Shown: positions 1 through 64,000 of the stretch, in pieces
Layout: the number at the start of each line of letters is the position of its first letter
Position numbering within the stretch: the first letter of the stretch is position 1
Assembly (NCBI GenBank): GCA_041742135.1
Contig: JBGSJG010000001.1
Span: forward strand, 131,151 to 195,150
DNA length: 64,000 nt
From: Patescibacteria group bacterium
GTDB taxonomy: Bacteria; Patescibacteriota; Microgenomatia; UBA8517
Reading direction: 5' to 3'
The notes under the pieces: generated by a model
Told to the model about the DNA's origin: nothing
Database searches by the model: none
What the model saw: the letters and a program-made list of their open reading frames with translations, nothing else
Made by a program: the position numbers and the translations under genes

Positions 1-638
1 TTGAGCCAAATTCTAGCAAAGAAACAAAAAGACTACTGGCCTTGGGTTTCAAAACCGCTTCTCCATCCTTACCTAGTAAAACCATTATTCTTGATTTAAA
101 TCTTTCAGAAGAAAAGCTTCTTGCCCAAATGCATCCAAAAACTCGCTATAACATCAAGCTTGCTGCCAAGCGTGGAATCAACATAGTTCACTCAGATAAA
201 GTAGAAGAATTTGCTGACTTTTGGCAAAAAAATCGTAAAGGAGCTCTTCCTCAAAAAAGATTCATCATAAATATTTTTAAGGCTTTTGACGATCAGGCTG
301 TGATTATTGAAGCCAAGTACAAAAGTGAATTGGTTGCCGCAGTTTTGCTACTTATTGCGAGTAAAACCGCTTACTATATGTATGCAGCTGCCAACACGCA
401 GGGCAAAAAACTTTTTGCGCCAACTCTCGCTACTTGGGAAGCAATTACACTCGCCAAAAAAATGGGTGCTACCGAGTTTGATTTTGAAGGCGTTTTTGAC
501 GAGCGCTTCCCATTGCCTTCCTGGGAAGGCTTTTCTAAATTTAAAAAAACGTTTGGCGGGCGAGAGCTCAGCTTTCCTGGCGCCTACAGAAGTTTTTATA
601 TTCGCAAAACTCGCAAAAAGGATGAGCTGAGCAGCTAA
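1..638 (+). CDS. FemAB-family peptidoglycan interpeptide-bridge transferase (GNAT fold), 5'-truncated by the window edge. The reading frame is open from nt 3, so the gene starts upstream of the window.
   Basis: Open frame from nt 3 with no upstream stop. Composition and motifs (…AAANTQGKK…FAPTL…) resemble the FemX/FemAB C-terminal half. The first in-frame start at 42 is TTG. Confidence 0.5.
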   Translation, partial: EPNSSKETKRLLALGFKTASPSLPSKTIILDLNLSEEKLLAQMHPKTRYNIKLAAKRGINIVHSDKVEEFADFWQKNRKGALPQKRFIINIFKAFDDQAVIIEAKYKSELVAAVLLLIASKTAYYMYAAANTQGKKLFAPTLATWEAITLAKKMGATEFDFEGVFDERFPLPSWEGFSKFKKTFGGRELSFPGAYRSFYIRKTRKKDELSS

Positions 639-3456
639 AATTACTGCTTTCAATCTCACGCCGTATCTCAAAAACCTCATCAACAACTTGCTTGATTTGA
701 TCCATGGAGCGAGTAGTTGAAATTTTTGTATTCTCATCCAAAAACCATAGTGTAAGTTTTATGTTTTCAAGTTTGCCTACAAAAGGCGGCTCAGAAATCT
801 TGACTGCTGCCAAAGCATACAGACTAAGCTGCAAGTTCTTGTCGACCTCCTTTTGAGTCGGGATACGGGCACCGGTTTTGTAATCAATAATTTCAATTCC
901 CCCAGAAGTCTTGTCCACCCTATCCATTACCCCACCGATTTTTAAAGGTGCCTCGCCGAGCACTTCCAAAGGAATTGTGAAAGGGCGCTCAAGAAGAACG
1001 GGTAAAGGCCTGTCTTTTTCAGATTTATAAAAAGATCTAAGCATATCTTGAGCTTTTTGAAAAGATTGCCTCTCGTGCGCCCGGCTTATAAATCCATCGT
1101 CAATCCAATTGGAAGAGAGAAAATTTTGCAAATTTTTAAGTGATGCTTTTTGCCCAGAAATTAAGCTTTCGTGATACGCCTTTATTGCTTTGTGGACCGA
1201 GCTTCCCAAAGAAAGCGCGCTACTGGCAGCTGTGGGAACACCAAGAATATATCGCAATTTATAGTGAAGTGGGCAAAGCTTAAATGCTTCAATTTGCGAA
1301 TAAGAAAGATAGTGAATGTGCAGTTTTTGGTGAGTGTCAGCGCGTGAGGGGGAAAGGGTTGGTGAAAAACTGGCTAAATCAGCCTTCTGTTCCTTTGTGT
1401 TCTCCTCTTCACTTTTTAAAACATCTTCACCGAGCGCTTCAAAAATAAAAGGAGAAAACTTTTTTGGGCGGCTTAGAGTCTCGCCGTAAAAATCTGAAGC
1501 CATAAAGAATAAATGGTCGCGGGCACGCGTCATACCGACATAAAACAAGCGGCGCTCCTCCTCAAGATGGACATCCCCTTCAGGCAAAATTTCCTTTAGT
1601 ATTCCGTCTGGCAAAGGAATTGCATCGTGCCTTCCCACACTCGGGAAGCGAAGAGAAACTAAGTTAACCAAAAAAACCACAGGAAACTCCAAGCCTTTCG
1701 AGGAATGAATTGTTAGAATGTTTACTGCATTTTGGGTCGTCCAGTCTTCCTCGGCTGCCCGTGGAGACTCGCCCATTTCGCTCGCGAGTTCAATCCAATC
1801 AACCACTTCAAAAACAGTGGCTCCGGCGTGATTGGCTTCGTAATTTTTAATGCGCTCAAACAATAGCCCAATGTTGGCAGTGCGCTTTTGCCGTTCTTCT
1901 GTATCTGGCTCAATATACTTTTGCATGATGTCCATATGAGTCAAAAAATCGTAAAGAATTTTGCCCGAGGAAGTGGCCTTTAAATTTACCTGTTGGCTAT
2001 TTATAATCTCTCGAAGTTTAGTCAAGATCACTTCTGAGCTTTCTTCTAACTCAAGATCGTGGGAACTTTCCAGAACCTCAAACAAAGTTTTATTTTTTCG
2101 TTTGGCATAGGTTGTCATTTTGATTAAATCAGATGGTATAACTGAAATCTCTGGCATCGACAAAACCTGATACATCGCGGCACTATCGTTTTGGTCGGTA
2201 AGAATTTTAAGATACGAAATCATCTCCACCACCTCGGGTTGAAGAAACAGTTTTTCGGGCCCCAGAAATTGAAAAGGCACATTGTGATATTTGAGTGAAC
2301 TTATAAACGGATCTGCGTGGGCATTAGCGCGAACCAATATTGCAAAATCGCTCCATGCCAGTTTGTGTTTATCTGCCAACTTTTTAATCGTTTGAGTAAC
2401 CGCCTCTGCTTCATCGGCAACTTTTTTTCTATGAATAAACCGAATGCTACTTTTGCCCTTTCTTTGAGAAACTAGTTTTTTATTTATTCCCTCACGAGAC
2501 TCCAGCCGATCTGGGTCGTTGTGTTTTATGAGCCTATAAGAAGCATCCAAAATTGTTTGGTTGCTACGATAATTTTTTGTTAAAACTGCCAATTTTGAAT
2601 TGGGAAATTTTTTCCTAAACTGCAAAACATTTGATACCGATGCTCCACGAAAACGGTAAATACTTTGGTCATCGTCCGCCACTGCGGTGATATTGGCGCG
2701 CTCTCCCGCAAGCATCAGGGCAAGCTCAAACTGAGAATAATTTGTATCCTGAAATTCGTCCACCATAATGTACTTATATTTTTTTTGATACTCTTTTAGG
2801 ATATTCGGGCGCTTTTTAAACAAGTCGAGCGTTTTAACAATTAAATCGCCAAAATCAAAAAAACCTGCATGGGCTTTCAACTCTTCATATTTTGCGTATG
2901 CATTTGAAAGCTCTTGCCATTTCTTCTTTTCAATTGCATCCATTTTCCTTTGCTTATTAACCCAATTTTTATAATCCCTCGGAGTAATATTTTCATCTTG
3001 AAGGCGGCTAAAGTGCGTCACCATTCCTTCGACAAATTTCGTTGGATTTCCTACGGGGCGAAAATAATCTAAATCAAATTCATACATATTTTTTCGGAAA
3101 AACTGAATCGTTTCAGCGCGGCTCAGAAGTGAATAGTCTGTCGTTAATCCAATAGCCAGCACTTCATCTCGCAAGACGCGATCACAAAAACCATGGAATG
3201 TTGAGATCTGCATCTCGGTGTACCCATAAGGCATAGCCACATCGACTCGCTCCTGCATTTCGGCTGCTGCTTTTTCTGTGAAAGTTAAGGCCAACACCTC
3301 GGACGGTTTTGCAGCACCAGTTTTGATTAAGCGCAAAATTCTCTCTGTTATTACTGTAGTTTTTCCAGTCCCCGCTCCAGCAATAATAAGCAGCGGCCCC
3401 CGACCGTGCTTTACAGCTGACAGTTGTTCTTTGTTTAGCTTTTTAGCGACCATCAT
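568..3456 (-). CDS. Single-chain helicase-nuclease: UvrD/PcrA-type SF1 helicase fused to a C-terminal PD-(D/E)XK Cas4/AddB-like nuclease with a 4Fe-4S Cys cluster.
   Basis: N-terminal Walker A (IIAGAGTGKTTVITER) and UvrD motifs (DEFQDTN, TKNYRS, TIHSSKGLEFPVVFL). The C-terminus has the nuclease core (IIDYKTG) plus CPLHYKL…CEFCEYKNFC, i.e. C…CxxCx5C, which is the Cas4/AddB Fe-S signature. Confidence 0.8.
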   Translation of the reverse strand: MMVAKKLNKEQLSAVKHGRGPLLIIAGAGTGKTTVITERILRLIKTGAAKPSEVLALTFTEKAAAEMQERVDVAMPYGYTEMQISTFHGFCDRVLRDEVLAIGLTTDYSLLSRAETIQFFRKNMYEFDLDYFRPVGNPTKFVEGMVTHFSRLQDENITPRDYKNWVNKQRKMDAIEKKKWQELSNAYAKYEELKAHAGFFDFGDLIVKTLDLFKKRPNILKEYQKKYKYIMVDEFQDTNYSQFELALMLAGERANITAVADDDQSIYRFRGASVSNVLQFRKKFPNSKLAVLTKNYRSNQTILDASYRLIKHNDPDRLESREGINKKLVSQRKGKSSIRFIHRKKVADEAEAVTQTIKKLADKHKLAWSDFAILVRANAHADPFISSLKYHNVPFQFLGPEKLFLQPEVVEMISYLKILTDQNDSAAMYQVLSMPEISVIPSDLIKMTTYAKRKNKTLFEVLESSHDLELEESSEVILTKLREIINSQQVNLKATSSGKILYDFLTHMDIMQKYIEPDTEERQKRTANIGLLFERIKNYEANHAGATVFEVVDWIELASEMGESPRAAEEDWTTQNAVNILTIHSSKGLEFPVVFLVNLVSLRFPSVGRHDAIPLPDGILKEILPEGDVHLEEERRLFYVGMTRARDHLFFMASDFYGETLSRPKKFSPFIFEALGEDVLKSEEENTKEQKADLASFSPTLSPSRADTHQKLHIHYLSYSQIEAFKLCPLHYKLRYILGVPTAASSALSLGSSVHKAIKAYHESLISGQKASLKNLQNFLSSNWIDDGFISRAHERQSFQKAQDMLRSFYKSEKDRPLPVLLERPFTIPLEVLGEAPLKIGGVMDRVDKTSGGIEIIDYKTGARIPTQKEVDKNLQLSLYALAAVKISEPPFVGKLENIKLTLWFLDENTKISTTRSMDQIKQVVDEVFEIRREIESSNFSCSAHPFCEFCEYKNFCRRQES

Positions 3457-4417
3457 CGATTTGAGTAGGCGGCTCTGGGGTAGTCAGATTCACGCTTGCA
3501 ACTTTTTGTCCAAGTTTTCCAAAAGTATTTACCACATTACCCATTGCGTTATTGGCATTTACAACATGCTTTTGTAATACCGACAAGCTCTCGTCCACTT
3601 TTTCGTAGTCTTTTCTAATTGCTCGGATTGCTCCTAAAACCTCTTTTGCTTTAAGACTCACAGCTTGGCCTTCAAAACTCATAAGAATCGCTCGCATGTA
3701 TGCGTAAAAAGTCGTAGGGGAAACGGGAAGTATTCTCTTTTTGCTAGCGTAATCAAAGAGGTCTGCGTTGTTGACTATTTCGTAGTACACCGCCTCGGAC
3801 GGAATATACATTAGTGCATAGTCAATCGTCCCTTCGTCGGCCAAAATATACTTTCGGCCGATGTCGTCTATGTGTTTTTTAACATCTCTTTCAAAATCAC
3901 GAAGCACACGAGCGCGTTCGGCCTCATCAGGAGTTGCCATAAGTTTTCTAAAATTTTCCATTGGGAACTTTGAATCAATTGGCACAATCCCAGCTGAAGT
4001 CTTAATTGCAGCGTCGACCTTTTCACCTGATTTAAAAGCGTACTGCAAGTGAAATGAATTTTTAGGGAGCATCTGTCCCAAAAGCTCTTTTAAAATGTGT
4101 TCGCCCATGTTCCCTCGAAGTTTAGGACTTTGCAAAAATTCCTGGAGCTCTTTCATGCCGCGTCCTATTTCGTTCATTTCGCCTAAATTTTTTTGAACCT
4201 GCGAAATGACCCGCGCCGCGGAGTCTAGTCTTTGATTGATGTCGCTTGAGTTTCTCTGCAGCGACTCAAGCATCATCTGTCTATCTTTTACTGAAGTGTC
4301 TTGGAGCATCGAGAAAATTTTAAGCATGTCGCCTGAGGGTTTTAGTTTATAGTTGATAAAATACAAAACTACCAAAAACCCCACTACAATTACTGCTATT
4401 ATTAGAAGTACATCCAC
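3443..4417 (-). CDS. rmuC: DNA recombination protein RmuC
   Basis: N-terminal TM helix, a coiled-coil middle region and a conserved RmuC C-terminal domain (…GTIDYALMYIPSEAVYYE…KRILPVSPTTFYAYM…). Confidence 0.75.
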   Translation of the reverse strand: MDVLLIIAVIVVGFLVVLYFINYKLKPSGDMLKIFSMLQDTSVKDRQMMLESLQRNSSDINQRLDSAARVISQVQKNLGEMNEIGRGMKELQEFLQSPKLRGNMGEHILKELLGQMLPKNSFHLQYAFKSGEKVDAAIKTSAGIVPIDSKFPMENFRKLMATPDEAERARVLRDFERDVKKHIDDIGRKYILADEGTIDYALMYIPSEAVYYEIVNNADLFDYASKKRILPVSPTTFYAYMRAILMSFEGQAVSLKAKEVLGAIRAIRKDYEKVDESLSVLQKHVVNANNAMGNVVNTFGKLGQKVASVNLTTPEPPTQIDDGR

Positions 4418-4783
4418 ATGCCCATTGTATCAGACAAGATAAAATCTAAAGTCAAGCGTAGGAGGGAAAAAAAGATCGCTTACAAAAGCCGCCTGCCTTT
4501 AACTCTGGTTACTGCAGCCATTTGGGGAATACTCATATCAGTTGTGCTTTTTTTAGATCCCTCGCGAAGCTGGGCTCTGGAGATATTTTTGATTAGCTTA
4601 TACTTGTGTTTGCTTTTAACCATTTCACTTTTTACCAAGAAGGTTTGGCAAGGGCTTCTGTGGGCTTCGGCAACTACCTTGTTTCTTGTCTTAAGATACG
4701 TTGGTATTGGAAATCTGTTTAATTTTTTTCTTATCATTGGAGTGGTGTTGGTCGTAGAATTTCGTCTTTTAAAGCGACCTTGA
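4418..4783 (+). CDS. Hypothetical small membrane protein with 3-4 hydrophobic helices. The ORF is questionable: its only Met abuts the rmuC start codon, leaving no room for divergent promoters.
   Basis: ORF-track entry only. Hydrophobic segments are present. There is no intergenic space upstream. Confidence 0.25.
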   Translation: MPIVSDKIKSKVKRRREKKIAYKSRLPLTLVTAAIWGILISVVLFLDPSRSWALEIFLISLYLCLLLTISLFTKKVWQGLLWASATTLFLVLRYVGIGNLFNFFLIIGVVLVVEFRLLKRP

Positions 4784-4825
4784 CTGGCTGTGGTCGTATT
4801 TATATACTGGTTTAGTTGACTAAAC

Positions 4826-5179
4826 ATGCGATCTTCAAATAATAAAATCAACAAATTACTCAAACGGCAAATCGACGATCTGTTTTTAAAGACAATACTG
4901 GATCTTAAAAATCCTGTCGAAACGGAGGATTTTGTTAATGATTTTTTAACTGAGTCGGAGCGAGACGTTTTGGCAAAACGGCTGGGGGTTGCCTATTGGC
5001 TTAAAAAGGGCAGAAGCTACGCTAACATAAAAGAGAACCTCAAGGTAAGTAGTGCAACAATCTCTAGTGTTCAAGGTATTTTAAAGCACAAAGGTGTTGA
5101 AAATGCGCTTAAAAAAATGGAGGCTGAGGAATGGGCTTCCCAGTGGACCGAGAAGATTAAAAAGTTTGTACGTAAATAG
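4826..5179 (+). CDS. TrpR-related YerC/YecD-family small DNA-binding protein
   Basis: About 115 aa with a helix-turn-helix-like segment (…YANIKENLKVSSATISSVQ…) typical of the TrpR-like YerC family. Confidence 0.5.
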   Translation: MRSSNNKINKLLKRQIDDLFLKTILDLKNPVETEDFVNDFLTESERDVLAKRLGVAYWLKKGRSYANIKENLKVSSATISSVQGILKHKGVENALKKMEAEEWASQWTEKIKKFVRK

Positions 5180-5230
5180 GATTTCTTCATTAGGTTTGGG
5201 GGTACGACGCTTCGTGTTAAAATAGTCCAG

Positions 5231-6622
5231 ATGGCCAATAAATTTTATATAACAACTGCAATTGACTACACAAATGACGTAGTTCATATAGGCCACTCCT
5301 ACCAAAAAATATTGGCGGATGCCCTCGCTCGTTACCATCGTTCTGTTGGCGATAACACCTTTTTTTTGACAGGAACTGATGAACATGGGCAAAAGGTAGA
5401 AAAAAGCGCAAAAGACAAAAATATTGACCCTAAAAAGTTTGTAGACGAGATTGCCAGCAAAGATCGTGAACAATGGGAACAGTTAAACATTTCATTCGAT
5501 AGATTTATAAGAACCACAGACGAAGATCACATAAAAGTAGCTCAGGATTTTTTTTCAAAAGCTAAAGAGAACGGCGATATCTATTTAGACAAATATGAAG
5601 GTCTGTATTGCGAGGGATGTGAGGCATATTATGAAGAAAAAGATCTGATCGACGGGAAATGCCCTTTTCACCCAAACAAGGAAATACAAAAAATTTCCGA
5701 GGAGAATTATTTTTTTAGACTCTCGAAATATCAAGATTTTTTAAAGGACTACATTTCCAAGCACCCAGAGTTTGTCCAGCCTGAGAACCGTCGAAATGAA
5801 ATATTGGCATTTATTAACTCCGGACTTAAAGACTTTTCCGTAAGTCGACAGAATGTCTCTTGGGGTATTCCTGTTCCCGGTGACGATAACCACACAATCT
5901 ATGTGTGGTTTGATGCACTCATTAACTATTACACTTACGGAGAACAAGTTAACGCTTGGCCTGCAGACGTTCATGTACTTGGCAAGGACAATCAACGCTT
6001 CCATGCGATTTATTGGCCTGCGATGCTTCAATCGGTCGGCTTACCACTGCCAAAAACTATATTGGTTCACGATTTTTTTAGTCTCAACGGTCAAAAAATT
6101 AGCAAGTCACTTGGCAATGTAATTCTTCCAAGCGATCTAGTAAAACAATTCGGTACAGACGGTGTGCGATACTTTTTTTTGAGACATGGTCCGATCGTAG
6201 ACGATGTAGACATAACTATTGAAAAAATTGCCGATTCTTATAATGCAGATTTGGCCAATGGATTGGGCAATTTAGTTTCTCGTATTGCGGCATTATGCGA
6301 AAAATCAACATTTACTTTTCCGCTTAAGGAATCTAAAAGCGATCATCACGTAAATCATGCCATGGATCGCTTTCGCCCAGACGAAGCGCTTGAAACAATT
6401 TGGGGACACATAAAACACACTGATCAGTATTTATCTGAAAGTACGCCTTGGAAAAAAGAGGGAGATGAATTGTTTGAAATTCTCTCTACTGTAGTTGACG
6501 AAGTGCGGCTAATCGGCTCACTTCTTGTTCCGTTTCTTCCGACCACTGCCGAAAAAATTCGTCGTCAATTTGACGAAACAAAGATTAAATCACAAGAGCC
6601 ACTTTTCCCCCGTATTACATAA
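5231..6622 (+). CDS. metG: Methionyl-tRNA synthetase (short form)
   Basis: Class I HIGH motif (VHIGHSY), the Cys knuckle CEGCEAYY…CPFH, and KMSKS as KISKSLGN. The MetRS core is recognisable throughout. Confidence 0.9.
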   Translation: MANKFYITTAIDYTNDVVHIGHSYQKILADALARYHRSVGDNTFFLTGTDEHGQKVEKSAKDKNIDPKKFVDEIASKDREQWEQLNISFDRFIRTTDEDHIKVAQDFFSKAKENGDIYLDKYEGLYCEGCEAYYEEKDLIDGKCPFHPNKEIQKISEENYFFRLSKYQDFLKDYISKHPEFVQPENRRNEILAFINSGLKDFSVSRQNVSWGIPVPGDDNHTIYVWFDALINYYTYGEQVNAWPADVHVLGKDNQRFHAIYWPAMLQSVGLPLPKTILVHDFFSLNGQKISKSLGNVILPSDLVKQFGTDGVRYFFLRHGPIVDDVDITIEKIADSYNADLANGLGNLVSRIAALCEKSTFTFPLKESKSDHHVNHAMDRFRPDEALETIWGHIKHTDQYLSESTPWKKEGDELFEILSTVVDEVRLIGSLLVPFLPTTAEKIRRQFDETKIKSQEPLFPRIT

Positions 6623-6623
6623 A

Positions 6624-8114
6624 ATGAAAAAATTCATCCGCAGCCACTACCGCTTTTTCTATAGACTACTAGAAATTCTTCCTGGCCTTTTTTCTTGGAA
6701 CTTGATCCTTTTTCCCTACTGGGGCATTTTTGTAATGCCGAACGCCGTCGCTTATTTCGTACTTTTATTTAACATTTATTGGTTTTACCAATCTTTTCAA
6801 ATCGCAATTAGCGCCACACTGTCGCATTTTAGAATGCAGGCCGCTATGAAATATGATTGGGTGGAGGATCTTAAGAGTTTTCCCGACTGGCAGAAAGTAC
6901 ATCACGTAGTCCTTATTCCAACCTACAAAGAGCCCTTACATGTTCTGGCACGCACCATCGAATCACTGGCAAAACAAACTCTTCCTCTAAAACAAATTAC
7001 TGTAGTTCTGGCCATGGAAGCTCGAGAGCCGGAAAGCGATCGACAAGTAAAAGTAGATGCTCTTAAGAAAAAATATGGAGCAGGTTTTGGGAACTTTTTG
7101 GTCACAGTCCACACGCTAAAACCAGGAGAAATAATTGGCAAATCATCCAACGAACGCCATGCGGCCATTGAGGTCAAAAAACAATTGGTTGACGACGGTG
7201 AGTATGACATAAATTACATGACAGCAACGAGCTGTGATGCTGACCATGTTTATCACCAAAACCACTTTGCATCTCTTACTTTTAAGTTTCTTGATAACCC
7301 CAAACGCTACAATTTCTTCTGGCAACCGGCAGTCATGTTTTACAACAACATTTGGGAGTTGCCCGCCATAACTCGCGTTCCTGCGACGTTAAGCTCTATT
7401 TGGAATTTGTCACAATTGCCTCGCCGAGACAGGCTTATTAACGCACAAAATTATACTTTGTCATATAAATTACTTGATGAAGTTGACTACTGGGACCCTG
7501 ATAAAATTCCTGAAGATTGGGGCATTTTCTTTAAAGCCTTTTATGCCAAAAAGGGTGGAATCGAAGTTGAGCCAATTTATCTGCCTCTTAGTGCTGATGC
7601 TGTGCAGTCTACTACGCTACTTAAAACTCTTAAAAGTCAATATCAGCAACAAAAACGCTGGGCGTGGGGAGTCTCAGACGATCCTTGGATTATCAAAAAT
7701 TATCTTTTTGTGCCCGGAGTGCCTTTTGTCGACAAGACCACTCGTCTTTTCTCGGTAATCTGGCAACATTTTATGTGGCCGGTGAATTGGTTTATTGTCA
7801 CTGTCGGACTAACGCTTCCAACAATCATCAATCCCGCATTTGGCCGCACGACTTTGGGCTACACAGTTCCAAAAATTTCTTCGTTCGTTCTTACTCTAGC
7901 TCTTGCTTTCCTAATAGTAATGCTTGTTTTGGATAGAATTTATAAACCCAAAAGACCCAAGAACTTTCCTCTTTGGCGAGCAATGTTAACTCCTTTTGAG
8001 TTTATCCTCATGCCTTTTGCAGGTTTCGTTTTTGGGGCCCTTCCCGGCCTTGATGCTCACACGCGCCTTATGCTTGGAAAATACATTGAGTACAGAGTAA
8101 CTGAAAAGGTTTAA
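6624..8114 (+). CDS. Processive family-2 glycosyltransferase (cellulose/chitin-synthase-like), membrane-embedded
   Basis: GT2 motifs: VVLIPTYKE, CDADH (DxD) and QQQKRWAWG (QxxRW), with multiple TM helices at both ends. The start is re-set to the ATG at 6624, 2 nt after the metG stop, because the longer 6525 ORF overlaps metG. Confidence 0.75.
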   Translation: MKKFIRSHYRFFYRLLEILPGLFSWNLILFPYWGIFVMPNAVAYFVLLFNIYWFYQSFQIAISATLSHFRMQAAMKYDWVEDLKSFPDWQKVHHVVLIPTYKEPLHVLARTIESLAKQTLPLKQITVVLAMEAREPESDRQVKVDALKKKYGAGFGNFLVTVHTLKPGEIIGKSSNERHAAIEVKKQLVDDGEYDINYMTATSCDADHVYHQNHFASLTFKFLDNPKRYNFFWQPAVMFYNNIWELPAITRVPATLSSIWNLSQLPRRDRLINAQNYTLSYKLLDEVDYWDPDKIPEDWGIFFKAFYAKKGGIEVEPIYLPLSADAVQSTTLLKTLKSQYQQQKRWAWGVSDDPWIIKNYLFVPGVPFVDKTTRLFSVIWQHFMWPVNWFIVTVGLTLPTIINPAFGRTTLGYTVPKISSFVLTLALAFLIVMLVLDRIYKPKRPKNFPLWRAMLTPFEFILMPFAGFVFGALPGLDAHTRLMLGKYIEYRVTEKV

Positions 8115-8122
8115 TTGAATAA

Positions 8123-9655
8123 TTGCTTCAGATGCCGCTATACTTAAAAATAATGCGGCACGCCTTCCACGAACCCAAGTGGCTACAGAAGATCCATGCT
8201 CCTTCGTGGGTGGTTTTAATCCTAGCCATTATTTTTATCTTTCGCATTCCCTCTTTCTTTGAACCTTTTTATTACGGCGATGAGATGATTTACCTGAACC
8301 TTGGCGAAGCTACCAAGCGGGGAATGGTTTTATATCGTGACATTCACGACAACAAGCCTCCGCTTTTATATTTAACCGCGGCTGTTGCTGGAAACGTGTT
8401 TTGGTTTCGAGCAATTTTGGCTGGATGGATGATGCTGACCACAGTTGCTTTTTGGCGACTATGCACGGCTCTATTTATCAAAAATCAATGGATTGTTAAG
8501 TCTTCAGTCGTAGCTTTTGCAATACTCACCACACTACCTCTTTTAGAAGGCCAATGCGCCAACGCAGAGCTATTCATGATTGGCCCGACGATTTTGGCCT
8601 TTTATGTACTTCTGACAAAAAAACTTAACGCAATCAATTTGTTTGCAGCCGGACTGTTGCTGTCCGTAAGCACACTTTTCAAAGTACCTGCAGCTTTTGA
8701 TATTGGAGCAATTATCTTTTTGTGGTTAGTTACTATTAAACTAAGACGCAAAGATCTAACCAACTTCGTGCGCCAGAATTTGCTTTTGGTTGCTGGTTAT
8801 CTACTTCCAATTCTTGTTAGTTTAGTTTGGTACTATTCACGCGGCGCGATCAGCGAGTACCTTATTGCTGCATATTTACAAAATTTCGGTTATTTATCTT
8901 CATGGAGAGCCGGTGGCGCAGCCGAGCCTTTCCTTGTTAAAAACGGCCCACTTCTGCTTCGTGGGGCGGTTTTGCTTGTAGGGCTTGGGGTCATGTGGTT
9001 TTTCAGAAACAAACTTACTCGACAATTTATGTTCGTGGTTGGCTGGTTCTTGTTCGCACTTTTCGCGGCGACTTTGTCTGAAAGACCATATCCTCACTAT
9101 CTGATCCAGGTAGTTCCTGCGGTCAGCATACTTGTGGGCATGCTACTTGCGTCGCGATCGGTTCAACAGTCACTCGTAGTTGTACCGCTGTTTGTGTTAG
9201 TGATAGCCGTAATTCGTTTTCAATTTTGGTATTACCCAAGCGCCCCATATTACGAGAGGTTTGTGTCATACGCGTTAGGGGAGAGCACGCACGAGGAATA
9301 CTTTAACTCTTTTGACGCAGCAACAACTAGAAACTACGAAATCGCTAAGTTTATAGTTACCTCGACTCACGAAGACGACAAGATTTTTGTCTGGGGAGAT
9401 TCACCTACCATCTATGCGCTGTCAAAAAGATTTCCACCACTTAAATATGTTGCCACTTATCATATAAATGATTTTTCCTCGCCCGTAGAAACAATATCAG
9501 CTATCAGCGAAAACAAGCCAAAGTTAATCATTGTTTTGCCCAATTCCCAGTCTTTCCCCGAGCTTGAGGCTTTCATTCGCAATTATTATATTGAAATAGA
9601 AAAAATTGACGGTGCTGGAATATGGATGTTTTCAAATTCGCTGAGCCTCCTTTAA
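8123..9655 (+). CDS. GT-C fold glycosyltransferase (ArnT/PMT family-39-like), polytopic membrane protein
   Basis: At least 10 TM helices. The first extracytoplasmic loop carries YYGDEMIYLNLGE…DNKPPL, a DE-containing loop characteristic of the ArnT/PMT_2 family. Confidence 0.6.
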   Translation: MLQMPLYLKIMRHAFHEPKWLQKIHAPSWVVLILAIIFIFRIPSFFEPFYYGDEMIYLNLGEATKRGMVLYRDIHDNKPPLLYLTAAVAGNVFWFRAILAGWMMLTTVAFWRLCTALFIKNQWIVKSSVVAFAILTTLPLLEGQCANAELFMIGPTILAFYVLLTKKLNAINLFAAGLLLSVSTLFKVPAAFDIGAIIFLWLVTIKLRRKDLTNFVRQNLLLVAGYLLPILVSLVWYYSRGAISEYLIAAYLQNFGYLSSWRAGGAAEPFLVKNGPLLLRGAVLLVGLGVMWFFRNKLTRQFMFVVGWFLFALFAATLSERPYPHYLIQVVPAVSILVGMLLASRSVQQSLVVVPLFVLVIAVIRFQFWYYPSAPYYERFVSYALGESTHEEYFNSFDAATTRNYEIAKFIVTSTHEDDKIFVWGDSPTIYALSKRFPPLKYVATYHINDFSSPVETISAISENKPKLIIVLPNSQSFPELEAFIRNYYIEIEKIDGAGIWMFSNSLSLL

Positions 9656-10069
9656 TTGAATACACCCACAGGCGTAATATACAATAAGCTCGCAATGAAA
9701 AGTTTATCTTTTAAATTTACGGCTTTCGTGGAACTCATACCTGGAAAAAAAATTGGTTTGGGGTTTATTCTTGTAAATGCTCTGGCAATTTTGGTGGTCT
9801 ATATAATGTCTCACTTAATCCTTCCTCCTTCTGTCCCACTTTTCTACGGTAAGCCGTACGGCGCTGAACAATTGGCATCTGCTTTACACTTGGTCATTCC
9901 ACCCTTGGCCGCGATTGTCCTGTCAGCTGTCAACGTTGTAGTTAGTCGAGTTGCAAAGGACGAATTCATAAATAACGTTTTATTTGGAGCGATAGCAGTC
10001 GTCACGCTCCTTTCTTTGATAACCATAGTCAAAATTATCTTTTTAGTCGGAAATATTAATGTTATTTGA
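9656..10069 (+). CDS. Hypothetical small polytopic membrane protein within the glycosylation operon
   Basis: Hydrophobic 137-aa ORF in series with the flanking genes. No recognisable motif. Confidence 0.35.
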   Translation: MNTPTGVIYNKLAMKSLSFKFTAFVELIPGKKIGLGFILVNALAILVVYIMSHLILPPSVPLFYGKPYGAEQLASALHLVIPPLAAIVLSAVNVVVSRVAKDEFINNVLFGAIAVVTLLSLITIVKIIFLVGNINVI

Positions 10070-11129
10070 AAAATTATTCATAGCTCCTGCTATTATCGCA
10101 GGTCTTATCGCCTACTTAGCAACACCACGAGTTATAAAACTCGCCTGGAGATGGGGATTAATTGATGACCCTAAAAAAAACCATCACCCCAAGGTAATCC
10201 ACACCAAGCCAACTCCTCGCGCTGGAGGAATTGCAATCTATGCAGCAATTGTCATAAGTTCGATAGTGCTGTTGCCTTTAGACAAACATCTTGTGGCAAT
10301 ACTTATTGGCGCGACCCTGCTTGTGGTCTTGGGGGTCCTGGACGATAAATACAATCTTAATCCGTACATACGGCTTTTTGTCCAATTTGTAGCCGCGGCC
10401 ATTCCGATCGCTGCGGGGATCGGTATTGCCTATGTTACAAACCCTATAGGTACGGGCTTAATCGATCTTTCGCACCCGCAAATCGTTTTTGAGATTCTTG
10501 GAGAAAGCCGAAGCATTTGGATTCTTTCTGATTTATTTGCAGTTTTTTGGATTGTCACTCTTATTAATTTTTTGAACATGGGCGCCAAAGGGATAGATGG
10601 CCAACTTACCGGGGTAGTAGCTATCGCGGCAATCACAATTGCCATACTGTCTTACAGTTTTTCAGCTGACATCACAGAGTGGCCAGTAACAATTCTCGCC
10701 TCGATTGTCGCCGGAAGTTATCTTGGATTTTTGCCTTGGCATGTATACCCACAAAAAATAATGCCGAGTTTCGCAGGCTCAAACCTGGCCGGCTACTTCT
10801 TGGCAATCCTTTCAATTCTGAGTACAACCAAGGTTGGGGTTTTGGCAATAGTTTTGGCGGTTCCACTGGTGGACACCGGCTACACTATCATAAGAAGAAT
10901 TCTGTCTGGCAAATCTCCAGTTTGGGGGGATAGGGGGCATCTCCATCATCGCCTCCTAGACAGCGGGCTAAGTAAAAACCAAGTTACACTCTTTTACTGG
11001 GGAAGTGCTGCACTATTAGGCATACTTGCTTTGTCATTTAACTCACAATATAAGTTGTATACTATGTTAGGAATTTCTCTAGTTTTGGGAGGTTTTATAT
11101 TATGGCTAACATATCGCTCTCGACATTAA
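10059..11129 (+). CDS. Polyprenyl-phosphate N-acetylhexosamine-1-phosphate transferase (GT4 MraY/WecA/TagO family)
   Basis: Has the DDxxN-like loop (GLIDDPKK), NFLNMGAKGIDG, and the C-terminal VWGDRGHLHHRLL histidine motif typical of WecA/MraY-family enzymes. 10-11 TM helices. Confidence 0.75.
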   Translation: MLFEKLFIAPAIIAGLIAYLATPRVIKLAWRWGLIDDPKKNHHPKVIHTKPTPRAGGIAIYAAIVISSIVLLPLDKHLVAILIGATLLVVLGVLDDKYNLNPYIRLFVQFVAAAIPIAAGIGIAYVTNPIGTGLIDLSHPQIVFEILGESRSIWILSDLFAVFWIVTLINFLNMGAKGIDGQLTGVVAIAAITIAILSYSFSADITEWPVTILASIVAGSYLGFLPWHVYPQKIMPSFAGSNLAGYFLAILSILSTTKVGVLAIVLAVPLVDTGYTIIRRILSGKSPVWGDRGHLHHRLLDSGLSKNQVTLFYWGSAALLGILALSFNSQYKLYTMLGISLVLGGFILWLTYRSRH

Positions 11130-12061
11130 TCGCACTAGTCAAGCTGATGCGCCCAATTCATTGGGTGAAAAATCTGGGTATTTTTGCTGCATTAGTCTTT
11201 TCAGGTGGCCTTTTTGACCAACAAAAAATAATATTACTATTTTTCTCGTTTGGTGCTTTCAGCTTAGCCGCTTCTGCCGCTTACATTTTCAACGACATTT
11301 TGGACGTAAAATCGGACAGGCTTCATCCGATCAAAAAAAACCGACCTATTGCGAGCGGCAAAGTCCCTGTCAATGTTGCGTTACCCGCATCAGTCGTTTT
11401 ATTGTTTGTAGCTTTAGTGTGGGCTGAGTCAATTTCACACATATTTTTCGTTTTACTTTTTGTGTATGTGCTGATTCAAATTGCCTATTCACTAATTCTT
11501 AAGCACATTCACATCCTTGATATTTTAGTAATAGCTTCGGGGTTTGTAATCCGAGTTTACTCAGGAGCGTTTATTATCGATGCTCATTTGTCAGTGTGGT
11601 TTTTGTTATGTGTTGTGTCTGTGGCCTTATTTCTCGCCTCTGGCAAAAGGCGAGCAGAATACGGGGCCATGGGTGCTTCGGGAGGCACAAGAAAAAGCTT
11701 GACTCAATACTCGCGCGAGCTACTAAATTCTTACGTTACGATGTTTGGCAATGCAGCCTGGCTCAGCTGGTCGTTGTTTACTTTTTTTGAAAGCCCAAGA
11801 GTCATTACCCCTTTGTGGGTGTTTCTGGCCGAGTTTTCAAAGACAGCTTCGATAAACAAGCTTCTTATGATTACAATCCCGGTCACCATCTTTGGTATCA
11901 TGCGATACGAATCTTTAATTTTTCAAGAACGATCTGAGTCTCCAGAGAAGCTTCTTTTAACAGATAAGGCATTGGTGGCATCAGTGGTTATCTGGACTGC
12001 TCTTGTGGTTTGGATTCTTTATGGCGGAGTAGCCTCTTATTCGCCATCGCTTACGATTTGA
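11102..12061 (+). CDS. UbiA-family prenyltransferase, subfamily resembling decaprenyl-phosphate 5-phosphoribosyltransferase (DPPR synthase-like)
   Basis: RPIHWVKNLGIFAALVFSG start and NDILDVKSDRLHPIKKNRPIASG (NDxxDxxxD), with about 8 TM helices. It resembles the Rv3806c-type subfamily; this is a by-eye call. Confidence 0.6.
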   Translation: MANISLSTLIALVKLMRPIHWVKNLGIFAALVFSGGLFDQQKIILLFFSFGAFSLAASAAYIFNDILDVKSDRLHPIKKNRPIASGKVPVNVALPASVVLLFVALVWAESISHIFFVLLFVYVLIQIAYSLILKHIHILDILVIASGFVIRVYSGAFIIDAHLSVWFLLCVVSVALFLASGKRRAEYGAMGASGGTRKSLTQYSRELLNSYVTMFGNAAWLSWSLFTFFESPRVITPLWVFLAEFSKTASINKLLMITIPVTIFGIMRYESLIFQERSESPEKLLLTDKALVASVVIWTALVVWILYGGVASYSPSLTI

Positions 12062-12870
12062 GCGTATTGCCCAGAAACCCAGCCGCTGTCCTCACTTGGA
12101 AGTTTTATCCTATACCAATCACCCTCCTGGCTTTGCTCCAGTAACTCGTATGTTTGTTCTGGCAAGACTTGACCTACTTCTGCCGAAGAAGTGCCCGGCT
12201 CGGCTCTTACCCTTAAAAACCCAGTAGGGGTAGAAAGTATCTTTACCTGCTCGACAACCTCAACGGGAGGCTCTTTTTTGTAAGCTAAATCTACAGAGAA
12301 GACCAGTTTGTTTCCTTCTACAGAGTTTACTTTTGTTGTTTCCTCCACGTACCCTTGTTTTTTTACCGCGATTTCATAAATACCCAAAGGCAAGACGGTT
12401 GCCAGGGGAGTGAGGCCTTTAAATTGGTCATCCACAAATACTTCAGATTCAACTGGATCTGAAATTACCACAACTTCTGCGCTACTAGCATTACTTGATT
12501 TTTCAAATGTAATTATTTGAGTCGAGCTATCTCCCTCGCTCTCCCCGAATTTGTGTCGCACAATGGTTTTAATGTTGTCATTTAGTCTCAGCTTAGCAGT
12601 ATAGAAATAGGGGAGAGGCTTAATACTAACCACCCTTATCTCAATCTCACCCGACTCTATTTCAACTTCTAAAGGGGTTTTGCCACTTTCTTTACCATCT
12701 ATATACACATTCGCCTCGATGTTTGACTCCACTACCAAAGCTGATTTGCCTAATGATATAGTTTGATACATATATAGTCCTATAACAATAACGAGCAATA
12801 AAAGCAACATCCCCAGTTTCAGGAGAGGTAGGCGTAGAGCACGAAAAACAAAAGAAGAAAATGACTTCAC
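12037..12870 (-). CDS. Membrane-anchored PEGA-repeat protein with a C-terminal SH3b-like domain
   Basis: N-terminal TM helix. Two PEGA-like repeats (…VYIDGKESGKTPLEV…, …VFVDDQFKGLTPLAT…). The C-terminal segment (…GDWYRIKLPSEDSGWVSGQY…) is a bacterial SH3 signature. Confidence 0.6.
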   Translation of the reverse strand: MKSFSSFVFRALRLPLLKLGMLLLLLVIVIGLYMYQTISLGKSALVVESNIEANVYIDGKESGKTPLEVEIESGEIEIRVVSIKPLPYFYTAKLRLNDNIKTIVRHKFGESEGDSSTQIITFEKSSNASSAEVVVISDPVESEVFVDDQFKGLTPLATVLPLGIYEIAVKKQGYVEETTKVNSVEGNKLVFSVDLAYKKEPPVEVVEQVKILSTPTGFLRVRAEPGTSSAEVGQVLPEQTYELLEQSQEGDWYRIKLPSEDSGWVSGQYAQIVSDGE

Positions 12871-13017
12871 AATAGCCAGTTTAACAACCTCTTGACAAAT
12901 TATCTATGCCTTTTTATTATTCACTTATCACTTACTTGGCACGAGTGATAAGTAAGTGACATTATCAAAACATATTTTTCACTCGTGAAAACTATCCACA
13001 AAAGGAGGTGATACACT

Positions 13018-13416
13018 TTGAATCAGTTAACTATTCGAGATCCGTTAAGGTCCCTATTCTCTTTCCCCCGCTTTATGGATGACTTTGATGATTTTAGTTC
13101 ACAACGAGGTTTAAAAGTTTATGAAACCCAAAACGATATTGTGGCTGAAGCAGTTGTGGCTGGAGTTGCCGCTTCTGACGTCGAAGTAAATATCGAAGAT
13201 GGTGTCATGACTATTAAGGCGGAAAAGAAAGAAGAGCAAAAGACCGAAGAAATGACGAGTTCAACGAGTTATAAATACTACTACTCCCTCGCCCTTTCCG
13301 GTGGTCAATGGAACAAAGCCGCTGCAAACGTCAAAAATGGCGTGGTTACGGTCAAAATTCCCAAGTCCGAGGCTGCAAAACCTCAAAAAGTAAAGGTCGT
13401 AGAAGAAAAAGAGTGA
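13018..13416 (+). CDS. Hsp20/alpha-crystallin family small heat-shock protein
   Basis: Alpha-crystallin domain features (…VYETQNDIVAEAVVAGVAASDVEVNIEDGVMTIKAEKK… GVVTVKIPK). A strong RBS AAAGGAGGTG lies 6 nt upstream. The start is TTG per the ORF track. Confidence 0.8.
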   Translation: MNQLTIRDPLRSLFSFPRFMDDFDDFSSQRGLKVYETQNDIVAEAVVAGVAASDVEVNIEDGVMTIKAEKKEEQKTEEMTSSTSYKYYYSLALSGGQWNKAAANVKNGVVTVKIPKSEAAKPQKVKVVEEKE

Positions 13417-13436
13417 AAATAATTTCTTTACACTCT

Positions 13437-13470
13437 CCCCTCGCCGATTTACGGCGGGGGGTTTTGTTTT
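13437..13470 (+). terminator. Rho-independent terminator after hsp20
   Basis: CCCCTCGCCG-atttac-CGGCGGGGGG stem-loop followed by a TTTTGTTTT tract. Confidence 0.7.
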
Positions 13471-13514
13471 CAAAACAAACTTATTGAAAAATGAGCTATA
13501 ATAGCGTTACATTC

Positions 13515-13586
13515 GGCCGGATGTCGAAGTGGTAACGAAGCGGTCTGCAAAACCGCCATGCGCGGGTTCGACTCCCGCTCCGGCCT
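13515..13586 (+). tRNA. tRNA-Cys (anticodon GCA)
   Basis: Acceptor stem GGCCGGA/TCCGGCC. Anticodon stem-loop CGGTCTGCAAAACCG with GCA. T-arm CGCGGGTTCGACTCCCGC carries the GTTCGAnTC consensus. Confidence 0.8.
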
Positions 13587-14479
13587 CAGGAGTTTACTTT
13601 TTGCTTTAGGTACTCGACAAACTCACCGTTAACTTGGGGATGACGAAGAGCAAAATCGATGACCGCTTCTAGGTAGCCTACTTTGTTTCCAGTATCGTAA
13701 TACTTCCCGTTTTCAATTACTTGTGCATAAATTGGCACACCATCTTCGCGAAGCAGGTTGATTGCGTCAACCAACCAAATCTCTCCACCTTTTCCGGGCT
13801 TTACGCGTCTTAGGGCATCAAAAATCTCAGGAGGGACGATATAGGCTCCGTGTGTAGCAACATTGGATGGTGCGCTGTCTGGATCCGGCTTTTCTACAAT
13901 TGATTTAATTTTATAAAGATTACCTTCAACCGGCTCCAGATCCGCAATACCGTAACGCTTCAGATGTTCGCGGTTTGTAATCTCCACCCCCGAGATCACT
14001 ACCCCACCGTATTTTTCATAAACTTTAGTCATCTGCGAGAGTCTTGGCGGCTCAGCATATATAAATTCGTCTCCCCACAAAATGGCAAAGGGTTCATTGC
14101 CAACTGCGGGCTCCGCCGAGAGCACAGGTGTCCCGTTACCATATGGGCCTTTTTGGCGAATATAAACAAAATTGGCCAGCTCAGATATTTTTTCAATTTC
14201 TTTGAGAATGTCCTCCTTGCCTCCTGCCAGAAGATTTTTAACAAGCTCTGCGTTAGGAGCGTCAAAATGGTCTTCGATTGCTCGCTTTAGCGCGCCTGTT
14301 ACGATAACCACATCGCGAATGCCGGAAGCAACTGCCTCTTCCACTACATATTGAATAACTGGCTTGTCGACGATCGGGAGCATTTCTTTGGGCATTGCCT
14401 TGGTTTGTGGCAAGAAGCGAGTCCCAAACCCAGCAGCCGGAATCACAGCTTTGGTGATCTTTTTTGTCATGGTATGCAA
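13586..14479 (-). CDS. galU: UTP-glucose-1-phosphate uridylyltransferase
   Basis: KAVIPAAGFGTRFLP…AMPKEMLPIVDKPVIQY N-terminal signature of GalU. The real start may be the second Met (MTKK). Confidence 0.85.
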   Translation of the reverse strand: MHTMTKKITKAVIPAAGFGTRFLPQTKAMPKEMLPIVDKPVIQYVVEEAVASGIRDVVIVTGALKRAIEDHFDAPNAELVKNLLAGGKEDILKEIEKISELANFVYIRQKGPYGNGTPVLSAEPAVGNEPFAILWGDEFIYAEPPRLSQMTKVYEKYGGVVISGVEITNREHLKRYGIADLEPVEGNLYKIKSIVEKPDPDSAPSNVATHGAYIVPPEIFDALRRVKPGKGGEIWLVDAINLLREDGVPIYAQVIENGKYYDTGNKVGYLEAVIDFALRHPQVNGEFVEYLKQKVNS

Positions 14480-15358
14480 TTATACAACATAATATCTACC
14501 TCCAGCTTCAGCTATTAGTCCTTTCAAAGCCATCACCGAAAGTGTTGTGCTCGCTTCCACCATGCCCATTCCTGTGGCAACAGCAATCTCATCAATATTC
14601 AAATCTTCATTTTTTAAAATACCGAGAATCTTTTTTTCTTCATTTGAAAGTGTAATTTTTGACTGATGACTGACTGAAGCTTTCGTCGGAATTCTTAGGA
14701 TATCCTCCGGAACTGTTACTATCTGGGCAATCCCCTCTTTTATTATTTGGTTGGTGCCCATCGAGACAGAAGAATTTATAGGTCCAGGAATTGCATAGAT
14801 TTTCTTTTTTAGTTTTTTTGCAAAGTCTACTGTTATCAAAGACCCACTGCTCTCCCCCGCTTCTATCACCAAAACTCCGACAGTAGCCAAAGCCGCTACG
14901 ATACGATTCCTTTGCGGATACATCCAAAGCTTCGGTTTTTGGTCGGGTTCATATTCAGACAAAACTGCTCCCCCACTTTGTAATATTTTTGTATACAATT
15001 TATCGTTATCTGGCGGATAAGGCTGGTTTAATCCGTTGCCCATAACAGCTACGGTTTTGCCTAAAAAGTCTACCGTCTGCGTATGGACCTCCGTATCTAC
15101 TCCATACATATAACCAGAGACGGTGGTGATGCCAGCTTGGACAAAAGAGCTTACGAATCTGGTTACGCACGAGGCTCCATATCTAGTCATGCCTCGCGAG
15201 CCAACAATCGCTATGGTTTTATCTAATGCTCCCAAATCAAGCTCGCCACGGTAATATAACTGCTTGGGAGGCTGTGCTAAATCAAGTAATATTTTCGGGT
15301 AATCTTTTCCCCCTTTAATTACCTTTTTAATCTCAAATTCGGACCAATGCTTCTTCAT
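14480..15358 (-). CDS. dprA: DNA-processing protein DprA/Smf
   Basis: Rossmann-like DprA core (…IAIVGSRGMTRYG…GVDTEVH…GKTVAVMGNGLN…VIEAGESSGSLITV…). Confidence 0.85.
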   Translation of the reverse strand: MKKHWSEFEIKKVIKGGKDYPKILLDLAQPPKQLYYRGELDLGALDKTIAIVGSRGMTRYGASCVTRFVSSFVQAGITTVSGYMYGVDTEVHTQTVDFLGKTVAVMGNGLNQPYPPDNDKLYTKILQSGGAVLSEYEPDQKPKLWMYPQRNRIVAALATVGVLVIEAGESSGSLITVDFAKKLKKKIYAIPGPINSSVSMGTNQIIKEGIAQIVTVPEDILRIPTKASVSHQSKITLSNEEKKILGILKNEDLNIDEIAVATGMGMVEASTTLSVMALKGLIAEAGGRYYVV

Positions 15359-15732
15359 ATTATAGTCAAGTTTTTGTAAAATTTAATGCTTTCCACTTGG
15401 TCTTTTGAATCCACCACAATACATACCGCGTCTATTTGCGTGATAAGAAATTGCGTTGCTGTTTTCTTGTTCTTAAGAAGATATGCCTCTGCAGTTTTTT
15501 GCACTTGCCATATTTTTCTCTTATCGATCATTTCCTCCGGAGTTCCAAAGTAATCTCCCACTTTTAATTTTACTTCTACAAAATGTAAAACATTGTCTTT
15601 GGTTGCAATTAAATCCAACTCTCCAAAACGTGTGCGCCAATTTTTGTCAATTACACAAAAACCGTTTTCCTCTAGATACTTTTGCGCAATGCTCTCCCCT
15701 TTTCTTCCTTTGGAAAAATTATATTGCTTCAC
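15355..15732 (-). CDS. yraN: YraN-family (UPF0102) predicted endonuclease
   Basis: GESIAQKYLEENGFCVIDKNWRTRFGELDLIA…HFVEVK, the PD-(D/E)XK-like YraN signature. Overlaps dprA by 4 nt. Confidence 0.75.
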   Translation of the reverse strand: MKQYNFSKGRKGESIAQKYLEENGFCVIDKNWRTRFGELDLIATKDNVLHFVEVKLKVGDYFGTPEEMIDKRKIWQVQKTAEAYLLKNKKTATQFLITQIDAVCIVVDSKDQVESIKFYKNLTII

Positions 15733-15767
15733 TGTTTCATATTATCAGACCTTTTATTTAGCCCCTC

Positions 15768-17039
15768 TTGGTGCTAGAATGTTGTGGCATGGATCCTTAC
15801 AAAAACGCGCTAACGCAACTTAACTCCGTAGTGTCAGTTCTTGGCACAGACTATGAAGACCAGAAAGCGTTTGATCGCACAGTCAAAATTCTCCAAAGAC
15901 CTCAAAAATTAATAGTTAAAGAGTTAGCCGTTAAAGGTAAAAAATACAAAGCTTTTAGAAGTCAACACAACGACGCACTTGGCCCTTTCAAAGGAGGTAT
16001 CAGATTTCATCCAAACGTTAGCCGTGAAGAAGTAATGGCGCTTTCGATGTGGATGAGCTGGAAATGCTCGCTCATGGGTTTACCTTACGGCGGAGGCAAA
16101 GGCGGGATTGTGATTGACCCAAAAACACTTACCCCAAAAGAGCTTGAAAATTTATCAAAAAAATATGCAGACAGCTTCGCTGCTCATTTTGGGCCTTGGA
16201 TTGACGTTCCAGCTCCAGATGTTAATACTGATGGCCGAATTATGGCGTGGATGCTTGAAGCTTACGAGAAAAAGATAGGACAGCATGCGCCAGCAACCTT
16301 TACAGGAAAGCCTTTAAGCCTAGGAGGAAGCCTAGGGCGTGAGGAAGCAACAGGCCAAGGAGGAGCGTTTGTGCTGGAAAGCTATGCTAAAGCCAAAAAA
16401 CTTAAGCCATCTAAAGTTTACATAGCAGTTCAAGGGTTTGGCAATGTCGGTTATTGGTTTTCTTTATTAGCCCAAAAAATGGGCTACAAAATCGTTTTGG
16501 TTTCAGACTCCTCGGGCGGTGTTTATGATCCTAAAGGACTAACGATTTCCAAAATTAAAACAGCCAAAGATACATACGGATCGCTTCTTGAAGTTAGCAA
16601 GAAACTCGCGCTTAAGTTTATAAACCCCGAGGATGTTGTCGCGACCAAGTGCGATGTTTTGGTGCCTGCCGCTTTAGAAAACGCAATTACAAAAGACAAT
16701 GCAAAGACTGTAAAAGCAATGGCGATTTTAGAGCTGGCCAATGGCCCCACCACCCCAGAAGCGGAAGAAATATTAACCAAAAAAGGTATTGAGATTATTC
16801 CTGATATTTTAGGCAACGGCGGTGGTGTTACGGTCAGCTATTTTGAATGGGTTCAAAACCTGCATGGCTCGCGATGGGAGCTGGAAAGAGTTAACACAGA
16901 GCTTAAGCAAGTGATGAACAACGCATTTAATGAAGTTTATAAAGTAGTAAGAGCCAAAAAGACAACTTATAGAAAAGCCGCATATTTGATTGCAGTTAAG
17001 CGAGTAATTGATGCCATGATTCTTCGTGGAAGGATATAG
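15768..17039 (+). CDS. gdhA: Glutamate dehydrogenase (Glu/Leu/Phe/Val dehydrogenase family)
   Basis: Catalytic Lys motif GPFKGGIRFHP, then PYGGGKGG, and the NAD(P)-binding GFGNVG. Confidence 0.9.
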   Translation: MVLECCGMDPYKNALTQLNSVVSVLGTDYEDQKAFDRTVKILQRPQKLIVKELAVKGKKYKAFRSQHNDALGPFKGGIRFHPNVSREEVMALSMWMSWKCSLMGLPYGGGKGGIVIDPKTLTPKELENLSKKYADSFAAHFGPWIDVPAPDVNTDGRIMAWMLEAYEKKIGQHAPATFTGKPLSLGGSLGREEATGQGGAFVLESYAKAKKLKPSKVYIAVQGFGNVGYWFSLLAQKMGYKIVLVSDSSGGVYDPKGLTISKIKTAKDTYGSLLEVSKKLALKFINPEDVVATKCDVLVPAALENAITKDNAKTVKAMAILELANGPTTPEAEEILTKKGIEIIPDILGNGGGVTVSYFEWVQNLHGSRWELERVNTELKQVMNNAFNEVYKVVRAKKTTYRKAAYLIAVKRVIDAMILRGRI

Positions 17040-18566
17040 CTACCCCTCCACTCTCACTCTGTATTGCAACGCTTCGGCCACGTGCTTTACGCCGATGATT
17101 GTCTCCTGACCCAAATCCGAAATAGTTTGAGAAATTTTAATAAGCCGGAAATATGTTCTGGCTGAAAGGTTGTAATTATTTACAGCTTGTTTTAATAGTG
17201 CTTGGGCTTCCGACTCGATGTGGCAGAACTCTTTAATGTGTTTGTTTTTCATGTCACTATTTGTATAAATGCCGGCACGCTTTAATCTCTTGTTTTGAAT
17301 ATTGCGTGCAGCAATAACACGAGCCAGAATATCTTCCGAGCTTTCTTCTTTTTTAACTTCCCCGTTTTTGGGAATGAGTTTTTCAATGTCCACCGTTGGA
17401 ACGGTAATGTGGATATCAATTCTATCCATCAGAGGCCCTGAAAGCTTGCTGTTGTATTTCATGATCATGCGAGCGCTACATTTACAGTCCCTTTTTGGGT
17501 CTCCTAAAAACCCACAGGGGCATGGGTTTGCTGCGGCTACGAGCATAAACTCAGCTGGAAAAGTAACTGAACCAGCCGCTCGGGTTATTGAAACCTTACC
17601 ATCTTCCAATGGCTGGCGCAGAGCTTCGAGTGTGCTTCTGCTAAACTCGGGAAATTCGTCCAAAAACAACACACCACGGTGCGCCATGGAAATTTCGCCG
17701 GGGTGTGGGTTACTGCCTCCACCAATCAGGCCAATTCTACTTGTTGTATGGTGGCTAACGCGAAACGGGCGAGTCCACACCAGCGATTCACCGGGCGGAA
17801 TATTTCCAGTGACTGAATAGATCTTCGTTACCTCAAGGCTCTCCTCTTCGGACAGTGGCGGCAAAATTCCAGCTAGTGCGCGGGCTAACATGGTTTTGCC
17901 CGAGCCCGGCGGACCCTGCATAAAAATATTATGCCCGCCAGCTGCGGCCACCTCCATTGCCCGCTTAGCTTGGCCTTGGCCGACTATTTCGGCAAAATCA
18001 AATTCTGGAGTCAAAACTGGCTCAGCCTTGTGAAATTTTTTTATTGGATCAATTTTTATTTTTCCACTCATGTGATTCACCAGCTGCACAAGGCTTTCAA
18101 CTGGGTAGACATCTACCCCAGCGACAACGCTGCCTTCACCGGCCGAATCTTTGGGTACAAAAAGGTGTCTAACTCCAAGTTTTTTTGCCCCAATAGCCAT
18201 TAAAAACACACCTTTGGTGTGCCGAAGTGTTCCGTCAAGTGAAAGTTCTCCAAAAAACATGGCTTTGTCAAATTTGGGAACTACTTCAAGGGAAGTTAAT
18301 ATTCCAATTGCGATTGGTAAATCAAAGCCGGCGCCTTCTTTAGGGATATCCGCCGGTGCAAGGTTAACCACAATTTTAGCCTGAGGAAACTCTATGTTTG
18401 AATTATCAAGCGCTGTTTTGACTCGTTCTCGAGCTTCTTCGACCGCTTTATTGGGAAGGCCGATGATACTAAAACCCGGGAAACCCTTTTTAAAAATGTT
18501 AACTTCCACATCAACAGGAGTAATTTCCAAACCCAAATGTGATGCCGAAAGAATTCGGGTGAGCAT
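17040..18566 (-). CDS. comM: Mg-chelatase-like AAA+ protein YifB/ComM
   Basis: Lon-like N-terminal domain (…FPGFSIIGLPNKAVEEARERV…), a Walker A (MQGPPGSGKT), a Walker B (LFLDEFPEF) and a C-terminal ChlI-like region. Confidence 0.85.
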   Translation of the reverse strand: MLTRILSASHLGLEITPVDVEVNIFKKGFPGFSIIGLPNKAVEEARERVKTALDNSNIEFPQAKIVVNLAPADIPKEGAGFDLPIAIGILTSLEVVPKFDKAMFFGELSLDGTLRHTKGVFLMAIGAKKLGVRHLFVPKDSAGEGSVVAGVDVYPVESLVQLVNHMSGKIKIDPIKKFHKAEPVLTPEFDFAEIVGQGQAKRAMEVAAAGGHNIFMQGPPGSGKTMLARALAGILPPLSEEESLEVTKIYSVTGNIPPGESLVWTRPFRVSHHTTSRIGLIGGGSNPHPGEISMAHRGVLFLDEFPEFSRSTLEALRQPLEDGKVSITRAAGSVTFPAEFMLVAAANPCPCGFLGDPKRDCKCSARMIMKYNSKLSGPLMDRIDIHITVPTVDIEKLIPKNGEVKKEESSEDILARVIAARNIQNKRLKRAGIYTNSDMKNKHIKEFCHIESEAQALLKQAVNNYNLSARTYFRLIKISQTISDLGQETIIGVKHVAEALQYRVRVEG

Positions 18567-18570
18567 TAAT

Positions 18571-19179
18571 TTAGTTTAGCACTCTTAGCTCGTTTACATC
18601 TTCTTCTTTGAACACATTCAGAAGCTCCACTTCAAGACTAATCAAAAACCGCCGGAGCTCTCTCCATAGTGGGTCTTTTGGAGAAATTGCCCGACTATTT
18701 TCTATGTTGCGTGCAGTACTTAACGACAAAGTAACAATACGCCCCCAAGTTTCTCTTAAAAAATTGTCCTGGCCACTAAAGGTTCGCCAACTGGCGCTTT
18801 CTTTCATTACCACTTTTATCTCCTGGTCGTATTCTCGCACACGTAGGTCAATCAGCTTTTCCCAAAATACTAACTGGCGAGCGTCAATCTTTGTATCCAC
18901 CATGACGTCAAGAAATGCTTCTTTCATGTATTCTTTGATGTTGCGGTAAACAACACTTTGGCTTCCGCGAGACTTCTTGGCTTGCTCTTCTAAAAAATAC
19001 AGCACATAGACCAAGGAGTTGACCTGAAGTTCATTAAAAATGATGTCCTGTTTTTTAACTCCCAATTTTTCAAAAGCAATGGTTTTTCTAAAAGCAACGT
19101 CTTTCCAAAACGAATAACTTTTAATCGCGACAATCTCGCGAACAATTCTAATTGCAAACTCGCGCGTACTCATATTCAC
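18571..19179 (-). CDS. Hypothetical cytoplasmic protein, 202 aa
   Basis: ORF of plausible length. No motif recognised. Confidence 0.35.
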   Translation of the reverse strand: MNMSTREFAIRIVREIVAIKSYSFWKDVAFRKTIAFEKLGVKKQDIIFNELQVNSLVYVLYFLEEQAKKSRGSQSVVYRNIKEYMKEAFLDVMVDTKIDARQLVFWEKLIDLRVREYDQEIKVVMKESASWRTFSGQDNFLRETWGRIVTLSLSTARNIENSRAISPKDPLWRELRRFLISLEVELLNVFKEEDVNELRVLN

Positions 19180-19204
19180 GCCATACTAACACAGCTGCCT
19201 AAAC

Positions 19205-19233
19205 TTGACAAAAACAGGTGTTTAGCCTAAAAT
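19205..19233 (+). promoter_or_regulatory. Near-consensus sigma70-type promoter (TTGACA-17 nt-TAAAAT) upstream of the M23 peptidase gene
   Basis: TTGACA at 19205-19210 and TAAAAT at 19228-19233 with a 17-nt spacer. GC-rich hairpins follow in the leader. Confidence 0.55.
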
Positions 19234-19290
19234 TCTCGCATTCCCGTTAGTAGCGGGATTTTTTTGTGACCCTCGCTCGACGGGGGGCAT

Positions 19291-19968
19291 ATGATAAAAA
19301 TATCAACAGTTCTACCTTTCAGGTACCGACTAGATATACATTTAGTAAAAGCTCGGGGAACTTCTCGTGAACTTCAAAATTTAGTCCCTAGCATCCGAGA
19401 AATTCTCGCAACACGCTCAGGTAACAAAATTTCTAGATTTTTTAGGCACATTTTTGAGCACAAACATGCAAGGCGCATCTTAGGTTCAAACATTGCCCTA
19501 GCCATAATTGCAACCTCATTTATCCCTGGACAAGGAGCGGCTTTTACCGCTGAAGCCGAAGAAACTCTGGTTGGTGCAGACCAGGTGGTTATAGCAACAC
19601 AAGGCGCCGTTCAATTCCCGACTGAAACAATCAAGATTAATCAAAAATTTTCCTTTTATCACCCTGGGCTCGACTTTGACGGCATAACAGGAGACCCTAT
19701 CCGACCAATAATGGCTGGGGAGGTACAGATGATTCAGTATTCGAGCATCGCATACGGTAACGCGGTGTTAATTCGCCACGGAGACAATTTCTCTTCACTT
19801 TACGCTCATTTGTCTAAAATTGAGGTAGTAGAAGGCCAGAAGGTTGACCTTGGTACAATTATTGGCAAAATGGGCTCAACCGGGAGAAGCACTGGGGATC
19901 ATTTGCATTTAGAAGTTCGTGAAAACGGTAGACCAATCAATCCGCTTATCATGCTTCCGAAGATTTAA
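19291..19968 (+). CDS. M23-family (LytM-like) metallopeptidase, membrane-anchored
   Basis: M23 signatures YHPGLDFDG…, MAGEV…, and GSTGRSTGDHLHLEVRENGRPINP (HxH). Hydrophobic anchor near the N-terminus. Confidence 0.8.
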   Translation: MIKISTVLPFRYRLDIHLVKARGTSRELQNLVPSIREILATRSGNKISRFFRHIFEHKHARRILGSNIALAIIATSFIPGQGAAFTAEAEETLVGADQVVIATQGAVQFPTETIKINQKFSFYHPGLDFDGITGDPIRPIMAGEVQMIQYSSIAYGNAVLIRHGDNFSSLYAHLSKIEVVEGQKVDLGTIIGKMGSTGRSTGDHLHLEVRENGRPINPLIMLPKI

Positions 19969-20618
19969 TTTGCTCCTACAATAACCACAATATCGTATTC
20001 ACTGGAAGCCGCAAGCGCACTACCAATTTCGACTGAATAATCACCATCCTCCAGAGCCTTTTTAACTTTGGCAACTACAGCCGCAGAAATACCGGACTTA
20101 GATTGGATAACTGTGTTTTCGTAATCGTATTTACCTGCATTGCCAGTTTTGGTAACGGTAAAACCTGCCTCTTGAAGGACTTCCTCGCCACCACTTGCCG
20201 CTCCAATTGCGCCGCTACCGTTTAATACTTGGACTGAAAGAGTAGATACGTCAATCTCTGGCTCTGGGGTAGCAGAAGGCGTTACAGTTGCCTGTGGAGT
20301 AGCTGTAGCTTCGCTCTGGCCGACTTGCTCATCTGAGGGCGTTGAAATGCCAGACAAATAAACATACACTCCCCCTGAAACCACCGCTGCAACCAAAGCA
20401 CTCACAAGTGTAATAACCACAATCAACTTCAAGTTCATTCGTTTTTCGTTAACTTGTTTAACTTTCGCTGGCTCAGAAGCCACTGTTTCTACTGTTTCTG
20501 TTGCCTCTACCTGAGGCGTTACTTGTGGTTCTTCTGTTGTTTCTACAACTTTTTCAACCGGAGTATCAACTATTTCTTCTATTACAGGTTTGATTCTTTT
20601 CTTGCTTGAATCGGGCAT
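19965..20618 (-). CDS. LytR_C-domain (LytR/CpsA/Psr C-terminal) membrane-anchored protein
   Basis: Acidic N-terminus, one TM, a Thr/Pro-rich linker, then a C-terminal …VQVLNGSGAIGAASGGEEVLQEAGFTV… domain typical of LytR_C. Confidence 0.55.
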   Translation of the reverse strand: MPDSSKKRIKPVIEEIVDTPVEKVVETTEEPQVTPQVEATETVETVASEPAKVKQVNEKRMNLKLIVVITLVSALVAAVVSGGVYVYLSGISTPSDEQVGQSEATATPQATVTPSATPEPEIDVSTLSVQVLNGSGAIGAASGGEEVLQEAGFTVTKTGNAGKYDYENTVIQSKSGISAAVVAKVKKALEDGDYSVEIGSALAASSEYDIVVIVGAN

Positions 20619-20659
20619 AGGTTAATTCTACCTAAAAAAGGGAGGTGGTTTCAAGTGGC

Positions 20660-22288
20660 TTAATAATCCATTCCGCCCATACCTGGAGCCGGTGTTTCTT
20701 TTTTCTCCTCGGGAATGTCTGCCACTAAAGCTTCGGTGGTTAGGACCATAGAGGCCACGGAGGCCGCGTGTTGTAAAGCCGAGCGAGTCACTTTCAAAGG
20801 ATCTAAAAGTCCATCTTTGGTCATAGATCCGAACTTGCCGGTCAAAACATTGTAGCCATAATCGCGGTCATCCTTTTCCTCAATTTTGCGAAGTATGTAG
20901 CCATCGTCTTCACCTGCATTTTTAACCAAGCTTCTTAGGGGCTGTTCCAATGCATCGTAAACAATGTCAATTCCTACTTGCTCGTCTTTGCCTTCTGCGG
21001 TAATGGTTTTAAGTACTTTTCGAGCAATAAGAAGGGCCACTCCGCCACAGGGAACAATTCCTTCTTCGATCGCAGCTTTTGTAGCACCAACAGCGTCTTT
21101 AACTCGCTCTTTTTTCTCATTAAGCTCGGTCTCAGTTGCTGCACCGACATTAATGACAGCGACTCCCCCTACGAGCTTCGCAAGTCTTTCTTCCAGTTTC
21201 TCGCGGTCAAATTCTGACTCTGTCTCGTCTATCTGGCGACGAATCAAAGCAATTCTCTTTTTAAGCTCATTTGCATTCCCTTTGCCGCCAATGATTCTCG
21301 CATTGTCTTTGTCTGCCCAGATTTTATCTGCGCGGCCCAAATCGGTTACTTCAATATTTTCAAATGTGCGCCCGGTATCTTCTGAAATTACTTGGCCACC
21401 TGTTAAAACTGCTATGTCTGCAAGCATGTCTTTCCTGCGATCCCCAAAGCCTGGAGCCTTAATGGCTAATACGTTAAAGCTGCCACGCATTTTATTGACA
21501 ACCAGTGTTGCGAGGGCTTCGCCTTCCACGTCGTCTGCAATAATTACCAAGTTTTTGCTGATCTTTACGAACTTTTCCAAAAATGGCAAAAGTTCTTGGA
21601 TCGATGCAATCTTTTTGTCAGTCAAAAGAATGTAGGGCTGATCGATTTCGGCCTCCATTTTTTCAGGATTAGTCACAAAATATGCTGAAGCGTAACCGTG
21701 ATCAAACTCCATGCCTTCGGTGTAAACTATTTCAATTTCAAGACCTCTTCCTTCTTCAACGGTAACAACACCATCGCGACCCACTTTTTCCAAAGCCTCG
21801 GCAATTTTTCTACCGATCTCTTCGCTTCCTGCCGAAACAATAGCAACCTGAGCAATTTCTTCCTGATCTTTATCTCGAATTGGCTTTGCAAGTTTTTTAA
21901 GTTCAGAGACAACCGCTTCAACAGCACGGTCAATACCTTTTTTAACAATCATCGGGTTAGCCCCAGCGGTTATGTTTTTCATTCCTGACTGGCTCATGTG
22001 AGCAGCCAAAAGGGTAGAAGTTGTCGTACCATCCCCTGCTACATCGTTAGTTTTACTCGATGCTTCTTTGACAAGCTGGGCTCCCATATTTTCAAAAGGG
22101 TCTGGAAGATCAATTTCTTTAGCAACCGTAACTCCATCATGAACAACTGTTGGGGCTCCCCATTTTTTATCCAAGGCAACATTTCGACCTTTTGGCCCGA
22201 GGGTCGTTACCACTGCACGGCTTACGGCATTAATGCCTGCAAGCAGAGCCTGTCTTGCTTCGTCTCCGTATTTTATTTGTTTTGCCAT
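20660..22288 (-). CDS. groL: Chaperonin GroEL
   Basis: [19 protein letters not shown]…, [11 protein letters not shown], and a C-terminal GMGGMDY tail. Confidence 0.95.
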
Positions 22289-22290
22289 AA

Positions 22291-22605
22291 TTATTTCTCA
22301 ATCGCCAATATATCGTCAAATTTTGCGAATAAATATTCTTTCCCGTCAATTTTAACTTCACTTCCACCCCATTTTTTATAAATCACGACATCACCAATTT
22401 TTACTGGTGCTTTTCTAACTTTTCCATTTTCTAAAATTTCATCATCGCCAACGGCCAACACTTTTCCTTTTTGAGGCTTTTCTGAATTAGCACTATCTGG
22501 CAAGTAAATTCCAGAGGTTGTTTTGGTTTCAAGCTCAGCTGGTTCAATCAATAAGTAGCCCGCGGTTGGGTGAAGATTTATTTTTTTTGAAGTCTTTGCA
22601 CTCAT
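22291..22605 (-). CDS. groS: Co-chaperonin GroES
   Basis: …[12 protein letters not shown]…[11 protein letters not shown]…[10 protein letters not shown]…[11 protein letters not shown]…. The start is trimmed to MSAKTSKK at 22605, because the longer track ORF would add a non-GroES 19-aa extension. Confidence 0.85.
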
Positions 22606-22670
22606 GTTTGTCAGTAACTTACTACGAGTGCTATTGTAAGAATAGCCGGCCACCTTTGTCAAGTGGCATC

Positions 22671-23537
22671 TTATGCTTCGACCACGCCGCGCTTTGCCAA
22701 CTCTTTAACAATTTTCTGGCTCCAGTCATGTGGGTGAAAAAAAGCCCTTGACGGCATAACCACTTCGTGGGTAATTTTCCTAGCCATATAAATTCTCTGG
22801 CACAAATAAGCTAACTTCTCAATAAAATATTTAGCTAAATTAAACTTAAGATTGTCGTCCTTAAGACTCGAGCTTGGGTCCGTGACTGCACTCGGCCAAT
22901 AATCCGTAACCCACGGGTTTCTTGCCAAGAGCTTCTTGTGGGTATTTTGCCTATCGATTACAGGAACTATCTGAGCTAGCTCATGGGCGGTGTAAGCATT
23001 TTTGTTATCAATCGCGAGGTCGCACTCGTCCATCCAAATGTTTAAGCAGAGCCTATCTTTTTGAAGTTTGCTTCTTGGCTTGCGAGTTGCGATTTTTTGT
23101 CTTCTTAGGGCCATAAGTGTTTTTAACCGTGTAATCCAAAGAGTGTTGTGTTTAGTAATTATCAAAAGATCGATATCAGAAGATTCGCTTGCAGCATTCA
23201 TAGCCAAAGACCCAGTAATTCCAACGAACAATATGCTGGGTGATTGTTCCAACACCTCCTTTGCACGCGCCAAAAGAATCATCTTTTTTCGCGAAGACTG
23301 CTCTTGGTCTAATCGCTTCGCCACCAAGCCTTCGTGGCCTTTTGCGACAAAATAATCCCCAACCACTGCCACGCGTGGCCGAGCAGAAACAAGTTTTTGA
23401 GCCTTGCCAGCTTCCCAGCGGAGTAGCTCTACTTTGTTTAACGGCCAACCAAAAAGATCGTGATAAATAAGGGCAATTGAAAACTCTGAAGAAAGTAAAT
23501 TATTTTGCAGGAACTGGCGCTGCCCGTTGTAAGCCAT
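22671..23537 (-). CDS. Nucleotidyltransferase-domain protein (Pol-beta superfamily)
   Basis: GITGSLAMNAASESSDIDLLIIT is a GS…D.D nucleotidyltransferase motif. The remainder is unassigned. Confidence 0.5.
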   Translation of the reverse strand: MAYNGQRQFLQNNLLSSEFSIALIYHDLFGWPLNKVELLRWEAGKAQKLVSARPRVAVVGDYFVAKGHEGLVAKRLDQEQSSRKKMILLARAKEVLEQSPSILFVGITGSLAMNAASESSDIDLLIITKHNTLWITRLKTLMALRRQKIATRKPRSKLQKDRLCLNIWMDECDLAIDNKNAYTAHELAQIVPVIDRQNTHKKLLARNPWVTDYWPSAVTDPSSSLKDDNLKFNLAKYFIEKLAYLCQRIYMARKITHEVVMPSRAFFHPHDWSQKIVKELAKRGVVEA

Positions 23538-25005
23538 ATCTTGCCAAAACCTGATTCACACCAGCGGCCAGTGTCACAAGTGAATTGCCCCCGCTTCTCT
23601 CAGGATCAATTTCTGCCAAGGCGTCCGCGTAGTACTGTGACAGTGAAGTGTTAATTCCGCTCACTCCATCAAATGTTCGCGAATGCAAAAAACCTGACTT
23701 GGCAGTGGGTGCAAGCCTCATAAAACCACCAAGCACAGGGTGTGCCAACAACAACTCGCGCATATCTACCCTTGGGTACGGCTCTCCAAAAGGACGGGCT
23801 GGATTTTTGGTGGCGTTTTCATAAAGCTTTGCGAGTGATTCTTTTTCAGACAAGAACTTCAAAAACTTCCAAGCTTCTGTTGACCCAGCACTCTTATCAG
23901 AAACCGCTTCTGCCCAGTACGACGCGTATGTAAAATCTGGCGTGTCTGAATCTCCTTGTGGAATTTGAGGAACAGCTTCAACCCTAAATCGCAGTGACGG
24001 GTTTCGTTCCATAATTTCAAGGGCACGCCACGACGGACCAAAATAAATACCGACTCGCCCTGCAGCAAACGCTACAGTTGATTCCGGCTGAGTATCGTCC
24101 CAAATTCCATCTGTCTCTGCAAACTGTTTATAAAAACTTAATGCTTCTGCGCCCCTGTGATTTGCATCTTCCGGCGTGTTAGGGTTGCCAAGGTTCTGAA
24201 GCATCAAAAGTGCAACTATTTCTGGCCAGTGGTCAACATTTGCAGTGGTTCCAAGTGAAGCTCCTGACTGAGTAATTACTCCTCGCTCATCCTTGATAGT
24301 CAATGCACGAGCAGTCTGGCGCAGCTCGTTCCATTCTGTTGGAACCGTCTTTCCATAAGTCGTAAAAATGTCTTCATTAATAAACATAGCCAAACCGTCG
24401 TACATCAGAGGAATTGCATAAGGGCCTTCTGGCCCCAATAAATCAGCTGAAGCAACTGGGTAAAAAGTGTTACTAAATTCTTCAGAACTCATAACCGAAG
24501 CCGGTGCTGTTGAAAGCTCTCCTTTGAACATTGGCACCCAACTGCTGTGGATGCGAAACAAATCTGGACCTTCTCCGCGAGCCAAAGCACTCATGAGCCT
24601 TTCACGATAATCTTGTTTATCGTTTTTTACATATTCAATAGTAATACCGGGATTATTTGTTTGGTATTCGTCAATTAAAGGTTGAACTAATGTCGCATCC
24701 TCCCACAAGCCCCACCACACCAGGTTATTTTTTGAGCCTCCTGAACCTCCAAGGCTCGGAAGAACAAACTTCACAACTGCAAAAACCACCAAAGCTAAAG
24801 CCAGAATTCCCATTAATATAAACAGTATCTTTTTAGGAAACTTACGAGGAGATGGTGTCACGGGAGGCAATCCGCCAGAGGGAGTTGAAGTAGTTTCAAT
24901 TGGCGGCACAGGAGTCTGGCCCGCAACTGGAGGAAGGCTTACTGGAATCTCGCCTTCTTGAGGCATTGATGCTGGCGAAGGGGTGGTTGGGTTGATTGGA
25001 TCCAT
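23500..25005 (-). CDS. Extracellular solute-binding protein (ABC-transporter SBP family-1-like), membrane-anchored with a Pro-rich N-terminal stalk
   Basis: N-terminal Pro/Thr-rich region plus a TM. The SBP-like fold region begins …NNLVWWGLWEDATLVQPLIDEYQTNNPGITIEYVK…. Confidence 0.6.
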   Translation of the reverse strand: MDPINPTTPSPASMPQEGEIPVSLPPVAGQTPVPPIETTSTPSGGLPPVTPSPRKFPKKILFILMGILALALVVFAVVKFVLPSLGGSGGSKNNLVWWGLWEDATLVQPLIDEYQTNNPGITIEYVKNDKQDYRERLMSALARGEGPDLFRIHSSWVPMFKGELSTAPASVMSSEEFSNTFYPVASADLLGPEGPYAIPLMYDGLAMFINEDIFTTYGKTVPTEWNELRQTARALTIKDERGVITQSGASLGTTANVDHWPEIVALLMLQNLGNPNTPEDANHRGAEALSFYKQFAETDGIWDDTQPESTVAFAAGRVGIYFGPSWRALEIMERNPSLRFRVEAVPQIPQGDSDTPDFTYASYWAEAVSDKSAGSTEAWKFLKFLSEKESLAKLYENATKNPARPFGEPYPRVDMRELLLAHPVLGGFMRLAPTAKSGFLHSRTFDGVSGINTSLSQYYADALAEIDPERSGGNSLVTLAAGVNQVLARYGLQRAAPVPAK

Positions 25006-25038
25006 AAACTAATATACATAAATGTTATCATACAAAGT

Positions 25039-26787
25039 ATGCTTAAAAAAGTTCATTTCAAACTCAGCGCTTTGCGCCTTGTAATAATTGTGTCTCTGGC
25101 AGCTTTTTGTTTTTCTGCAGCACTGTCTGTTGCACTAGTTATATATTTTCAAGACAGATTCATGCCAAACACTTTTGTTGGCGAAATTCAAGTAGGGGCT
25201 TTAAAACGAAGCGAGGCAATCTATGAAATAACAAAATCCAATTTACCTCAAGAATTTTCACTTATTATTCGGGCTAAAGAAACACAGTCCCACAGTATTC
25301 CGCTTGAGGATTTGGGGATTCAAATAGATATTGATTCGACCGTCCAAACGGTCTTGACTAGCCAGTCAAAAAATTTTGGTCACAACATTTTTCGACAAAA
25401 ATATTACGACTGGTTGCTCAATATTAATCACACAATACTGGAAGCGAAACTTGGCGAAATTGCCCTAGCTGTTTCAGATTCACCAGAAGATCCTTCGCTG
25501 GTCTTCAATAATGGTATAACAGTATCTGCCGGAAAAGCAGGTTATTTGATCGATCACAAGAAATTAGCCCAAGAAGTGATCGCTTCGGTGTCCCAAAACC
25601 GCTTTAGTTTAACCAGTGTGGTTGAGTCGGTTGACCCAACACTCAGCCAAAGCCAGACGATAAGTTTTAGAAGCCGCGGTGAGAAAATATATCCCAAAAC
25701 ATTAACGCTCAAAGCTCAGTCGCAAGAGTTTGGTTACTCCGGCCAAGAGCTTCTCAACATTCTTTCTTTTAATGATGAGTACCGGTTGGACTTTTTAGCA
25801 CCCAGTTTGGAAGACTTAAAAACTGCTCTAAATTCACCACCGAAAAACCCGGTGTTTGAATTTGTTGATTCCGAGCATGGTAAAGGTAGAGTTGAAGAAT
25901 TCGAACCTGCACAAGACGGTTTGGAATTAAACGTAGACGAGTTGAAAGACAAAATCACAAAGGGCTTAAGAGAACTTGAGAATACCGAAGTAGACGAAGT
26001 AATTGTTGAAATTCCTTTTACACGCACTCCTCCTGAGTTTCAGACATCCGATGTCAATAATCTTGGAATTCGCGAGCTTATAGGCACTGGCGTTTCAAAC
26101 TTTAGGGGTTCTATTTCTTCGCGTATTCACAATATTAACCTAGCCGCTTCTCGCTTAAACGGCGTACTTATTGCTCCAGGCGCAACTTTCTCTTTTACGA
26201 ATACATTAGGTGATATTTCAGCCCTTACAGGTTATAAACAAGCCTATGTTATCCAAGGCAACCAGACTGTGCTTGGAGACGGTGGCGGTGTCTGCCAGGT
26301 CTCAACAACTTTTTTTAGAGCAGCGCTCGCCGCAGGGCTTCCCATTGTTGAGAGACACGCGCACTCGTACCGAGTTGGCTACTACGAGCAAGGCTCTCCT
26401 CCCGGCATCGATGCTACAATTTATTACCCAAGTGTTGATATAAAAATAAGAAACGACACGCCGGGGCATATTCTGGTGCAGACCATAGTGGATGCTAAAA
26501 CTGCAACTCTAAAGTTTGATTTATATGGCACAAGTGATGGCCGCGTTGCGACTATTAGTAAACCCGTGGTTACACAAGTCGTTGCACCTCCCGAAGATTT
26601 ATATATGGATGACCCTACGCTGCCAACTGGCCAAGTCAATCAAATTGATTACAAAGCTTGGGGGGCAAAAGTTTCATTTGACTACACTGTAGTACGAAAT
26701 GGGGAAACAATTTTTGAAGATTCTTTTTATAGTAACTACCGCCCATGGCAAGCGAAGTTTTTAAGAGGAACAGGCCCTGCACAATAA
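25039..26787 (+). CDS. VanW-family protein (N-terminal TM, C-terminal VanW domain)
   Basis: GDGGGVCQVSTTFFRAALAAGLPIVERHAHSYRVGYYE is the VanW hallmark. Confidence 0.8.
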   Translation: MLKKVHFKLSALRLVIIVSLAAFCFSAALSVALVIYFQDRFMPNTFVGEIQVGALKRSEAIYEITKSNLPQEFSLIIRAKETQSHSIPLEDLGIQIDIDSTVQTVLTSQSKNFGHNIFRQKYYDWLLNINHTILEAKLGEIALAVSDSPEDPSLVFNNGITVSAGKAGYLIDHKKLAQEVIASVSQNRFSLTSVVESVDPTLSQSQTISFRSRGEKIYPKTLTLKAQSQEFGYSGQELLNILSFNDEYRLDFLAPSLEDLKTALNSPPKNPVFEFVDSEHGKGRVEEFEPAQDGLELNVDELKDKITKGLRELENTEVDEVIVEIPFTRTPPEFQTSDVNNLGIRELIGTGVSNFRGSISSRIHNINLAASRLNGVLIAPGATFSFTNTLGDISALTGYKQAYVIQGNQTVLGDGGGVCQVSTTFFRAALAAGLPIVERHAHSYRVGYYEQGSPPGIDATIYYPSVDIKIRNDTPGHILVQTIVDAKTATLKFDLYGTSDGRVATISKPVVTQVVAPPEDLYMDDPTLPTGQVNQIDYKAWGAKVSFDYTVVRNGETIFEDSFYSNYRPWQAKFLRGTGPAQ

Positions 26788-26789
26788 AA

Positions 26790-27785
26790 ATGATAATCCT
26801 AGGAATTGAGACCAGTTGCGATGAGACTGCAGCGGCGATTGTCAAAGACGGAAAATTCGCCGTTTCTTCGGCCGTAAATACGTCAATATTTGAACATGTG
26901 AAAACTGGAGGTATCATCCCAGAGATTGCGGCGCGAAAGCAAATTGAGTACATGATCCCCGTCGTCGAACATGTTCTAAAAGATGCGAGCCTTACTCCAG
27001 AAAATTTGGATGCTATTGCTGTGACTTATGGGCCCGGGCTTATCGGCTCGTTACTTGTTGGGGTCGAGACAGCAAAGACTTTGTCTTTGGTTTGGAATAA
27101 ACCCATTGTTCCGGTAAACCACTTAATCGGTCATGTTTATGCAAATTGGATTGACAACCCAAATCCGCCGGAGTTTCCCGCCGTGTGTTTTGTTGTTTCC
27201 GGAGGCCACACTGATTTAGTTTTAATGAAAGACCATGGCCAAGTCAACCGACTTGGAGGAACACGCGATGATGCCGCAGGCGAAGCATTTGATAAAACTG
27301 CACGCATTTTAGGCCTTGGCTACCCCGGCGGACCGGCAATTGCTGAAGCAGCCAAAGACGTCCATCCTCCGTTTAATTTATTCCCCCGCCCCATGATTGA
27401 CTCGGGCGACTTAGATACTAGCTTTTCTGGCTTAAAAACCGCGGTTGATAATTACATCAAGAAAAATCCGGATTTTGACAAAAACTTAATAGCTGCTGAA
27501 ATCCAAGAGGCAATCGTAGACACGCTTGTGGCCAAGTCCCTCGCCGCAGTCACACTTTATGAACCAAAAAGTTTTATCCTCGCCGGTGGCGTATCTGCAA
27601 ATCTGCGGCTTCGAGAAAAAATTGCTAACTCACTTTCAGCTCTAACCAAAGTTTTTATTCCAGAACCCAAGTACACAACAGATAACGCAACAATGATTGC
27701 TACAGCCGCTTTTTACAACTTTAATCCAATCCCCTGGCAGGACATTGCCGCCAATCCTTCACTGACTATCGAGGAAAAATTCTAG
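26790..27785 (+). CDS. tsaD: tRNA N6-adenosine threonylcarbamoyltransferase TsaD (Kae1/Gcp)
   Basis: MIILGIETSCDETAAAIV…, HLIGHVYAN, and GGVSAN motifs. The start is set to the ATG at 26790, just after the VanW stop. Confidence 0.9.
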   Translation: MIILGIETSCDETAAAIVKDGKFAVSSAVNTSIFEHVKTGGIIPEIAARKQIEYMIPVVEHVLKDASLTPENLDAIAVTYGPGLIGSLLVGVETAKTLSLVWNKPIVPVNHLIGHVYANWIDNPNPPEFPAVCFVVSGGHTDLVLMKDHGQVNRLGGTRDDAAGEAFDKTARILGLGYPGGPAIAEAAKDVHPPFNLFPRPMIDSGDLDTSFSGLKTAVDNYIKKNPDFDKNLIAAEIQEAIVDTLVAKSLAAVTLYEPKSFILAGGVSANLRLREKIANSLSALTKVFIPEPKYTTDNATMIATAAFYNFNPIPWQDIAANPSLTIEEKF

Positions 27786-27817
27786 TAATCAAGCGTGGGC
27801 AATGATATGATACGCTC

Positions 27818-29881
27818 ATGGACAAATCATTTGATCACAAGAAATATGAAGAGAAAATCTATGCCATGTGGGAGAAATCTAACGCTTTCACTCCAAAAGC
27901 AGACAAAGCTAAAAAGCCTTTTACCATCATCATGCCCCCACCAAACGCAAACGACCCTTTGCATATTGGCCACGCCAGATTTGTAACAATCGAAGACACG
28001 CTTGTTCGCTACCACAGACTTCTGGGCGAATCTGCGCTTTGGCTACCCGGAACAGATCATGCCGGAATCGAAACTCAATATGTCTTTGAGAAAAAACTAA
28101 AAGAAAAAGGCAAAAGCCGTTTTGATTACGATCGGGAGACTTTGTACAAAATGATTTGGGATTATGTCGAAGAAAATTCAGACACGAGCATTAAACAAAT
28201 GAAGGCGCTCGGAGCCTCTGCCGACTGGACCCGCTTAAAATTCACACTTGATCCAGATATCGTAAAAATTGTTTACAAGACATTTAAAAGGCTTTACGAC
28301 GACGGCTTGGTTTACCGTGGAGAGCGAATTGTGAACTATTGCACGCGCTGTGGAACTAGTTTTTCGGAGCTTGAAGTAAACCACATCGAACGAGATGATA
28401 ATCTTTATTATTTAAATTACGGCGCAATCACCATCGCCACAACTAGACCCGAGACAATTTTTGCCGACACAGCAGTGGCAGTTAATCCCAAAGACGAGCG
28501 ATACAAAAATTTAGTTGGCAAATTCGCCACCATTCCTTTGGTAGGACGAAAAATCCCGATAATTGCCGACACATTAGTTGATATGGAGTTTGGAACTGGT
28601 GCGCTCAAGGTTACTCCCGGTCACGATCCTCTGGACTTTGAAATTGGCCAAAAACACAAGCTTCCGATTATATCTGTAATCGGCGAAGACGGCAGGCTTC
28701 ACAGTACCCCAGAAAAGTACGCAGGCCTTTATGTAAATCAAGCACGCGAAGCGGTAGTTGCCGATCTAGAGGCCAAAAAGCTTGTTAAACAAACCAAGAC
28801 TATACATCACGTTGTTGGCGTTTGCTATCGTGACAAAGGTGTTATTGAGCCTTTGATAAGTAAACAATGGTATATAAAAGTTGCTTCTTTGGCCAAGACT
28901 TCTTTGGTTGCCATTAAATCTAAAAAAGTGAATATTGTTACGAAAAAGTACGAAAAAATTGCAACCCACTGGCTTAAAAATTTGAAAGATTGGAATGTAA
29001 GCAGACAGATTGTTTGGGGGATTCAAATTCCGGCCTATCGATGCGACAAGTGTATGGCGTGGACAATTACAGATGGCGCCGCGCCTGAAAAATGTAAAGA
29101 GTGCGGGGGTACTAAACTAATCCAAGATTCAGATACTTTTGACACTTGGTTTTCCAGTGGCCAATGGCCTTTCGCCACACTTAAATCTATTTCTGAGAAA
29201 GATTTTGACTATTTTTACCCAACTTCGGTGATGAACACAGCCTACGATATTTTGCCCTTTTGGGTAATTAGAATGATTATGCTGGGACTTTATTCAACCA
29301 AAAATGTTCCGTTTATCGACGTTTTGTTTCATGGTTTAGTTAGAGACAAAAACGGGGTAAAAATCAGCAAGTCCAAAGGCAACGTAATAAACCCCATCGA
29401 AATGGCAGACAAATATGGATCCGATGCTTTAAGGATGAGCCTTATCTGGGGAGCGCTTGTTGAAAACGATATTGCCCTTTCGGAGGAAAACATAAAGGGC
29501 CAGAGAAATTTTGCAAACAAGCTTTGGAATATTGCGCGCTTTGTAGAGCCCGAGGGAAACATTTCTAAGCCTAAAACCACAGACAAAGACGATAAATGGA
29601 TTATTTCCGAGTTTGTAAAATCGCACAAAAAAATAACCAAGTATCTTGATACTTATCGTCTAAGTGAAGCCGCAAGTGAACTCTATGATTTTATCTGGAA
29701 AAAATTCGCCGCTATTTATATCGAGAAGTCCAAAAAAAGAAAAGATATGGCTCAACCTACCCTAAATTACATACTGGCAAGAACTCTAGTGGTTGCGCAC
29801 CCATTCATGCCATTTGTGACAGAGGCCATTTGGCAACAAAATCACATGGAAGGATTGCTTATAACTCAAAGCTGGGATTAG
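27818..29881 (+). CDS. valS: Valyl-tRNA synthetase, short form lacking the C-terminal coiled-coil
   Basis: PPPNANDPLHIGHA (HIGH) and KISKSKGNV (KMSKS), with a ValRS-like editing/CP1 region. Confidence 0.8.
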   Translation: MDKSFDHKKYEEKIYAMWEKSNAFTPKADKAKKPFTIIMPPPNANDPLHIGHARFVTIEDTLVRYHRLLGESALWLPGTDHAGIETQYVFEKKLKEKGKSRFDYDRETLYKMIWDYVEENSDTSIKQMKALGASADWTRLKFTLDPDIVKIVYKTFKRLYDDGLVYRGERIVNYCTRCGTSFSELEVNHIERDDNLYYLNYGAITIATTRPETIFADTAVAVNPKDERYKNLVGKFATIPLVGRKIPIIADTLVDMEFGTGALKVTPGHDPLDFEIGQKHKLPIISVIGEDGRLHSTPEKYAGLYVNQAREAVVADLEAKKLVKQTKTIHHVVGVCYRDKGVIEPLISKQWYIKVASLAKTSLVAIKSKKVNIVTKKYEKIATHWLKNLKDWNVSRQIVWGIQIPAYRCDKCMAWTITDGAAPEKCKECGGTKLIQDSDTFDTWFSSGQWPFATLKSISEKDFDYFYPTSVMNTAYDILPFWVIRMIMLGLYSTKNVPFIDVLFHGLVRDKNGVKISKSKGNVINPIEMADKYGSDALRMSLIWGALVENDIALSEENIKGQRNFANKLWNIARFVEPEGNISKPKTTDKDDKWIISEFVKSHKKITKYLDTYRLSEAASELYDFIWKKFAAIYIEKSKKRKDMAQPTLNYILARTLVVAHPFMPFVTEAIWQQNHMEGLLITQSWD

Positions 29882-30453
29882 CTTTGTACTTCTGGAGCCA
29901 CAAACTTAATACCTGTTACAATTTCTTCAACCAATTCACTTGACTCATCAATTTTCACTTCAAGGTAATTGTTCCCGGTCAGAGGAAACAAATAGTGGGT
30001 CACAGGGCCATCTTCAAGCTTAAAGCCAGTTCGTGAATCGACGGTATAAAAAGATTGAACAAGACCTGTTTGGGTTGCGGTCGCACTCAATGGGCCAACA
30101 GACTGCTTTACAGTAAATGCCGCTTTCTTGTCTCCCGGTAAAACCAACTCTCCTGTTTCGCTAGTGAAATTTAGATTGTTGGGGTACTTGAAACTAAAGC
30201 CGTTTGGGTTTTTATATTCGGTCCAAACTGCCTCCCCACTTGTGGCATCAGCTTCTGTGGTTTCAGGTCTATTTCTTGTAACGACTAATGCGGCTACCAA
30301 GGCCACAATCAACACCAACGAAACGATGCCAAAAATCAAAGGTTGCTTACTTTTGGGCTTTACTACAACAGGTTCAACTGGACCCACAGAAGGGGCAACG
30401 GGTTCTGCGACGTCTTGAGCTTGAAATACTTCCCCACTTGCACTGGTCTCCAT
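29878..30453 (-). CDS. Hypothetical membrane-anchored extracytoplasmic protein
   Basis: Pro-rich N-terminus, one TM helix, and a beta-rich C-terminal domain. No motif recognised. Confidence 0.4.
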   Translation of the reverse strand: METSASGEVFQAQDVAEPVAPSVGPVEPVVVKPKSKQPLIFGIVSLVLIVALVAALVVTRNRPETTEADATSGEAVWTEYKNPNGFSFKYPNNLNFTSETGELVLPGDKKAAFTVKQSVGPLSATATQTGLVQSFYTVDSRTGFKLEDGPVTHYLFPLTGNNYLEVKIDESSELVEEIVTGIKFVAPEVQS

Positions 30454-30473
30454 GGTTGGGGTTAATATAACAT

Positions 30474-30782
30474 ATGCCTGCCCAAAAATCCAAGGACAAT
30501 AACCTCAAACTTTTATATAGGCTTTTTATCCTGACACTCCTGGCGCTTAGTGCCATGAATCTTGTAATTTTTAAGCTTAACAATCGTGAAACCATTGTTT
30601 ATGCAACTACCGAGCCCACCAGCGAATATTGGGAAAGCTTGATTGCCAAAAACCCGACATATAGAGATGCTTATTTAGTGTTGGCAAGCATCAACAAAGG
30701 CCGGGGGGATTTGGATAAAGCCCAAGAGCTTATAACTAAAGCAAAAAATATTGATCCATATTGGGCACTTGAAGGACTGTAA
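30474..30782 (+). CDS. Hypothetical small protein with an N-terminal TM and a TPR-like repeat
   Basis: …AYLVLASINKGRGDLDKAQELITKAKNIDPYWA… is TPR-like. Confidence 0.35.
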   Translation: MPAQKSKDNNLKLLYRLFILTLLALSAMNLVIFKLNNRETIVYATTEPTSEYWESLIAKNPTYRDAYLVLASINKGRGDLDKAQELITKAKNIDPYWALEGL

Positions 30783-30785
30783 AAA

Positions 30786-31460
30786 CTATTCTGCCGCAGG
30801 TTCTTCGGCTGGAGTTTCGCCTTCAGCTGGAGCTTGTGCTTCTCCTTCAGCTGGTACTTCTTCACCTTCTGCAACTTCAGCTGGTGCTTCTACGACGTCT
30901 TCTTTCTGTGGAGGCTCGACTTTCACAACAATCTGCTCGGCGTCTGCCTCAATTTGAACTTTGGTTTTATCATACTTTAAGTCACTTACAAAAATCGCAG
31001 CGTCTACTTCAGTAAGCTCGGTAACATCAACTTCAAACTTTTCAGGCAAATCAGCTGGCAATGCTGTCACATCAACCTCTGAAATCTGTTGTACAACTGT
31101 GCCAATGCCAGATTTTTCAGCAGGAGACTCGCCAACTATTTCAATAGAAACTGTGGCACTAATTTTCTGAGTTAGGTCAATTTGTCTAAAATCTACATGA
31201 AGAACTTTGTCAGTCACCGGGTGGACTTGAACGTTACTTACAAGAACAGGGTTTGTTGACTTACCAACCGTCAAGTCAATAATTCCAGTCTCGCCTGCTT
31301 CTTTATACACTTCCTCGAAAGCCTCGCTTGAAACTTGAATAGCTTGCGACTTAACTCCTTTGCCAAAAACATTGGCTGGAACCAATTTCTCTTGTCTTAA
31401 TTTTTTTACCTTTCGGCCAAGGATCTCTCTTGGGTCTGCAGATAATTTGTGTTTATTCAT
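30786..31460 (-). CDS. rplY: Ribosomal protein L25 / general stress protein Ctc with an acidic C-terminal extension
   Basis: …REILGRKVKKLRQEKLVPANVFGKG…VLHVDFRQIDL… is the L25/Ctc beta-barrel signature. Glu/Ala-rich tail. Confidence 0.8.
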   Translation of the reverse strand: MNKHKLSADPREILGRKVKKLRQEKLVPANVFGKGVKSQAIQVSSEAFEEVYKEAGETGIIDLTVGKSTNPVLVSNVQVHPVTDKVLHVDFRQIDLTQKISATVSIEIVGESPAEKSGIGTVVQQISEVDVTALPADLPEKFEVDVTELTEVDAAIFVSDLKYDKTKVQIEADAEQIVVKVEPPQKEDVVEAPAEVAEGEEVPAEGEAQAPAEGETPAEEPAAE

Positions 31461-33825
31461 TTGTGAAAGTAAGTTCAGAAATAAAATCAGAGCTTAGGTT
31501 CGTATTATAACCAAAGCTACCCTCATCGGTCAAGCCGAAAGGGGGATTTGAACTAAACTGCCGGACATTGGGAGCATCCAGTGTCACACTTAAAGGAAAC
31601 TCTCCTGTTCCCGACTGTTTCCAAAAGTGAAGCTTAAGCTTGTTTGGTTTTTGGTCAAAGGGAACCCTCCAACTATAAGTAAGAGTTTTTGTTTCACCCG
31701 GTAGAACTTCCAAAATTACCCCATATTCGTTTCTGTTTGACAAACGCGTACTGTCAATATCTAGCCACTCGGCCTTACTTCCTGACAGCTGTGCTGTGGG
31801 AAACTGTGCTTCTAAAGGCGCCAAGCCTCGCACGTAGACTTTGTAGCGCTCCTCCGGGATGCGCTCCAGCCCTTCTGAAGTGTTTGTGAGTGTGAGGCTA
31901 AGTGCTTGCTCAATGTATATATCTTTAATTGTGGAGCGAAGCGCAACTTGTCTTTTTACAAAATAATTAGCTTTATTAACGCCAACATTGGCCTCTACAA
32001 CACCTAATGGTAAATACATGCAACCCTCTTCACAATCCTTATTAAAGACTCCCCCATCCCAACCTAAATCTGAAAGTAGCGTGGCAACATCGGTGTTGTG
32101 CAAATACACCTGAATATCCCTCGCATCAACGCTCTTAACTGTCGAGCCCAAAAGATCAATCGTTTTTGTGCTTAAAGACTCGCCCATCTTAAGAATTAAT
32201 GCATCAGACAAAGCGGACAAATACTGAGCTTTTTTTCTCGACCCCGGAAAGAAGTTGTCCTCCACTTCGTACTTAACTTTTTCGTACATATTTTTGCTGT
32301 CTATGGTTTCGCCAAAAGTAGAAAGATAGACCGGGCCCAAAACCTCCAAATAATTTTTGACGCTTTCAAGATTGATGGCAATTACCCCTGCCACGTCTCG
32401 ATCAAGAGTCTTGTCCAAAAACCACTCTGCTCGCTCTGCAGATGTGGGAAAATCCGGATCCCAGTTTGAGTCACGCATTTTCCAGCTTGCCTCACCCAAG
32501 TGCTCGACAATTGGTGCTGGCGGCTCAATATAGCCTTTAAGCTGGCCATCAGCGGAGTAGACGTCATAGACGGTGTCATCGATTAGTTCCCCGCGCGCGA
32601 GTGTGACTAACGCAAACGAACCAATAAAACCTCCTGTAGGTCTAAGTTCCATGTTGTTTTGCAGAAGTAACAAATATGTCTGTGGTGTGTTATAGCCGAG
32701 AAGCTCGGGGAGATTTTTTGTAAACTTGCTCGACAAAAGAACATATTCGCTAAGTTTCGCAACGTCGACTTCAAGCGAAGGGGTGAAGCTTAAAACGTAT
32801 TCAAGATCAGTTCTAAAGACAATCATGTCTTGGTAAAGCGATGCAAGTTTCACAGACAAGTTGTGAGACAGGCCAGCTACACTTGTGGCATCATTGGTTT
32901 GAGCAATATCTTTAGCTAACATCAGCGCGTCGACAGCTTTTTGTAGAACTAGGTTTGCATTTGAAAGTGAGTTGGCGGTATTTCTCGCAGGAAAGCGAAG
33001 CGTGTCCAACACCTTCGCTGTGGGTACCGAAAGTGTACTCGAAGCTTTCAGAAGATTAATTGTCTTTAGATAATTTCCAGTAGTCAAAGATTTATACCCC
33101 CAATAGCTTAAACCCAAGGATGCACCGAGAAGCAAATACGGCATAACAAGTAAGGCCATAACCAGAAGCAGAGCCGAAACGATAGTTTTTTTGGGAAAGC
33201 TAGTTGTTTTAGAAGGTGTCTGTTTTACGGCTAACTGTGCTAGATCAATTTTCGCTTCTTCAACTTGAATGTCTCCTCTTGGCATTCTTGGAGCAAGGCG
33301 TAAATCCACCGAAACGGTTGCGTTTGGGTTTATAAACTTCACATACTCCCCGAACGACACAAGCTTGCCAAAAAGAAAGGATTTATTCTCGGGAAACGAA
33401 AACAGCAAAGCAACTATCTTGGCAAACAGCTCTTCCTGAGTAACCACAGCAAACCAAGCTTCTTTGGGAACCAAAACATGTGGATGCTGCGACTTAGCAT
33501 GCAGATCAGATATTAACTGGGCATGCCCAGGAACGACGTTGTCGACGAATATTTGCTTTGCCAAAACAGACGAAACCAGTCCTTCCCTACTCTTTGATGA
33601 ATTGACCACCACAACTCTGGGTTTTACTTGTTGAATAAAGGACAAAAGATTCCGGTCCGAAACCAACTTTCCATCCAAATCAAGAATTACCAAATACGTA
33701 ACGTTTAGTGGAATACGAGACGGCTTAGAAACTAAACCGGCGGCGCAACCTTTAGTTTTTAAATGCTCAACAAGAGCACTGCCAAGTGTCCGTTCACGAG
33801 AGATCACACATACGATTGGAGACAT
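31453..33825 (-). CDS. Large (790 aa) membrane-anchored hypothetical protein. It recalls the DUF4012-type proteins common in CPR genomes, but the family assignment is unverified.
   Basis: A cytoplasmic N-terminal ~200 aa, a single TM at about 210-235, then a long extracytoplasmic region. No catalytic motif recognised. Confidence 0.45.
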   Translation of the reverse strand: MSPIVCVISRERTLGSALVEHLKTKGCAAGLVSKPSRIPLNVTYLVILDLDGKLVSDRNLLSFIQQVKPRVVVVNSSKSREGLVSSVLAKQIFVDNVVPGHAQLISDLHAKSQHPHVLVPKEAWFAVVTQEELFAKIVALLFSFPENKSFLFGKLVSFGEYVKFINPNATVSVDLRLAPRMPRGDIQVEEAKIDLAQLAVKQTPSKTTSFPKKTIVSALLLVMALLVMPYLLLGASLGLSYWGYKSLTTGNYLKTINLLKASSTLSVPTAKVLDTLRFPARNTANSLSNANLVLQKAVDALMLAKDIAQTNDATSVAGLSHNLSVKLASLYQDMIVFRTDLEYVLSFTPSLEVDVAKLSEYVLLSSKFTKNLPELLGYNTPQTYLLLLQNNMELRPTGGFIGSFALVTLARGELIDDTVYDVYSADGQLKGYIEPPAPIVEHLGEASWKMRDSNWDPDFPTSAERAEWFLDKTLDRDVAGVIAINLESVKNYLEVLGPVYLSTFGETIDSKNMYEKVKYEVEDNFFPGSRKKAQYLSALSDALILKMGESLSTKTIDLLGSTVKSVDARDIQVYLHNTDVATLLSDLGWDGGVFNKDCEEGCMYLPLGVVEANVGVNKANYFVKRQVALRSTIKDIYIEQALSLTLTNTSEGLERIPEERYKVYVRGLAPLEAQFPTAQLSGSKAEWLDIDSTRLSNRNEYGVILEVLPGETKTLTYSWRVPFDQKPNKLKLHFWKQSGTGEFPLSVTLDAPNVRQFSSNPPFGLTDEGSFGYNTNLSSDFISELTFTNE

Positions 33826-33992
33826 TACTCATAATAGCCGTAGTACTCATTTGGGGCAACTTCTTGCCATGAACTTTCACTTATAGTTATTCCTTTTATA
33901 CACGCATTTTTTAACACTCTACACTCGATTTTTCAAACTATAAGTGAAATTATTTCCACAAGGCATATCCTATATTACACGTCGGACAAATC

Positions 33993-34391
33993 CTATTTTC
34001 GGGAGTCGAGACACTGATTAACCAGTAGATCTGCCACGGGGTTACCTTCCCGAACAGTATGAAGATATTCCACTGAAACTTGCGATTGGTTTTCAAGGTT
34101 TTTAGCCTCTTGCCACAGATCGTAAAGTGCCGCGTTTTTAACTTTGTATCTGCCTATCATTTGCCTCTGCACAAGTTCCGAGTCCATCACGATCGCCGTG
34201 TTGTCTGTAGCGTTTTTTACTGTCCAGCTTAAGGCCATTATTAAAGCGTTATACTCTGCAACGTTATTGGTGGTCTCCCCTAAGTACTTTGACTCGTGGT
34301 AAACCTCTTGCCCCTGAGCATCTACTACAACAATCGCTGAAGCCGCAGGCCCCGGGTTTCCTCGTGAGCCGCCATCGCAATATATTTTCAT
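33993..34391 (-). CDS. rnhA: Ribonuclease HI-like (RNase H fold)
   Basis: MKIYCDGGSRGNPGPAASA…AEYNALIMAL…VMDSELV…NPVAD matches the RNase H DEDD layout. Confidence 0.75.
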   Translation of the reverse strand: MKIYCDGGSRGNPGPAASAIVVVDAQGQEVYHESKYLGETTNNVAEYNALIMALSWTVKNATDNTAIVMDSELVQRQMIGRYKVKNAALYDLWQEAKNLENQSQVSVEYLHTVREGNPVADLLVNQCLDSRK

Positions 34392-35569
34392 TTCTCGATT
34401 TTAGCAGAATTAGGAGTAAGCCCCAGTACCAAAAATAACAAATAGCTCGTCTGGGTTAAGGTTAGCCAGTAATGATCAAACATCCCCGTGAGAACAATTG
34501 CGATAACAGCCAGTGTGTTAATTTTATTCATACGAGTAACAACCGCAAACACAGAAAGGAGTAATCCAACAAAACCCACTTCCGAGATTAAAAGTAAAAA
34601 AATATTATGAACGGGTTGAAGCCACCAGCCTGTGCCGTTTGACGAAAACTCACCAACCATTGCAGGAAAAGCTCCTAGGCCCACACCAACCAGCGGAAAA
34701 GTAGCGACGAGCCTGCCAGCAATTTCGTTTAGCTGGGCTCTTTGCACTAGCTCTCGCGAAGTAAACGAAAACATAAACCCACTAATAGTTAAAAAAAGCG
34801 AAGCTAAGACTGAGCTGACCACAAACTTTAATTTGGCCAGCTTTAGTTTACTTACAACAGGCAAAACCAAAGGAGCCATGAAAAGCGCTAGCCATGCATT
34901 TTGCGAAAAAGATAAAATTACCAACAATATGCTTACCAACGCTATCGCGCGGCTGGCAAAATGCTTCTGGTGAATATATAAAAACAGAGTAACGAGCGCA
35001 TAACCTCCAAGCGCGTTTGGGTGAGGAAATGTACTATATGGCCGGAGAAACTCTCTTCCGAAAATGCTGGCCAACGCAATTCCCGGAGTGTTTGCATTAA
35101 AAGACCTCTCCCCCAGAAGATAGAAAAGTCCTCCAATAGACGACGATCGCAAGACTTGAAACAGGGCCAAAACCAAAACTACACAAAGTGAAATAAGCAG
35201 TGGAGTACGAATAGTTTCTAAGACATTTTTCTGCTTATGTATGTAAAGCGCTAGGCTTAGCATCAATGCCACCCTTCCCCACTTATAAAAGCTGACCCAA
35301 GGCAATTGGGAAAATACAGTGTTTGCCAGCGCAAGCAATATGAACATGCCTATCACATAACGATACTTAAGAAGAATTGACAGTCTGTATTCGGTCGACA
35401 TAAACCAAGCCAAAAAAGTTAGCGCCCAGACAAGATCGATAAAATATATAGCAGGGGCTAAATAATCAACGCGAAGGCCATAGACAAATGCGTAATCTGG
35501 CCAAAAATAAAGAGCTAATTGTGAAGGTAGTAGAAGTACGAAAAGAAAAAAAAGTTTTTTATGAATCAC
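34388..35569 (-). CDS. O-antigen ligase-like (Wzy_C) polytopic membrane protein
   Basis: About 10-12 TM helices. The periplasmic loop has …PHPNALGGYALV… and …PVHNIFLLLISEVGFVGLLL…, resembling the Wzy_C signature. Confidence 0.55.
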   Translation of the reverse strand: MIHKKLFFLFVLLLPSQLALYFWPDYAFVYGLRVDYLAPAIYFIDLVWALTFLAWFMSTEYRLSILLKYRYVIGMFILLALANTVFSQLPWVSFYKWGRVALMLSLALYIHKQKNVLETIRTPLLISLCVVLVLALFQVLRSSSIGGLFYLLGERSFNANTPGIALASIFGREFLRPYSTFPHPNALGGYALVTLFLYIHQKHFASRAIALVSILLVILSFSQNAWLALFMAPLVLPVVSKLKLAKLKFVVSSVLASLFLTISGFMFSFTSRELVQRAQLNEIAGRLVATFPLVGVGLGAFPAMVGEFSSNGTGWWLQPVHNIFLLLISEVGFVGLLLSVFAVVTRMNKINTLAVIAIVLTGMFDHYWLTLTQTSYLLFLVLGLTPNSAKIEK

Positions 35570-36042
35570 ACGGGTTTAACCACCAAGTAACGGGCTGCAC
35601 CTTCTCCGACCGATTCTGTGACCACATCGCCTTCTTCTGATAACACCAAATGAACCACGCGGCGCTGCGAAGGAGACAAGTTGTAAAGCATTTGTGGCTG
35701 TCCAGTAGTTTTAGCCCTCTCTGCTGTTTGATGCGCCAATTGGGCAAGATGCTCTTCATGCTTACTGCGCCAGTCTCCCACATCTACAACAACCCTCACC
35801 CATTCCCCTGTTTGTTGCTTGACTACCATTGCCAAAAAAGACTGTATTGCAGTCAAAGTTGACCCGTGTGCCCCAATTAAAAGACCCGCCTCTTCAGGAG
35901 CATTTATGTTGACATTAAAAACCGACTCCCCTGCCTCGTCGGTATCAGTAACCGTAACCTCTGCCTCAATACCAACTTTGCTCAAAAGCTCGACTGCAAT
36001 TTTTTGTACCTCGTCAGAAGAAATTACCTTTTTATCAGCCAT
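35566..36042 (-). CDS. jag: Jag/KhpB-like RNA-binding protein (KH + R3H domains)
   Basis: The position immediately downstream of yidC is conserved. A KH-like region is followed by an R3H motif (…LSPSQRRVVHLVLSEEGDVVTESVGEG…). Confidence 0.75.
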   Translation of the reverse strand: MADKKVISSDEVQKIAVELLSKVGIEAEVTVTDTDEAGESVFNVNINAPEEAGLLIGAHGSTLTAIQSFLAMVVKQQTGEWVRVVVDVGDWRSKHEEHLAQLAHQTAERAKTTGQPQMLYNLSPSQRRVVHLVLSEEGDVVTESVGEGAARYLVVKPV

Positions 36043-36060
36043 GGCGCAATTGTAGCAAAA

Positions 36061-36942
36061 TTATTTTACTTTAGCTAGCGCACGAAGCTTGTTAATGATT
36101 GGCGTGGCTCCACCCCAACCTGTAGCACGATACTGCTGCCATATTTGGAAGGTGGAAAAAGCCAACCAATAAAGAGCGAGGGAAGAAGGGAATGAAACAC
36201 CGATCAGTATCGTCATGAGCGGGAAGGTATAAATCATCGAAGACTGCATTGCCACCTGAAAATCATCTGATTTATCTTTTGTCTTTGCTGCCACCTTTTT
36301 CTCGGCCTCAACCAAAGGAGCAGACATTTTGGCTGATATAAATTGTAGTGCGCTTGCCAGTAGTAAAAATACTCCCGGAATTGGTAAAGATACATTGGTA
36401 AGACCAAGAAGCTGATTAAGTGTGTCGGGCTTAGTAATGTCTAAGTACAAAAACCTTGTGTTTACCACCTCTCCTGCAGCAATCTTAAGTGGCTCGTACA
36501 AAAGCACGTTAAAGTGCTCGGCCACTGTTCCCTCGCCGGTAAACACTAAAGTAAATACGCGAAATAGAAAAATCAAAATCATAATTTGAAGAAGGTATGG
36601 CAAGCAACCATTTGAAGGGTTAATCCCCTTCTCTTTATAAAAATCAGCCTGTGCTTTGGCGAGCTTGGCCTTATCTCCTTTGTGTTTTTCTTTTAGTCTT
36701 TGAATGTCTTTCGCGTAAGACTTCATCTTTTTCATAGAATCCATGTACGGCTTGGTTAAAGGAGTCGTCACGAATCGCAAGAAAACTGAAAAAGCAATTA
36801 TAGCCAAGCCCATATTGCCTCCACAAATTCGGTAGAAGATTAAAAGTCCGTTGGCCAAAGGCTCTGTGAAAATAGTTCTAAATATGTCCATGCTATGTAT
36901 TGTCCCCTTTCTTGGGCACCGGGTCAAATCCGCTTCCGCCAA
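36061..36942 (-). CDS. yidC: Membrane protein insertase YidC/Oxa1 (short form)
   Basis: YidC core (…[22 protein letters not shown]…) with 5 TM helices. The true start is probably MDIFRT at about 36891, so overlap with yidD is small. Confidence 0.85.
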
Positions 36943-37111
36943 AAGGGTGGCAGCGTGAAATGCGCTTAACGCCCAACAAGCTCCCTTTTAAAAGTCCATG
37001 TTTCTCAATTGCTTCACTAGCGTACTCCGAGCAACTCGGAAAATACCTGCACCCTCCTCCAAATAATAGCTTAATCAAAAATGAAAAAGTAGATTTATAA
37101 AGCTTAAGCAT
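36893..37111 (-). CDS. yidD: Membrane protein insertion efficiency factor YidD
   Basis: …[19 protein letters not shown]…[14 protein letters not shown] is the YidD signature. Confidence 0.8.
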
Positions 37112-37454
37112 TTTTAGTTAACCCAGCCTTTTTTAAGGCTTCAAAGGCTTCAAGCATAAGCTCAGAAGTGTACTTTTTCACGATTATTGGCTTAGCCAAA
37201 TAAACAACATCGTAACCCGGTTTAAGCTCGGTTAGTTTAACTCTCACGCCTTCGGAAAGAGCTCGTTTTGCAAAAGTTCTTTTACTTGCATTGGGGGTAA
37301 TTTTTGAAGAAACTACAAAGCCAAACCTTGATGGCTCACTATCCCCTCTTTTAAGGACCGCGATAGAAAAGGATTCACTTCCAAAAAGTTTGCCACCATC
37401 TTTCACGCGCTTAAATTCTCGATCTTCACGCAATCGGTTAGCATAGGCAAGCAT
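37104..37454 (-). CDS. rnpA: RNase P protein component
   Basis: Basic about 115-aa protein with an RNR-like motif region (…FGFVVSSKI…[13 protein letters not shown]…), in the canonical rpmH-rnpA-yidD-yidC context. Confidence 0.8.
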
Positions 37455-37457
37455 AGT

Positions 37458-37598
37458 TTAAACAGTTAATCTGGCGCGCCCTATCGCGCGTCTTCTTTGA
37501 AGCACTTTTCTTCCGCCTTTTGTGGCCATTTTAGCTCTGAAGCCAAATCGCCTCTTTCGCCTTAGACTGCTTGGTTGATATGTCCTTTTGGTTGACAT
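37458..37598 (-). CDS. rpmH: Ribosomal protein L34. Not in the supplied ORF track because it is too short.
   Basis: The reverse complement translates to [46 protein letters not shown], a textbook L34, immediately upstream of rnpA. Confidence 0.9.
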
Positions 37599-37715
37599 GG
37601 TGAAATTTTAACACACAAGAGCCGACCTTGCCAGTTTAGAATATTAGTTCGCATATTTTGTGGGTTGAGTTTTGTGGATAACTTTTCTACCATGTAGTAC
37701 TTCTTCTGCCCGAAG
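37599..37715. promoter_or_regulatory. rpmH-dnaA intergenic region, a putative oriC segment with a DnaA box
   Basis: Perfect TGTGGATAA (reverse complement of TTATCCACA) at 37673-37681. A weaker TGTGGGTTG lies just upstream. The region holds the divergent rpmH and dnaA promoters. Confidence 0.6.
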
Positions 37716-39095
37716 TTGAATATGCAAAAACCAGATAAAGAAAAGGTTTGGGCGGAGGTGTTGGCAAGCGCAAGAGTCGCAGTTTCTGACGCCACTTACA
37801 ATACTTGGCTGGTTAACACACATCTGGATTCACTAAGAAAAGTGGACACCAATCGCTATATTGCTGAAATAGGTTGCAACAGTTCATATGTAAAAGCGAC
37901 GGTAGAAAAACGTTACTTCGGTCTTCTGCAAGATGCGCTTATTAAGGTTCTTGGAAGCCCGTGCGACCTGGTATTTGAAGTGAAAGGGGGAGTAGAACAA
38001 ATTGCCAACTTTACACCAGCAGTTACCCCACTTTTTCAAAAAGAGGAGAGTGAGGAAAATCTTATGCGTAAAGTTGCCAGTTCAAGACTTAGGCCGGGAT
38101 TTAAGTTTGAGAACTTTGCCGTATCAGCCACAAATCACATGGCCCAAGCAGCCGCCGAGGCAGTAGCCCGCGAACCCGGCAGCTCATACAATCCACTTTT
38201 TATTTGGGGTGGGGTGGGGGTAGGAAAAACTCATCTGATGCACGCAGTAGGGCACAGACTCCTTGCCACAAGTGATAAACAAGTTCTAGCTGTGACAGGG
38301 GAGGATTTCACAAACGACATTGTGGAGGGAATAAGAAACAAAACAACCCAAGCATTTAGAAATAAATATCGAAAGCTGGATGCCTTACTGATTGATGACA
38401 TTCAGTTCATTGCAGGCAAAGACGCGGTTCAGGATGAGTTTTTTCACACTTTTAACGCGGTTTTGGCAGCGGGGGGACAAATAATCATGACTGCAGACAA
38501 ACCTCCCCAAGAAATTGCGAGGTTAGAGGAGCGCCTTTTGAGCAGGTTTCAAGCTGGGCTAATTGTGGACATTAGCCCACCAGACTTCGAGCTTCGGTGC
38601 GCAATTGTCCAAATTAAGTCAGACGAGAAAGCCTTGGGGATCACGCCAGAGCTGGTACAAGTAATCGCTGGATCGGTGGTTTCAGCCCGCGCCTTAGAAG
38701 GCTTTTTAACCAGACTTCAATCCGAATCAAAACTTAAAAGTCGACCAATAGACATGGAGCTTGTGAGCTCAATTTTAGGCAAAGGAGTGGAGGAGAAAAA
38801 AATGGTAGTTTCAGATCCCGATAAAATAATCGATGCGATTTGCACTCACTACACGATAGGGAAGCGTGCACTACTAGGCAAAAGCCGCAGCCGGCTGTCT
38901 GCTCACCCTAGACAAATCCTTATGTATATTCTTCGAACAGAACTTAACCTGCCACTCGAAGAAGTGGGGAGGCTTGTTGGGGGGCGAGATCACTCAACCG
39001 TTATTCACGGTGTGGATAAAATCACCAAAATGGCCGCGGTCAATGTGGGTATCCGTGAGGAAATCTTCCGGATAAAAGGTTTTTTTGGTGGATAA
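37716..39095 (+). CDS. dnaA: Chromosomal replication initiator DnaA
   Basis: AAA+ Walker A (FIWGGVGVGKTHLMHAVG), box VII/sensor motifs, and a C-terminal DNA-binding domain (…HSTVIHGV…). Confidence 0.95.
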   Translation: MNMQKPDKEKVWAEVLASARVAVSDATYNTWLVNTHLDSLRKVDTNRYIAEIGCNSSYVKATVEKRYFGLLQDALIKVLGSPCDLVFEVKGGVEQIANFTPAVTPLFQKEESEENLMRKVASSRLRPGFKFENFAVSATNHMAQAAAEAVAREPGSSYNPLFIWGGVGVGKTHLMHAVGHRLLATSDKQVLAVTGEDFTNDIVEGIRNKTTQAFRNKYRKLDALLIDDIQFIAGKDAVQDEFFHTFNAVLAAGGQIIMTADKPPQEIARLEERLLSRFQAGLIVDISPPDFELRCAIVQIKSDEKALGITPELVQVIAGSVVSARALEGFLTRLQSESKLKSRPIDMELVSSILGKGVEEKKMVVSDPDKIIDAICTHYTIGKRALLGKSRSRLSAHPRQILMYILRTELNLPLEEVGRLVGGRDHSTVIHGVDKITKMAAVNVGIREEIFRIKGFFGG

Positions 39096-39251
39096 CTTGT
39101 GCAAAAGCGTAAACACTTGTCCACGTTTCCACACGAAATACTATATAAGAAACAAATTGTAAACAAAAATTGGCGAGCCTAGCTTGAAGCTGATATTCCC
39201 CAATCCACATTACTACTACTGCTACTACTATTTAAGTAATGTATAATCCTA
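39096..39251. promoter_or_regulatory. dnaA-dnaN intergenic region, a putative oriC segment with degenerate DnaA boxes and an AT-rich (TAC)n tract (candidate DNA unwinding element)
   Basis: GGTGGATAA at 39087-39095, TTGTCCACG at 39117-39125, TTTCCACAC at 39126-39134, AATCCACAT at 39202-39210, and tactactactgctactacta at 39211-39230. Confidence 0.55.
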
Positions 39252-40349
39252 GTGAAGATGAAAACAACCGTTTTACAAAAAGATTTGAATAAAATATTGT
39301 CTATTTCTTCTCGTTTTGTTTCTCCTCATGCAGCACTCCCAGTCCTTTCAAATTTCAAGATTCACACTAAAGGCGCAAAACTAATAATTGAAGCTACAAA
39401 TCTTGAAATGTCGATCTCTGGCTCAATCGGAGCACAAACCACGGAGGAAGGTGAAGTGGCAATTCCAGCACGCGTTTTAACTGATGTTGTTTCCAATCTT
39501 TCAGGAGAAAAAATTGAGCTTTCGCTTGATGGAGAAAACCTAACTGTTGAATCTGAAGGTTTTAGTGCGCAGGTTTTGGGCTTAAATGCTTCGGAATTTC
39601 CGGAAGTGCCAAGCGCTGCTGATAAGGCTGTTGAAATCCCCAAAGAAGAGTTGTTGAATGCTGTTTCTAAAGTCATTTTTGCAAGCTCGGGGGACGATAC
39701 ACGTCCTGCTTTGGCAGGGGTTTTGTTTTATTTTGAAAGTGAAAACCTTTCTCTTGTAAGCTCTGACGGCTTTAGGCTGTCTAGGAAAATTGTTAAACAT
39801 AAATCGCCCGCAAGCTTTAAGTTGATTATCCCGAAAAATATTCTCCTTGAGCTTGTAAAAATCGGAAAAGATGCCAAGAAGCTTTCCTTGCATGTTAACC
39901 AAGATGATAAACAGATTATTTTTTTAGTAGACGATATCGTTTTATCTAGTAGGTTGGTGGAAGGGGAGTATCCGCCATACGAGAAGATTATTCCCGAGTC
40001 GGGAAGTACGGTGGTAAATGTTTCAAAGGTGGATCTGCAAAAAGCGGTTAGGCTTGCTTCAGTTTTTTCACGCGATGGGGCTAATATTGTTACTTTAGAG
40101 ATTAAAGAGGGGAGTGTGCGTGTTTTGGGCGAAAGCGCTAAGTCGGGAAGTCAGGTTAGTCTTGTTGCGGCAAAGCTCATCGGGCCCGAGCTTTCAATTT
40201 TATATAACTACCGATACCTTGAAGAGTTTCTAGGTGTCGTGAGCGGGGAGAGTGTCGAGATGCGTTTTAACAGTCCCACTGCCGCTGGGGTGTTTCTAGA
40301 TTCTTCAGATGGTTTCTATCTCCACCTGATCATGCCAGTGAAGAGTTAA
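39252..40349 (+). CDS. dnaN: DNA polymerase III beta sliding clamp
   Basis: About 365 aa with the three-domain clamp pattern (MKMKTTVLQKDLNKILSISSRFVS… at the N-terminus), directly downstream of dnaA. Confidence 0.9.
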   Translation: MKMKTTVLQKDLNKILSISSRFVSPHAALPVLSNFKIHTKGAKLIIEATNLEMSISGSIGAQTTEEGEVAIPARVLTDVVSNLSGEKIELSLDGENLTVESEGFSAQVLGLNASEFPEVPSAADKAVEIPKEELLNAVSKVIFASSGDDTRPALAGVLFYFESENLSLVSSDGFRLSRKIVKHKSPASFKLIIPKNILLELVKIGKDAKKLSLHVNQDDKQIIFLVDDIVLSSRLVEGEYPPYEKIIPESGSTVVNVSKVDLQKAVRLASVFSRDGANIVTLEIKEGSVRVLGESAKSGSQVSLVAAKLIGPELSILYNYRYLEEFLGVVSGESVEMRFNSPTAAGVFLDSSDGFYLHLIMPVKS

Positions 40350-41395
40350 TTTGTTAAGCTTTTAGCACTCATAATAAATTTACATAATGTCTTATTGTTG
40401 TTATCTAACACAATCTCTCCAGTTAACATAAATACTGGCTGGAGAAAACTTAAGTAGTTTTCGGTTTTTTCCATATACACAAGCTCGATCGCACTTAGCT
40501 CTATTGGTTTTTGGTTTAATATGTCAGAGTCTGTTATTTTTAAGGTCTGGTCTTGGCACTGGTAGAGAATTGCGGTCTTTGATGCTTGGCGCTCCAGCTC
40601 CTGAACTTTCATGGTTTTTATTGTTTCCTTTTCATTGTATGTTGAGTCGTGTTGAAGCCTTACGTGTGCAACCTCGTATTTGGAGTTTAAAACAACATCT
40701 ATAAGTCCTTCTGAAGATAAAGACAATATCGGATATCCTGCTGCATTTTTAGTAAAGGAAACCGAAACAGCGTTGTAGTCGGTGGAGTTTGGCACAAACT
40801 CATCAGAAATCAACAAAGGTTCGACACGTTGCGGTACCAGATCGCCAACTGGAAATGTTTTTATTCTTTCAAGGAAATCTTGAGCGGAGTTTAAGGCGGT
40901 AGTTTGGTCGGGCAGACCTGTAAATGGCTCATCTGTAAAGGAATATGTCTTATACTCAATCTTGCCGGAATAAGATTCGATCCTAAGCGACCTACTTGTT
41001 TCGGAAAACATAAAAACCTTTGCATTTTCTGAGCCAAAAACAAGAGGTTCACCTTCGAAACCGAAGTCTACTCCGATTTTGTCGACAGTGGATTTATCAA
41101 GTTGTATTGAATCAGACGAGAAGATTGGCAATTGGTCTGGGATTTCGAAATCTGCAAATTTTTCAAAGCCGTTGAAAACAAAGCCTTCCATGCTGGGGGA
41201 CTTTAAAATTGGAAGGCTGGTTATCGCTGGTTCATTGGTGGGAGGTATGTTGCCGATGTCTGTGTCTTTGTCTCTGTTTTGTTTAATGATTAAAAAGATC
41301 AACACTAAGGAACACAAAATTATAGTAGCTAAAAACAAGCCCCTTTTTGTAAATTGTATTTTTGAAATTTTTATCATGGTATTGTGGTCCCACAA
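40346..41395 (-). CDS. Hypothetical bitopic membrane protein, the last gene of the T4SS-like operon (VirB8-like topology)
   Basis: N-terminal TM (LFLATIILCSLVLIFLII), then a 300-aa extracytoplasmic domain. Overlaps the M23 gene by 22 nt, consistent with being in the operon. Confidence 0.4.
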   Translation of the reverse strand: MWDHNTMIKISKIQFTKRGLFLATIILCSLVLIFLIIKQNRDKDTDIGNIPPTNEPAITSLPILKSPSMEGFVFNGFEKFADFEIPDQLPIFSSDSIQLDKSTVDKIGVDFGFEGEPLVFGSENAKVFMFSETSRSLRIESYSGKIEYKTYSFTDEPFTGLPDQTTALNSAQDFLERIKTFPVGDLVPQRVEPLLISDEFVPNSTDYNAVSVSFTKNAAGYPILSLSSEGLIDVVLNSKYEVAHVRLQHDSTYNEKETIKTMKVQELERQASKTAILYQCQDQTLKITDSDILNQKPIELSAIELVYMEKTENYLSFLQPVFMLTGEIVLDNNNKTLCKFIMSAKSLTN

Positions 41396-42372
41396 TTGGT
41401 GGTGCAGCCTCGCAGTATTGACGCAGGGATATAAGGAAATTGCATCGGAATTGGTGATCCCACAAACCGATCATCAAGACCAGCTGCAGCTGGTCTAAAT
41501 TCGTAATGATCATGAATACTGTTTGCATATCCGGTGTCACCCACTACTCCAAGTATGGTTCCTCGAGTTACTGGAATTTGGAAAACTTCGTCCGTAACAG
41601 GATTCCATATGTTTGATGAAATTGTCGTAAAATGTACATGTCTGGTTCTGTAAGGCACTCCATTTGAGCATTCTCCCAATATGTCCACAAATAAGCCATC
41701 ATATCTGTCTGTGCCGGCCCATCTTACAACTCCGTCGTGAGTTGCGATAATTGTGTGATTTGGTGTTATAAGTTGTCCTGAAGACAGTCCAACATCTATA
41801 GCTTCAAGGCCAAAATGCGTCCAGCCGCTGGGGGTGAAAGGTCCTTGTTGGATCCAATAGGCTTGACCCGAGCCAGTTGTGACAGGCCACCCAGAAGGTC
41901 CTCCCGATGGGCAATCCTGATAACCTTCTGTGCCACCATCTGTCACGATCGTTCCTCCTCCAGGCGCTACATAGGCCCCAGAGTTGATAATAAACAACAT
42001 GAAACCTATAAAAAGAACCAGTACCATAGCGGCTCCTATGAGAAAACCAAAAGAGATAGTTGCCGCTTGTGCGACTGCTGCCCCAAATGCTGCGGCTGCA
42101 TTAACAAAAGCAAAAGGGATTGCTCCAATCACGCGACCCACATCTTTTAATCCTTTTGTTGCTGCCGCCCCAAGAAGATTGCCCACAAACGCTCCGAGGA
42201 TGTTTCCAATCACAGGCACAGCCGAACCCAGAGTGCTTCCAAGTGCACTCCCAATAGCTTTGGCTGTCGCCGTCTGTGCAATTTTTTGGCCAATTGCTTT
42301 TCCGGCTGTTTTGCTTATAGCCGTTTGAGCGGTTCTTTCAACCCTTCCTGGCTGCTTGTTTTTGTCTTCCAT
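41374..42372 (-). CDS. Membrane-embedded M23/LytM-like peptidase with a Gly/Ala-zipper N-terminal region, a candidate cell-wall hydrolase for the T4SS-like machine
   Basis: The N-terminal 130 aa are Gly/Ala-rich amphipathic/TM (…IGNILGAFVGNLLGAAATKG…). The C-terminus has HTIIATHDGVV…, a TRHVHF-containing segment, and …GDTGYANSIHDHYEF (HxH), resembling the M23 active-site arrangement. Confidence 0.55.
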   Translation of the reverse strand: MEDKNKQPGRVERTAQTAISKTAGKAIGQKIAQTATAKAIGSALGSTLGSAVPVIGNILGAFVGNLLGAAATKGLKDVGRVIGAIPFAFVNAAAAFGAAVAQAATISFGFLIGAAMVLVLFIGFMLFIINSGAYVAPGGGTIVTDGGTEGYQDCPSGGPSGWPVTTGSGQAYWIQQGPFTPSGWTHFGLEAIDVGLSSGQLITPNHTIIATHDGVVRWAGTDRYDGLFVDILGECSNGVPYRTRHVHFTTISSNIWNPVTDEVFQIPVTRGTILGVVGDTGYANSIHDHYEFRPAAAGLDDRFVGSPIPMQFPYIPASILRGCTTNCGTTIP

Positions 42373-42373
42373 T

Positions 42374-44287
42374 TTATCTAATTTTGGCTGCAGCTACCGC
42401 GACTTGCTCGCTTGAGATTGTTTGCTGTTTTTGAGCCATGTCTTGAGGCCTTGTTGTCACAAATTCATACTCCTCTGGAGAAGCAACAATTTTAATTGGT
42501 GCGTGATGAGGCCCGGCAAAAAGGATACCTTCACCAATGTCGGCGGCAAGTAAAAGTTGACGCTCCCCTTGGGACAAATAAAACACCTCACCAATCTTGT
42601 CGATAGCTGCGGGGGACTGGCGCAAGAGAAGCCTCATGGCGGCGTTAGTTACCACAGCCTTTCCAATGTCATGGTTTAGGAAGTCCTCGACGTCCTGAGT
42701 GATTGTGGTAAGCCCTAGATAGTATTTACGGGCCCTCTTAGCGATGGACCACATAAATTGCGCCGAGTCTTGATATCGCATCATATGCCAGGCCTCATCC
42801 ACAATAAGTAAACGACGCTTGATATCGCGCCGCACCTTTGTCCAGATAAAATCAAGAATGATAAACATGACAACCGGGCGAATGGCGTCTTCTACATCGC
42901 GTACTGAAAAAACTGTATAAGGATTTTTGATATCGATGTTGGTTTGCTGGTCAAACACGCCGACGTAGCTTCCTTTAACAAACTTCTCGATACGTGCCGC
43001 CAAGTCCAAAGCGTCAGTGGTTTCCATGCCGATAAGGGATTTGTATAAGTCTTCAATCAGTGGTGGCTCTAGCTTTTGTGTTTCCGGATCGGAAGTAATA
43101 CCTTTGGCGCGGTAAGCATTCATAAGCGCGCGGTCGAGTAGGGCCTCTTGGGTTGGGGTAATCTCGCCCATAATGACTTTAAAAAGTGAATGAAGCGTTA
43201 GAATTTTAAGACCCAGCTGATCTTCACCTTCGACATATACTTGGCTTAAGTCAAAAGGGTTAATTTTGGAAGGGGAGGACGCGCTAAAAACTATGTACTC
43301 ACCACCCGCAGCCTGAGCCAATGCTTTGTACTCGTTTTCAGGATCAATCACGATTACCTCGGTTCCAAGCATCAAAGAACGTACGCTTTCAAGTTTCACA
43401 AAGAAAGATTTTCCAGCACCTGAGGTAGCAAAAACTACCATGTTGCTGTTTTCAAGTTCAAAGCGATCAAAGATAATAAATGAATCGTTTTGTGAGTTTA
43501 TGCCGTACAAAACTCCACGGTCGCTTGAAAGCTCGGCAGTTGTGAAAGGAAATGTTGTCGCAAGGGAAGTGGTGTCCATATTGCGGCTGACAAGTAATGT
43601 ATCGCGGGCAAATGGAGCTGCTGACGAAAACGCCTTTTCCATGTCAAGAGCCGCAAGCTTTGCTGAAATTAAAACCGAACCCAAAGTGGACTCGATGCGT
43701 TTGGTCACGCTGTCAAGCTCGTCTGGGCTTGTTGCAGGAATTGTTATATAGAAGGAAAACTGGAAAAAGCGCTCGGCACCTTTGACAAGAAGATCTTGAA
43801 GGACTTTAGCGTCTTCAAGCTTAGCTTCTGTTCCGGGGTTTACAATTTTACCCCTTTGAATATCAGTCGACATTTCAGCTTCCATCTCAGTAATCTTGCG
43901 GCGTAGCTCGGACAAAATTTCCTGTCCCTCAACTGGATAGATGAAAAATGATATATCCAAGCTGTGGTCAAAATTTATAATTGGGTTTAGCCAACCCGGA
44001 GATACAAACCTGGGGTAGCCTGAAACATAAAGCGTTCTAAAATAGATGTCGTTAATCTTGACGTGATCAAAGCTTACTTCCATCTGGCTTGGGGCGATCA
44101 GATCAGTCGGGCTCATGGCGCGCTCTTCGGCGGAGTCAAAAGGTAGCTTGACCAATGGCTTTTCGGGTTTGGGAATTTTGTAGCCAAAGTAATCAGAAAA
44201 ATTAGGGTCCTGCTCTACTGGGGCAGGAGGTGTAACCGCTGAAGCGGCAACTGGTTGATTTTTGGTTTTTAGTATAAATAACTTCAT
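42374..44287 (-). CDS. virB4: VirB4/TraC-family conjugal-transfer-type ATPase, C-terminal portion including the ATPase domain
   Basis: Walker A VVFATSGAGKSFFVK and Walker B RRLLIVDEAWHMM (the DEAW typical of VirB4), and …LGLTTITQDVEDF…. The N-terminal part carries the YFRTLYVSGYPRFVSPGWL motif of Gram-positive-type VirB4. Confidence 0.8.
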   Translation of the reverse strand: MKLFILKTKNQPVAASAVTPPAPVEQDPNFSDYFGYKIPKPEKPLVKLPFDSAEERAMSPTDLIAPSQMEVSFDHVKINDIYFRTLYVSGYPRFVSPGWLNPIINFDHSLDISFFIYPVEGQEILSELRRKITEMEAEMSTDIQRGKIVNPGTEAKLEDAKVLQDLLVKGAERFFQFSFYITIPATSPDELDSVTKRIESTLGSVLISAKLAALDMEKAFSSAAPFARDTLLVSRNMDTTSLATTFPFTTAELSSDRGVLYGINSQNDSFIIFDRFELENSNMVVFATSGAGKSFFVKLESVRSLMLGTEVIVIDPENEYKALAQAAGGEYIVFSASSPSKINPFDLSQVYVEGEDQLGLKILTLHSLFKVIMGEITPTQEALLDRALMNAYRAKGITSDPETQKLEPPLIEDLYKSLIGMETTDALDLAARIEKFVKGSYVGVFDQQTNIDIKNPYTVFSVRDVEDAIRPVVMFIILDFIWTKVRRDIKRRLLIVDEAWHMMRYQDSAQFMWSIAKRARKYYLGLTTITQDVEDFLNHDIGKAVVTNAAMRLLLRQSPAAIDKIGEVFYLSQGERQLLLAADIGEGILFAGPHHAPIKIVASPEEYEFVTTRPQDMAQKQQTISSEQVAVAAAKIR

Positions 44288-45018
44288 TTTTTAGTATCTT
44301 TCTCAACCTCTAGTATTACAGGTTCTTTCTTTTCTTTAACTGCCTCGGCTGGCGGGTTATATACGTTATAATACAACTCTGTCACTTGCTCGCTACTTAG
44401 GTGGCGAAGGCGTAGTCCCAAACGTGCAGCCTGGCGAATCAAATGATCGCGTTTAGGAAAAAGTGCAATCTTTGCTTTTTTGACCACAAATTCTTTTGTG
44501 TAAGGAAGTGCCGCGCTTCTTTTAGACAACATCTTAAAAGATTGAGAAAGCCCAAGCTCAAGCGGCGAGAAGGGAATAACCAAAAAGAATCGCTTGCCCA
44601 AGACGTTTCTTTTTTTGGTAGTTTCGATGACGAAATTGTAATAACTATCCATAAGGAATTTCAGCTTGGGGCTCTGAATTTGCTTTGCTGACTCCTTTAA
44701 GTATTCCAAATACTGGGTAATGTCCTTTCTTTGTGTACGGATGACAATTTGAATCGAAAAGGAAAGACTGTTAATAAGCGCGGCATATGCCGCCACGACC
44801 GCTTCTTGCTCGTTATCGCTTAAGAGACCAAAGTTAAGCGAAGTTGACTCAAGAACAACAGCCGCCCCGCCATCTTTGTATAAAACAACCCCGTCAACAA
44901 TATCTGCAATAGGAAGATGAGCTTGAGTGGTAGTCACAAGCGGCCTGTTTGGTGCATTAAAAATTGGAACTTTTGAAAAAACGTTTTTTACAGGTGATAT
45001 TTTTGGCATATTAAACAC
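44284..45018 (-). CDS. VirB4 N-terminal-domain protein, a separate ORF translationally coupled (ATGA overlap) to the ATPase ORF
   Basis: LPIADIVDGVVLYKDGGAAVVLESTSLNFGLLSDNEQEAVVAAYAALINSLSFSIQIVIRTQRKD matches the start of Gram-positive VirB4/PrgJ/TcpF-type proteins. Its stop TGA overlaps the next ATG. Confidence 0.6.
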   Translation of the reverse strand: MFNMPKISPVKNVFSKVPIFNAPNRPLVTTTQAHLPIADIVDGVVLYKDGGAAVVLESTSLNFGLLSDNEQEAVVAAYAALINSLSFSIQIVIRTQRKDITQYLEYLKESAKQIQSPKLKFLMDSYYNFVIETTKKRNVLGKRFFLVIPFSPLELGLSQSFKMLSKRSAALPYTKEFVVKKAKIALFPKRDHLIRQAARLGLRLRHLSSEQVTELYYNVYNPPAEAVKEKKEPVILEVEKDTKK

Positions 45019-46027
45019 TCCAAACCGCGCGGTAAGGCGCGGCAGAATCGGGTAAAGCGTCTTTGGATTTTATCGCAATTGGCATTATTAGCTCCCCAGT
45101 GGTCCTAAAACTTAAAGGCTCAAAGTTTAAACCTTCCTTTTCAATTGCGATTTTGTATTCACCGTTAGGAAGTGGAGTGACGATCATAAAATGCCCAGCT
45201 TTGTTGGTTTTGAGAGCTCGAACAGGGCGACCGTCTGTGTCTGTAATTTCAAGTATTGCTCCTTCAACAATTTTCCCAACTGAATCCATCACTTGCCCAA
45301 CAACCGTGTTTGGCATAGTAGGAGGAGAAGGTGGTGCTGCCTCTGGTGAAAAGTCTGCGTTTTGAGTTTGTGGAGTCGTGCTTTGGGTAAGTGGCGCGGT
45401 AACCACTGAGGTTGTGACTGGTGTTTGTGTAGGAGGCTGGTTAAAGCCGGCAACCGGCACTTGAACAGAGGGAGCAGTTGGAACAACAAGAGGTTGTTTT
45501 TGCTCACTAGGGGCAATCGGTGCCACTGGGGTTACTGGTGGCGGCGGGGTTTCGGCTACAGCAGGAGAGCCCGCGGTATGCTTACCTCCAAGCATATGGG
45601 AAAGCTTGGAAAGAAAATCTTTCTCCTGTGCTTCTAGGTTGCGGGTGGCGTTATCTGCAGGCAAACTTTGAGGCACTTCTTCAACAGGAGTGTCTGCGCT
45701 AGCTTGTGTGTCAGCCGCAAAATACTGATCCGGGCTTCCTGTTTTTTTCCAAACAAACAAAGTTGGTGCATAGATTGACCTAAAAAATGCAACCAACCAC
45801 TGCTCAAGAGGCCGGTCTTGGATGGGCAAAAAGGCAAATGCTGCTCCAGCGACTACAGAAATCACAATCATCGGCCACTTAAAAAAGCCGGGCAAAGGGA
45901 GCGAATAAATTATAAGGCCCAAAACCGCGCCAACAGCAAGTTGGAAAAACTGCTTCAAAGTCATGTCTCCCACAAGCCGGAATTGGTAAGAGCTTATTTG
46001 TTGAGGTACAGGGTGTTGTTCAAACAT
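45011..46027 (-). CDS. VirB3-like two-TM protein fused to a Pro/Thr-rich linker and a C-terminal carboxypeptidase-regulatory-like beta-sandwich domain
   Basis: The N-terminus has 2 TM helices and …DRPLEQWLVAFFRSIYAPTLFVW…, a VirB3/TrbD-like layout directly upstream of VirB4. The linker is PPPVTPVAPIAPS…. The C-terminus (…DTDGRPVRALKTNKAGHFMIVTPLPNGEYKIAIEKEGLNFEP…) is CarbopepD_reg/transthyretin-like. Confidence 0.5.
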   Translation of the reverse strand: MFEQHPVPQQISSYQFRLVGDMTLKQFFQLAVGAVLGLIIYSLPLPGFFKWPMIVISVVAGAAFAFLPIQDRPLEQWLVAFFRSIYAPTLFVWKKTGSPDQYFAADTQASADTPVEEVPQSLPADNATRNLEAQEKDFLSKLSHMLGGKHTAGSPAVAETPPPPVTPVAPIAPSEQKQPLVVPTAPSVQVPVAGFNQPPTQTPVTTSVVTAPLTQSTTPQTQNADFSPEAAPPSPPTMPNTVVGQVMDSVGKIVEGAILEITDTDGRPVRALKTNKAGHFMIVTPLPNGEYKIAIEKEGLNFEPLSFRTTGELIMPIAIKSKDALPDSAAPYRAVWSV

Positions 46028-46135
46028 TTTTTAAGATTTTAAAAATCTAGTATTCTACTATATTCATCTTACCTTGTGAAAGGTTCCTTTCAAGTAGAGG
46101 GATATTTTCACAAAAAATGAGGTTTGTGGTAAAAT

Positions 46136-48568
46136 TTGGCCATGACAACTGAACATGGTGATGATCCGATGTCTCCTAGGCCGGAGGAATCTGAATTTGA
46201 AGCAAGAAGACTTACTGGGGAGAGAGGGTCTATTTATCGAGTGGAACTGTCGCGTTTTCCTGAACTTCTCGATCCAAGGGCTGTGGTGATACAAGGTAGG
46301 GAATTTATCGGGCAGATGGTAGACACCTTTTACGAAACAGGGGAGACCGTGAGTCCATATGTCGTTCAGGACACAAAACGTAGGACCAGAGAGAAGCCGG
46401 AATTATATCGTGACATTATGGAGACAGGCGCTTATTCTTTTACTGACGAAGAGCTGAGAGCTGGCCTAGTAGAGCGCCCACAGCAAACACTATGGATGCA
46501 AGTTCCTGATGCCTATATTGCAAGATTGTCTTTACCTGCTGGTGATCCCCAAAAAGTAGACATTGTTGACGATGGAACAAAGAAATATTGGTTAGTCGAT
46601 GGTCAACGTATGCCCTTTGCAGACAACGGTGAGCTTATGAGGCGAACAAAAGGCGAGAAGGCTGAGTCGAATCGATTTTATGTTGGTGTTGAGTCGCGAG
46701 GTGTTAGCAAAGAAGATGCTCGCAGGAATCGCGAGGTGTTAGCACATTCAATTGAAGGTGTTGGTGTAATTCTTGAAGCTTGGGATAATTTAATACAAAA
46801 AACTCACGAACAAGACCTTTTTGCTGATAGTGACGAAAATTACGTTAAACAGAAATTTTTAAGGATTGGCAAGGTAATAATGAGGGCACGGTATTACGCT
46901 GAAATCTTTAGAGCCCCAGAGACCCGAGAGGGTCTTGCGCCTGCTGGTGCTAAGCTTGAGCAAGCGGTTCTTGCTTGGCAGGATTTGCTTCAAAATAGAG
47001 CGGTTGTTGAAATTGAAATCCCCAATCCTAATAAACCAGAGGAAACTATTAAGGCAAAACGAGTCATGCCAAACGCTCACGCTTATGCCAAAAACTGGGG
47101 AATGCGTGAACTAAACACCGAATATGTTCAAAGTCGTGTTGCTCAGCAGTTTGCTGGTGAGCGAGCCCCTGAAGGAGTGGACCATCAACACTTCCGCCAT
47201 GTGCGAGATAAGGACAATAGGAGAATTGCACGGCAAGCGGCGATTTTGGTGGACCATTTTGATTTAGATGCTGCTTATCCTTTTGACCTAGTATGGGAGA
47301 GAGACGCTTCAGGTAAGATGCGAATAACGAGTGTTGTTGAGGAGGTTGCCTATGTTGACTCTGCAAAACTTACACACCCTACTGCGCGAAGGGTCAAAGA
47401 GCGTTTCGGGGATGTGTTGGTTGTTTCAGGTATTCATGATCGGAGGAACGCGGAGAGCAGGCGGGACCACCCAAGAGCTTCTGGGTCACCCGTAACTCTT
47501 TATACACTTCCCGAATTGTCGAGTGATTTTTTGAATGTCACCTCAGTGGAAGTGGTTGCTTTTAATAAGGGCGACCTTGAAAAACGGAAAACAAATCGCG
47601 AGCAACAAGTTAGAAGAAAAGTTATTAAAGTAACCATAGATCAAAGAGCTTTTGGTGCAAAAGATCCCAAAGAAGACAAAAGAGTTTTTTATGGGACTTC
47701 TGACTCTCGGCGTTGGAGTTATGTTAGAAAAGCGAAAGAGGCAGGAAAGAAATCCGACGACGACGTTTGGGTATACGAGGTAACCGGTTTGGGAGACAAT
47801 CGAATTTGGGATGAAGTGCAGGCGGTAGTTAAAGTGGATGGTGAGACAACAGCGTTTGCAAGGGAAGACATTCTTGCGATTACACCAGTCGACAGCAAAG
47901 GAAAAACTGCAAGAGAACTTATGGCTGATGGGGTAGAGAAACTCGAGGTTGCCATGGGCACAACCACAAATGCGACTGAAATTCCAAAAGGTCTTTTGGA
48001 ATTCTATGCTTGGGCTGGAATTTACGGCGAGTTTACAAGGGAGGATTTCGAAAGACAGTTTGCTGAGTATACAGACAAGGACCCTGCGAAATTAAGAAGC
48101 ATTAGTAAGCAGCTTGGCGTGGCAGTTAATCAACTTGCTAACACACACCAACTATCGCGCGATACTGTAGCTAAATTAGAAGAATACCTGAGAATTTCGT
48201 TAATGGCGGGTTTAGCTGCTGCAATTATAGTTGGTAAAGACGTTAAAACAGGCACTCGATCTGAGGAGCAACCTACTCTGATTCCTTTAGAGGCTCGAGG
48301 TAAAGATAACATATTTATACCACTAAAGAGAGCTATGCTAAAAGCGGAGTTTGTTAAAAGAAAAGAAGGCAAGCTTGGAAACGAACCAGAATGGGCAGAC
48401 AAAGACGAAGAGGGACTTTTTGATTTTATTGTTAACAGCCAAAACTTGGGGCCGATGAGCCCGTGGGACTTGGCAGAAAACGGTAGACGTTTTTTTACTG
48501 ACGCACAACTTGAAGAGCTACGACCTTTGTACAGTATTCTCTTTTTGCCTGGCAGCACAAGGGAATAA
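46136..48568 (+). CDS. Hypothetical 810-aa soluble protein (no TM, no Walker motifs), divergent from the T4SS-like operon
   Basis: Long ORF, rich in Arg/Glu/Asp. No recognisable catalytic motif. GC appears higher than in the neighbouring genes. Confidence 0.5.
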   Translation: MAMTTEHGDDPMSPRPEESEFEARRLTGERGSIYRVELSRFPELLDPRAVVIQGREFIGQMVDTFYETGETVSPYVVQDTKRRTREKPELYRDIMETGAYSFTDEELRAGLVERPQQTLWMQVPDAYIARLSLPAGDPQKVDIVDDGTKKYWLVDGQRMPFADNGELMRRTKGEKAESNRFYVGVESRGVSKEDARRNREVLAHSIEGVGVILEAWDNLIQKTHEQDLFADSDENYVKQKFLRIGKVIMRARYYAEIFRAPETREGLAPAGAKLEQAVLAWQDLLQNRAVVEIEIPNPNKPEETIKAKRVMPNAHAYAKNWGMRELNTEYVQSRVAQQFAGERAPEGVDHQHFRHVRDKDNRRIARQAAILVDHFDLDAAYPFDLVWERDASGKMRITSVVEEVAYVDSAKLTHPTARRVKERFGDVLVVSGIHDRRNAESRRDHPRASGSPVTLYTLPELSSDFLNVTSVEVVAFNKGDLEKRKTNREQQVRRKVIKVTIDQRAFGAKDPKEDKRVFYGTSDSRRWSYVRKAKEAGKKSDDDVWVYEVTGLGDNRIWDEVQAVVKVDGETTAFAREDILAITPVDSKGKTARELMADGVEKLEVAMGTTTNATEIPKGLLEFYAWAGIYGEFTREDFERQFAEYTDKDPAKLRSISKQLGVAVNQLANTHQLSRDTVAKLEEYLRISLMAGLAAAIIVGKDVKTGTRSEEQPTLIPLEARGKDNIFIPLKRAMLKAEFVKRKEGKLGNEPEWADKDEEGLFDFIVNSQNLGPMSPWDLAENGRRFFTDAQLEELRPLYSILFLPGSTRE

Positions 48569-48637
48569 AACAATCTTCTTATACAAAAAACCCCACCCAA
48601 GTTTGCGATAGTGAAATTGTCTTTTTGAGTGAAGAGT

Positions 48638-50272
48638 CTAAAGTGTTTTTGGTGTTCGATCTCCTCTACGGCCAATGGCCTTAACAACCCCTGTACTACT
48701 TTCTCTTAAGACTTGAGCACCCATACCTTCACCGGTTGACAGCAGAGTTCTGCCGACAGCATTTCTGAGCCACCCTTCACCTGATTGCATCCCTGCTCCT
48801 CTGAGTGCCAGTCCGTAGCCAATACCACTCTTTGCACCACCTGCGGCAGCCCCAATCGCCATTCCAGCGAGTCCTGCTCCAATCATACCTGAACGTTCTC
48901 TAGACATTTGCCCTGATATTATCAAGGATTTAATGTTATTAGCAAGACCTGGAGCCATCAGAAGCAGTGTTGAGCCAATAAATATTGCAAGCAGAGTAAC
49001 ATCTATACCACTAAAGCCGGGGAAGCTGATTTGCCCTGAGTTGACCAAAGGCTCGACACCATACGGATTTCCAGCGACAGTGTTTTCTAGAAGTCCACCA
49101 GATCCGCCCCCCATACCAAAAAGTAAAATATGGGCGAACATTACAGCAACTGAAATAGTTACGAATATAGATGCATGCCCAACAAGAGATCGAAGCATTT
49201 GAGTAAACATATTCCCACTTGGCGAGGCGACATATCCTAGTGCAGCGAAAGGCAAAGCAATAACATGGAGGATAATCATCACATATGTTCTTAGAAATAT
49301 CCAAAATATGCGAATGATGGCCAAAATAATCAATAGAAGCATGACCACCAACACTAGAATGCCAGCCACTATCCCGAGCACCCACCCAACCACTGGAAAC
49401 CCTCCAAAACCGCTTTTAAGAACAATCCAAACAACTGCGAGACCAAAATTCAATAATCCTCCGCCAATATCGTTGATAAGATTAAATATTGCTACGGGAT
49501 CTAGGCTGGATACTCCAGATTGCGACACGACAGCAGCAATGACTCCTTGAATAACATAGGACATATCAATTACAAACCCTGCAATTGCGTAGGAAAAAGT
49601 AATTAAAATAAAACCAATAATTACTCGAGGAATAGCTGAGGTGACACTGACACTTACTTGTGGCGAGATTCTCGCTCTAAACATGACCATGAAGGCTAAA
49701 AGAATAACTGCCAACGCCATAAGCGCGTAAGCCGCATTTCTAGAGGCTGCCCAAAGTTTTAAGATTGGTGCTAATGACCCGAAACCAAATCCTGCCTGTT
49801 GAGCATATGCTGGCTGTATTCCAATATTGTCCATAATTCCAGCAACATACGAAACCCCAGAGACAGGCCTGGTGGTTATCATTAAGTCAGAAAGCCGTGC
49901 AAATTCCAGAAAACCAAGACTCTTGCGAGGGGAAAGGGCGGTATCGGGTGAAGATGCGTCTGCAGTTGTAACACAACCCACAAAGTCGTCAAGCGCTGGG
50001 TGTTGTGTAGCACACTCAGAAATGTCGTGCTCGATGGCAAAATTTATTAGCGAATAAATGACCCACCAAACTTGTGCATGTGTGTATCTTTCACCAAAAA
50101 TTTCATTGTCAGGGATCGCTGTGTTGTTAACTTTGTCATTAAATTGCTGAAAGGTAGGAGCCCACCATTCGGCCTGAGCAGAGACAGTAGAGGGTTTAAC
50201 TGCTCCTATGAGAAAGATGGACGACAGTAGTGCGGCGACTAAGAATTTCTTAAACATCGATGATAATATCAT
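48638..50272 (-). CDS. VirB6/TrbL-like polytopic membrane protein
   Basis: A signal peptide, an about 130-aa extracytoplasmic domain, then at least 7 TM helices and a Gly-rich C-terminal tail. The architecture and its position next to VirB4/pilins fit VirB6. Confidence 0.5.
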   Translation of the reverse strand: MILSSMFKKFLVAALLSSIFLIGAVKPSTVSAQAEWWAPTFQQFNDKVNNTAIPDNEIFGERYTHAQVWWVIYSLINFAIEHDISECATQHPALDDFVGCVTTADASSPDTALSPRKSLGFLEFARLSDLMITTRPVSGVSYVAGIMDNIGIQPAYAQQAGFGFGSLAPILKLWAASRNAAYALMALAVILLAFMVMFRARISPQVSVSVTSAIPRVIIGFILITFSYAIAGFVIDMSYVIQGVIAAVVSQSGVSSLDPVAIFNLINDIGGGLLNFGLAVVWIVLKSGFGGFPVVGWVLGIVAGILVLVVMLLLIILAIIRIFWIFLRTYVMIILHVIALPFAALGYVASPSGNMFTQMLRSLVGHASIFVTISVAVMFAHILLFGMGGGSGGLLENTVAGNPYGVEPLVNSGQISFPGFSGIDVTLLAIFIGSTLLLMAPGLANNIKSLIISGQMSRERSGMIGAGLAGMAIGAAAGGAKSGIGYGLALRGAGMQSGEGWLRNAVGRTLLSTGEGMGAQVLRESSTGVVKAIGRRGDRTPKTL

Positions 50273-50300
50273 ATGCTTTTTGACTGTACCAGTGCAATAG

Positions 50301-53300
50301 TTAAGGTTGGCAAGTTAGTGACTTAGGGCTAACCGGCATTGGACAAGCGGAGAAATAATCCCAAGCTGTAGATGCTATCGCATCAAAGTATGTTGGTGAA
50401 GCAAAGCTCGTGCAACTTGATCCTCCTCGGAAGAAAATCTCCATGGCAATTTCCATGTCAGACCAACCTCTTGCTCTCAGTGTTGTAAAGCAGTTTGGGT
50501 AAGTTGATTGATAGGGGGTTTGGCTGTTCCAGATTTGTAAAAATCGAGTGTATTGAGCGTTGAAATTTTCAGGCGGGTATGCGGCATTGTTGATTCCAAA
50601 GTCCTGCCACAGTAGTGGCGAAGCTGTGTAGTTGCTGCAAGCGCTTTCGTGAGCCCAGATGGCTAACGCAAACGTTGGGTGAACGCCTAACGCGACCGCT
50701 CGGGAAACCACGTCGTTGTAACATCTTCGACCGTTTGACACCCCTCGGGAGTCCCATTGTTCACAGATTCTGATTGCATTATCTTTAAATGAACCAAGGT
50801 ATTGTGCAGGTAACGCAGTGTCTGGAATATCTGTCCTACAATTTGCTTCTGAGGCAATAGGTGGCGCAGGTTCGTCTGGTAGCTCGTCTTCCGAGAAGGT
50901 TTCATTTCCACAAAGCCCCAGAGGTCGAAGTGCACACTGAATACCTTCTAGGAAATAATCCTGCACACTTCCGATGTGAGGGAAATAAAACTCAGCTGCA
51001 CTACCGGGGCGGTTATTGCCAGACAGAGCTGAAACAGAGGCGGACGATCCATTTTCGACACTGATACTATTGGCTAAATACCCAGAGGTTGTTTCAGCCG
51101 GGATGTCTTTTATTGTTGAAAGAGGAGCGTCGGCGCTAATTCTAGGAAAAATACGTCTAAACACTGACCACGATCCCGCTACGAGCCGTTGCCAGACACT
51201 GTCTGCTTCTGGTGTATTTGCTGACATCGCAAGTGGAATGGTAATAGTTTTTTGGCAAGTGGTTGGGTATGTCATAGCTGCTTCTCTACAACCAACATTG
51301 TCAAATACTCCAGCGGGGGGGAGTGGAAGGACACATCGGCCAAGTCCTGGGGTACAGCTTGGGTCAGGATTCCAGGTACCCCCTATTCCGCAAGCTGCGG
51401 GCGACTCGCAATATCCAATTAACCAACAAGCGTTGTAGAGGTTTTGGTCTACTGAAGGTGTGAAATCACAGGTAAAGTCAGCGGTATAGCTTAGTGTGGC
51501 TTGGAGTGGATTTTCTCCAGCTACACCCTCTCGTTCAAGTTCGCCGTACAAATCATCTCCAGCATTTGATCTTGTGTCTTGGAATTCGCAACCCGGCATG
51601 CGTTGTGGGAGAGTGATGTCATCAGTCTTAGGGCTGTCAAGTGCACCAGTATATTCACCTGGAATGAATGTGCGCTGTGTAACCTCTGCCAATTCTTTCG
51701 TTTCTTCCATGTGAGCAAAATATAGATTTCTGCTGGCGCTGCCTGTTGGTGAATCACTTCCTTCTTGAGTTACAGTAAAATCTGTAATAGTTACCCCTTC
51801 GCCAGAAGGTAAGCCTATCGGGCTAAAAGAGGCCATGCCTATACGATCTTCTGTGGAAGAATATGGTACATATCCCAGAGCTTCTGGGCTTGAGAATGTT
51901 GTTGCCCCCATAGTTTTTAGAAATGTGTTAGCGAGCACCCCAGTCAGCCGGTTGTAGGTATTGCTTTGGCTGTAACACGCTTCGGGCGAATCGACAGAGC
52001 CGCACTCCACAATTTGATCATGTCTTTGGGTGCCAACATTATATCCTTGCTGAAACCTAAGGCCGTCAAATTTGTTTTCGTAGTAAGGAATAAAGCCAAA
52101 ATACCAACCTGCTATGTATCTGTCACCACTTTGAACTCGTTGGGGGAGAAGTTTTTTGATCGGGCCAGACATCGAAAGGAGCAGGTCTTGGTCGCTGGGA
52201 AAGCTAAAAAAACGCTCTTCAGCTCTTTGCACTACACCATTTAAGTACCAACTGGCATACCCCGCCATACGGTCTTTGTAGGTGAGTGTCGCGTTGGGAC
52301 CAGTTGCGTTGGGAACCAGTTGAGTATTTCCCATTATAGGCAACTGGGCTCTACTCAAATCGATTTCGGCATTTAAGTTACTATCTACGATAAACCTACA
52401 AGTTTGCGTCTCACCCGCGTCCCCGGTGCAGCTACCGGGGACTGCTTGCCCTTGGTTAACCTCAAGCGTTTCAATTACCGTAAAATCATTACCACACTGA
52501 TTAACGCCGCTGGCGGTTTTGTTGCACGGGTTTGCTGGGTATGGGCGAAGAGAGTGGTATTCTGGGTCGGTTACCGTGTTGCAATCCCAATTTTCGATTT
52601 CGTATGGCGTTGTAGTAATACAAGCAGGAGTTGCCCATAGCTCTGTGGCTGGTTCGTTAGGACCAGCAATTACCCACAGGTCGCCCGATATTTTTGAATT
52701 AACGTCTGCTAGAAAGTTGGCGTACTCCACTGGGTTTGCGAAATCACAAGTGTTTCCCGCACACACCCTAAGAATTGGTTTTTTACCCAACTCGTGAGCT
52801 CTGTTTGCAAAGTCTGCAACCGTTTGCACAGCTCCTCGGGAATAAGCAATTTCAAGTATCCAGTTAACATTGCCACTGTAGCCAACCGCAGTATTCACAA
52901 ATGTTCCAGGAGTGACCTCCATCGCCGAGTTAACACCTGCCTTGCCCGGATTGGTGCTGGTAATAGTGTCAAACTCCGCCTTATCAAGTTGGTGGCGAGT
53001 AAATTCTTGATTTCCGCCGAGGGCATTAAAATAGTTAATTGATGAAACCTTCGGGTCGTTTGCAGTGATTTGGTGTTGAGAAGCGGCAAGGCTGATCGAC
53101 CCAGGATTGGCATCATAATTAAAGTCACCATATTCTGTGAAGAATGTCGGGCCTCCAGTAAAGCGAGTTTTCCAAGATACACCCCGACCATCGGGTATGT
53201 CCGCTCGGGAATACCAGTCGTACGATGTAAAACTAAAACCACCACCCGGGACGTGTGAGTAAGAGTTACCCGCAAAGCCGTCAAGCCTACTGAAATCACC

Positions 53301-53585
53301 CCTTTCGCCGGGTTGAGTAGTCATCAAATCAAATATTTGCCATTCTACAGAGCTTGTTAGATTAAATGCGGGAGAGAGAAGCTTAATGTGGCTTAAATTT
53401 CCAGCACGAGTAGTAAGGGCGTTCATGTATATTGCCAAGTCGCGCGCAATGCACTGCACGTCAGGCTCGCCTGTAGTTTGAGCTTGTATTGCTGGGGGGG
53501 CAGAAGCTCTAGGCAACAAAACAACAACTAATGCAGTCAAAACAATTGTTGAACACAAAAGAAGCTTGGTGGCTAAATGCTTCAT
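50301..53585 (-). CDS. Large (1094 aa) Cys-rich secreted protein with a glycoside-hydrolase-like (NEP motif) region and a C-terminal lytic-transglycosylase-like (…HES…) region
   Basis: Signal peptide MKHLATKLLLCSTIVLTALVVVLLP. The segment …KKPILRVCAGNTCDF…WVIAGPNEP resembles a GH5/GH26-type strand-4 NEP. The C-terminal …FALAIWAHESACSNYTASP resembles an SLT catalytic Glu-Ser region. More than 30 Cys. Confidence 0.45.
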   Translation of the reverse strand: MKHLATKLLLCSTIVLTALVVVLLPRASAPPAIQAQTTGEPDVQCIARDLAIYMNALTTRAGNLSHIKLLSPAFNLTSSVEWQIFDLMTTQPGERGDFSRLDGFAGNSYSHVPGGGFSFTSYDWYSRADIPDGRGVSWKTRFTGGPTFFTEYGDFNYDANPGSISLAASQHQITANDPKVSSINYFNALGGNQEFTRHQLDKAEFDTITSTNPGKAGVNSAMEVTPGTFVNTAVGYSGNVNWILEIAYSRGAVQTVADFANRAHELGKKPILRVCAGNTCDFANPVEYANFLADVNSKISGDLWVIAGPNEPATELWATPACITTTPYEIENWDCNTVTDPEYHSLRPYPANPCNKTASGVNQCGNDFTVIETLEVNQGQAVPGSCTGDAGETQTCRFIVDSNLNAEIDLSRAQLPIMGNTQLVPNATGPNATLTYKDRMAGYASWYLNGVVQRAEERFFSFPSDQDLLLSMSGPIKKLLPQRVQSGDRYIAGWYFGFIPYYENKFDGLRFQQGYNVGTQRHDQIVECGSVDSPEACYSQSNTYNRLTGVLANTFLKTMGATTFSSPEALGYVPYSSTEDRIGMASFSPIGLPSGEGVTITDFTVTQEGSDSPTGSASRNLYFAHMEETKELAEVTQRTFIPGEYTGALDSPKTDDITLPQRMPGCEFQDTRSNAGDDLYGELEREGVAGENPLQATLSYTADFTCDFTPSVDQNLYNACWLIGYCESPAACGIGGTWNPDPSCTPGLGRCVLPLPPAGVFDNVGCREAAMTYPTTCQKTITIPLAMSANTPEADSVWQRLVAGSWSVFRRIFPRISADAPLSTIKDIPAETTSGYLANSISVENGSSASVSALSGNNRPGSAAEFYFPHIGSVQDYFLEGIQCALRPLGLCGNETFSEDELPDEPAPPIASEANCRTDIPDTALPAQYLGSFKDNAIRICEQWDSRGVSNGRRCYNDVVSRAVALGVHPTFALAIWAHESACSNYTASPLLWQDFGINNAAYPPENFNAQYTRFLQIWNSQTPYQSTYPNCFTTLRARGWSDMEIAMEIFFRGGSSCTSFASPTYFDAIASTAWDYFSACPMPVSPKSLTCQP

Positions 53586-53622
53586 CGAATATATTATACC
53601 AAGAATGGCGACTAGTTAATTG

Positions 53623-53961
53623 TCAATTGTAGATGTCGAAGTTGAGAATTGCGGGTACACCAACAAAATTGGCAATTATTTGAACAATCAAAAACGCCAA
53701 AGCCAAAACTACTGTTCCCGCTATGGCATAAGTAATTGTGCTTTTGGCTCCCGCAACTTGCCTTGGGTCGCCACCTGAGAAAATAAAATAGAATCCTCCG
53801 ACAATAAGCATTACAAAAAGGATTATTCCACCAATTGGGAGTAGTGATGAAACAATTCTGCCAAAAACATCCGTGAGAGAGTAGAGTCCCGAAGCGCAAT
53901 TTTCACCGACAGCCCCAGGTGGGCACGGCGTGGGATCTTGCGCAAAAATAATTGATAGCAT
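53623..53961 (-). CDS. VirB2/TrbC-like pilin paralogue 1
   Basis: About 110 aa with two hydrophobic helices separated by the SGGDPRQ loop. Same design as the tandem array at 56.3-58.7 kb. Confidence 0.6.
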   Translation of the reverse strand: MLSIIFAQDPTPCPPGAVGENCASGLYSLTDVFGRIVSSLLPIGGIILFVMLIVGGFYFIFSGGDPRQVAGAKSTITYAIAGTVVLALAFLIVQIIANFVGVPAILNFDIYN

Positions 53962-54031
53962 GAGTATAGTTTAAACTAGTTGAGTTGATATATTCAATAC
54001 ATAGCAATATAATTGGCGATTTGCATCAATA

Positions 54032-54775
54032 GTGGTAAACATAAATATGGTTAAAAATAAGATTGATTTTCCGAACTACCCAGAGGTGAATAAAAAGAAC
54101 TTTAAGTCGTGGAACGATGACATGTTTCTGAAATACAACAACGAGCGCGTTTACAAGCACCCTAATTTGATAATTAGATATATTGAGAGGAAAAGAGTAG
54201 AAGCTTTAATACAATTTCTCGGTCGTATCAAAAGGTCAGACAAAATACTGGCTGCTGGTTGCGGGGAGGGATACATAGAAAAGAAGATTAATAAAGGAAA
54301 ACTCTTTTTGGTCGACATCTCGCCCCATGCAGTAGAGAGGGCCAAAAGGGGTCTGCACGATCTAAAAAATATTAAATATTTTGTCGCAGATCTTGAAAAG
54401 TTGCCCTTCCCTGATGGGTATTTTGATAAAATCGAATGCTCGGAGGTCATAGAACATGTTTTATCTCCAGAAAAGATGTTAATAGAATTCAAGCGAGTTT
54501 TGAAATCCGACGGAATTTTGGTGGTCAGCTTTCCCAACGAGCCTCTGATCAATTTTCTTAAAAGCGCTTTGTTAAAGATAGGCATACTCCATCTAGTTTT
54601 TCCAAACATTCCCGACAACATGCTGGAAGAGTGGCACTTAAGATCTATGGACTTAACAACTTTTAAGAATTTTACGAAGACTGATTGGAAAATCAAATCG
54701 TTCGCAGCCGCACCGAATAAACTGTTGCCGATAAGATACGTTGTATTGTGTGAGAAAAAAGTGACTCATTTTTGA
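54032..54775 (+). CDS. Class I SAM-dependent methyltransferase (Methyltransf_11-like)
   Basis: Motif I ILAAGCGEGY and post-I LFLVDIS, plus …YFDKIECSEVIEHV…. Confidence 0.75.
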   Translation: MVNINMVKNKIDFPNYPEVNKKNFKSWNDDMFLKYNNERVYKHPNLIIRYIERKRVEALIQFLGRIKRSDKILAAGCGEGYIEKKINKGKLFLVDISPHAVERAKRGLHDLKNIKYFVADLEKLPFPDGYFDKIECSEVIEHVLSPEKMLIEFKRVLKSDGILVVSFPNEPLINFLKSALLKIGILHLVFPNIPDNMLEEWHLRSMDLTTFKNFTKTDWKIKSFAAAPNKLLPIRYVVLCEKKVTHF

Positions 54776-56271
54776 TAGATTATTGACATCTCGTCTTCAA
54801 AGACCACTTCCCACCCTATCTTTTCAACTTCGCTTTGTAGAGATATTTGTTTTGGGCAATAAGTTAAGCCGAGAGAGTAGGCCAACCTGTCAAATTTCTC
54901 TGCGAAAACGCCCTTTGTCGTCTTTGTTGTGTTAGTGATTTTTGAGACCAAAATTGTATCGGTGTTGTATTTTGTGATGGTTTCATAAAAATCTTTGTAG
55001 CCACAGTTTATGTCTAAGTACTCGAGAAACGCATGGTCACTTTCTCCTTCTGGGGCAATCCATGAAAAGCCAGACATTCTTCCGTCAACAAAAAACTTTT
55101 TATTAGGCATTTGCCATATTAAATAGCCACCTAGGCCGTAATCAGCAAAAATGTTAGTAGAATCATTGTTTAAGGAAAGAAATGTTACGGCTCTGTAAGG
55201 GTAAAAGCCGTCTTCGTTGAGGTGCCGCCATGTGCGTGATGAGGCAAACACCGCTAAAGCCCAAACTAAAACACTTACTAGAACTAGTATTTTATAGAAA
55301 ATATTTAATCTCTCTGAGCCCTTAAGAAATTTTTTTGCCCGCTGCTCTGTGTGGTTTAGGTATTTAACAAGAAAGGGTGCCATTAGAAGTGCAGATAGTG
55401 GTGCGTATCGCCCACTGTAAACGCCTGCAAATATGCTGCCCGCTACAACTACTACTTCCCAAAGCCTTATCTTATTTTTGTTAACGAATATAAAAGTGGC
55501 TGTGAAGGCTGAAATCGCAAAAAAACCCACGTCAAAAGTAAACAATGCCGAGGCCCATTCGCTTACTGATTGTCTGAAAAGCTCACCTTGACTCATTTGT
55601 TTAACGACCTCTTCCCAGTTTCTAATGCCATATGGGTTTGCTAGGGTAGCAGCTATGCTCATCAGAAGAACTAGAAAGTCTGAAGATATAATCCGCCGTT
55701 TCTGGAAAGATTTGAACAGAATTAACAAGGCAGATAGCCCAATACCCAAAACATAGCTTCCGTGAAGATTTGTCCACACAAACATCAAGAGAGGAAGAAA
55801 CAATCGAAGTTTGTTCCAATTCGTACGATCGTAAAAAATTTTAACTAAAATAGCCAGCAGAAACCAATTAAAAACTTGCGGGCGTACTCCAACTCTTAGT
55901 GTCATACTGGAAATGACCAATAACCACGGAAGAAGAAAATACTTAGTTTTTCCGTAGACTGAAATTACAATTGAAGCAGAAGTCAGTGCAATGATGACAT
56001 GCAGGAGCGCAAGGGTATTGTACCCAAAAAGATTGTAAACGTGATAATAGAGAAAATTCGAAAGCCACTCATAGTCAATGTACGGGTATGTCTGCATTGT
56101 ATACGAAAATGGGTTTCCAGTGGGGAAGCCAACCCTCGCAATTATTTCGCCTACACGATAATGCCAACCAAAATCAGGGTCAATGAAGGTCCTTGTTCCC
56201 AGAAACAATAACGTACCCACTATAACAAAAGCTAGGCGAAAAACGTATCGTGGTTTAATGTGGCTTAACAT
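54766..56271 (-). CDS. Polytopic membrane protein (at least 11 TM helices), a possible GT-C-type glycosyltransferase/oligosaccharyltransferase
   Basis: Many TM helices in the first 350 aa, then a soluble C-terminal domain. Family not recognised. Confidence 0.4.
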   Translation of the reverse strand: MLSHIKPRYVFRLAFVIVGTLLFLGTRTFIDPDFGWHYRVGEIIARVGFPTGNPFSYTMQTYPYIDYEWLSNFLYYHVYNLFGYNTLALLHVIIALTSASIVISVYGKTKYFLLPWLLVISSMTLRVGVRPQVFNWFLLAILVKIFYDRTNWNKLRLFLPLLMFVWTNLHGSYVLGIGLSALLILFKSFQKRRIISSDFLVLLMSIAATLANPYGIRNWEEVVKQMSQGELFRQSVSEWASALFTFDVGFFAISAFTATFIFVNKNKIRLWEVVVVAGSIFAGVYSGRYAPLSALLMAPFLVKYLNHTEQRAKKFLKGSERLNIFYKILVLVSVLVWALAVFASSRTWRHLNEDGFYPYRAVTFLSLNNDSTNIFADYGLGGYLIWQMPNKKFFVDGRMSGFSWIAPEGESDHAFLEYLDINCGYKDFYETITKYNTDTILVSKITNTTKTTKGVFAEKFDRLAYSLGLTYCPKQISLQSEVEKIGWEVVFEDEMSIIYQK

Positions 56272-56357
56272 AATCAGACGATATGCTAGTTTAGTGTTTA
56301 TACAAAAAAAACACCAGGATAACCCTGGTGTTTTTTTGTTAATGGAATCAGTAGTTG

Positions 56358-56708
56358 TTACGGAGTAACAACGCTACCAATATTAAAATTCTGAATAATA
56401 TTGATTCCAAAAATTGTGCTAATGAGTTGGGCGAGAGCCCAAGCTGAAAACACTACAACCAAACCGATAAGCGCGCTTGTAACCTGATTCCTAGCTGATT
56501 CAGTCTGGCCTTTATCTCCGCCGGACATAATCCACTTTATTCCTCCGAGAATAAGCATAAAGAAGAATACCAATCCTGCTATAACCAAAATACTGTTGAT
56601 TGCCCAAGAAATCATACCACCAACGGTGATATTGGCAATGGGGCCAAAATTAGTTGGCGCGGTTAAATTTATTGTGTCTTGTGCAAATACTGTTGATAAA
56701 AATGGCAT
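56358..56708 (-). CDS. VirB2/TrbC-like pilin paralogue 2
   Basis: Two TM helices flanking SGGDKGQ. RBS AAGGAGG upstream. Confidence 0.6.
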   Translation of the reverse strand: MPFLSTVFAQDTINLTAPTNFGPIANITVGGMISWAINSILVIAGLVFFFMLILGGIKWIMSGGDKGQTESARNQVTSALIGLVVVFSAWALAQLISTIFGINIIQNFNIGSVVTP

Positions 56709-56732
56709 AATTTAAATTCACCTCCTTTTATT

Positions 56733-56771
56733 GGTTTGCTTTATAAAAAAATAATATTTGTTAAGCAAACC
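56733..56771 (-). promoter_or_regulatory. Inverted repeat (9-bp stem, about 20-nt AT loop) immediately 5' of the RBS of pilin paralogue 2
   Basis: GGTTTGCTT…AAGCAAACC. No U-tract follows on the transcribed strand. Confidence 0.4.
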
Positions 56772-56873
56772 TTAAAATTCAATATACAAAATCTTTCTAT
56801 TATAATGGCAAAAAAGTATTTGTCAAATTTTCAAGAAAGACTATCTATTTATGAACTAAGATAGGGGAGCATG

Positions 56874-57263
56874 TCAAGGGGTACCAACTGTTGCTAGCGT
56901 TGGTATGTCAATAAGAAGAAGATTTATTCCAAAGACATTCTCAATAAGGGTAAAAACTGCCCAAGCTGCAAAAAGTATTACAAGTCCAATAATTGCGTTA
57001 AGAAGCTTCTGTCTTGCTTCTTCTAGTTTGTTTTTGTCGCCTCCCGAGCCGATCCATGCTACTCCGCCAGTCAGGAACTGGAAGACAAAATAAAGCGAAC
57101 CAACAATTAGAATAATTGTTAACATGACGCTAATTAGCGCGCTTAAATACCCAACTCCTCCTGTTGCACCAGGTCCTAATGTAATGAATCGATTCAAATC
57201 ACCAATCGCTGGGTTTTTTATGTTTTCCCCTGGTATTGGTGCGGCCAGTATTGTGCTGATCAT
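56874..57263 (-). CDS. VirB2/TrbC-like pilin paralogue 3
   Basis: Two TM helices, loop GSGGDKNK. Confidence 0.6.
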   Translation of the reverse strand: MISTILAAPIPGENIKNPAIGDLNRFITLGPGATGGVGYLSALISVMLTIILIVGSLYFVFQFLTGGVAWIGSGGDKNKLEEARQKLLNAIIGLVILFAAWAVFTLIENVFGINLLLIDIPTLATVGTP

Positions 57264-57264
57264 G

Positions 57265-57624
57265 TTAAGTTAAACTGAAAATAAGTAAAGGAATATTTAA
57301 GAAAGGAATTCCAAGAATGTCGCCTACAATGTCGATTAAAAATATTGCTGATATAACAACAACAACCCCAATCAAACTCGTAGTAAGCTTTCCCTTTGCT
57401 GCAGCAAGGGCGTTTTTGTCCCCACCAGAGCTTATTATTTGAATTGCTGCCAAGAAGAATTGGATAACAAACCATATAAACGCAATGATCGTGATAACAC
57501 CCAGTGCAGTAGATATTACATCACTAAGCTTGTACACGGAACCTGCTCCTGGATTTTGGCCAAGTGTTCCAGGTAGCGTGAAACCTCCAGATGGAGCTAC
57601 GGGTATGTCTGCTAGTCTTGCCAT
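57265..57624 (-). CDS. VirB2/TrbC-like pilin paralogue 4
   Basis: Two TM helices, loop SSGGDKNA. Confidence 0.6.
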   Translation of the reverse strand: MARLADIPVAPSGGFTLPGTLGQNPGAGSVYKLSDVISTALGVITIIAFIWFVIQFFLAAIQIISSGGDKNALAAAKGKLTTSLIGVVVVISAIFLIDIVGDILGIPFLNIPLLIFSLT

Positions 57625-57972
57625 TTAAGGTGTTGGAATAGATGGGTTGATCAAGAAAGTTGCATCACCAAATATTATTTGGCCAAATATTGCAGCTAGA
57701 ACCAAAGACCCCCCAGCAATCAAAAGCCCAATTACGCTTTGGTATATTTTTGCCCAAGCTGTTTGAACCATTTTAGGGTCATCCCCAGCAGCCAAGAAAC
57801 TGTATCCCGCGAGGATGAAATTAAACAGGGCGTATATGCCCGCAATAACTATCAAAACGTTAAATGCTAACTGAAGCACTGTACCCAAAGCCCCACCTTC
57901 CACAGTCCCAAAATTTTGAGTTGGTTCTGGCTGATTAATGGTACCCCAATTAACTTGTAAAAATTGAAACAT
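57625..57972 (-). CDS. VirB2/TrbC-like pilin paralogue 5
   Basis: Two TM helices, loop AAGDDPKM. Confidence 0.6.
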   Translation of the reverse strand: MFQFLQVNWGTINQPEPTQNFGTVEGGALGTVLQLAFNVLIVIAGIYALFNFILAGYSFLAAGDDPKMVQTAWAKIYQSVIGLLIAGGSLVLAAIFGQIIFGDATFLINPSIPTP

Positions 57973-57975
57973 TTT

Positions 57976-58281
57976 TTAAAAAGGATCGGGAGCAGTCAAG
58001 AAATTCGTCCCACTCCATATCTCTATGATACGTATAACCCAGTAAGCTGTAAAGACCACGACAAATCCTACCAACGCCCAAGTGATAGCCTGCTTGCCGT
58101 TTGCAGCTCCTTTTGCGTCGCCAGAACCAGCGGAAGCGATCATTGAAACTCCACCTAATATAAACAAAAGGACCATTATAATTCCGGAAACAACAATAGC
58201 GGCTGTTACTAAATTACCTATAAAATCACCCACAGAAACAGATCGTCCGAGAGGAGAATTGAAAGTACTGCCTAAATCCAT
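57976..58281 (-). CDS. VirB2/TrbC-like pilin paralogue 6
   Basis: Two TM helices, loop ASAGSGDAKG. Confidence 0.6.
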   Translation of the reverse strand: MDLGSTFNSPLGRSVSVGDFIGNLVTAAIVVSGIIMVLLFILGGVSMIASAGSGDAKGAANGKQAITWALVGFVVVFTAYWVIRIIEIWSGTNFLTAPDPF

Positions 58282-58322
58282 ATTTTGTATATCAAAACTG
58301 ACCCCCCTGCTTAGAGGGTTCT

Positions 58323-58664
58323 CTATAAAAAGGTCCCTCTAAACCCAGGGACACCCAAGAGCAATCCAACAATTTGAACAATCCAGTATGCGCAAAAAAT
58401 AATTACAAATCCTATTAGGGCTTGGGTAAGGCGTGCTTTGGCGCTCTCGAGCGCCTTAGGGTCGCCCTTTGAAGTCATCATTGAAAGGCCAGCGGAAATG
58501 AAAAAGAAAAGAAAGGCTGCTCCAGCGACAAAAAAAATAATATTCATTATCCCCCAATTGAAAAGCCGACCGATTGTGGCGGAACCTGCGAATCTGTAAT
58601 CACTCCCAAGGGCACCTTCAAGTTCTCCATAGTTCGGTAATTGTGCGAGTACAGCATTGAACAT
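58323..58664 (-). CDS. VirB2/TrbC-like pilin paralogue 7
   Basis: Two TM helices, loop TSKGDPKA. Confidence 0.6.
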   Translation of the reverse strand: MFNAVLAQLPNYGELEGALGSDYRFAGSATIGRLFNWGIMNIIFFVAGAAFLFFFISAGLSMMTSKGDPKALESAKARLTQALIGFVIIFCAYWIVQIVGLLLGVPGFRGTFL

Positions 58665-58688
58665 AGTTATATTTTACTATTTATCGTC

Positions 58689-60218
58689 TTAGCTAAACAA
58701 GCCTAAGATGTTTACTCCTACAAATCTTAGCAAAAAGACAGAGAGAACTATCATTAAGAGGCCTCCGATGGATGAAAAAAACAATGCTTTTGAGTTTTCC
58801 AGTTTTTTTGGATCTCCACTTGAAGTGGCAAACATGAAGCCCGCCACAGCAATCAAAAATAGGGCAATGCCTCCGCCCACTGACAATCCCCATTGGATGA
58901 AAAATCTTGTAGTGCTTTGGACTAACTGCAAGGGAATACAGCCGATGGCTGTGTCTATGCCAAGCTCAGTGCCGTCTGAGCACAAAGGATTATTCTGTGC
59001 TGGAACTCCACCTAGCTGTCTGCATAAACCAGAAGTAGGGCAACAAAAGAGCGCTCCGTCGATATCGACCGTGTCTCCTGCTCGATCGCACAGTATTCCT
59101 CCAGCGTTTTCGCAAAATACTTCAGTCGCTCCTTCTGGGGCTTGGATACACTGAGTCGACAGTGAGCAAGTGCCGCCGTTACAGTGTCCAGAAAGGCATT
59201 GGGAATCATCAGTGCATGATCCTCCGAGACCAATTTCTCCACCACCACACCAACAGTAAGTTAGGCCAGGTGTCGCTTGAACTTCCGGTGATCCTTCGTC
59301 GCAATAATATGCGCCACCATCATTCTGGCAGCATGATTGCCCGTATGAGCCGCACCCCGCTGTGTTCCCTGTGACACAACTGCCTCGTAGCCCCGCCGCA
59401 ATTGGTAGCCCAGTTGCACTTGTGGGGTGAATCCAGCACTGACGCAAGCCAAAAAGATCGCAGTCGCTTTGGATAATGTTGTCGAGGCAGGCTTCTTCTT
59501 CAAAAGTTAGGGTGCTACATTGGCCACCTCGATTGCTACAATTAAATACTACGGGCTCAGTTTCGTTTGGAGTGCAAACTCCTGGTAGATCTACATAGCT
59601 TCCAGGAAACTCAGCACACCATTCGGAGGCAGTCATTGACCCGTTGCATCTAAGATCTTCTGTACTACTGCAAGATTGGTTGTTTAAGCAACCATCACCT
59701 TCTAGTCCACCTGTGCGAGGTATGCATTTAAACTGGATGCACTGAAAGGCTGGGTCGCAAAGACTATCTATATCGCAAGCGTCACAAATCAAACCGCCTT
59801 CGACTGGGCTAACTCTTACAAAAACTGCGTCGATGGCTGTACAGAGATTTGTATAGAAAGGGCCTCCATCCCACCTGCGCAAAACGATCGTATTGCCTAT
59901 TGTTCCTTCAACAAAGAGGGAATTGCCATTGTTGTCATTTAATATGGACAACTGGACAGTTCCTCCTGTTTTGACAATATTACCTACGTCAATCCATCTG
60001 TCTGTTCGAGGAGACCAAATGTGATACCTCGTGTTGTCTGCGCTGGGATCATTGGGTGCGTTATTTATTGTGATGTTTACAGATTCGCCAGGATTTACTG
60101 TTGGCGTATTAACTACGATTGCACAACCGGATTGCGCTGAAGCGGTCCGGGGAGCAAGGGCCGCAGTATTTACAAAAAGGCCAAGTCCAAGTAGTAGCAA
60201 AACTAACTTTTTTTTCAT
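58689..60218 (-). CDS. Cys-rich secreted protein (509 aa) with a C-terminal pilin-like two-TM module
   Basis: Signal peptide MKKKLVLLLLGLGLFVNTAALA. The ectodomain has at least 45 Cys. The C-terminus is DTAIGCIP…GGIALFLIAVAGFMFATSSGDPKK…LLRFVGVNILGLFS, the same helix-loop-helix as the small pilins. Confidence 0.6.
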   Translation of the reverse strand: MKKKLVLLLLGLGLFVNTAALAPRTASAQSGCAIVVNTPTVNPGESVNITINNAPNDPSADNTRYHIWSPRTDRWIDVGNIVKTGGTVQLSILNDNNGNSLFVEGTIGNTIVLRRWDGGPFYTNLCTAIDAVFVRVSPVEGGLICDACDIDSLCDPAFQCIQFKCIPRTGGLEGDGCLNNQSCSSTEDLRCNGSMTASEWCAEFPGSYVDLPGVCTPNETEPVVFNCSNRGGQCSTLTFEEEACLDNIIQSDCDLFGLRQCWIHPTSATGLPIAAGLRGSCVTGNTAGCGSYGQSCCQNDGGAYYCDEGSPEVQATPGLTYCWCGGGEIGLGGSCTDDSQCLSGHCNGGTCSLSTQCIQAPEGATEVFCENAGGILCDRAGDTVDIDGALFCCPTSGLCRQLGGVPAQNNPLCSDGTELGIDTAIGCIPLQLVQSTTRFFIQWGLSVGGGIALFLIAVAGFMFATSSGDPKKLENSKALFFSSIGGLLMIVLSVFLLRFVGVNILGLFS

Positions 60219-60219
60219 G

Positions 60220-60990
60220 CTAGAAAAAACCTAACAAATTTACACCAATAAATCTTAATAGGTAAACAGATAGCACTACCATAATCAGGCCGCCGATCGC
60301 CGATAGCAGTAATTCTTGGCCGCCTTGCAAACGCCTCGGGTCACCTTGGGAAGTTGTTATTCTAAAGGCTGCAAAGCCAATAAGAAGAAGGGCAATTCCG
60401 CCTGCTATGCCAATTGCCCATGTAAGAAAAAACTTCGTCATTTCAGGTACGTTGTTTAGTGGTATACAGCCGATCGCCGTGTTGACCCAACCTTCGCCTT
60501 CCTCGCAACCTTGAGATACCAATTCTGAAGCGGGGATTACGGTTCCATCACCTGGGGTGCCGTCATCGGCCGGAGGTATGGTGGTTGTTGGTACGCACGA
60601 AAATATGGAAGTTGAACTGCAAGTAGTAGCAGTAAGGCTTTGACACCCACCCCCCGGCTGATATCCAGATGCGCAGTTGCTGACTGTATTACAGACCCTG
60701 CCTACTGGGTCCCAATTGCAGGTGTATTTATTTATTAACCCGGCTGGTGCAGTACAAGGGAAACTAGCAGAGTTGCATACAGCGGTACCTTGACTGGTAA
60801 GAGAAATACATAGACTAGGATTCGTGCTTTCTCCAAGTGATTCGTCACAGGATTCGCTTCCTACTCCACATGCGCCAAAAGTGTTTTCCCATGCACATGA
60901 GAAAAAATTTGAAGATGCTTGAGCTTTCACATCAGTTGTGAAGAAAAAAAACAGAAACACTGGAAATAGTAAAAACAAAACCCTTTTCAT
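60220..60990 (-). CDS. Cys-rich secreted protein (256 aa) with a C-terminal pilin-like module
   Basis: Signal peptide. Cys-rich ectodomain. The C-terminus is NTAIGCIP…TTSQGDPRR…LLRFIGVNLLGFF. Confidence 0.6.
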   Translation of the reverse strand: MKRVLFLLFPVFLFFFFTTDVKAQASSNFFSCAWENTFGACGVGSESCDESLGESTNPSLCISLTSQGTAVCNSASFPCTAPAGLINKYTCNWDPVGRVCNTVSNCASGYQPGGGCQSLTATTCSSTSIFSCVPTTTIPPADDGTPGDGTVIPASELVSQGCEEGEGWVNTAIGCIPLNNVPEMTKFFLTWAIGIAGGIALLLIGFAAFRITTSQGDPRRLQGGQELLLSAIGGLIMVVLSVYLLRFIGVNLLGFF

Positions 60991-61009
60991 ACTTCAAGTT
61001 TAGCACAAG

Positions 61010-61918
61010 CTAAAACAAGTTAAGAAGTTCTTCGGAAACGAAACGGATAATAAAAATAGACAGAAGGATCATTATAAGCCCTGCTATGGCCGATGATAAT
61101 GTGTCTCGTGCATCCTGAAGCCTTTTTGGGTCGCCCTTGGTTGTCATTATTTTTACAGCTGAAATTGAAATTAAAAATAATGCAATTCCACCTGCGACTC
61201 CCAGACTCCACCTAATCATAAACTGCGTGAACGATTCGACGCTCTGAAAAGGAACGCAGCCGATTGCTGTGTCAATCCAGCCAATACCTTCAATACATTC
61301 ACCCGCCACTTTGGCGGCAGTATGAGTTGCTGTTATGCAGCAGGTTGGTTGGCTGTCTGGGCAGTAAGCAAAAATAATTTCCTCGTCAGGAGCACATGAA
61401 CTTCTACAATTACCGCCGGCAGTGGGGCAGTCTGCTGGAGCTGCAGCCTCACACTGACTTGAGCACTGGTACTCATTGATATATGGCGGGTCCACGCCCC
61501 CTACGCATTCGACCAAGGGTGTGTCTGGGTCAAGATCGCATTCGATACAGGTTCTACTTTGGCAGAAATAACCCAAGCTTCCCGTTGGGGGTGGCATTTC
61601 GAGACAAGCTTGGATAATTGGAGCATTTCCGCATTCTGCAAAAGAGTAGTCTTCACACATTGAATCCAAAAGCAGGTCGTCGATGGGAGGAGGGTCCCCT
61701 GTAGGTGTCCACCCAGGGCGGCACAGCTCTGCTGAGGTATATATACCGCGGGTGGTGTGTGCACACCTTCCTAGCTCATCGCTCCAGGCACAAACCCAAC
61801 AACCACTTTCTTCAAAACCACTACCACATTCTTCAGGTCCAGCTTGAGCGTTTTTGGCTCCCAAGAAGGTAGACAAAAACAAGAGAAAGACAATGAATGC
61901 CAGCCTTATAAACTTCAC
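61010..61918 (-). CDS. Cys-rich secreted protein (302 aa) with a C-terminal pilin-like module
   Basis: Signal peptide. Cys-rich ectodomain. The C-terminus is DTAIGCVP…TTKGDPKR…IIRFVSEELLNLF. Confidence 0.6.
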   Translation of the reverse strand: MKFIRLAFIVFLLFLSTFLGAKNAQAGPEECGSGFEESGCWVCAWSDELGRCAHTTRGIYTSAELCRPGWTPTGDPPPIDDLLLDSMCEDYSFAECGNAPIIQACLEMPPPTGSLGYFCQSRTCIECDLDPDTPLVECVGGVDPPYINEYQCSSQCEAAAPADCPTAGGNCRSSCAPDEEIIFAYCPDSQPTCCITATHTAAKVAGECIEGIGWIDTAIGCVPFQSVESFTQFMIRWSLGVAGGIALFLISISAVKIMTTKGDPKRLQDARDTLSSAIAGLIMILLSIFIIRFVSEELLNLF

Positions 61919-61968
61919 AACTTAGTATAACCCAAAACATCACTTTGTTCAGATTGGTATAATGAATC

Positions 61969-63648
61969 ATGAAGTTGCCGCGCGTGCTTACTGCCTTTGT
62001 AATATTTGTCTTTTTGTCGCATCTTTTTAATCTGGTTTATGCGGCTAATTGTCCCTCAACTGACTACGACTGCCAGATTGCCGAAATTCAAAAAGAAATC
62101 GATGCCCTTTCTCCCGCACACGAAAACAACAAACAGGAATTATCTGATTTACAAAAACAGTTTGTGTCGCTCAAGGCGAGGATCTCGCAGATTTCAAATG
62201 AACTAATTAATGTTGCAAGCAGAATCGAAGATCGGGAAGAAGACCTTGCTTACACAAAAGAGGTTTTTGAAGAGAAAGCAGACAGTCACTATAGATTTAT
62301 CCGTACTTACGACCCAATCCTGCCTTTTATTTCATCGGAGGATGCTTCAAGTGCTCTAATTGAGGTCGGTCTTCGCTCCCGTGCCGCAGATGGTGACCGC
62401 CAGACAATGGAGGGCTACGCCACAGAGCTTATTAAGCTTAAAGAAGATCAAGACAATCTGACCAAAAACAAGCAAAGCTTGGCTAACGCACAAGCAAGTG
62501 TGGATAGCCGCGCCAAATTTTTGGAAGGGGAAATCGGTAAAGTAGAGGATTATATCCAGAGCTTATCGAGCCGACAAGAAGAACTATTAGCACTTAAGGC
62601 AGGAGGCTTTTCAACTTCCATTGGAGACACGCCTGCAACTCTTGAGCCTTGTAGCGGTCCTCCGGGAAGTGCCAATTTTTGCGATCCTGGTTTCAGGCCG
62701 GCTTTTGCCGCCTTTTCTTTTGGAGCTCCACACCGAACTGGCATGAGCCAATACGGTGCACTAGGTCGCTCGAAATCTGGGCAATCTGCGGAGACAATTT
62801 TGTCTGCATATTATCAAGGAGCAGAGCTGACCAAAGGGTTTGGTGTTCCTGACACTATTGGCGTTACGGGGATTGGCCGTGTTTCGTTTGAAGAAAATTA
62901 CTTGATGGGTATTTACGAAGTGCCGGAAAAGTGGGGAGACGAAGGCGGGTTTGAGGCCCTAAAAGCTCAGGCTGTGGCTGCTCGTAGCTATGCCTTGTCA
63001 GTAACCAATAACGGCGCGGGAACTATTTGCCCCACTGAATCTTGCCAGGTTTACAAGCCACAGCTCAAAACTGGTAAGTGGGCAGAAGCTGTACGTGCTA
63101 CTAGAGGATGGGTGATTACCCGTGGAGGCCAGCCTGTGTCGACATATTACTCAGCCTCTACTGGTGGATTTACAATTTCACAGTGGGGTTGGAGCGGAAT
63201 TAAAGACACATCTGGAGATTGGCCGGGGACTGCATACGAGAAAATTGGTGGAAGCCCTTGGTTTTATAAGGGCTGGTACAAAAGTCGGGCAGGTAACAGT
63301 TGTGGTAGAGGTAATCCCTGGCTTTCTTCAGAAGACATGGCAGATATCTTAAATGCTTGGAAGGTTTTATATCAAGGTGGTGGAGATGTGGGGCGTGTAT
63401 CGCCCGTGGGTGAGTGTTGGGGAGGAAACCCCTATCCTAAGGGTGAGCTTGCAAACATTGGGGGGTACACTAGCGTGAGCTCTGTCTCGGTTGTGTATTC
63501 AAATTCGGGTTCTACTCAGTCGGTGAGCTTTTCCACCAACAAAGGGTCGGTAGGAATTTCAGGAGAGGAACTTAAGCGCGCTTTCAATCTCCGTGCACCG
63601 GGATATGTAGGCATCAAGTCTTCGCTTTTTAATATAGAAAAGATATAA
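61969..63648 (+). CDS. SpoIID/LytB-domain protein with an N-terminal signal/TM and a coiled-coil region
   Basis: Coiled-coil at 40-220. The SpoIID/LytB signature is …GAPHRTGMSQYGALGRSKSGQSAETILSAYYQGAEL… and …AQAVAARSYAL…. Confidence 0.7.
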   Translation: MKLPRVLTAFVIFVFLSHLFNLVYAANCPSTDYDCQIAEIQKEIDALSPAHENNKQELSDLQKQFVSLKARISQISNELINVASRIEDREEDLAYTKEVFEEKADSHYRFIRTYDPILPFISSEDASSALIEVGLRSRAADGDRQTMEGYATELIKLKEDQDNLTKNKQSLANAQASVDSRAKFLEGEIGKVEDYIQSLSSRQEELLALKAGGFSTSIGDTPATLEPCSGPPGSANFCDPGFRPAFAAFSFGAPHRTGMSQYGALGRSKSGQSAETILSAYYQGAELTKGFGVPDTIGVTGIGRVSFEENYLMGIYEVPEKWGDEGGFEALKAQAVAARSYALSVTNNGAGTICPTESCQVYKPQLKTGKWAEAVRATRGWVITRGGQPVSTYYSASTGGFTISQWGWSGIKDTSGDWPGTAYEKIGGSPWFYKGWYKSRAGNSCGRGNPWLSSEDMADILNAWKVLYQGGGDVGRVSPVGECWGGNPYPKGELANIGGYTSVSSVSVVYSNSGSTQSVSFSTNKGSVGISGEELKRAFNLRAPGYVGIKSSLFNIEKI

Positions 63649-63656
63649 TTGCTCAA

Positions 63657-64000
63657 ATGCCAGAAGTTTATGTAAGCGACTTGCCAAACAAGCCGCAATC
63701 TTCGCACAATTCGAGACCAGACGTTACCCGCCACAGGCATCTGCCGGACAAGAAGGCCCTTCCTGGATATACAAGAAGTCGAGTGGCAGCCTATTGTTAC
63801 TATCCGGATCACGTTAAATTTGTAGGAGCGGACAGTCAGGAAAAAGTGGTCCTTCTTCTCCGCCGCCACATGATCACCAACTTAGGTTGGATTGTGACCT
63901 CAATTCTTTTAGTTTCAACGCCAATAGTGCTTTTAGTGTTTGAGTTGTTGAGCTTTGTGCCGGCAAATGTGCTTTTGGTGGGGTTATTGTTTTGGTATTT
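63657..64000 (+). CDS. Hypothetical membrane protein, 3'-truncated by the window edge. Absent from the ORF track because no stop lies in the window.
   Basis: ATG at 63657, open to the end of the window. A hydrophobic helix is present (…IVTSILLVSTPIVLLVFELLSFVPANVLLVGLLFWY…). Confidence 0.35.
   Translation, partial: MPEVYVSDLPNKPQSSHNSRPDVTRHRHLPDKKALPGYTRSRVAAYCYYPDHVKFVGADSQEKVVLLLRRHMITNLGWIVTSILLVSTPIVLLVFELLSFVPANVLLVGLLFWY

Follow-up and report, generated by a model that had tools for sequence, protein, structure and literature searches.

Five closely packed membrane-enzyme genes in a stretch of 64 kb from the genome of an ultra-small Patescibacteria bacterium (hereafter the window) look like a kit for adding lipid-carried ribose to an exported surface sugar polymer. 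In the explanation we favor, to which as a whole we assign a probability of roughly 0.6, Microgenomates-type Patescibacteria have conserved this cluster as an operon for envelope glycans, in which a lipid-linked ribose made by a UbiA-fold enzyme is used by a GT-C glycosyltransferase. An earlier note on this DNA presented such a pathway outside Actinobacteria as the novelty, but in this it had been anticipated: the combination of polyprenyl-phosphate phosphoribosyltransferase (PPPRS) and GT-C in pentofuranosylation outside this phylum has been published (Kelly et al., PNAS, 2024, PMC11127046), and the related DPPRS genes are annotated in several other lineages, among them on plasmids of haloarchaea, Lactococcus, Bacteroidota, Proteobacteria and cyanobacteria. 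What distinguishes the CPR version of this known type of pathway is its conservation through a whole uncultured lineage without several of the usual helper genes. New here are the conserved CPR gene order, the absence of the GT-C from the cluster in about one quarter of species, the fusion of a small membrane protein to the GT4 in some relatives, and a GT4 subfamily without the canonical Mg-binding Asp.

Gene order and its conservation

All five genes that the earlier note had placed in series on one strand were found at positions 6624-12061 (Table 1), encoding, in this order, a GT2 with the motif QQKRW, an ArnT-like GT-C, a small protein with three transmembrane (TM) helices, a GT4 of the MraY/WecA superfamily and the UbiA-fold enzyme. 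Gene spacing in the cluster is +1, +8, 0/+39, -11 and -28 nt, the last value being the overlap of the 5' end of the UbiA gene with the GT4 gene, and no convincing internal terminator was found within the five genes. The identical gene order occurs in 80 species-representative genomes, with UbiA identities down to ~40%, and the arrangement is therefore not due to chance. The 84 loci compared span at least eight candidate phyla, the nearest named relatives being Woesebacteria; the small-GT4-UbiA unit is found in 80 of these loci, the GT2 in 72 and the GT-C family of the 8123-9655 protein in 59. A gene for a PEGA protein, convergent with the UbiA gene and overlapping it by 25 nt, is the next gene downstream of UbiA in 73/84 loci and a syntenic companion of the cluster. 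The order GT2-(GT-C)-small-GT4-UbiA-PEGA is kept across Microgenomates-type CPR, which is a new point.

Table 1. Predicted products of the five-gene cluster and its convergent neighbor (positions within the window).
Product	Coordinates	Strand	Length	Basis
Membrane-integrated processive GT2 (hyaluronan/cellulose-synthase-like)	6624..8114	+	496 aa	Pfam Glyco_trans_2_3 3.8e-8
GT-C-fold glycosyltransferase (ArnT/PMT-like)	8123..9655	+		AlphaFold model and Foldseek; Pfam families of homologs
Small membrane protein, 3 TM helices	9695..10069	+	124 aa	ATG 9695; ORF opens at TTG 9656
Polyprenyl-phosphate N-acetylhexosamine-1-phosphate transferase superfamily (MraY/WecA, Pfam Glycos_transf_4), atypical active site	10059..11129	+		PF00953 4e-22
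UbiA-fold polyprenyl-phosphate 5-phosphoribosyltransferase (DPPRS/PPPRS-like)	11102..12061	+	319 aa	PF01040 7e-23; NCBIfam; Rv3806c
Membrane-anchored PEGA + SH3_3 surface protein	12037..12870	-		PEGA 8e-19; SH3_3 8e-12

The UbiA-fold enzyme and its donor sugar

Sequence comparison indicates that the UbiA-fold enzyme is a member of the DPPRS/PPPRS clade, as the earlier note had proposed from its N-terminus and its NDxxDxxxD motif (NDILDVKSD, aa 64-72). The protein clears the cutoff of one of three NCBIfam DPPRS models, by a margin of 2 bits (NF008978, 209.3 bits against 207; NF008977 gives 214.7 bits against a cutoff of 234). In a PDB sequence search the sole strong solved relative was Rv3806c (8j8j, E=2.2e-35; 221-226 residues aligned, 37-38% of them identical); DGGGP synthase came second, at 6e-5. 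The twelve donor/acceptor contact residues taken from the cryo-EM paper on Rv3806c (PMC10994848) are all conserved: R17, K23, Y61, N64, D68 and K78 of the CPR protein correspond to R22, K28, Y70, N73, D77 and K87 of Rv3806c, and R81, Q126, Y129, K134, F148 and K198 to R90, Q135, Y138, K143, Y157 and K208. Among 120 homologs, 119-120 agree on the residue at eleven of these positions, and 98 keep K208. Ordinary UbiA enzymes, according to that paper, do not keep the phosphoribose-specific K28, Y70, Q135 and Y157 of Rv3806c (PMC10994848). Conversely, an HMM of CPR UbiA proteins gave annotated DPPRSs of six other lineages 171-247 bits, against 26 bits for E. coli UbiA, 18 for CyoE and no hit on MenA. 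Close Woesebacteria homologs are already named DPPRS by NCBI.

The protein also matches the generic Pfam UbiA model, and JGI pipelines label many of its homologs '4-hydroxybenzoate polyprenyltransferase', as would suit an ordinary aromatic or lipid prenyltransferase (MenA, UbiA, heme O synthase or DGGGP synthase type) with no role in sugar-donor synthesis. However, models of quinone, heme, chlorophyll and archaeal-lipid prenyltransferases reach at most 51 bits, versus 209-215 bits for DPPRS; identity is 16-20% to E. coli UbiA, MenA and CyoE, versus 33-38% to DPPRSs; and the positively charged K/R pyrophosphate site is present together with the Rv3806c phosphoribose contacts. In a tree, the comparison by which the earlier note proposed to tell the two apart, the protein falls inside the DPPRS clade and apart from the three E. 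coli enzymes in 60/60 bootstraps. Scores, identities, tree and contact residues effectively refute an ordinary prenyltransferase identity.

In the mechanism that we propose, the UbiA-fold enzyme would move ribose-5-phosphate from PRPP onto polyprenyl phosphate at the cytoplasmic face, forming polyprenyl-phospho-beta-D-ribofuranose-5-phosphate. We infer that the 5-phosphate is then taken off by an enzyme encoded outside the cluster, that some carrier flips the lipid-linked pentose across the membrane, and that an extracytoplasmic GT-C, here the ArnT-like 8123-9655 protein, hands it to an acceptor. The most plausible acceptor would be either a polymer made and exported by the HAS/BcsA-like GT2 or a glycan that the PNPT-family GT4 starts on polyprenyl phosphate; the 3-TM protein would act together with this GT4.

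The earlier note had also reported that the window has no DprE1/E2-like epimerases and no Rv3807c-like phosphatase, rightly so: Pfam searches of all ORFs of 150 aa or more detected no DprE1, DprE2 or PAP2 partner in the window (64 kb of a contig of ~205 kb), where tblastn with DprE1-like, DprE2-like, PAP2, HAD, PHP, EamA and GtrA queries found nothing either. Neither the window nor the genes flanking the cluster in 80 related Patescibacteria species include a 5-phosphatase, a DprE1/E2-like epimerase or a known flippase. Two steps of the proposed mechanism are thus without a candidate gene; a phosphatase is adjacent or fused to DPPRS in 5 of the 6 non-CPR contexts examined. The lack of these partners in the window and the related loci makes a ribose-type donor plausible, and since no epimerase is linked, the sugar would most likely remain ribofuranose. 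PPPRS, flippase and GT-C have been shown biochemically to add alpha-ribofuranose if there is no epimerase (PMC11127046).

It is quite improbable, in our view, that the cluster serves a pathway of the mycobacterial or Citrobacter O2 kind for D-arabinofuranose (or xylofuranose), with epimerase(s) and phosphatase encoded elsewhere in the genome. The extent of the contig beyond the window leaves space for such genes, a full DPPRS-DprE1-DprE2-GT39 set occurs outside Actinobacteria in Chondrinema (Bacteroidota), and ~10 Woesebacteria loci contain an extended-SDR gene inside the cluster. That SDR, however, falls under the Pfam families for NAD-dependent epimerase/dehydratase and GDP-mannose-dehydratase, carries by eye the signature of UDP-glucuronate decarboxylases (nucleotide-sugar enzymes) and has no counterpart in the window, and no FAD-oxidase/SDR pair is found in the window or, in any of the 80 species, up to 10 kb away from the UbiA gene.

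The GT-C protein and the other cluster members

The GT-C fold suggested for the 8123-9655 protein in the earlier note is confirmed at the level of its AlphaFold model (pLDDT 88.4, pTM 0.87), with ~11 TM helices followed by a C-terminal alpha/beta domain (aa ~374-510); translation likely starts at ATG 8132 (507 aa). Foldseek against the PDB places ArnT at the top (5f15, E=7.8e-7, TM 0.53; also 5ezm); the GT-C enzymes ranked after it are AftD, GPI-mannosyltransferase I, Pmt1 and AftB, and a GPI-transamidase chain likewise stands high in the list. The protein itself has no Pfam, NCBIfam or PDB sequence match, and at sequence level its family cannot be related to E. coli ArnT; homologs bear PF27757 and/or PF13231 PMT_2. 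Two stretches do not vary among 38 sequences: Y51-G52-D53-E54, which immediately follows TM1 and contains the acidic GDE, and D76-N77-K78-P79-P80.

The pairing of UbiA and GT-C that the earlier note emphasized is frequent but not obligate, as about one quarter of related species keep GT2-small-GT4-UbiA with no GT-C in the cluster (22-25 of 84 loci are without this GT-C and retain small-GT4-UbiA), which makes the link associative. The enzymes may therefore be as described and the GT-C still not consume the UbiA product: its donor could be a different lipid-linked sugar (as for a PMT/ArnT-like modifier of proteins or glycans, for instance), with the polyprenyl-phospho-ribose going to a GT-C encoded elsewhere or to another fate. 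This would accord with the extra PMT and PMT_2 GT-Cs that adjoin UbiA in other CPR loci, which also count toward a linkage of UbiA with GT-Cs, and with PF27757 being named for a streptococcal protein of unknown function. We nevertheless consider it unlikely, since the cluster holds no GtrB/DPM1-type polyprenyl-phospho-hexose synthase for an alternative donor, the GT-C gene, where present, sits between the GT2 and small-protein genes with gaps of 0-10 nt, and in Haloterrigena and Chondrinema DPPRS adjoins genes annotated as GT-C (GT39), its neighbors in the remaining non-CPR contexts being large membrane proteins without annotation.

The assignment of the first gene to a processive GT2 was borne out by motifs and fold. 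The 496-aa form from ATG 6624 is common to more than 100 homologs and has two TM helices at its N-terminus and about four at its C-terminus, with invariant D205xD207 (DAD), E297-D298 and Q342xxR345W346 (aa 342-346); the full motif set is D, DxD, ED and QxxRW. Its AlphaFold model (pLDDT 67.8) is good in the GT-A core and weak in the C-terminal helices, and best matches Chlorella virus HAS (7sp7, E=1e-8), BcsA (4hg6/5ej1) and Xenopus HAS1.

For the GT4, described earlier as a WecA-like initiating enzyme, membership of the PNPT superfamily stands, but the active site is non-canonical. NCBIfam scores are 101 bits for WecA (TIGR02380, cutoff 326) and 46 for MraY. The DD pair (WecA D90/D91), D159, R265 and HLHH are kept; K stands in place of WecA D156 and F in place of the 'FMGD' Asp (WecA D217/MraY), a loss confirmed by pairwise HMMER alignments with two MraY structures. 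This last position is Y/F in 81 of 82 CPR orthologs, and the change is common to the ~38 nearest GT4 representatives, more distant ones having D/E. As judged from these alignments, the protein represents a GT4 subfamily without the canonical Mg-binding Asp, a new point that makes it uncertain whether it acts as a normal initiating transferase.

The small protein is probably a partner or subunit of this GT4: of the 150 nearest GT4 cluster representatives, 20 carry it fused at the N-terminus. Its gene lies directly upstream of the GT4 gene in 80/84 loci. In agreement with the earlier description, three hydrophobic helices were read by eye from the alignment, which has the motif LPPxxPLFYxLPxGExQL, and no Pfam family matched; comparison with ArnE, EamA and GtrA revealed no similarity.

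Related systems

The closest parallel is ORF15-ORF14-ORF12 of Citrobacter youngae O1/O2 (PMC11127046), where a UbiA-fold, PRPP-dependent polyprenyl-phosphoribose synthase is linked to a GT-C in a polysaccharide locus and ribofuranose is added without an epimerase; the NDxxDxxxD residues essential in that three-component system are also found in the CPR UbiA. Differently from Citrobacter, the CPR cluster has no fused HAD phosphoribose-phosphatase domain or separate phosphatase and no MATE flippase. Going by the description of ORF12, the CPR GT-C belongs to another sequence family (PF27757/PMT_2-like, with an ArnT-like fold) and lacks the C-terminal beta-rich CBM. The backbone machinery consists of a HAS/BcsA-like synthase and an atypical PNPT instead of an ABC-transporter pathway, and the cluster is a lineage-wide core of monoderm-type hosts, whereas the Citrobacter version is a serotype-variable add-on.

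The mycobacterial decaprenyl-phospho-arabinose pathway (Rv3806c, Rv3807c, DprE1/DprE2, Emb/Aft) shares a homologous first enzyme and the logic of a lipid-linked pentose donor for GT-C, beside a WecA-type enzyme and a GT2. Unlike this pathway, the CPR cluster has neither PAP2 phosphatase nor DprE1/DprE2, its GT-C is closer to ArnT than to AftD, AftB or EmbB, and the actinobacterial order glf-GT-PAP2-DPPRS-ZomB is not seen. In annotated non-actinobacterial loci (Lactococcus pLLF27D, Haloterrigena, Marivivens, Vibrio, Chondrinema), DPPRS homologs at 33-38% identity likewise lie in surface-polysaccharide loci, often adjoining GT39/GT-C genes or large unannotated membrane proteins. Those loci, unlike the CPR cluster, have phosphatases (HAD-IB, PHP, divergent PAP2 or a HAD::UbiA fusion), small flippases (GtrA or EamA) and epimerases (a FAD oxidase and SDR pair or NAD-epimerase) beside DPPRS.

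In the ArnC/ArnEF/ArnT and GtrA/GtrB/GtrC systems, polyprenyl phosphate is loaded with a sugar in the cytoplasm, the lipid-linked sugar is flipped, and a GT-C transfers it on the outer side (summarised in PMC11127046). The donor synthase there is a GT2 using a UDP-sugar and not a UbiA-fold PRPP enzyme, and the CPR cluster has no SMR/GtrA flippase and no sequence similarity to E. coli ArnT or ArnE, but the general scheme is alike, and in structure the CPR GT-C matches ArnT best.

The UbiA-fold enzyme and its neighborhood

We read the five-gene cluster at 6624-12061 as a pathway in which a lipid-linked ribofuranose would be made, used by a GT-C-fold transferase and attached as a decoration to a polymer from the neighboring GT2/GT4 machinery, and we give this model as a whole a probability of roughly 0.6. 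The last gene encodes a UbiA-fold protein of 319 aa, carrying no extra domain detectable by Pfam or NCBIfam, that the earlier note had likened to decaprenyl-phosphate 5-phosphoribosyltransferases (DPPRS; more generally polyprenyl-phosphate 5-phosphoribosyltransferases, PPPRS). Its score marginally passes the curated cutoff of the NCBIfam DPPRS model NF008978 (209.3 bits vs. 207) and lies under those of the DPPRS models NF008977 (214.7 vs. 234) and NF008976 (156.9 vs. 474); models of heme O synthase, UbiA, MenA-type enzymes, chlorophyll synthase and archaeal GGGP/DGGGP synthases give at most 51 bits. PRK08238, presumably representing phosphatase-UbiA fusions like that of Vibrio, reaches 164.6 bits over model positions 191-405 of 482. 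When all PDB sequences were searched, Rv3806c (8j8j, E=2.2e-35) was the sole strong match, the second being a DGGGP synthase at only 6e-5.

The residues of Rv3806c that contact Mg, the pyrophosphate of PRPP, the ribose and the 5-phosphate have been named from its cryo-EM structure, and the phosphoribose contacts are not conserved by ordinary UbiA enzymes (PMC10994848). All 12 contact residues are conserved in the protein studied here, Y157 being present as Phe, as it is in some mycobacteria (PMC10994848). The Mg/pyrophosphate site (Rv3806c N73, D77, R22, K87, R90, K143 and K208) corresponds to N64, D68, R17, K78, R81, K134 and K198, and the phosphoribose contacts (K28, Y70, Q135 and Y157) to K23, Y61, Q126 and F148. 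At 11 of the 12 positions a single residue is held by 119-120 of the 120 closest homologs, and the K208 equivalent is retained in 98 of them; the other six residues of the Mg/pyrophosphate site are identical in all 120. An HMM of the CPR (Patescibacteria) proteins gives 171-247 bits on DPPRS-annotated proteins of Haloterrigena, Marivivens, Rhodococcus, Chondrinema, Lactococcus and Vibrio, 26 bits on E. coli UbiA, 18 on CyoE and no match on MenA. The phylogenetic placement proposed as a check gave the same grouping: in a neighbour-joining tree drawn without an archaeal DGGGP synthase, the protein and 12 CPR representatives cluster with DPPRSs, apart from E. coli UbiA, MenA and CyoE, in 60 of 60 bootstraps. 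The DPPR-synthase-like identity is therefore well supported, and the protein very probably has PPPRS activity. A role as a generic prenyltransferase is essentially excluded.

The five genes follow metG (see the table) at spacings of +1, +8, 0/+39, -11 and -28 nt, and no convincing terminator was found within the cluster; the most promoter-like sequences are found ahead of a TrpR-like gene, at ~4780-4843. The GC content of the window is ~0.43, and the nearest named relatives are Candidatus Woesebacteria. A conservation scan with the UbiA alignment, taking one genome per species, returned at least 588 relatives, of which the best 80 are all Patescibacteria; these cover Woese-, Ames-, Collier-, Levy-, Davies-, Gottesman-, Shapiro- and Cerribacteria, and also hold one bin labelled Saccharimonadales and one labelled Paceibacterota. 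Counting these best 80 together with four loci fetched earlier, the GT4 gene lies directly upstream of the UbiA gene in 82/84 loci, the triad of small protein, GT4 and UbiA is present in 80/84, the convergent PEGA/SH3 gene in 73/84, the GT2 gene in 72/84 and the GT-C family of the window in 59/84. In Davies-/Collierbacteria-type loci the small gene directly follows GT2 and the cluster has no GT-C, and in a few species a PMT-type GT-C directly follows UbiA. The gene order therefore represents an ancient core shared by the whole lineage, in which the GT-C complement varies. The cluster is kept in genomes of 0.7-1.3 Mb from at least eight candidate phyla, and the identities among the closest 120 relatives are unusually high (72-85% for GT2, 61-85% for UbiA), which together suggests that a core wall or surface polymer bears a lipid-donated pentofuranose. 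To our knowledge, there is almost no experimental knowledge of the envelope of Microgenomates-type CPR, none of which has been cultured.

Coordinates of the cluster and of other features in the window
Feature	Position	Strand	Remark
metG	5231-6622		directly precedes the cluster
GT2	6624-8114	+	496 aa from ATG 6624
GT-C	8123-9655	+	510 aa
Small membrane protein	9695-10069	+	TTG-initiated frame open at 9656
GT4	10059-11129	+	
UbiA-fold enzyme	11102-12061	+	319 aa
PEGA+SH3 gene	12037-12870	-	converges on the UbiA gene, overlapping its end
Sugar-1-phosphate nucleotidyltransferase	13586-14479	-	NTP_transferase, 2e-27
M23 peptidase	19291-19968		
LytR_C-domain protein	19965-20618	-	LytR_C domain alone
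DUF4012 protein	31453-33825	-	790 aa
Wzy_C/O-antigen-ligase-like membrane protein	34388-35569	-	
dnaA	37716-39095		
dnaN	39252-40349		
TraG/VirB4-like P-loop ATPase	42374-44287	-	T4SS-like set
PrgI-like protein	45011-46027	-	T4SS-like set
Large ORFs (1094, 810, 544, 501 and 509 aa)	46136-53585, 54766-56271, 58689-60218		no Pfam match
Class I methyltransferase	54032-54775		
T4SS_pilin-domain proteins (two)	60220-60990, 61010-61918	-	T4SS-like set

Glycosyltransferases and the small membrane protein

The GT2 protein belongs to the Pfam family Glyco_trans_2_3 and had been described as processive. This description agrees with its D, DxD, ED and QxxRW motifs, among which D205xD207, E297-D298 and Q342-x-x-R345-W346 are invariant, and with the best fold matches of its AlphaFold model, namely hyaluronan synthases and BcsA; the model is moderately confident, with a good GT-A core and poor C-terminal helices, so that its transmembrane part is of low confidence. 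Searching PDB sequences with a profile of the family gave no more than marginal TarS-like matches. Motifs and modelled fold point to a membrane-integrated processive synthase, and the protein probably builds its polymer and exports it as well. The start of the public gene call (P0241, 459 aa) is probably mis-called, as it lies later than that of the 496-aa form common to more than 100 homologs (window 6525-6735). Another gene, 1.5 kb downstream, encodes a sugar-1-phosphate nucleotidyltransferase and keeps its synteny with the cluster in several Woesebacteria loci; its product may supply an NDP-sugar to the GT2/GT4 enzymes.

The GT-C protein gave no match with its own sequence in Pfam, NCBIfam or PDB sequence searches, and its fold was thus established by modelling. 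More than 2000 homologs exist, some of which bear PF27757 ('Competence-induced_Ccs4_N') or PMT_2. The confident AlphaFold model (pLDDT 88.4, pTM 0.87, 38 sequences) has ArnT as its top Foldseek match in the PDB (5f15, E=7.8e-7, TM 0.53), with AftD, GPI mannosyltransferase I, Pmt1 and AftB lower in the list and a GPI-transamidase chain also ranking high. The earlier assignment as ArnT/PMT-like was in this way borne out at the level of the fold, with no sequence relation to E. coli ArnT, the profile of the family giving no signal when aligned with it (hhalign). In GT-C enzymes, catalytic acidic residues are placed just after TM1, and in this alignment Y51-G52-D53-E54 directly after TM1 is invariant; by analogy, G52-D53-E54 may be the catalytic motif. 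That the enzyme uses a donor other than the lipid-linked pentose is one of the main rival readings, and we consider it rather unlikely. In the Woesebacteria loci L002 (4735-7079) and L018 (3406-4350) and in about ten others, a variable insert between GT2 and GT-C encodes an extended-SDR (Epimerase/GDP_Man_Dehyd) and a second GT-C (PMT_2, ~446 aa), which suggests a lineage-specific elaboration of the glycan.

The GT4 protein had been considered a WecA-like initiating enzyme. Its superfamily stands (PF00953, 4e-22, 79.3 bits vs. a cutoff of 27), but it represents a subfamily of its own whose active site is non-canonical. On the WecA model TIGR02380 it scores 101.3 bits, far under the cutoff of 326; WecA is nonetheless the nearer of the two, with MraY at 46 bits. 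An alignment of E. coli WecA and MraY with 82 orthologs from CPR showed that these retain the DD pair, D159, R265 and HxHH, with D95-D96 and H-L-H-H conserved in 81 of the 82. Lys, Ser or Thr takes the place of WecA D156 (NxxNxxDGIDGL). The Asp of 'FMGD', which we take to be the Mg-binding residue equivalent to WecA D217 and E. coli MraY D267, is Phe in the window and Tyr/Phe in 81/82 orthologs, and in independent HMMER alignments the 'GD' of two MraY structures falls opposite 'SF' in the window protein. We know of no characterised PNPT in which this Asp varies. Among relatives sought in 1.84 billion cluster representatives, Tyr/Phe at this position is common to the ~38 nearest, with Asp/Glu in more distant ones. 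One possibility is that the Lys would stand in for the metal.

The small protein (~124 aa) carries the motif LPPxxPLFYxLPxGExQL and has three hydrophobic helices. It matches no Pfam family and is not similar to the flippases ArnE, EamA and GtrA, a profile comparison with ArnE (hhalign) also giving no signal. Of the 150 nearest GT4 representatives, 20 are fusions with the small protein at the N-terminus; because of them, we consider it a partner of GT4 rather than a lipid-sugar flippase.

The GT4 and UbiA genes are strictly coupled in translation, and the product of the former is also the partner of the small protein, or fused with it. It is conceivable, if highly improbable, that the 5-phosphate is retained and that polyprenyl-phospho-ribose-5-phosphate is the working intermediate, phosphoribose being handled by the atypical GT4 or by the GT-C to give an anionic wall polymer. 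The Asp-less GT4 might then act on or with the intermediate, for example with the ribose 5-phosphate as phosphate acceptor; alternatively, the GT-C might transfer phosphoribose. Such retention would imply an anionic phosphoribosyl, teichoic-acid-like wall polymer made by a previously unknown route.

Accessory functions and comparison with known systems

It has been shown biochemically for Citrobacter O antigens that a UbiA-fold synthase, dependent on PRPP, loads ribose onto polyprenyl phosphate, that a flippase exports the product and that a GT-C adds the pentofuranose outside; where an epimerase is absent, the product is ribose, and a Pseudomonas pilin arabinosylation system is cited in the same work (PMC11127046). 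We looked for accessory functions of the ribofuranose pathway proposed here. By Pfam, no FAD oxidase, DprE2-like SDR or PAP2/HAD/PHP phosphatase was found among all window ORFs of at least 150 aa. The real accessory proteins of annotated non-CPR DPPRS loci were also used as queries, the loci being those of Lactococcus (hypothetical 533-aa protein - DPPRS - HAD - GtrA), Haloterrigena (GT39 - DolP-Man transferase - NAD-epimerase - DPPRS - PHP), Marivivens (EamA - Leloir GT - DPPRS - PAP2), Vibrio (HAD::UbiA - EamA), Rhodococcus (glf - GT - PAP2 - DPPRS - ZomB) and Chondrinema (GT39 - hypothetical - DPPRS - FAD oxidase - SDR - acyltransferase - GT39). They gave zero matches in the 64-kb window, and beside the cluster in 80 CPR loci none but the Woesebacteria SDR and a single PAP2-like ORF, 5 kb from the cluster in one locus. 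Differently from the mycobacterial DPA (arabinofuranose) pathway, the window has no pair of DprE1 (FAD oxidase) and DprE2 (SDR), nor do 80 species have one at a distance of up to 10 kb from UbiA. The absence of such partners from the window, as first noted, thus extends to the other CPR loci, and it strengthens the accompanying point that the donor may remain a ribose-type sugar. Epimerases encoded elsewhere would lead instead to an arabinose or xylose pathway, which we regard as unlikely, with the search covering the window and the surroundings of the cluster in 80 species. No MATE, SMR/EamA or GtrA flippase is encoded in the cluster, where the small protein is the only small membrane protein.

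Two further candidates were rejected. The extended-SDR of ~10 Woesebacteria loci, considered as a general lipid-pentose epimerase, matches nucleotide-sugar epimerase/dehydratase families, is UDP-glucuronate decarboxylase-like by eye and is absent from the window. A recurrent gene of ~273 aa between metG and GT2 in non-Woesebacteria loci, considered as a phosphatase, appears by eye to encode a TatD-type hydrolase with an N-terminal HxH, and is likewise absent from the window.

Compared with the three-component system of Citrobacter (Kelly et al., 2024), the CPR cluster likewise links a GT-C-fold transferase to the synthase (in the window and in 59/84 loci), but has neither a linked phosphatase, be it a fused HAD PRP or a separate protein, nor a dedicated flippase. 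Its GT-C family apparently differs from that of the known system. The CPR version is further distinguished by an associated HAS-like synthase, by a PNPT that lacks the Asp and has a small partner of its own, and by being a conserved core, in contrast to a variable serotype module. The 'glycosyltransferase family 4' gene beside the Marivivens DPPRS encodes a Leloir enzyme (Glycos_transf_1) and not a PNPT, and is therefore no parallel to the CPR GT4-UbiA pair.

DPPRS-annotated genes are borne by plasmids of many phyla, one phage record holds a homolog, and close Woesebacteria and Patescibacteria homologs carry the public NCBI name 'decaprenyl-phosphate phosphoribosyltransferase'. Given also the Citrobacter precedent, occurrence outside Actinobacteria, which had been pointed out at first, is therefore not novel. 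Among the results listed, our literature searches found no publication tying DPPRS or the decaprenyl pathway to CPR/Patescibacteria. The cluster does not overturn current understanding; it would extend the pentofuranosylation paradigm of 2024 to a deep-branching uncultured lineage and offers a concrete hypothesis for heterologous testing. Two oddities are of biochemical note: the PNPT subfamily lacks the canonical metal-binding Asp, and neither a phosphatase nor a flippase is linked to the pathway. Separately, the dairy Lactococcus plasmid pLLF27D (fetched locus L086) carries at 5374-8706, within a polysaccharide locus that also encodes an LCP ligase, a compact set of genes for the 533-aa hypothetical membrane protein, DPPRS, HAD-IB phosphatase and GtrA, which looks like a ready-made Gram-positive pentofuranosylation module.

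Other features of the window

The dnaA and dnaN genes coincide with the minimum of the cumulative GC skew (~36-38 kb), and the window probably spans the replication origin. Further along lies a T4SS-like gene set (table), reminiscent of the T4SS that a preprint describes for Patescibacteria (bioRxiv 10.1101/2025.01.22.634366), and the five large ORFs are interleaved with these genes. Between 54000 and 58700 the GC content falls to ~0.39, vs. 0.43-0.47 in the flanks; this stretch, which holds a class I methyltransferase gene and no ORF of at least 150 aa at 56271-58689, may be acquired or non-coding DNA. A second envelope-glycan patch occupies 31453-35569 on the minus strand, where the Wzy_C-type and DUF4012 proteins are encoded. 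Finally, the M23 peptidase gene adjoins that of the LytR_C-domain protein, and in a related contig (L004) the two are again found together near the cluster.

Follow-up and report, generated by a model that had tools for sequence, protein, structure and literature searches.

A pilin-rich T4SS beside the replication origin as a typical copy of the Patescibacteria (CPR) system

Gene content and chromosomal setting

The locus occupies positions 40346-61918 of a 64-kb window (the whole stretch of DNA that was analysed) and adjoins dnaA (37716-39095, + strand) and dnaN (39252-40349, + strand), which were identified from their translations, provide the origin context and lie outside the machine. The two perfect DnaA boxes (37673 and 39011) flank dnaA, rnpA, yidC and jag lie upstream, and the cumulative GC-skew minimum falls at 36-38 kb; the original prediction of a block close to oriC and adjoining dnaN is therefore correct, although its distance of 0 bp is in fact a 4-bp overlap between the convergent ends of dnaN and the last cluster gene. 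The predicted gene content is real, every ORF being present where it had been placed; the block does not keep to one strand, though, as beside the T4SS genes (−) it carries two genes on the + strand (46136-48568 and 54032-54775) that had gone unmentioned. Transcription of the cluster and replication run head-on, an orientation that fits poorly with the simple idea of high expression near oriC.

The ATPase of the system is a VirB4 protein of the monoderm CD1110/MPF_FATA type (42374..44287, − strand) comprising the central and C-terminal domains; it scores 374.6 bits (cut-off 325) against NF045971, the "VirB4-like conjugal transfer ATPase, CD1110 family", over model positions 174-735 of 752, and, because the match starts only at position 174, its N-terminus is absent. 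The Walker motifs are both intact (A, GAGKS; B, LLIVDEAW), PF19044 is matched at 8e-32, and the best solved relative is a Firmicute VirB4 (PDB 4AG5, 3.6e-46). The detached N-terminal domain is found in the adjoining TrsD-like protein (44284..45018, − strand; NF041427 TrsD, 9.5e-7), which also matches positions 129-233 of the VirB4_plasma model and whose orthologue in one related locus (L012) carries PF26593 TraC-like; the split of VirB4, rightly predicted, is kept in 9 related loci, where the TrsD-like proteins are 44-63% identical. The PrgI/VirB3 homologue (45011..46027, − strand) matches PF12666 PrgI with residues 6-85 (34.4 bits, gathering cut-off 27), as expected of the VirB3-like protein that had been proposed, and continues through a Pro-rich linker into a beta-sandwich domain (residues 241-299, PF13620 CarboxypepD_reg, 30.1 bits); its relatives share its length, about 340-380 aa.

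The remaining positions of the machine are occupied by more divergent proteins. The membrane-anchored M23-like peptidoglycan peptidase (41374..42372, − strand), in the PrgK (VirB1-function) position, has a Gly/Ala-rich hydrophobic N-terminus and an "HDH" motif; its own PF01551 score (23.4 bits) is under the gathering cut-off of 28.7, but larger proteins that do match M23 occupy the same position in relatives (L002, L004, L007, L008, L010, L011). In the PrgL/VirB8 position lies a bitopic membrane protein of 349 aa (40346..41395, − strand) with a single N-terminal TM segment (residues 19-37), the topology behind the proposed VirB8 role, but with no match in Pfam or PDB and a negative hhalign comparison with PrgL; a search of 5.8 billion proteins returned only the protein itself, and relatives hold bitopic proteins of 160-360 aa at this position, three of which align weakly with it. 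The 544-aa polytopic protein (48638..50272, − strand), placed at PrgH/VirB6 by topology and gene order, combines a signal peptide and an N-domain of ~150 aa outside the cell with six or more hydrophobic segments, and is kept in 22 metagenome and 8 genome loci, always adjoining the cluster; none of nine family members matches TrbL/VirB6, however, and hhalign against PrgH was negative. HMM searches thus back the original VirB3, VirB4 and VirB2 (PF18895) assignments and not that of VirB6, and the VirB6 and VirB8 roles remain putative, suggested by membrane topology and by a gene order collinear with prgH-I-J-K-L of pCF10.

Two further large proteins accompany these components. An unannotated soluble orphan of 810 aa (46136..48568, + strand) fills a slot that is conserved in position and hypervariable in sequence, related loci holding unrelated large cytoplasmic proteins there; its family contains neither a P-loop nor His-rich HUH-like invariant residues, and no likeness to a relaxase, Rep or ATPase fold was found. 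The "giant Cys-rich secreted protein" of the original prediction (50301..53585, − strand) is indeed a protein of 1094 aa with a signal peptide and 31 Cys, composed of an N-terminal TIM barrel (clan GH-A-like) and a lineage-variable C-terminal domain. Neither the opposite-strand orphan nor the TIM-barrel protein is discussed in the accessible portions of PMC12102498 and PMC10633639.

In the closest relatives, Woesebacteria/Microgenomatia MAGs with a VirB4 70-78% identical to this one, the genes follow one another as they do here, from the pilins through the 1094-aa protein, the polytopic protein, PrgI, TrsD, VirB4, the M23 protein and the bitopic protein to dnaN-dnaA-rnpA-yidC; dnaN is the cluster neighbour in 9 related loci, and synteny adjoining dnaN/dnaA is also seen in dozens of metagenome contigs. 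This comparison supports the view, already put forward in the original prediction, that the cluster is chromosomal rather than an ICE or plasmid, and also that it is vertically inherited. A flanking tRNA is likewise missing, as had been stated, the sole tRNA of the window being tRNA-Cys at 13515. At the other end of the cluster, divergent from the pilin array, lies a gene for a SpoIID-like protein with a coiled-coil N-terminus (61969..63648, + strand; PF08486, 3.8e-14), which adjoins the array on the opposite strand in 59/80 metagenome loci and is a conserved boundary gene, possibly with a role in wall remodelling.

The pilin array

The ten VirB2-like pilin modules that had been counted share a TM-GDPK-TM signature, and all ten match PF18895, six of them clearing its cut-off of 26.6 and the other four falling short; "pilin" is used as a homology label, since no Patescibacteria T4SS has so far been seen to form a pilus or conduit. 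All are encoded on the − strand. The class 8 gene (53623..53961; 44.5 bits) and the class 7 gene (56358..56708; 41 bits) have their best hits at positions 8 and 7 in 32/34 and 33/34 arrays, respectively. They are followed by five short pilins (56874..58664; PF18895 at 22-36 bits), assigned by PF18895, positional orthology and alignment to class 6 (56874-57263), class 5 (57265-57624), class 4 (57625-57972), class 3 (57976-58281) and class 2 (58323-58664), and by three class 1 genes (58689-60218, 60220-60990 and 61010-61918), in which PF18895 covers the C-terminal ~60 aa. Between classes 8 and 7 the array is interrupted by a SAM methyltransferase (54032-54775, + strand; PF08241, 1.6e-20) and by a 501-aa polytopic membrane protein with no family match (54766-56271, − strand); a homologue of the latter adjoins the class 8 pilin in one related locus (L003), other arrays carry different insertions or none, and membership of the insertion (54032..56271) in the T4SS cluster is doubtful.

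The class 1 proteins consist of a signal peptide, a hypervariable Cys-rich head, a "TAIGC[IV]P" motif and the pilin module; the three modules are 44-46% identical to one another, and the heads, with 8-10% Cys, have no detectable mutual similarity. In metagenomes, 42 pilin ORFs with an N-extension >100 aa were found at the first position of the array, 93% of them with the TAIGC motif. Best hits fall at the same position in 89% of cases, defining eight classes in fixed order, but, because the loci were chosen by the class 1 motif, these and the other pilin-class statistics describe one broad clade only. Class 7 is the most conserved (median identity 65.5%) and is preceded by a sigma-70 consensus promoter (TTGACA-16-TATAAT, 12/12 matches; 56799..56826, − strand); among 32 non-redundant arrays, 91% have a promoter of at least 10/12 ahead of class 7, compared with 0-31% for the other classes, and class 7 is a candidate for the major subunit.

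Function and alternative readings

Pfam and NCBIfam searches that took in every larger ORF of the 64-kb window returned no VirD4, VirB11, relaxase or integrase, in agreement with the original prediction, and no homologue of PcfC (VirD4) or PcfG (relaxase) was found in the window or in any related locus fetched. A VirD4 elsewhere in the genome had been named as evidence against that prediction, and such evidence may in part exist, because VirD4-like homologues are reported in PMC12102498 for 2,918 of the 3,035 genomes of its Patescibacteria dataset, mostly far from virB4.

The pilin-rich T4SS beside the replication origin is a typical copy of the system of the ultrasmall Patescibacteria (CPR), and is ordinary for its lineage since the same system was already described in 2023-2025. 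Wang et al. 2023 (PMC10633639) and Quinonero-Coronel et al. 2025 (PMC12102498) describe a split TrsD/VirB4, arrays of 2-11 pilins, the lack of a relaxase, proximity to dnaA/dnaN and a requirement for epibiotic growth; the latter study finds this composition, with TrsD adjoining VirB4, in 2,417 genomes, and Tn-seq in Southlakia epibionticum has shown T4SS and pilin genes, and not comEC, to be essential for epibiotic growth (PMC10633639, PMC12857230). To call a system of this composition poorly characterised was therefore an overstatement, its composition, missing relaxase, pilin arrays and proximity to dnaA/dnaN being the very subject of the 2025 paper, whereas the proposal of host contact instead of conjugation agrees with the published reading (PMC10633639, PMC12102498). 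Added here are the eight pilin classes in fixed order, the strong promoter and highest conservation of class 7, the hypervariable Cys-rich heads of class 1, the secreted TIM-barrel protein with swappable C-terminal domains and the slot filled by unrelated large cytoplasmic proteins.

The best explanation, to which we give a probability of about 80%, is that the locus is a lineage-typical, chromosomally fixed T4SS of a Woesebacteria-like Microgenomatia bacterium within the Patescibacteria, acting as a contact apparatus and not in conjugation; its assignment to a clade that arose from monoderm conjugation machines of the MPF_FATA type, which forms part of this explanation, is likewise probable. 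By analogy with the VirB/Trw systems, VirB3 and the polytopic protein would dock VirB4, which would pull pilins from the membrane and polymerise them into a filament or conduit across the cell wall; the wall itself would be opened by the M23 peptidase, by the TIM-barrel enzyme that is secreted and perhaps by SpoIID. Eight pilin classes, none of them redundant, would make up such a filament: class 7, which has a strong promoter to itself and the top conservation, would serve as the bulk subunit, and class 1, with its hypervariable Cys-rich heads, as the exposed contact element; the apparatus would bring about host-cell contact, probably with exchange of macromolecules rather than conjugation.

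A surface fibre that merely tethers the cell to its host, the emphasis of the original prediction, is unlikely. The cluster has no coupling protein, and in the VirB system of A. tumefaciens VirD4 is dispensable for pilus production and needed for substrate transfer; the variable Cys-rich heads of class 1, moreover, resemble adhesins. Against adhesion alone stand the full translocon set and the dedicated hydrolases kept in the cluster and the transport activity of T4SSs devoid of T4CP, among them Ptl, Brucella VirB and ComB. Host adhesion in Saccharibacteria is already a task of type IV pili (PMC9894109, PMC12206443), yet the T4SS is separately essential.

Somewhat less likely still is a machine importing host DNA or other macromolecules, like H. 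pylori ComB or archaeal Ced, to feed a nucleotide-auxotrophic cell. To our knowledge ComB and Ced also have neither relaxase nor coupling protein, and VirB4 weakly matches CedB (1.6e-12) and CedD (3e-7), but at 46.9 bits the CedB match stays far under the cut-off of 700, and VirB7, VirB9 and VirB10 of the ComB type are absent, HMM searches having detected no homologue at the locus. Import is favoured by the authors of PMC12102498; transformation of Southlakia needs comEC, however, and comEC is dispensable for growth, while the dprA and comM-like genes of the window (14.5-18.6 kb), which could be taken to favour uptake, lie 25 kb off among housekeeping genes. Cryptic conjugation, in which DNA would be moved between cells with a divergent relaxase, oriT and coupling protein located elsewhere or unrecognised, is very improbable: VirB4, PrgI and TrsD do descend from a conjugative lineage, VirD4-like genes are widespread in Patescibacteria genomes, and the unannotated 810-aa protein might be such a component, but its family has none of the features sought, the locus keeps its place beside dnaN in different genera and has neither an integrase nor repeats nor a tRNA at its boundary, and relaxases are reported in only 103/3,035 genomes (PMC12102498).

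Comparison with known systems

The locus shares with ComB of H. pylori, which takes up DNA, and Ptl of Bordetella, which exports toxin, a chromosomal, non-conjugative core of VirB2, VirB3, VirB4 and a (here putative) VirB6 with no relaxase or coupling protein; ComB and Ptl differ in being diderm systems with the outer-membrane parts VirB7, VirB9 and VirB10 and a single pilin. Much closer is the Patescibacteria-clade T4SS (PMC12102498; Southlakia epibionticum SEML1_0006-0019, PMC10633639), which has the same MPF_FATA-type VirB4 with an adjoining TrsD-like gene, PrgI/VirB3, a peptidase replacing the classical VirB1, VirB2-like pilins that are divergent and arranged in tandem, a cluster free of relaxase and T4CP and a chromosomal position near dnaA, dnaN and rnpA. 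Compared with the six pilins of Southlakia, the Microgenomatia version has ten pilin modules, with a triplicated class 1 gene and large Cys-rich heads; its proteins in the VirB6 and VirB8 positions are undetectable by HMM, and the orphan gene and the 1094-aa TIM-barrel protein are added.

With the prototype of MPF_FATA, the Prg/Pcf system of Enterococcus faecalis pCF10, the locus has in common the order VirB6-like, PrgI, VirB4, wall hydrolase, bitopic protein, a monoderm architecture devoid of VirB7, VirB9 and VirB10, and a VirB4 match of 2e-39 (to PrgJ). pCF10, by contrast, is a plasmid that has PcfC (VirD4), the PcfG relaxase, oriT and LPXTG adhesins but lacks pilins; its VirB4 is not split, forming one polypeptide, and its hydrolase is a lysozyme + CHAP and not an M23 enzyme. 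Mycoplasma ICEs (Mbov_0395, pilin-like; Mbov_0397, VirB4) are mobile and are known to have one pilin-like gene rather than an ordered array. Nine of the ten pilin modules span nearly the whole of NF045849, the model of a "pilin-like conjugal transfer protein", with E values from 7e-7 to 0.05, and the TrsD-like protein and VirB4 match NF045975, although no score reaches the equivalog cut-offs of 40 and 590 bits; these matches hint that a VirB2-like module is native to monoderm MPF_FATA systems.

Composition and chromosomal setting of the cluster

The gene block at 40346-61918, originally predicted to encode a minimal T4SS or pilus-like machine, contains all the open reading frames then listed, and Pfam and NCBIfam searches back most of the assignments; only the description of the block as lying on one strand is inexact, since the 810-aa gene (46136-48568, plus strand) and a methyltransferase gene (54032-54775, plus strand) are carried by the other. 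The VirB4 ATPase (42374-44287, minus strand) belongs to the monoderm CD1110 family (NF045971, 374.6 bits, cut-off 325) and has intact Walker motifs; the alignment spans positions 174-735 only of the 752 of the model. In PDB profile comparison its closest solved relative is the Firmicute structure 4AG5 (3.6e-46, compared to 7.6e-7 for TrwK), and its nearest genome matches, at 70-78% identity, are to Ca. Woesebacteria, Microgenomates and Patescibacteria MAGs. A TrsD-like gene (44284-45018, minus strand), which overlaps virB4 by 4 bp, encodes a homologue of the VirB4 N-terminal domain matching both TrsD (9.5e-7) and positions 129-233 of a VirB4 model; the split of VirB4 is therefore real, and this arrangement is kept in nine related loci. 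The VirB3-like protein is likewise supported, since PrgI/VirB3 (45011-46027, minus strand) exceeds the gathering cut-off of PF12666 (34.4 vs 27 bits). This protein is about three times as long as PrgI of pCF10, the Enterococcus faecalis MPF_FATA prototype; its two TM helices are followed by a linker rich in Pro, Thr and Ala and then by a beta-sandwich resembling CarboxypepD_reg, an extension whose length is kept in relatives.

The remaining envelope components are more divergent. The membrane-anchored protein predicted to be an M23 hydrolase (41374-42372, minus strand) does match the M23 Pfam family, with a score under the cut-off (23.4 vs 28.7 bits). The VirB6-position protein (544 aa, 48638-50272, minus strand) is predicted to be polytopic and the VirB8-position protein (349 aa, 40346-41395, minus strand) bitopic. 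Pfam gives no TrbL match in nine members of the VirB6-position family, and PDB profile searches and hhalign comparison with pCF10 PrgH are negative; the VirB8-position protein, whose homologue search returned itself alone, matches no Pfam family, and its PDB profile search and hhalign comparison with PrgL are negative too; its bitopic topology is the one expected of VirB8/PrgL, a family with an NTF2-like fold. The names VirB6 and VirB8 are nevertheless supported by gene order, given that the polytopic protein, PrgI, (TrsD), VirB4, the hydrolase and the bitopic protein follow one another as prgH-I-J-K-L do in pCF10; no HMM, PDB profile or hhalign comparison supports either name. In a recent survey (Quinonero-Coronel et al. 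2025, PMC12102498) VirB6 homologues are few in Microgenomatia, "suggesting extreme sequence divergence", and VirB8 is almost undetectable in Patescibacteria T4SS.

The predicted absences are borne out within the 64-kb window, where Pfam and NCBIfam searches of the larger ORFs recovered no VirD4, VirB11, relaxase or integrase; queries with PcfC and PcfG of pCF10 gave no match either in the window or in the related loci retrieved, and the only tRNA of the window, a tRNA-Cys at 13.5 kb, does not flank the cluster. The cumulative GC skew reaches its minimum at 36-38 kb, with rnpA, yidC and jag to one side and the dnaA-dnaN pair to the other, and dnaA is flanked by the two perfect DnaA boxes of the window; over the whole window these boxes are unenriched (18 found, 14.9 expected), and it is their position beside dnaA that is informative. 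The cluster is convergent on dnaN and abuts it as predicted, the exact value being a 4-bp overlap rather than a distance of 0 bp. In related loci the order is pilins, 1094-aa protein, polytopic protein, opposite-strand ORF, PrgI, TrsD-like protein, VirB4, M23, bitopic protein, dnaN, dnaA, rnpA, yidC, jag, and the housekeeping neighbours of the cluster keep their arrangement from genus to genus; this conservation identifies the cluster as vertically inherited core chromosome, as had been proposed, rather than an ICE or plasmid.

The cluster, about 21 kb long, lies on the lagging strand next to the origin (~37.5 kb), head-on to replication; GC skew is positive at 38-48 kb (except 41-44 kb) though most genes are on the minus strand, and the head-on orientation, uncommon among essential genes presumed to be strongly expressed, is kept in relatives. 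Two competence-related genes, for DprA (14480-15358, minus strand) and a ComM-like Mg-chelatase ATPase (17040-18566, minus strand), are found about 25 kb away, without linkage to the T4SS in this window.

Pilin classes of the array

The ten predicted VirB2-like pilin modules all match PF18895, six of them over the cut-off; they share a TM-GDPK-TM signature and are 19-37% identical to the first module. Nine of the ten also match, weakly, near full length and always below the cut-off, NF045849, the "Mbov_0395 pilin-like conjugal transfer protein" of a Mycoplasma ICE, a hint that monoderm MPF_FATA systems may have had the module as their own rather than having borrowed it from diderm ones. Scanning of metagenome contigs with the class-1 motif TAIGC[IV]P yielded 80 loci (L013-L092) with 437 pilin-module ORFs; all loci selected in this way belong to one broad clade, which is what the class statistics describe. 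The usual array in these metagenome loci consists of eight tandem pilin genes and, when eight-gene arrays are compared by BLASTP, the best match of a gene in another array occupies the same position in 89% of comparisons, indicating that the eight pilins are ancient, ordered paralogue classes. The array of the window (53623-61918, minus strand) carries three class-1 genes followed by classes 2-8.

Class 7 (56358-56708, minus strand) is the most conserved of the classes and is preceded, inside the array, by a perfect sigma-70 consensus promoter (TTGACA-16-TATAAT, 56799-56826, minus strand); of 32 non-redundant arrays, 91% have a promoter matching at least 10 of 12 positions ahead of class 7, and in front of the other classes the proportion is 0-31%. 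On these grounds class 7 is probably the major subunit. The three class-1 pilins (58689-61918, minus strand) combine a Sec signal, a Cys-rich head and a pilin anchor; their heads (404, 151 and 197 aa; 8-10% Cys) have no detectable similarity when compared with one another, whereas the anchors are 44-46% identical, a contrast which, at the level of sequence, is an adhesin-like pattern of diversification. N-terminal extensions longer than 100 aa occur on 42 pilin ORFs of the metagenome loci, 93% of which bear the class-1 motif. To our knowledge, a pilus has not been demonstrated experimentally in any Patescibacterium; the class data favour a single major pilin accompanied by several minor ones and by an exposed subunit that varies, and speak against the interchangeable pilin variants suggested in PMC12102498.

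Between classes 7 and 8 the array is interrupted by an insertion (54032-56271) encoding a SAM methyltransferase (plus strand) and a 501-aa polytopic membrane protein without family (minus strand), across which GC falls to about 0.38-0.39; the insertions of other arrays differ (acyltransferase, AbiEii and a glycosyltransferase in the related locus L012). A SpoIID-like gene with a coiled-coil N-terminus (61969-63648, plus strand) is divergent from the pilin array, as it is in 59 of the 80 metagenome loci; this gene, lying just outside the block originally delimited, may belong to the system.

The secreted 1094-aa protein and the opposite-strand slot

The secreted protein of 1094 aa (50301-53585, minus strand), a predicted TIM barrel with a variable C-terminus, has more than 160 homologues; in 32 of the 80 metagenome loci it is found together with the cluster. 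Its conserved part comprises the N-terminal ~890 aa, where a G-x-NEP motif is invariant and a TEFG motif near-invariant; among the 120 homologues listed, the C-terminus carries an SLT_3 lysozyme domain in 19 and a GDSL lipase in 4. The C-terminus of the window protein aligns with neither the SLT_3 nor the GDSL C-termini, and its assignment as the SLT_3 domain of the homologues was rejected for want of any BLAST alignment; a "HES" motif at a helix end hints at a lysozyme-like fold. A Foldseek search of the model against the PDB returned generic TIM-barrel matches only. In the predicted barrel TEFG (~149-153) precedes NEP (310-312), the reverse of the order expected of these GH-A signature motifs, which suggests a circular permutation of a GH-A-like barrel.

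The site between the VirB6-position gene and PrgI is occupied, in all 15 loci covering it (L001, L003-L007, L010, L012, L021, L036, L058, L067, L080, L081, L083), by a single opposite-strand ORF or a pair of them, each 518-925 aa long; in the window this slot is filled by the 810-aa protein (46136-48568, plus strand). The slot proteins are soluble, net acidic (27-34% charged residues), almost Cys-free and without P-loop, and several of those other than the window's end in Arg/Lys-rich tails. They form at least eight groups which are unalignable even profile-to-profile, no Pfam domain is found in any of the 16 examined, and their treatment as one diverged family is unsupported by HMM, phmmer or hhalign; the fold of the window protein is predicted with confidence and has no neighbour in the PDB. 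The slot proteins could be cargo or a host-specificity factor.

Possible function and relation to known systems

What the data establish is the list of parts, their order and their conservation; how the parts might work can be sketched from the VirB/Trw and Prg/Pcf systems. On this analogy VirB4 and its separate N-domain, anchored by VirB3 and the polytopic protein, would extract pilins and polymerise them into a filament or conduit that passes through the wall. The M23 peptidase and the TIM-barrel enzyme, perhaps with SpoIID, would open the wall, and the class-1 heads would contact the host. Taken together, the comparative data lead to a tentative reading, to which a probability of about 0.35 may be assigned: the array would be an ordered set of eight ancient, non-redundant classes, not an interchangeable pool, building a heteromeric wall-spanning filament in which the promoter-boosted major class 7 provides the bulk, six classes provide minor subunits and the exposed class-1 head, hypervariable and Cys-rich, sets host specificity; two more diversification hot spots, namely the TIM-barrel protein, whose C-terminal enzymes (lysozyme, lipase, other) can be swapped, and the slot of unrelated large acidic cytoplasmic proteins, would be possible cargo or tools.

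Three rival functions come into consideration. The apparatus might serve adhesion only, or it might import DNA or other host molecules; in this respect, ComB-type DNA uptake needs a VirB7/VirB9/VirB10 outer-membrane core together with VirB2, VirB3, VirB4, VirB6 and VirB8, whereas no cluster protein matches the VirB7, VirB9 or VirB10 families. Cryptic conjugation is the least likely of these rivals, because the chromosomal site is fixed and relaxase and T4CP are absent both in the window and in relatives.

The locus itself adds nothing to the basic picture of Patescibacteria T4SS; the features that merit further work are the ordering of the pilin classes, the promoter ahead of class 7 and the three hot spots of diversification. 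The comparative patterns (pilin classes, promoter and conservation of class 7, Cys-rich heads, polymorphic C-termini, cytoplasmic slot) are handles for the tractable Saccharibacteria, pointing to the pilin for cryo-ET labelling, to domains for host-range swaps and to proteins as candidate cargo. The interest of the system lies in its being the only T4SS reported essential for growth of its bearer (PMC12857230) and in its presence, according to PMC12102498, in ~80% of surveyed genomes from a large, mostly uncultivated radiation.

The original interpretation is largely right, and the system is already published: its composition, which had been called poorly characterised, is described element by element, origin-proximal site included, in PMC10633639, PMC12102498 and PMC12857230, the last a review of December 2025 in which it counts as a recent but established addition to the T4SS superfamily. 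In Southlakia epibionticum, according to Wang et al. (2023, PMC10633639), Tn-seq found the T4SS cluster SEML1_0006-0019, pilins included, essential for epibiotic growth, and a Gram-positive-like composition, unexpected pilins and no recognisable coupling or relaxase proteins were noted. According to PMC12102498, 2,417 of the 3,035 Patescibacteria genomes surveyed encode a VirB4 homologue, and almost all of these proteins (2,425 proteins, 2,407 assemblies) fall in one clade nested in MPF_FATA; TrsD adjoins virB4 in 1,664 cases, PrgI/VirB3 is also reported, M23 and lysozyme enzymes replace VirB1, and there are 441 arrays, each of 2-11 VirB2-like genes, especially in Microgenomatia and Saccharimonadia. 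The same paper gives relaxases in 103 genomes only, VirD4-like genes mostly distant from virB4, and dnaA, dnaN and rnpA as typical neighbours in Paceibacteria and Microgenomatia.

Compared with the archaeal Ced system, the scores are far below the cut-offs (46.9 bits vs 700 for CedB, 29.4 vs 600 for CedD) and there is no CedA-like match; the VirD4/PcfC or TcpA protein and the relaxase on a mobile element that mark conjugative pCF10-type systems are absent from the window and the related loci. Several features of the Patescibacteria-clade T4SS (PMC12102498) are found here: a VirB4 of MPF_FATA lineage, a TrsD-like gene and a PrgI/VirB3 gene by virB4, an array of divergent VirB2-like pilins (PF18895/PF04956) with its modules 9-18 kb from virB4 and, within the window, no relaxase or T4CP by virB4 and a chromosomal site near dnaA and dnaN.

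Follow-up and report, generated by a model that had tools for sequence, protein, structure and literature searches.

In monoderm MPF-FATA conjugation systems, such as that of pCF10, PrgI is the counterpart of VirB3. VirB3/PrgI proteins measure just 10-15 kDa, and their cytoplasmic extensions are short (PMC12857230 section 12); both of their termini are cytoplasmic and wrap the N-terminal domain of VirB4 (PMC12857230 section 12; PMC9259494), which VirB3/PrgI clasps (PMC12857230 section 12; PMC9259494; PMC12624023). The T4SS of Patescibacteria lacks the usual coupling protein and relaxase (PMC12102498, PMC12857230); in the only species so far open to genetic manipulation, epibiotic growth requires it (PMC10633639). 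Here we describe a PrgI/VirB3 homologue from such a system, in which the PrgI module is followed by a tail of about 240 residues that ends in a beta-sandwich. A C-terminal extension of PrgI or a CarboxypepD_reg domain goes unmentioned in the main texts of PMC12102498 and PMC10633639; as far as those main texts go, the beta-sandwich-ending tail is undescribed, and the T4SS itself is already known.

The T4SS locus and its PrgI gene

The window (the whole 64-kb stretch of DNA analysed) contains a known Patescibacteria-type T4SS, monoderm and MPF-FATA-related, of a Woesebacteria-like Microgenomatia. This identity follows from the match of its VirB4 to the CD1110 family (NF045971 conju_CD1110, 374.6 bits versus a cutoff of 325), the weak TrsD match of the adjacent gene (NF041427, 28.8 bits versus a cutoff of 200), the PF18895 pilin and the adjoining dnaA/dnaN genes (Table 1). 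Homologues of the TrsD-like protein carry a precomputed PF26593 TraC-like match. In the ORF listing, the PrgI, TrsD-like and VirB4 genes abut or overlap, with no terminator-like site between them, and the promoter-like site upstream of PrgI is likely the start of a putative PrgI-TrsD-VirB4 operon. The locus also encodes several exported parts, namely a 1094-aa signal-peptide protein, a VirB6-like polytopic protein, an M23 hydrolase, a bitopic 349-aa protein and pilins. An Rfam scan of the window returned only a tRNA-Cys, with no match overlapping the PrgI gene, and the opposite-strand ORFs over this gene are each at most 100 aa long.

The ORF listing confirms the minus-strand gene as it had been delimited in the initial annotation, with an ATG start and 338 codons before the stop, and the product is 100% identical to a database protein (P0001). 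The Pfam PrgI family (PF12666) matches residues 6-85 with 34.4 bits, above its gathering cutoff of 27, which bears out the VirB3-like N-terminal hairpin proposed earlier and marks the protein as a PrgI/VirB3 homologue; the same family is precomputed on most of the 120 best homologues among 2099 relatives. Its size departs from that of other PrgI/VirB3 proteins, and we treat the 338-aa length, with about 240 residues after the PrgI module, as a variant feature. Taken together, the gene almost certainly encodes the PrgI/VirB3 subunit of a chromosomal T4SS in Microgenomatia, with an architecture of hairpin, helix, tether and beta-sandwich.

Table 1. Segments of the PrgI gene and neighbouring features, in window coordinates
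Feature	Coordinates	Strand	Size or residues	Evidence and remarks
Whole gene, PrgI/VirB3 homologue with C-terminal extension	45011..46027	(-)	338 aa + stop	ORF listing, Pfam
N-terminal tail	45950..46027	(-)	residues 1-26	Conservation; inside PrgI Pfam match; aligns with canonical PrgI N-tails
Two-helix transmembrane hairpin	45821..45949	(-)	residues 27-69	Hydropathy and AF2
Post-TM2 amphipathic helix region (RPLEQWLVAFFRSIYAPT...)	45743..45820	(-)	residues 70-95	AF2, hydropathy, conservation, canonical PrgI alignment
Conserved mid-tail helix (LExxEKxFLSKI)	45590..45655	(-)	residues 125-146	AF2, conservation, profile of segment
Variable Pro/Thr/Ala/Val/Gln-rich tether	45359..45589	(-)	residues 147-223	Low conservation; disordered in AF2; no Pfam match
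Conserved proline motif FSPEAAPPxPPTxPN	45308..45358	(-)	residues 224-240	Conservation; directly precedes beta-sandwich
Transthyretin-like / CarboxypepD_reg beta-sandwich	45062..45307	(-)	residues 241-322	Pfam, AF2, Foldseek, conservation
TrsD-like gene (VirB4 N-terminal-domain-like protein)	44284..45018	(-)		Weak NCBIfam TrsD and VirB4_plasma; abuts/overlaps PrgI stop
VirB4-family ATPase (CD1110 family)	42374..44287	(-)		NCBIfam NF045971; Pfam TraG P-loop
Promoter-like site TTCACA-17-TAGAAT	46052..46080	(-)		Consensus scan only; just upstream of PrgI start
Pilin PF18895	53623-53961			Pfam
Six tandem two-TM pilin-like genes	56358-58664			
dnaA/dnaN	37716-40349			Adjoin T4SS locus

A two-helix hairpin followed by a long, folded tail

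The N-terminal tail (residues 1-26) is the best conserved segment of the protein, with a mean identity of 87% across 80 homologues, as is expected if it binds the conserved ATPase. Hydropathy identifies two hydrophobic segments (residues ~27-45 and ~51-69), which AlphaFold2 (AF2) models with pLDDT >90 as a helical hairpin with helices at 24-42 and 47-66; its short loop contains K50-W51-P52, all three of which occur in at least 95% of 81 family sequences. Residues 70-95 are homologous to the C-terminal helix of canonical PrgI, and AF2 places a short, 13-residue helix within them, at 74-86. Exactly two transmembrane segments are found by hydropathy in 81 of the 81 family sequences. A third one was considered at residues 74-93, a stretch of hydrophobic appearance, and rejected, given a 19-residue Kyte-Doolittle mean of ~1.0 and a simple Hessa-scale sum of +8.6 kcal/mol; the brevity of the AF2 helix and the family values likewise rule it out, the best 19-residue mean within residues 70-100 averaging 0.69 with a maximum of 1.28 (81 sequences), against ~2.0 for the two true transmembrane segments.

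Between the hairpin and the beta-sandwich lie some 130-145 residues. This region is Pro/Thr-rich, as first described; it is longer than the ~100 aa then given, and its uniform low complexity does not hold, given a conserved helix and the FSPEAAPPxPPTxPN motif within it. The helix (126-146 in AF2, pLDDT ~76) features a glutamate, E135, conserved in at least 95% of the 81 sequences, and a profile built from this segment recovers the same helix in homologues. The tether (147-223) together with residues 96-124 varies from 98 to 173 aa across the family at only 15-19% identity, and the proline motif that follows has a mean identity of 67%, with F226, S227, P233 and N240 present in at least 95% of the 81 sequences.

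The C-terminal beta-sandwich proposed in the initial annotation, which had cited the motif GHFMIVTPLPNGEYKIAIEKEGLNFEP (residues 278-304), is substantiated by sequence and structure comparisons. CarboxypepD_reg (PF13620) scores 30.1 bits in the full protein, below its cutoff of 32.3, and 32.8 bits for the isolated domain, a marginal pass, and is precomputed on many homologues. AF2 models a seven-stranded beta-sandwich with strands within 242-321 (pLDDT ~90), and Foldseek matches it to transthyretin-like domains of carboxypeptidase D, transthyretin and CnaB (E ~1e-6 to 1e-4, probability 1.0; e.g., 3mn8, 5aq0, transthyretins and CnaB2), with 4v4c_B as the top match and dioxygenases also among the matches. 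We take 4v4c_B, a pyrogallol transhydroxylase, and the matched dioxygenases to be cytoplasmic proteins; that the fold is found in such proteins as well is a point in favor of a cytoplasmic tail. Searched against the sequences of solved structures, the family profile gave only spurious low-complexity matches. Within the family, the beta-sandwich has a mean identity of 62%, with more than 20 positions (including E260, D263, R267, R270 and H279) conserved in at least 95% of the 81 sequences, and displays a conserved basic cluster (R267/R270/K273/K276/H279).

Conservation of the fusion

The fusion, which the initial annotation had suggested looking for in related loci, is conserved there. Relatives are encoded in 359 species-level genomes, and the best 80 loci are full length, matching from residues 1-7 to at least 316, with the PrgI-TrsD-VirB4 gene order in all 80; in the protein database, the best 120 of the 2099 relatives are full length. 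The named records among the related loci belong to Woesebacteria, Microgenomates or Patescibacteria, and the matches listed are all of the Microgenomatia type. A tail with a folded beta-sandwich is thus a class-wide feature, and the rule in Woesebacteria/Microgenomates-type genomes. This breadth, together with the strong conservation of both end modules, rules out an origin of the long ORF by mis-assembly, by frameshift fusion of two genes or in a decaying gene, a chance that we regard as negligible; the one observation in its favor, a PrgI gene split in two on a single related contig, is an exception, which traces to a +1 frameshift in an A6 run.

A Rosetta-stone search of representatives for a stand-alone gene of the C-terminal domain yielded short matches that are contig-edge fragments. 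A chimeric query joining this domain to TrsD turned up no protein in which the domain is naturally fused to a cytoplasmic partner, the 120 best matches being TrsD-only proteins of 209-286 aa. A search of the window and of 80 flanking regions found no paralogues of either the PrgI module or the beta-sandwich.

On which side of the membrane does the tail lie?

As there is no third transmembrane segment, the tail lies on the same side of the membrane as the N-terminus, and, as the N-terminus of VirB3/PrgI is cytoplasmic, the tail is probably cytoplasmic too. The initial annotation had placed the linker outside the cytoplasm and the domain beyond the wall. Against this stand the two transmembrane segments in 81 of 81 sequences and the cytoplasmic termini of VirB3/PrgI (PMC12857230, PMC9259494), as well as the extremely Lys/Arg-rich C-terminal tails of canonical PrgI proteins, which are encoded in the same triad with TrsD-like and VirB4 genes.

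Lys+Arg counts in the family are 1.95 for the N-terminal tail, 1.00 for the loop, 2.64 for the first 15 residues after TM2 and 2.16 for the next 16. With homology, these favor a termini-in orientation by a small margin; the charge rule alone is weak here, since the Lys/Arg cluster that follows TM2 in canonical PrgI has largely been lost and the one positive charge invariant in the loop between the helices would suit an orientation with the loop inside. The composition of the beta-sandwich (DEKR 0.254, STNGQ 0.246) is close to that of cytoplasmic ORFs from the same loci (0.256, 0.271), and unlike that of N-anchored or signal-peptide ORFs (0.216, 0.308) or of the repeats homologous to it that giant exported proteins carry (0.197, 0.385). 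Its 62% identity across loci is likewise close to that of TrsD (58%) and VirB4 (70%), the envelope components being far less conserved (VirB6-like protein 33%, 1094-aa secreted protein 32%, M23 hydrolase 32%, pilin 41%). Charge, composition and conservation point to the cytoplasm, none of them decisively.

Counting against a cytoplasmic tail, the CarboxypepD_reg family is usually exported, and the nearest non-fusion relatives of this beta-sandwich occur as repeats within giant surface proteins, which bear signal peptides and cell-wall-binding domains. Pro/Thr-rich tethers are also typical of wall-spanning regions. It is conceivable, if rather doubtful, that the termini of the hairpin are outside and its loop inside, with TM2 as a signal anchor and the tether crossing the wall, so that the beta-sandwich is presented at the peptidoglycan or beyond it, where it would serve in wall anchoring, in pilus or channel support, or in host contact. 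At 100-170 residues, the tether has the length needed to traverse a wall, the net charge flanking TM2 (+1 before, ~0 after) is compatible with an N-in/C-out anchor, and the Lys/Arg cluster that follows TM2 in canonical PrgI is lost. Homologues of VirB6 and VirB8 are reportedly difficult to identify in Microgenomatia (PMC12102498), so that envelope parts may be unconventional, and one database protein (P0145) couples a signal peptide to the beta-sandwich domain, although it comes from a lone 901-bp contig and may be chimeric. Such an external arrangement, however, would put the most PrgI-like and most conserved segments (the N-terminal tail and the post-TM2 helix) outside and leave only a 5-9-residue loop for contact with the ATPase, contrary to what is known of VirB3/PrgI (PMC9259494, PMC12857230). 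It also runs against the Lys+Arg counts and the cytoplasm-like composition and conservation of the domain, and the locus already has the exported parts listed above. The further idea that the tail substitutes for missing VirB7/9/10 is not supported, since monoderm MPF-FATA systems never had these proteins (PMC12102498, PMC12857230) and there is nothing absent to replace. More generally, the usual location of a domain family can mislead topology calls where a third membrane segment is absent.

A possible docking module at the ATPase

The best overall explanation, to which we assign a probability of roughly 55%, is that the tail is a cytoplasmic, tethered docking module of PrgI at the ATPase. 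By analogy with other VirB3/PrgI proteins, the hairpin would lie in the cytoplasmic membrane, its two ends facing the cytoplasm, and clasp the N-terminal domain of the VirB4/TrsD ATPase, and the tail, given the lack of a third membrane segment, would extend on the same side. If the VirB3:VirB4 stoichiometry of R388 applies, six tethered beta-sandwiches would be suspended from the ATPase hexamer, at its membrane-proximal rim, in a layout that may be likened to that of ZipA (membrane anchor, P/Q-rich tether and C-terminal binding domain). The module might dock a conserved partner located at the ATPase or beneath it, either a substrate or an adaptor, in a system whose 64-kb window shows no coupling protein, or bind the ATPase itself as a regulator; we infer this docking or adaptor role only tentatively.

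The same topology evidence would fit a cytoplasmic tail that is no adaptor. The six beta-sandwiches may instead self-associate or bind acidic membrane lipids, acting as a collar or an autoinhibitory plug to gate or stabilize the ATPase ring, with the mid-tail helix lying on the membrane or on TrsD. The conserved basic cluster in the beta-sandwich is in line with this, as is the match to 4v4c_B, whose transthyretin-like domain has been proposed to act in the membrane association of a cytoplasmic enzyme. A variable tether of 100-170 residues would, however, be an odd means of holding a collar, and we deem this arrangement improbable. As an outside chance, we also consider that VirB3 of Microgenomatia acts as a substrate receptor, whose six tethered modules would capture protein, or nucleic acid via the conserved Arg/Lys/His patch, for VirB4/TrsD, in place of the VirD4 coupling protein absent from these systems, or, in the reverse direction, receive host material such as RNA via the T4SS pilus.

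Under the preferred reading of a cytoplasmic module, the beta-sandwich is a candidate docking site for a cargo or regulator; were it external, a monoderm T4SS would have gained a new element that spans the envelope. Either way, a class-wide conserved module on the subunit beside the ATPase offers a concrete handle on the cargo of this T4SS and its choice. The first cultivated Microgenomatia strain is reported to extend T4SS-like tubes toward its host (bioRxiv 10.64898/2026.06.21.733656), and the question is thus now open to experiment.

Comparison with known systems

The locus shares with the chromosomal T4SS described from Patescibacteria (Quinonero-Coronel et al. 2025, PMC12102498; Wang et al. 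2023, PMC10633639) the combination of VirB4, TrsD and PrgI/VirB3, and VirB2-like pilin arrays beside dnaA/dnaN (PMC12102498). Neither a coupling protein nor a relaxase is evident in the cluster; for the former, a Walker A scan of the 64-kb window recovered only a helicase-like ORF, a ComM-like ORF, DnaA and VirB4, and no VirD4-like P-loop ATPase. Gram-negative VirB3 (TrwM of R388) is likewise a small subunit built as a hairpin, and it anchors VirB4 in the membrane, with one copy per central VirB4, and VirB3-VirB4 fusions such as CagE establish that the VirB3 C-terminus can be extended on the cytoplasmic side (PMC9259494, PMC12624023). The homology to Gram-negative VirB3 is only remote, and the extension here is a tethered beta-sandwich rather than an ATPase; no VirB3-VirB4 fusion was found in the window or in 80 related loci (cf. 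PMC12102498).

Canonical PrgI (PF12666; pCF10, Clostridioides, Miltoncostaea) is closer. The weak tblastn matches all fell on genes annotated as PrgI, from Clostridioides, Clostridium and Miltoncostaea, and in the two loci examined (Clostridioides, Miltoncostaea) canonical PrgI is 102-122 aa long and encoded in a PrgI / TrsD-like / VirB4-like triad. Shared features are the N-terminal tail motif, the two-helix hairpin, the post-hairpin R/xP-L-x-x-W helix and the position of the gene directly upstream of a TrsD-like gene and VirB4, with abutting or overlapping stops and starts. Canonical proteins (100-120 aa), however, end 20-35 residues after TM2 in a Lys/Arg-rich tail, whereas the 338-aa protein lacks most of this basic cluster and gains the helix, tether and beta-sandwich.

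The beta-sandwich itself shares its fold and sequence motifs with other CarboxypepD_reg/transthyretin-like domains (PF13620), which elsewhere usually occur in exported proteins, as repeats or as N-terminal modules. Here, in contrast, a single C-terminal copy is borne by a hairpin protein that has no export signal downstream of its hairpin, and this copy is more charged and unusually highly conserved. ZipA, which is cytoplasmic, and TonB, which is periplasmic, combine a membrane anchor and a proline-rich tether with a C-terminal domain that captures a partner. Although neither has sequence or fold kinship with the PrgI tail, the latter may be compared with both by analogy, as a membrane anchor with a long Pro-rich tether and a small C-terminal domain that may bind a partner.

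A PrgI/VirB3 subunit with a conserved, folded C-terminal tail

We found that this gene encodes PrgI/VirB3 of a Patescibacteria-type T4SS, extended by a conserved tail whose last part is a folded transthyretin-like domain. The ORF lies exactly where the initial annotation placed it (strand, length and start codon are given in the table), and its VirB3-like N-terminal hairpin is recovered by a Pfam scan, in which residues 6-85 match PrgI (PF12666) at 34.4 bits (gathering cutoff, 27 bits). Two hydrophobic segments (residues 27-45 and 51-69) show 19-residue Kyte-Doolittle means of about 2.0, and an AlphaFold2 model computed from a 32-sequence alignment folds helices 24-42 and 47-66 into a confident helical hairpin (pLDDT >90). 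The model further features a short helix (74-86), another helix (126-146) and long disordered stretches; residues 241-321 form a seven-stranded beta-sandwich (pLDDT about 90), which contains the motif previously singled out (GHFMIVTPLPNGEYKIAIEKEGLNFEP, residues 278-304). The proposed CarboxypepD_reg-like (PF13620) identity of this domain is backed by a score of 32.8 bits when it is scanned alone (30.1 bits in the full protein; cutoff, 32.3 bits) and by Foldseek matches in the PDB to carboxypeptidase D transthyretin-like domains, transthyretins, CnaB domains and similar folds (probability 1.0, E about 1e-6 to 1e-4). The spacer between the two modules, initially described as a low-complexity linker of about 100 residues, is indeed present, but is about 130-145 residues long and displays two conserved elements: a helix, LExxEKxFLSKI, in which E135 is kept by 95% or more of 81 sequences, and, immediately before the beta-sandwich, a proline motif, FSPEAAPPxPPTxPN.

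The fusion is real and conserved. A search of 5.8 billion proteins recovered 2099 relatives, the best 120 of which are all full length (294-383 aa) with the same two Pfam families; the named records among these 120 are from Woesebacteria, Microgenomates or Patescibacteria, and one is labelled 'PrgI family protein' by NCBI. Relatives are encoded in 359 species-representative genomes, and in the best 80 of these loci every match begins at residues 1-7 and reaches at least residue 316, followed in all 80 by homologues of the window's 244-aa and 637-aa genes. Averaged over the 80 homologues, identity to the window protein is 87% in the N-tail, 54% in the hairpin, 65% in the post-hairpin helix, 35% in the mid-tail helix, 15-19% in the tether (the variable Pro/Thr-rich spacer, 98 to 173 residues long), 67% in the proline motif and 62% in the beta-sandwich. 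Profiles of the N-terminal module and the C-terminal domain each match exactly one ORF per locus, and local paralogues are thus absent from these loci. In one related locus (L085, 2883-3921) two ORFs stand in place of the gene, one of 203 aa with PrgI and the tether and one of 123 aa with the beta-sandwich; we rejected this as a natural two-gene version because the reading frame breaks by +1 in an A6 run, through a sequencing error or recent mutation.

The T4SS locus

In this locus we recognize the chromosomal T4SS known from Patescibacteria, which comprises VirB4, TrsD, PrgI/VirB3 and arrays of VirB2-like pilins, often adjacent to dnaA and without a relaxase (PMC12102498), and which is essential for the epibiotic growth of a Saccharibacterium (PMC10633639). 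The 637-aa gene encodes an ATPase of the VirB4 family (NCBIfam CD1110 family, 374.6 bits with a cutoff of 325; Pfam TraG P-loop), and the 244-aa TrsD-like protein, which resembles the VirB4 N-terminal domain, shows weak TrsD and VirB4 matches and has database homologues with PF26593 (TraC-like). Of the two genes downstream, the M23-peptidase-like protein may have a VirB1-like wall-hydrolase role, and the bitopic protein, with a weak phage-protein match at most, might be a VirB8-like component; dnaN and dnaA lie beyond them on the other strand.

Features of the T4SS locus in the window
Feature	Position	Strand	Context
M23-peptidase-like protein with N-terminal hydrophobic segments; bitopic 349-aa protein	40346-41395, 41374-42372	minus	downstream of VirB4
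VirB4, 637 aa	42374..44287	minus	
TrsD-like, 244 aa	44284..45018	minus	
PrgI/VirB3 fusion ORF, 338 aa, ATG start	45011..46027	minus	
810-aa ORF	46136-48568	plus	between PrgI operon and VirB6-like gene, opposite strand to PrgI
544-aa polytopic protein, signal-like N-terminus, at least 6 hydrophobic segments	48638-50272	minus	upstream of PrgI
T4SS pilin (PF18895)	53623-53961	minus	farther upstream of PrgI
Six tandem two-helix pilin-like genes (101-129 aa) and 509-aa signal-peptide protein	56358-60218	minus	

Upstream of PrgI, the 544-aa protein has no family match and is conserved in this position in 58 of 80 loci; it is a candidate VirB6 analogue, a component reported as scarce in Microgenomatia by a 2025 survey (PMC12102498). 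A 1094-aa signal-peptide protein is also encoded upstream, and the 509-aa signal-peptide protein ends in a module of two helices that resembles a pilin (weak PF18895 match). The 810-aa ORF, without a Pfam or NCBIfam match or a hydrophobic segment, is present in 2 of 80 related loci, coincides with a strong positive GC skew (+0.20) and is probably a lineage-specific insertion. In three related loci (L006, at 8503-10172, L018 and L069) about 1.6 kb of sequence that looks like an intein splits the VirB4 homologue precisely in the Walker A region (query residues about 276-294); the same gap ahead of the best VirB4 match is seen in L028, L050, L053, L059 and L060, and the window's own VirB4 is uninterrupted.

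Membrane sidedness of the tail

We favor a cytoplasmic tail, with a probability of roughly 60%. Hydropathy analysis of the 81 family sequences detected no third hydrophobic segment after the hairpin in any member (within residues 70-100 the highest 19-residue mean is 0.69 on average and reaches 1.28 at most; past residue 100 the mean is 1.09, apart from two isolated exceptions), and the tail therefore lies on the N-terminal side of the membrane. [quoted passage not shown] The canonical PrgI tails compared here are strongly Lys/Arg-rich (e.g., KKHDMPLFKYLNIKRKYNKKNKKLINRRKLN) and are thus fixed inside. In the window protein, conservation is highest in the N-tail and the post-hairpin helix, which would be expected to grip the ATPase, itself equally conserved. 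Mean Lys+Arg counts in the 81 sequences modestly favor termini-in: the N-tail has 1.95 and the loop exactly 1.00, and past the second membrane helix the first 15 residues have 2.64 and the following 16 have 2.16.

The initial annotation had proposed a wall-spanning external stalk, and a tail outside the membrane would suit the CarboxypepD_reg family, which is typically exported, and the Pro/Thr-rich tethers often found in wall-spanning regions. When the domain alone was used to query 1.84 billion cluster representatives, the search likewise recovered, beside fusions of 250-465 aa with the domain at the C-terminus, giant proteins with 7-25 repeats, signal peptides and cell-wall-binding and lectin-like domains. 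We nevertheless regard this as the less likely reading, and a doubtful one: hairpin topology and VirB3/PrgI homology argue against it, and the beta-sandwich resembles cytoplasmic ORFs, TrsD and VirB4 rather than exported parts. Its composition (25.4% charged, 24.6% Ser/Thr/Asn/Gly/Gln) is near that of ORFs without hydrophobic segments from the same loci (25.6% and 27.1%), unlike that of ORFs that start with an anchor or a signal peptide (21.6% and 30.8%) or of the homologous repeats of the giant exported proteins (19.7% and 38.5%). Its identity across loci groups with that of TrsD (58%) and VirB4 (70%), far above the values for envelope components (VirB6-like 33%, secreted 1094-aa protein 32%, M23 32%, pilin 41%). 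Composition and evolutionary rate are concordant lines for the cytoplasm, each of weak to moderate weight. The further suggestion that the tail substitutes for VirB7/9/10 does not fit, because monoderm systems never had these proteins (PMC12102498, PMC12857230) and the locus encodes its own exported components.

A 250-aa database protein on a 901-bp metagenome contig (P0145, locus L083) carries the FSPEAAPP motif and the beta-sandwich behind a signal peptide and an N-terminal region of unrelated sequence; known from this single short contig, it is a chimera or else a rare form in which the domain is exported.

Proposed role of the tail

With the tail in the cytoplasm, the hairpin would anchor the TrsD/VirB4 ATPase, the tail would depart from the membrane-proximal rim of the ATPase, and the tether would give the domain a wide reach alongside and beneath the VirB4 barrel. 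Strongly conserved beta-sandwich positions include E260, D263, R267, R270 and H279, and the strong conservation of the domain and the proline motif suggests a conserved partner. Tentatively, the likeliest role for the tail would be to dock cargo, an adaptor or a regulator, in a system whose coupling protein is not in view; a Walker A scan of the 64-kb window found no VirD4-like ATPase. The main alternative to docking is a structural or gating role.

Comparison with known systems

The T4SS and both domain families are already known. In term searches of the main texts of PMC12102498 and PMC10633639, no C-terminal extension of PrgI came up, and the main texts covered by our literature search hold no description of the fusion, its class-wide conservation or the topology problem. 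The fusion sits at a mechanistically important spot of an essential but poorly understood machine. A Microgenomatia strain that bears T4SS-like tubes has recently been cultivated (bioRxiv 10.64898/2026.06.21.733656), which makes decisive experiments on the tail feasible.

A tblastn search of plasmids with the N-terminal module gave weak matches, four of six falling on annotated PrgI family genes. The canonical PrgI genes of Clostridioides difficile (102 codons) and Miltoncostaea oceani (122 codons) overlap a 322-337-aa gene, whose product in C. difficile aligns with the window's TrsD (E = 3e-8), followed by a VirB4-like ATPase, the same PrgI-TrsD-VirB4 order as in the window. Canonical PrgI proteins (L081, L082) display a dense Lys/Arg cluster right after the second membrane helix (KKHD..., KRKGR...), whereas the Microgenomatia proteins have P-I/L-Q/E-D/E-R-P there, with one Arg kept (residues 68-73, about 45809-45826); a changed topology and a changed ATPase contact are both conceivable for this loss. 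Canonical PrgI ends 20-35 residues past the second helix, whereas the window protein runs about 240 residues further.
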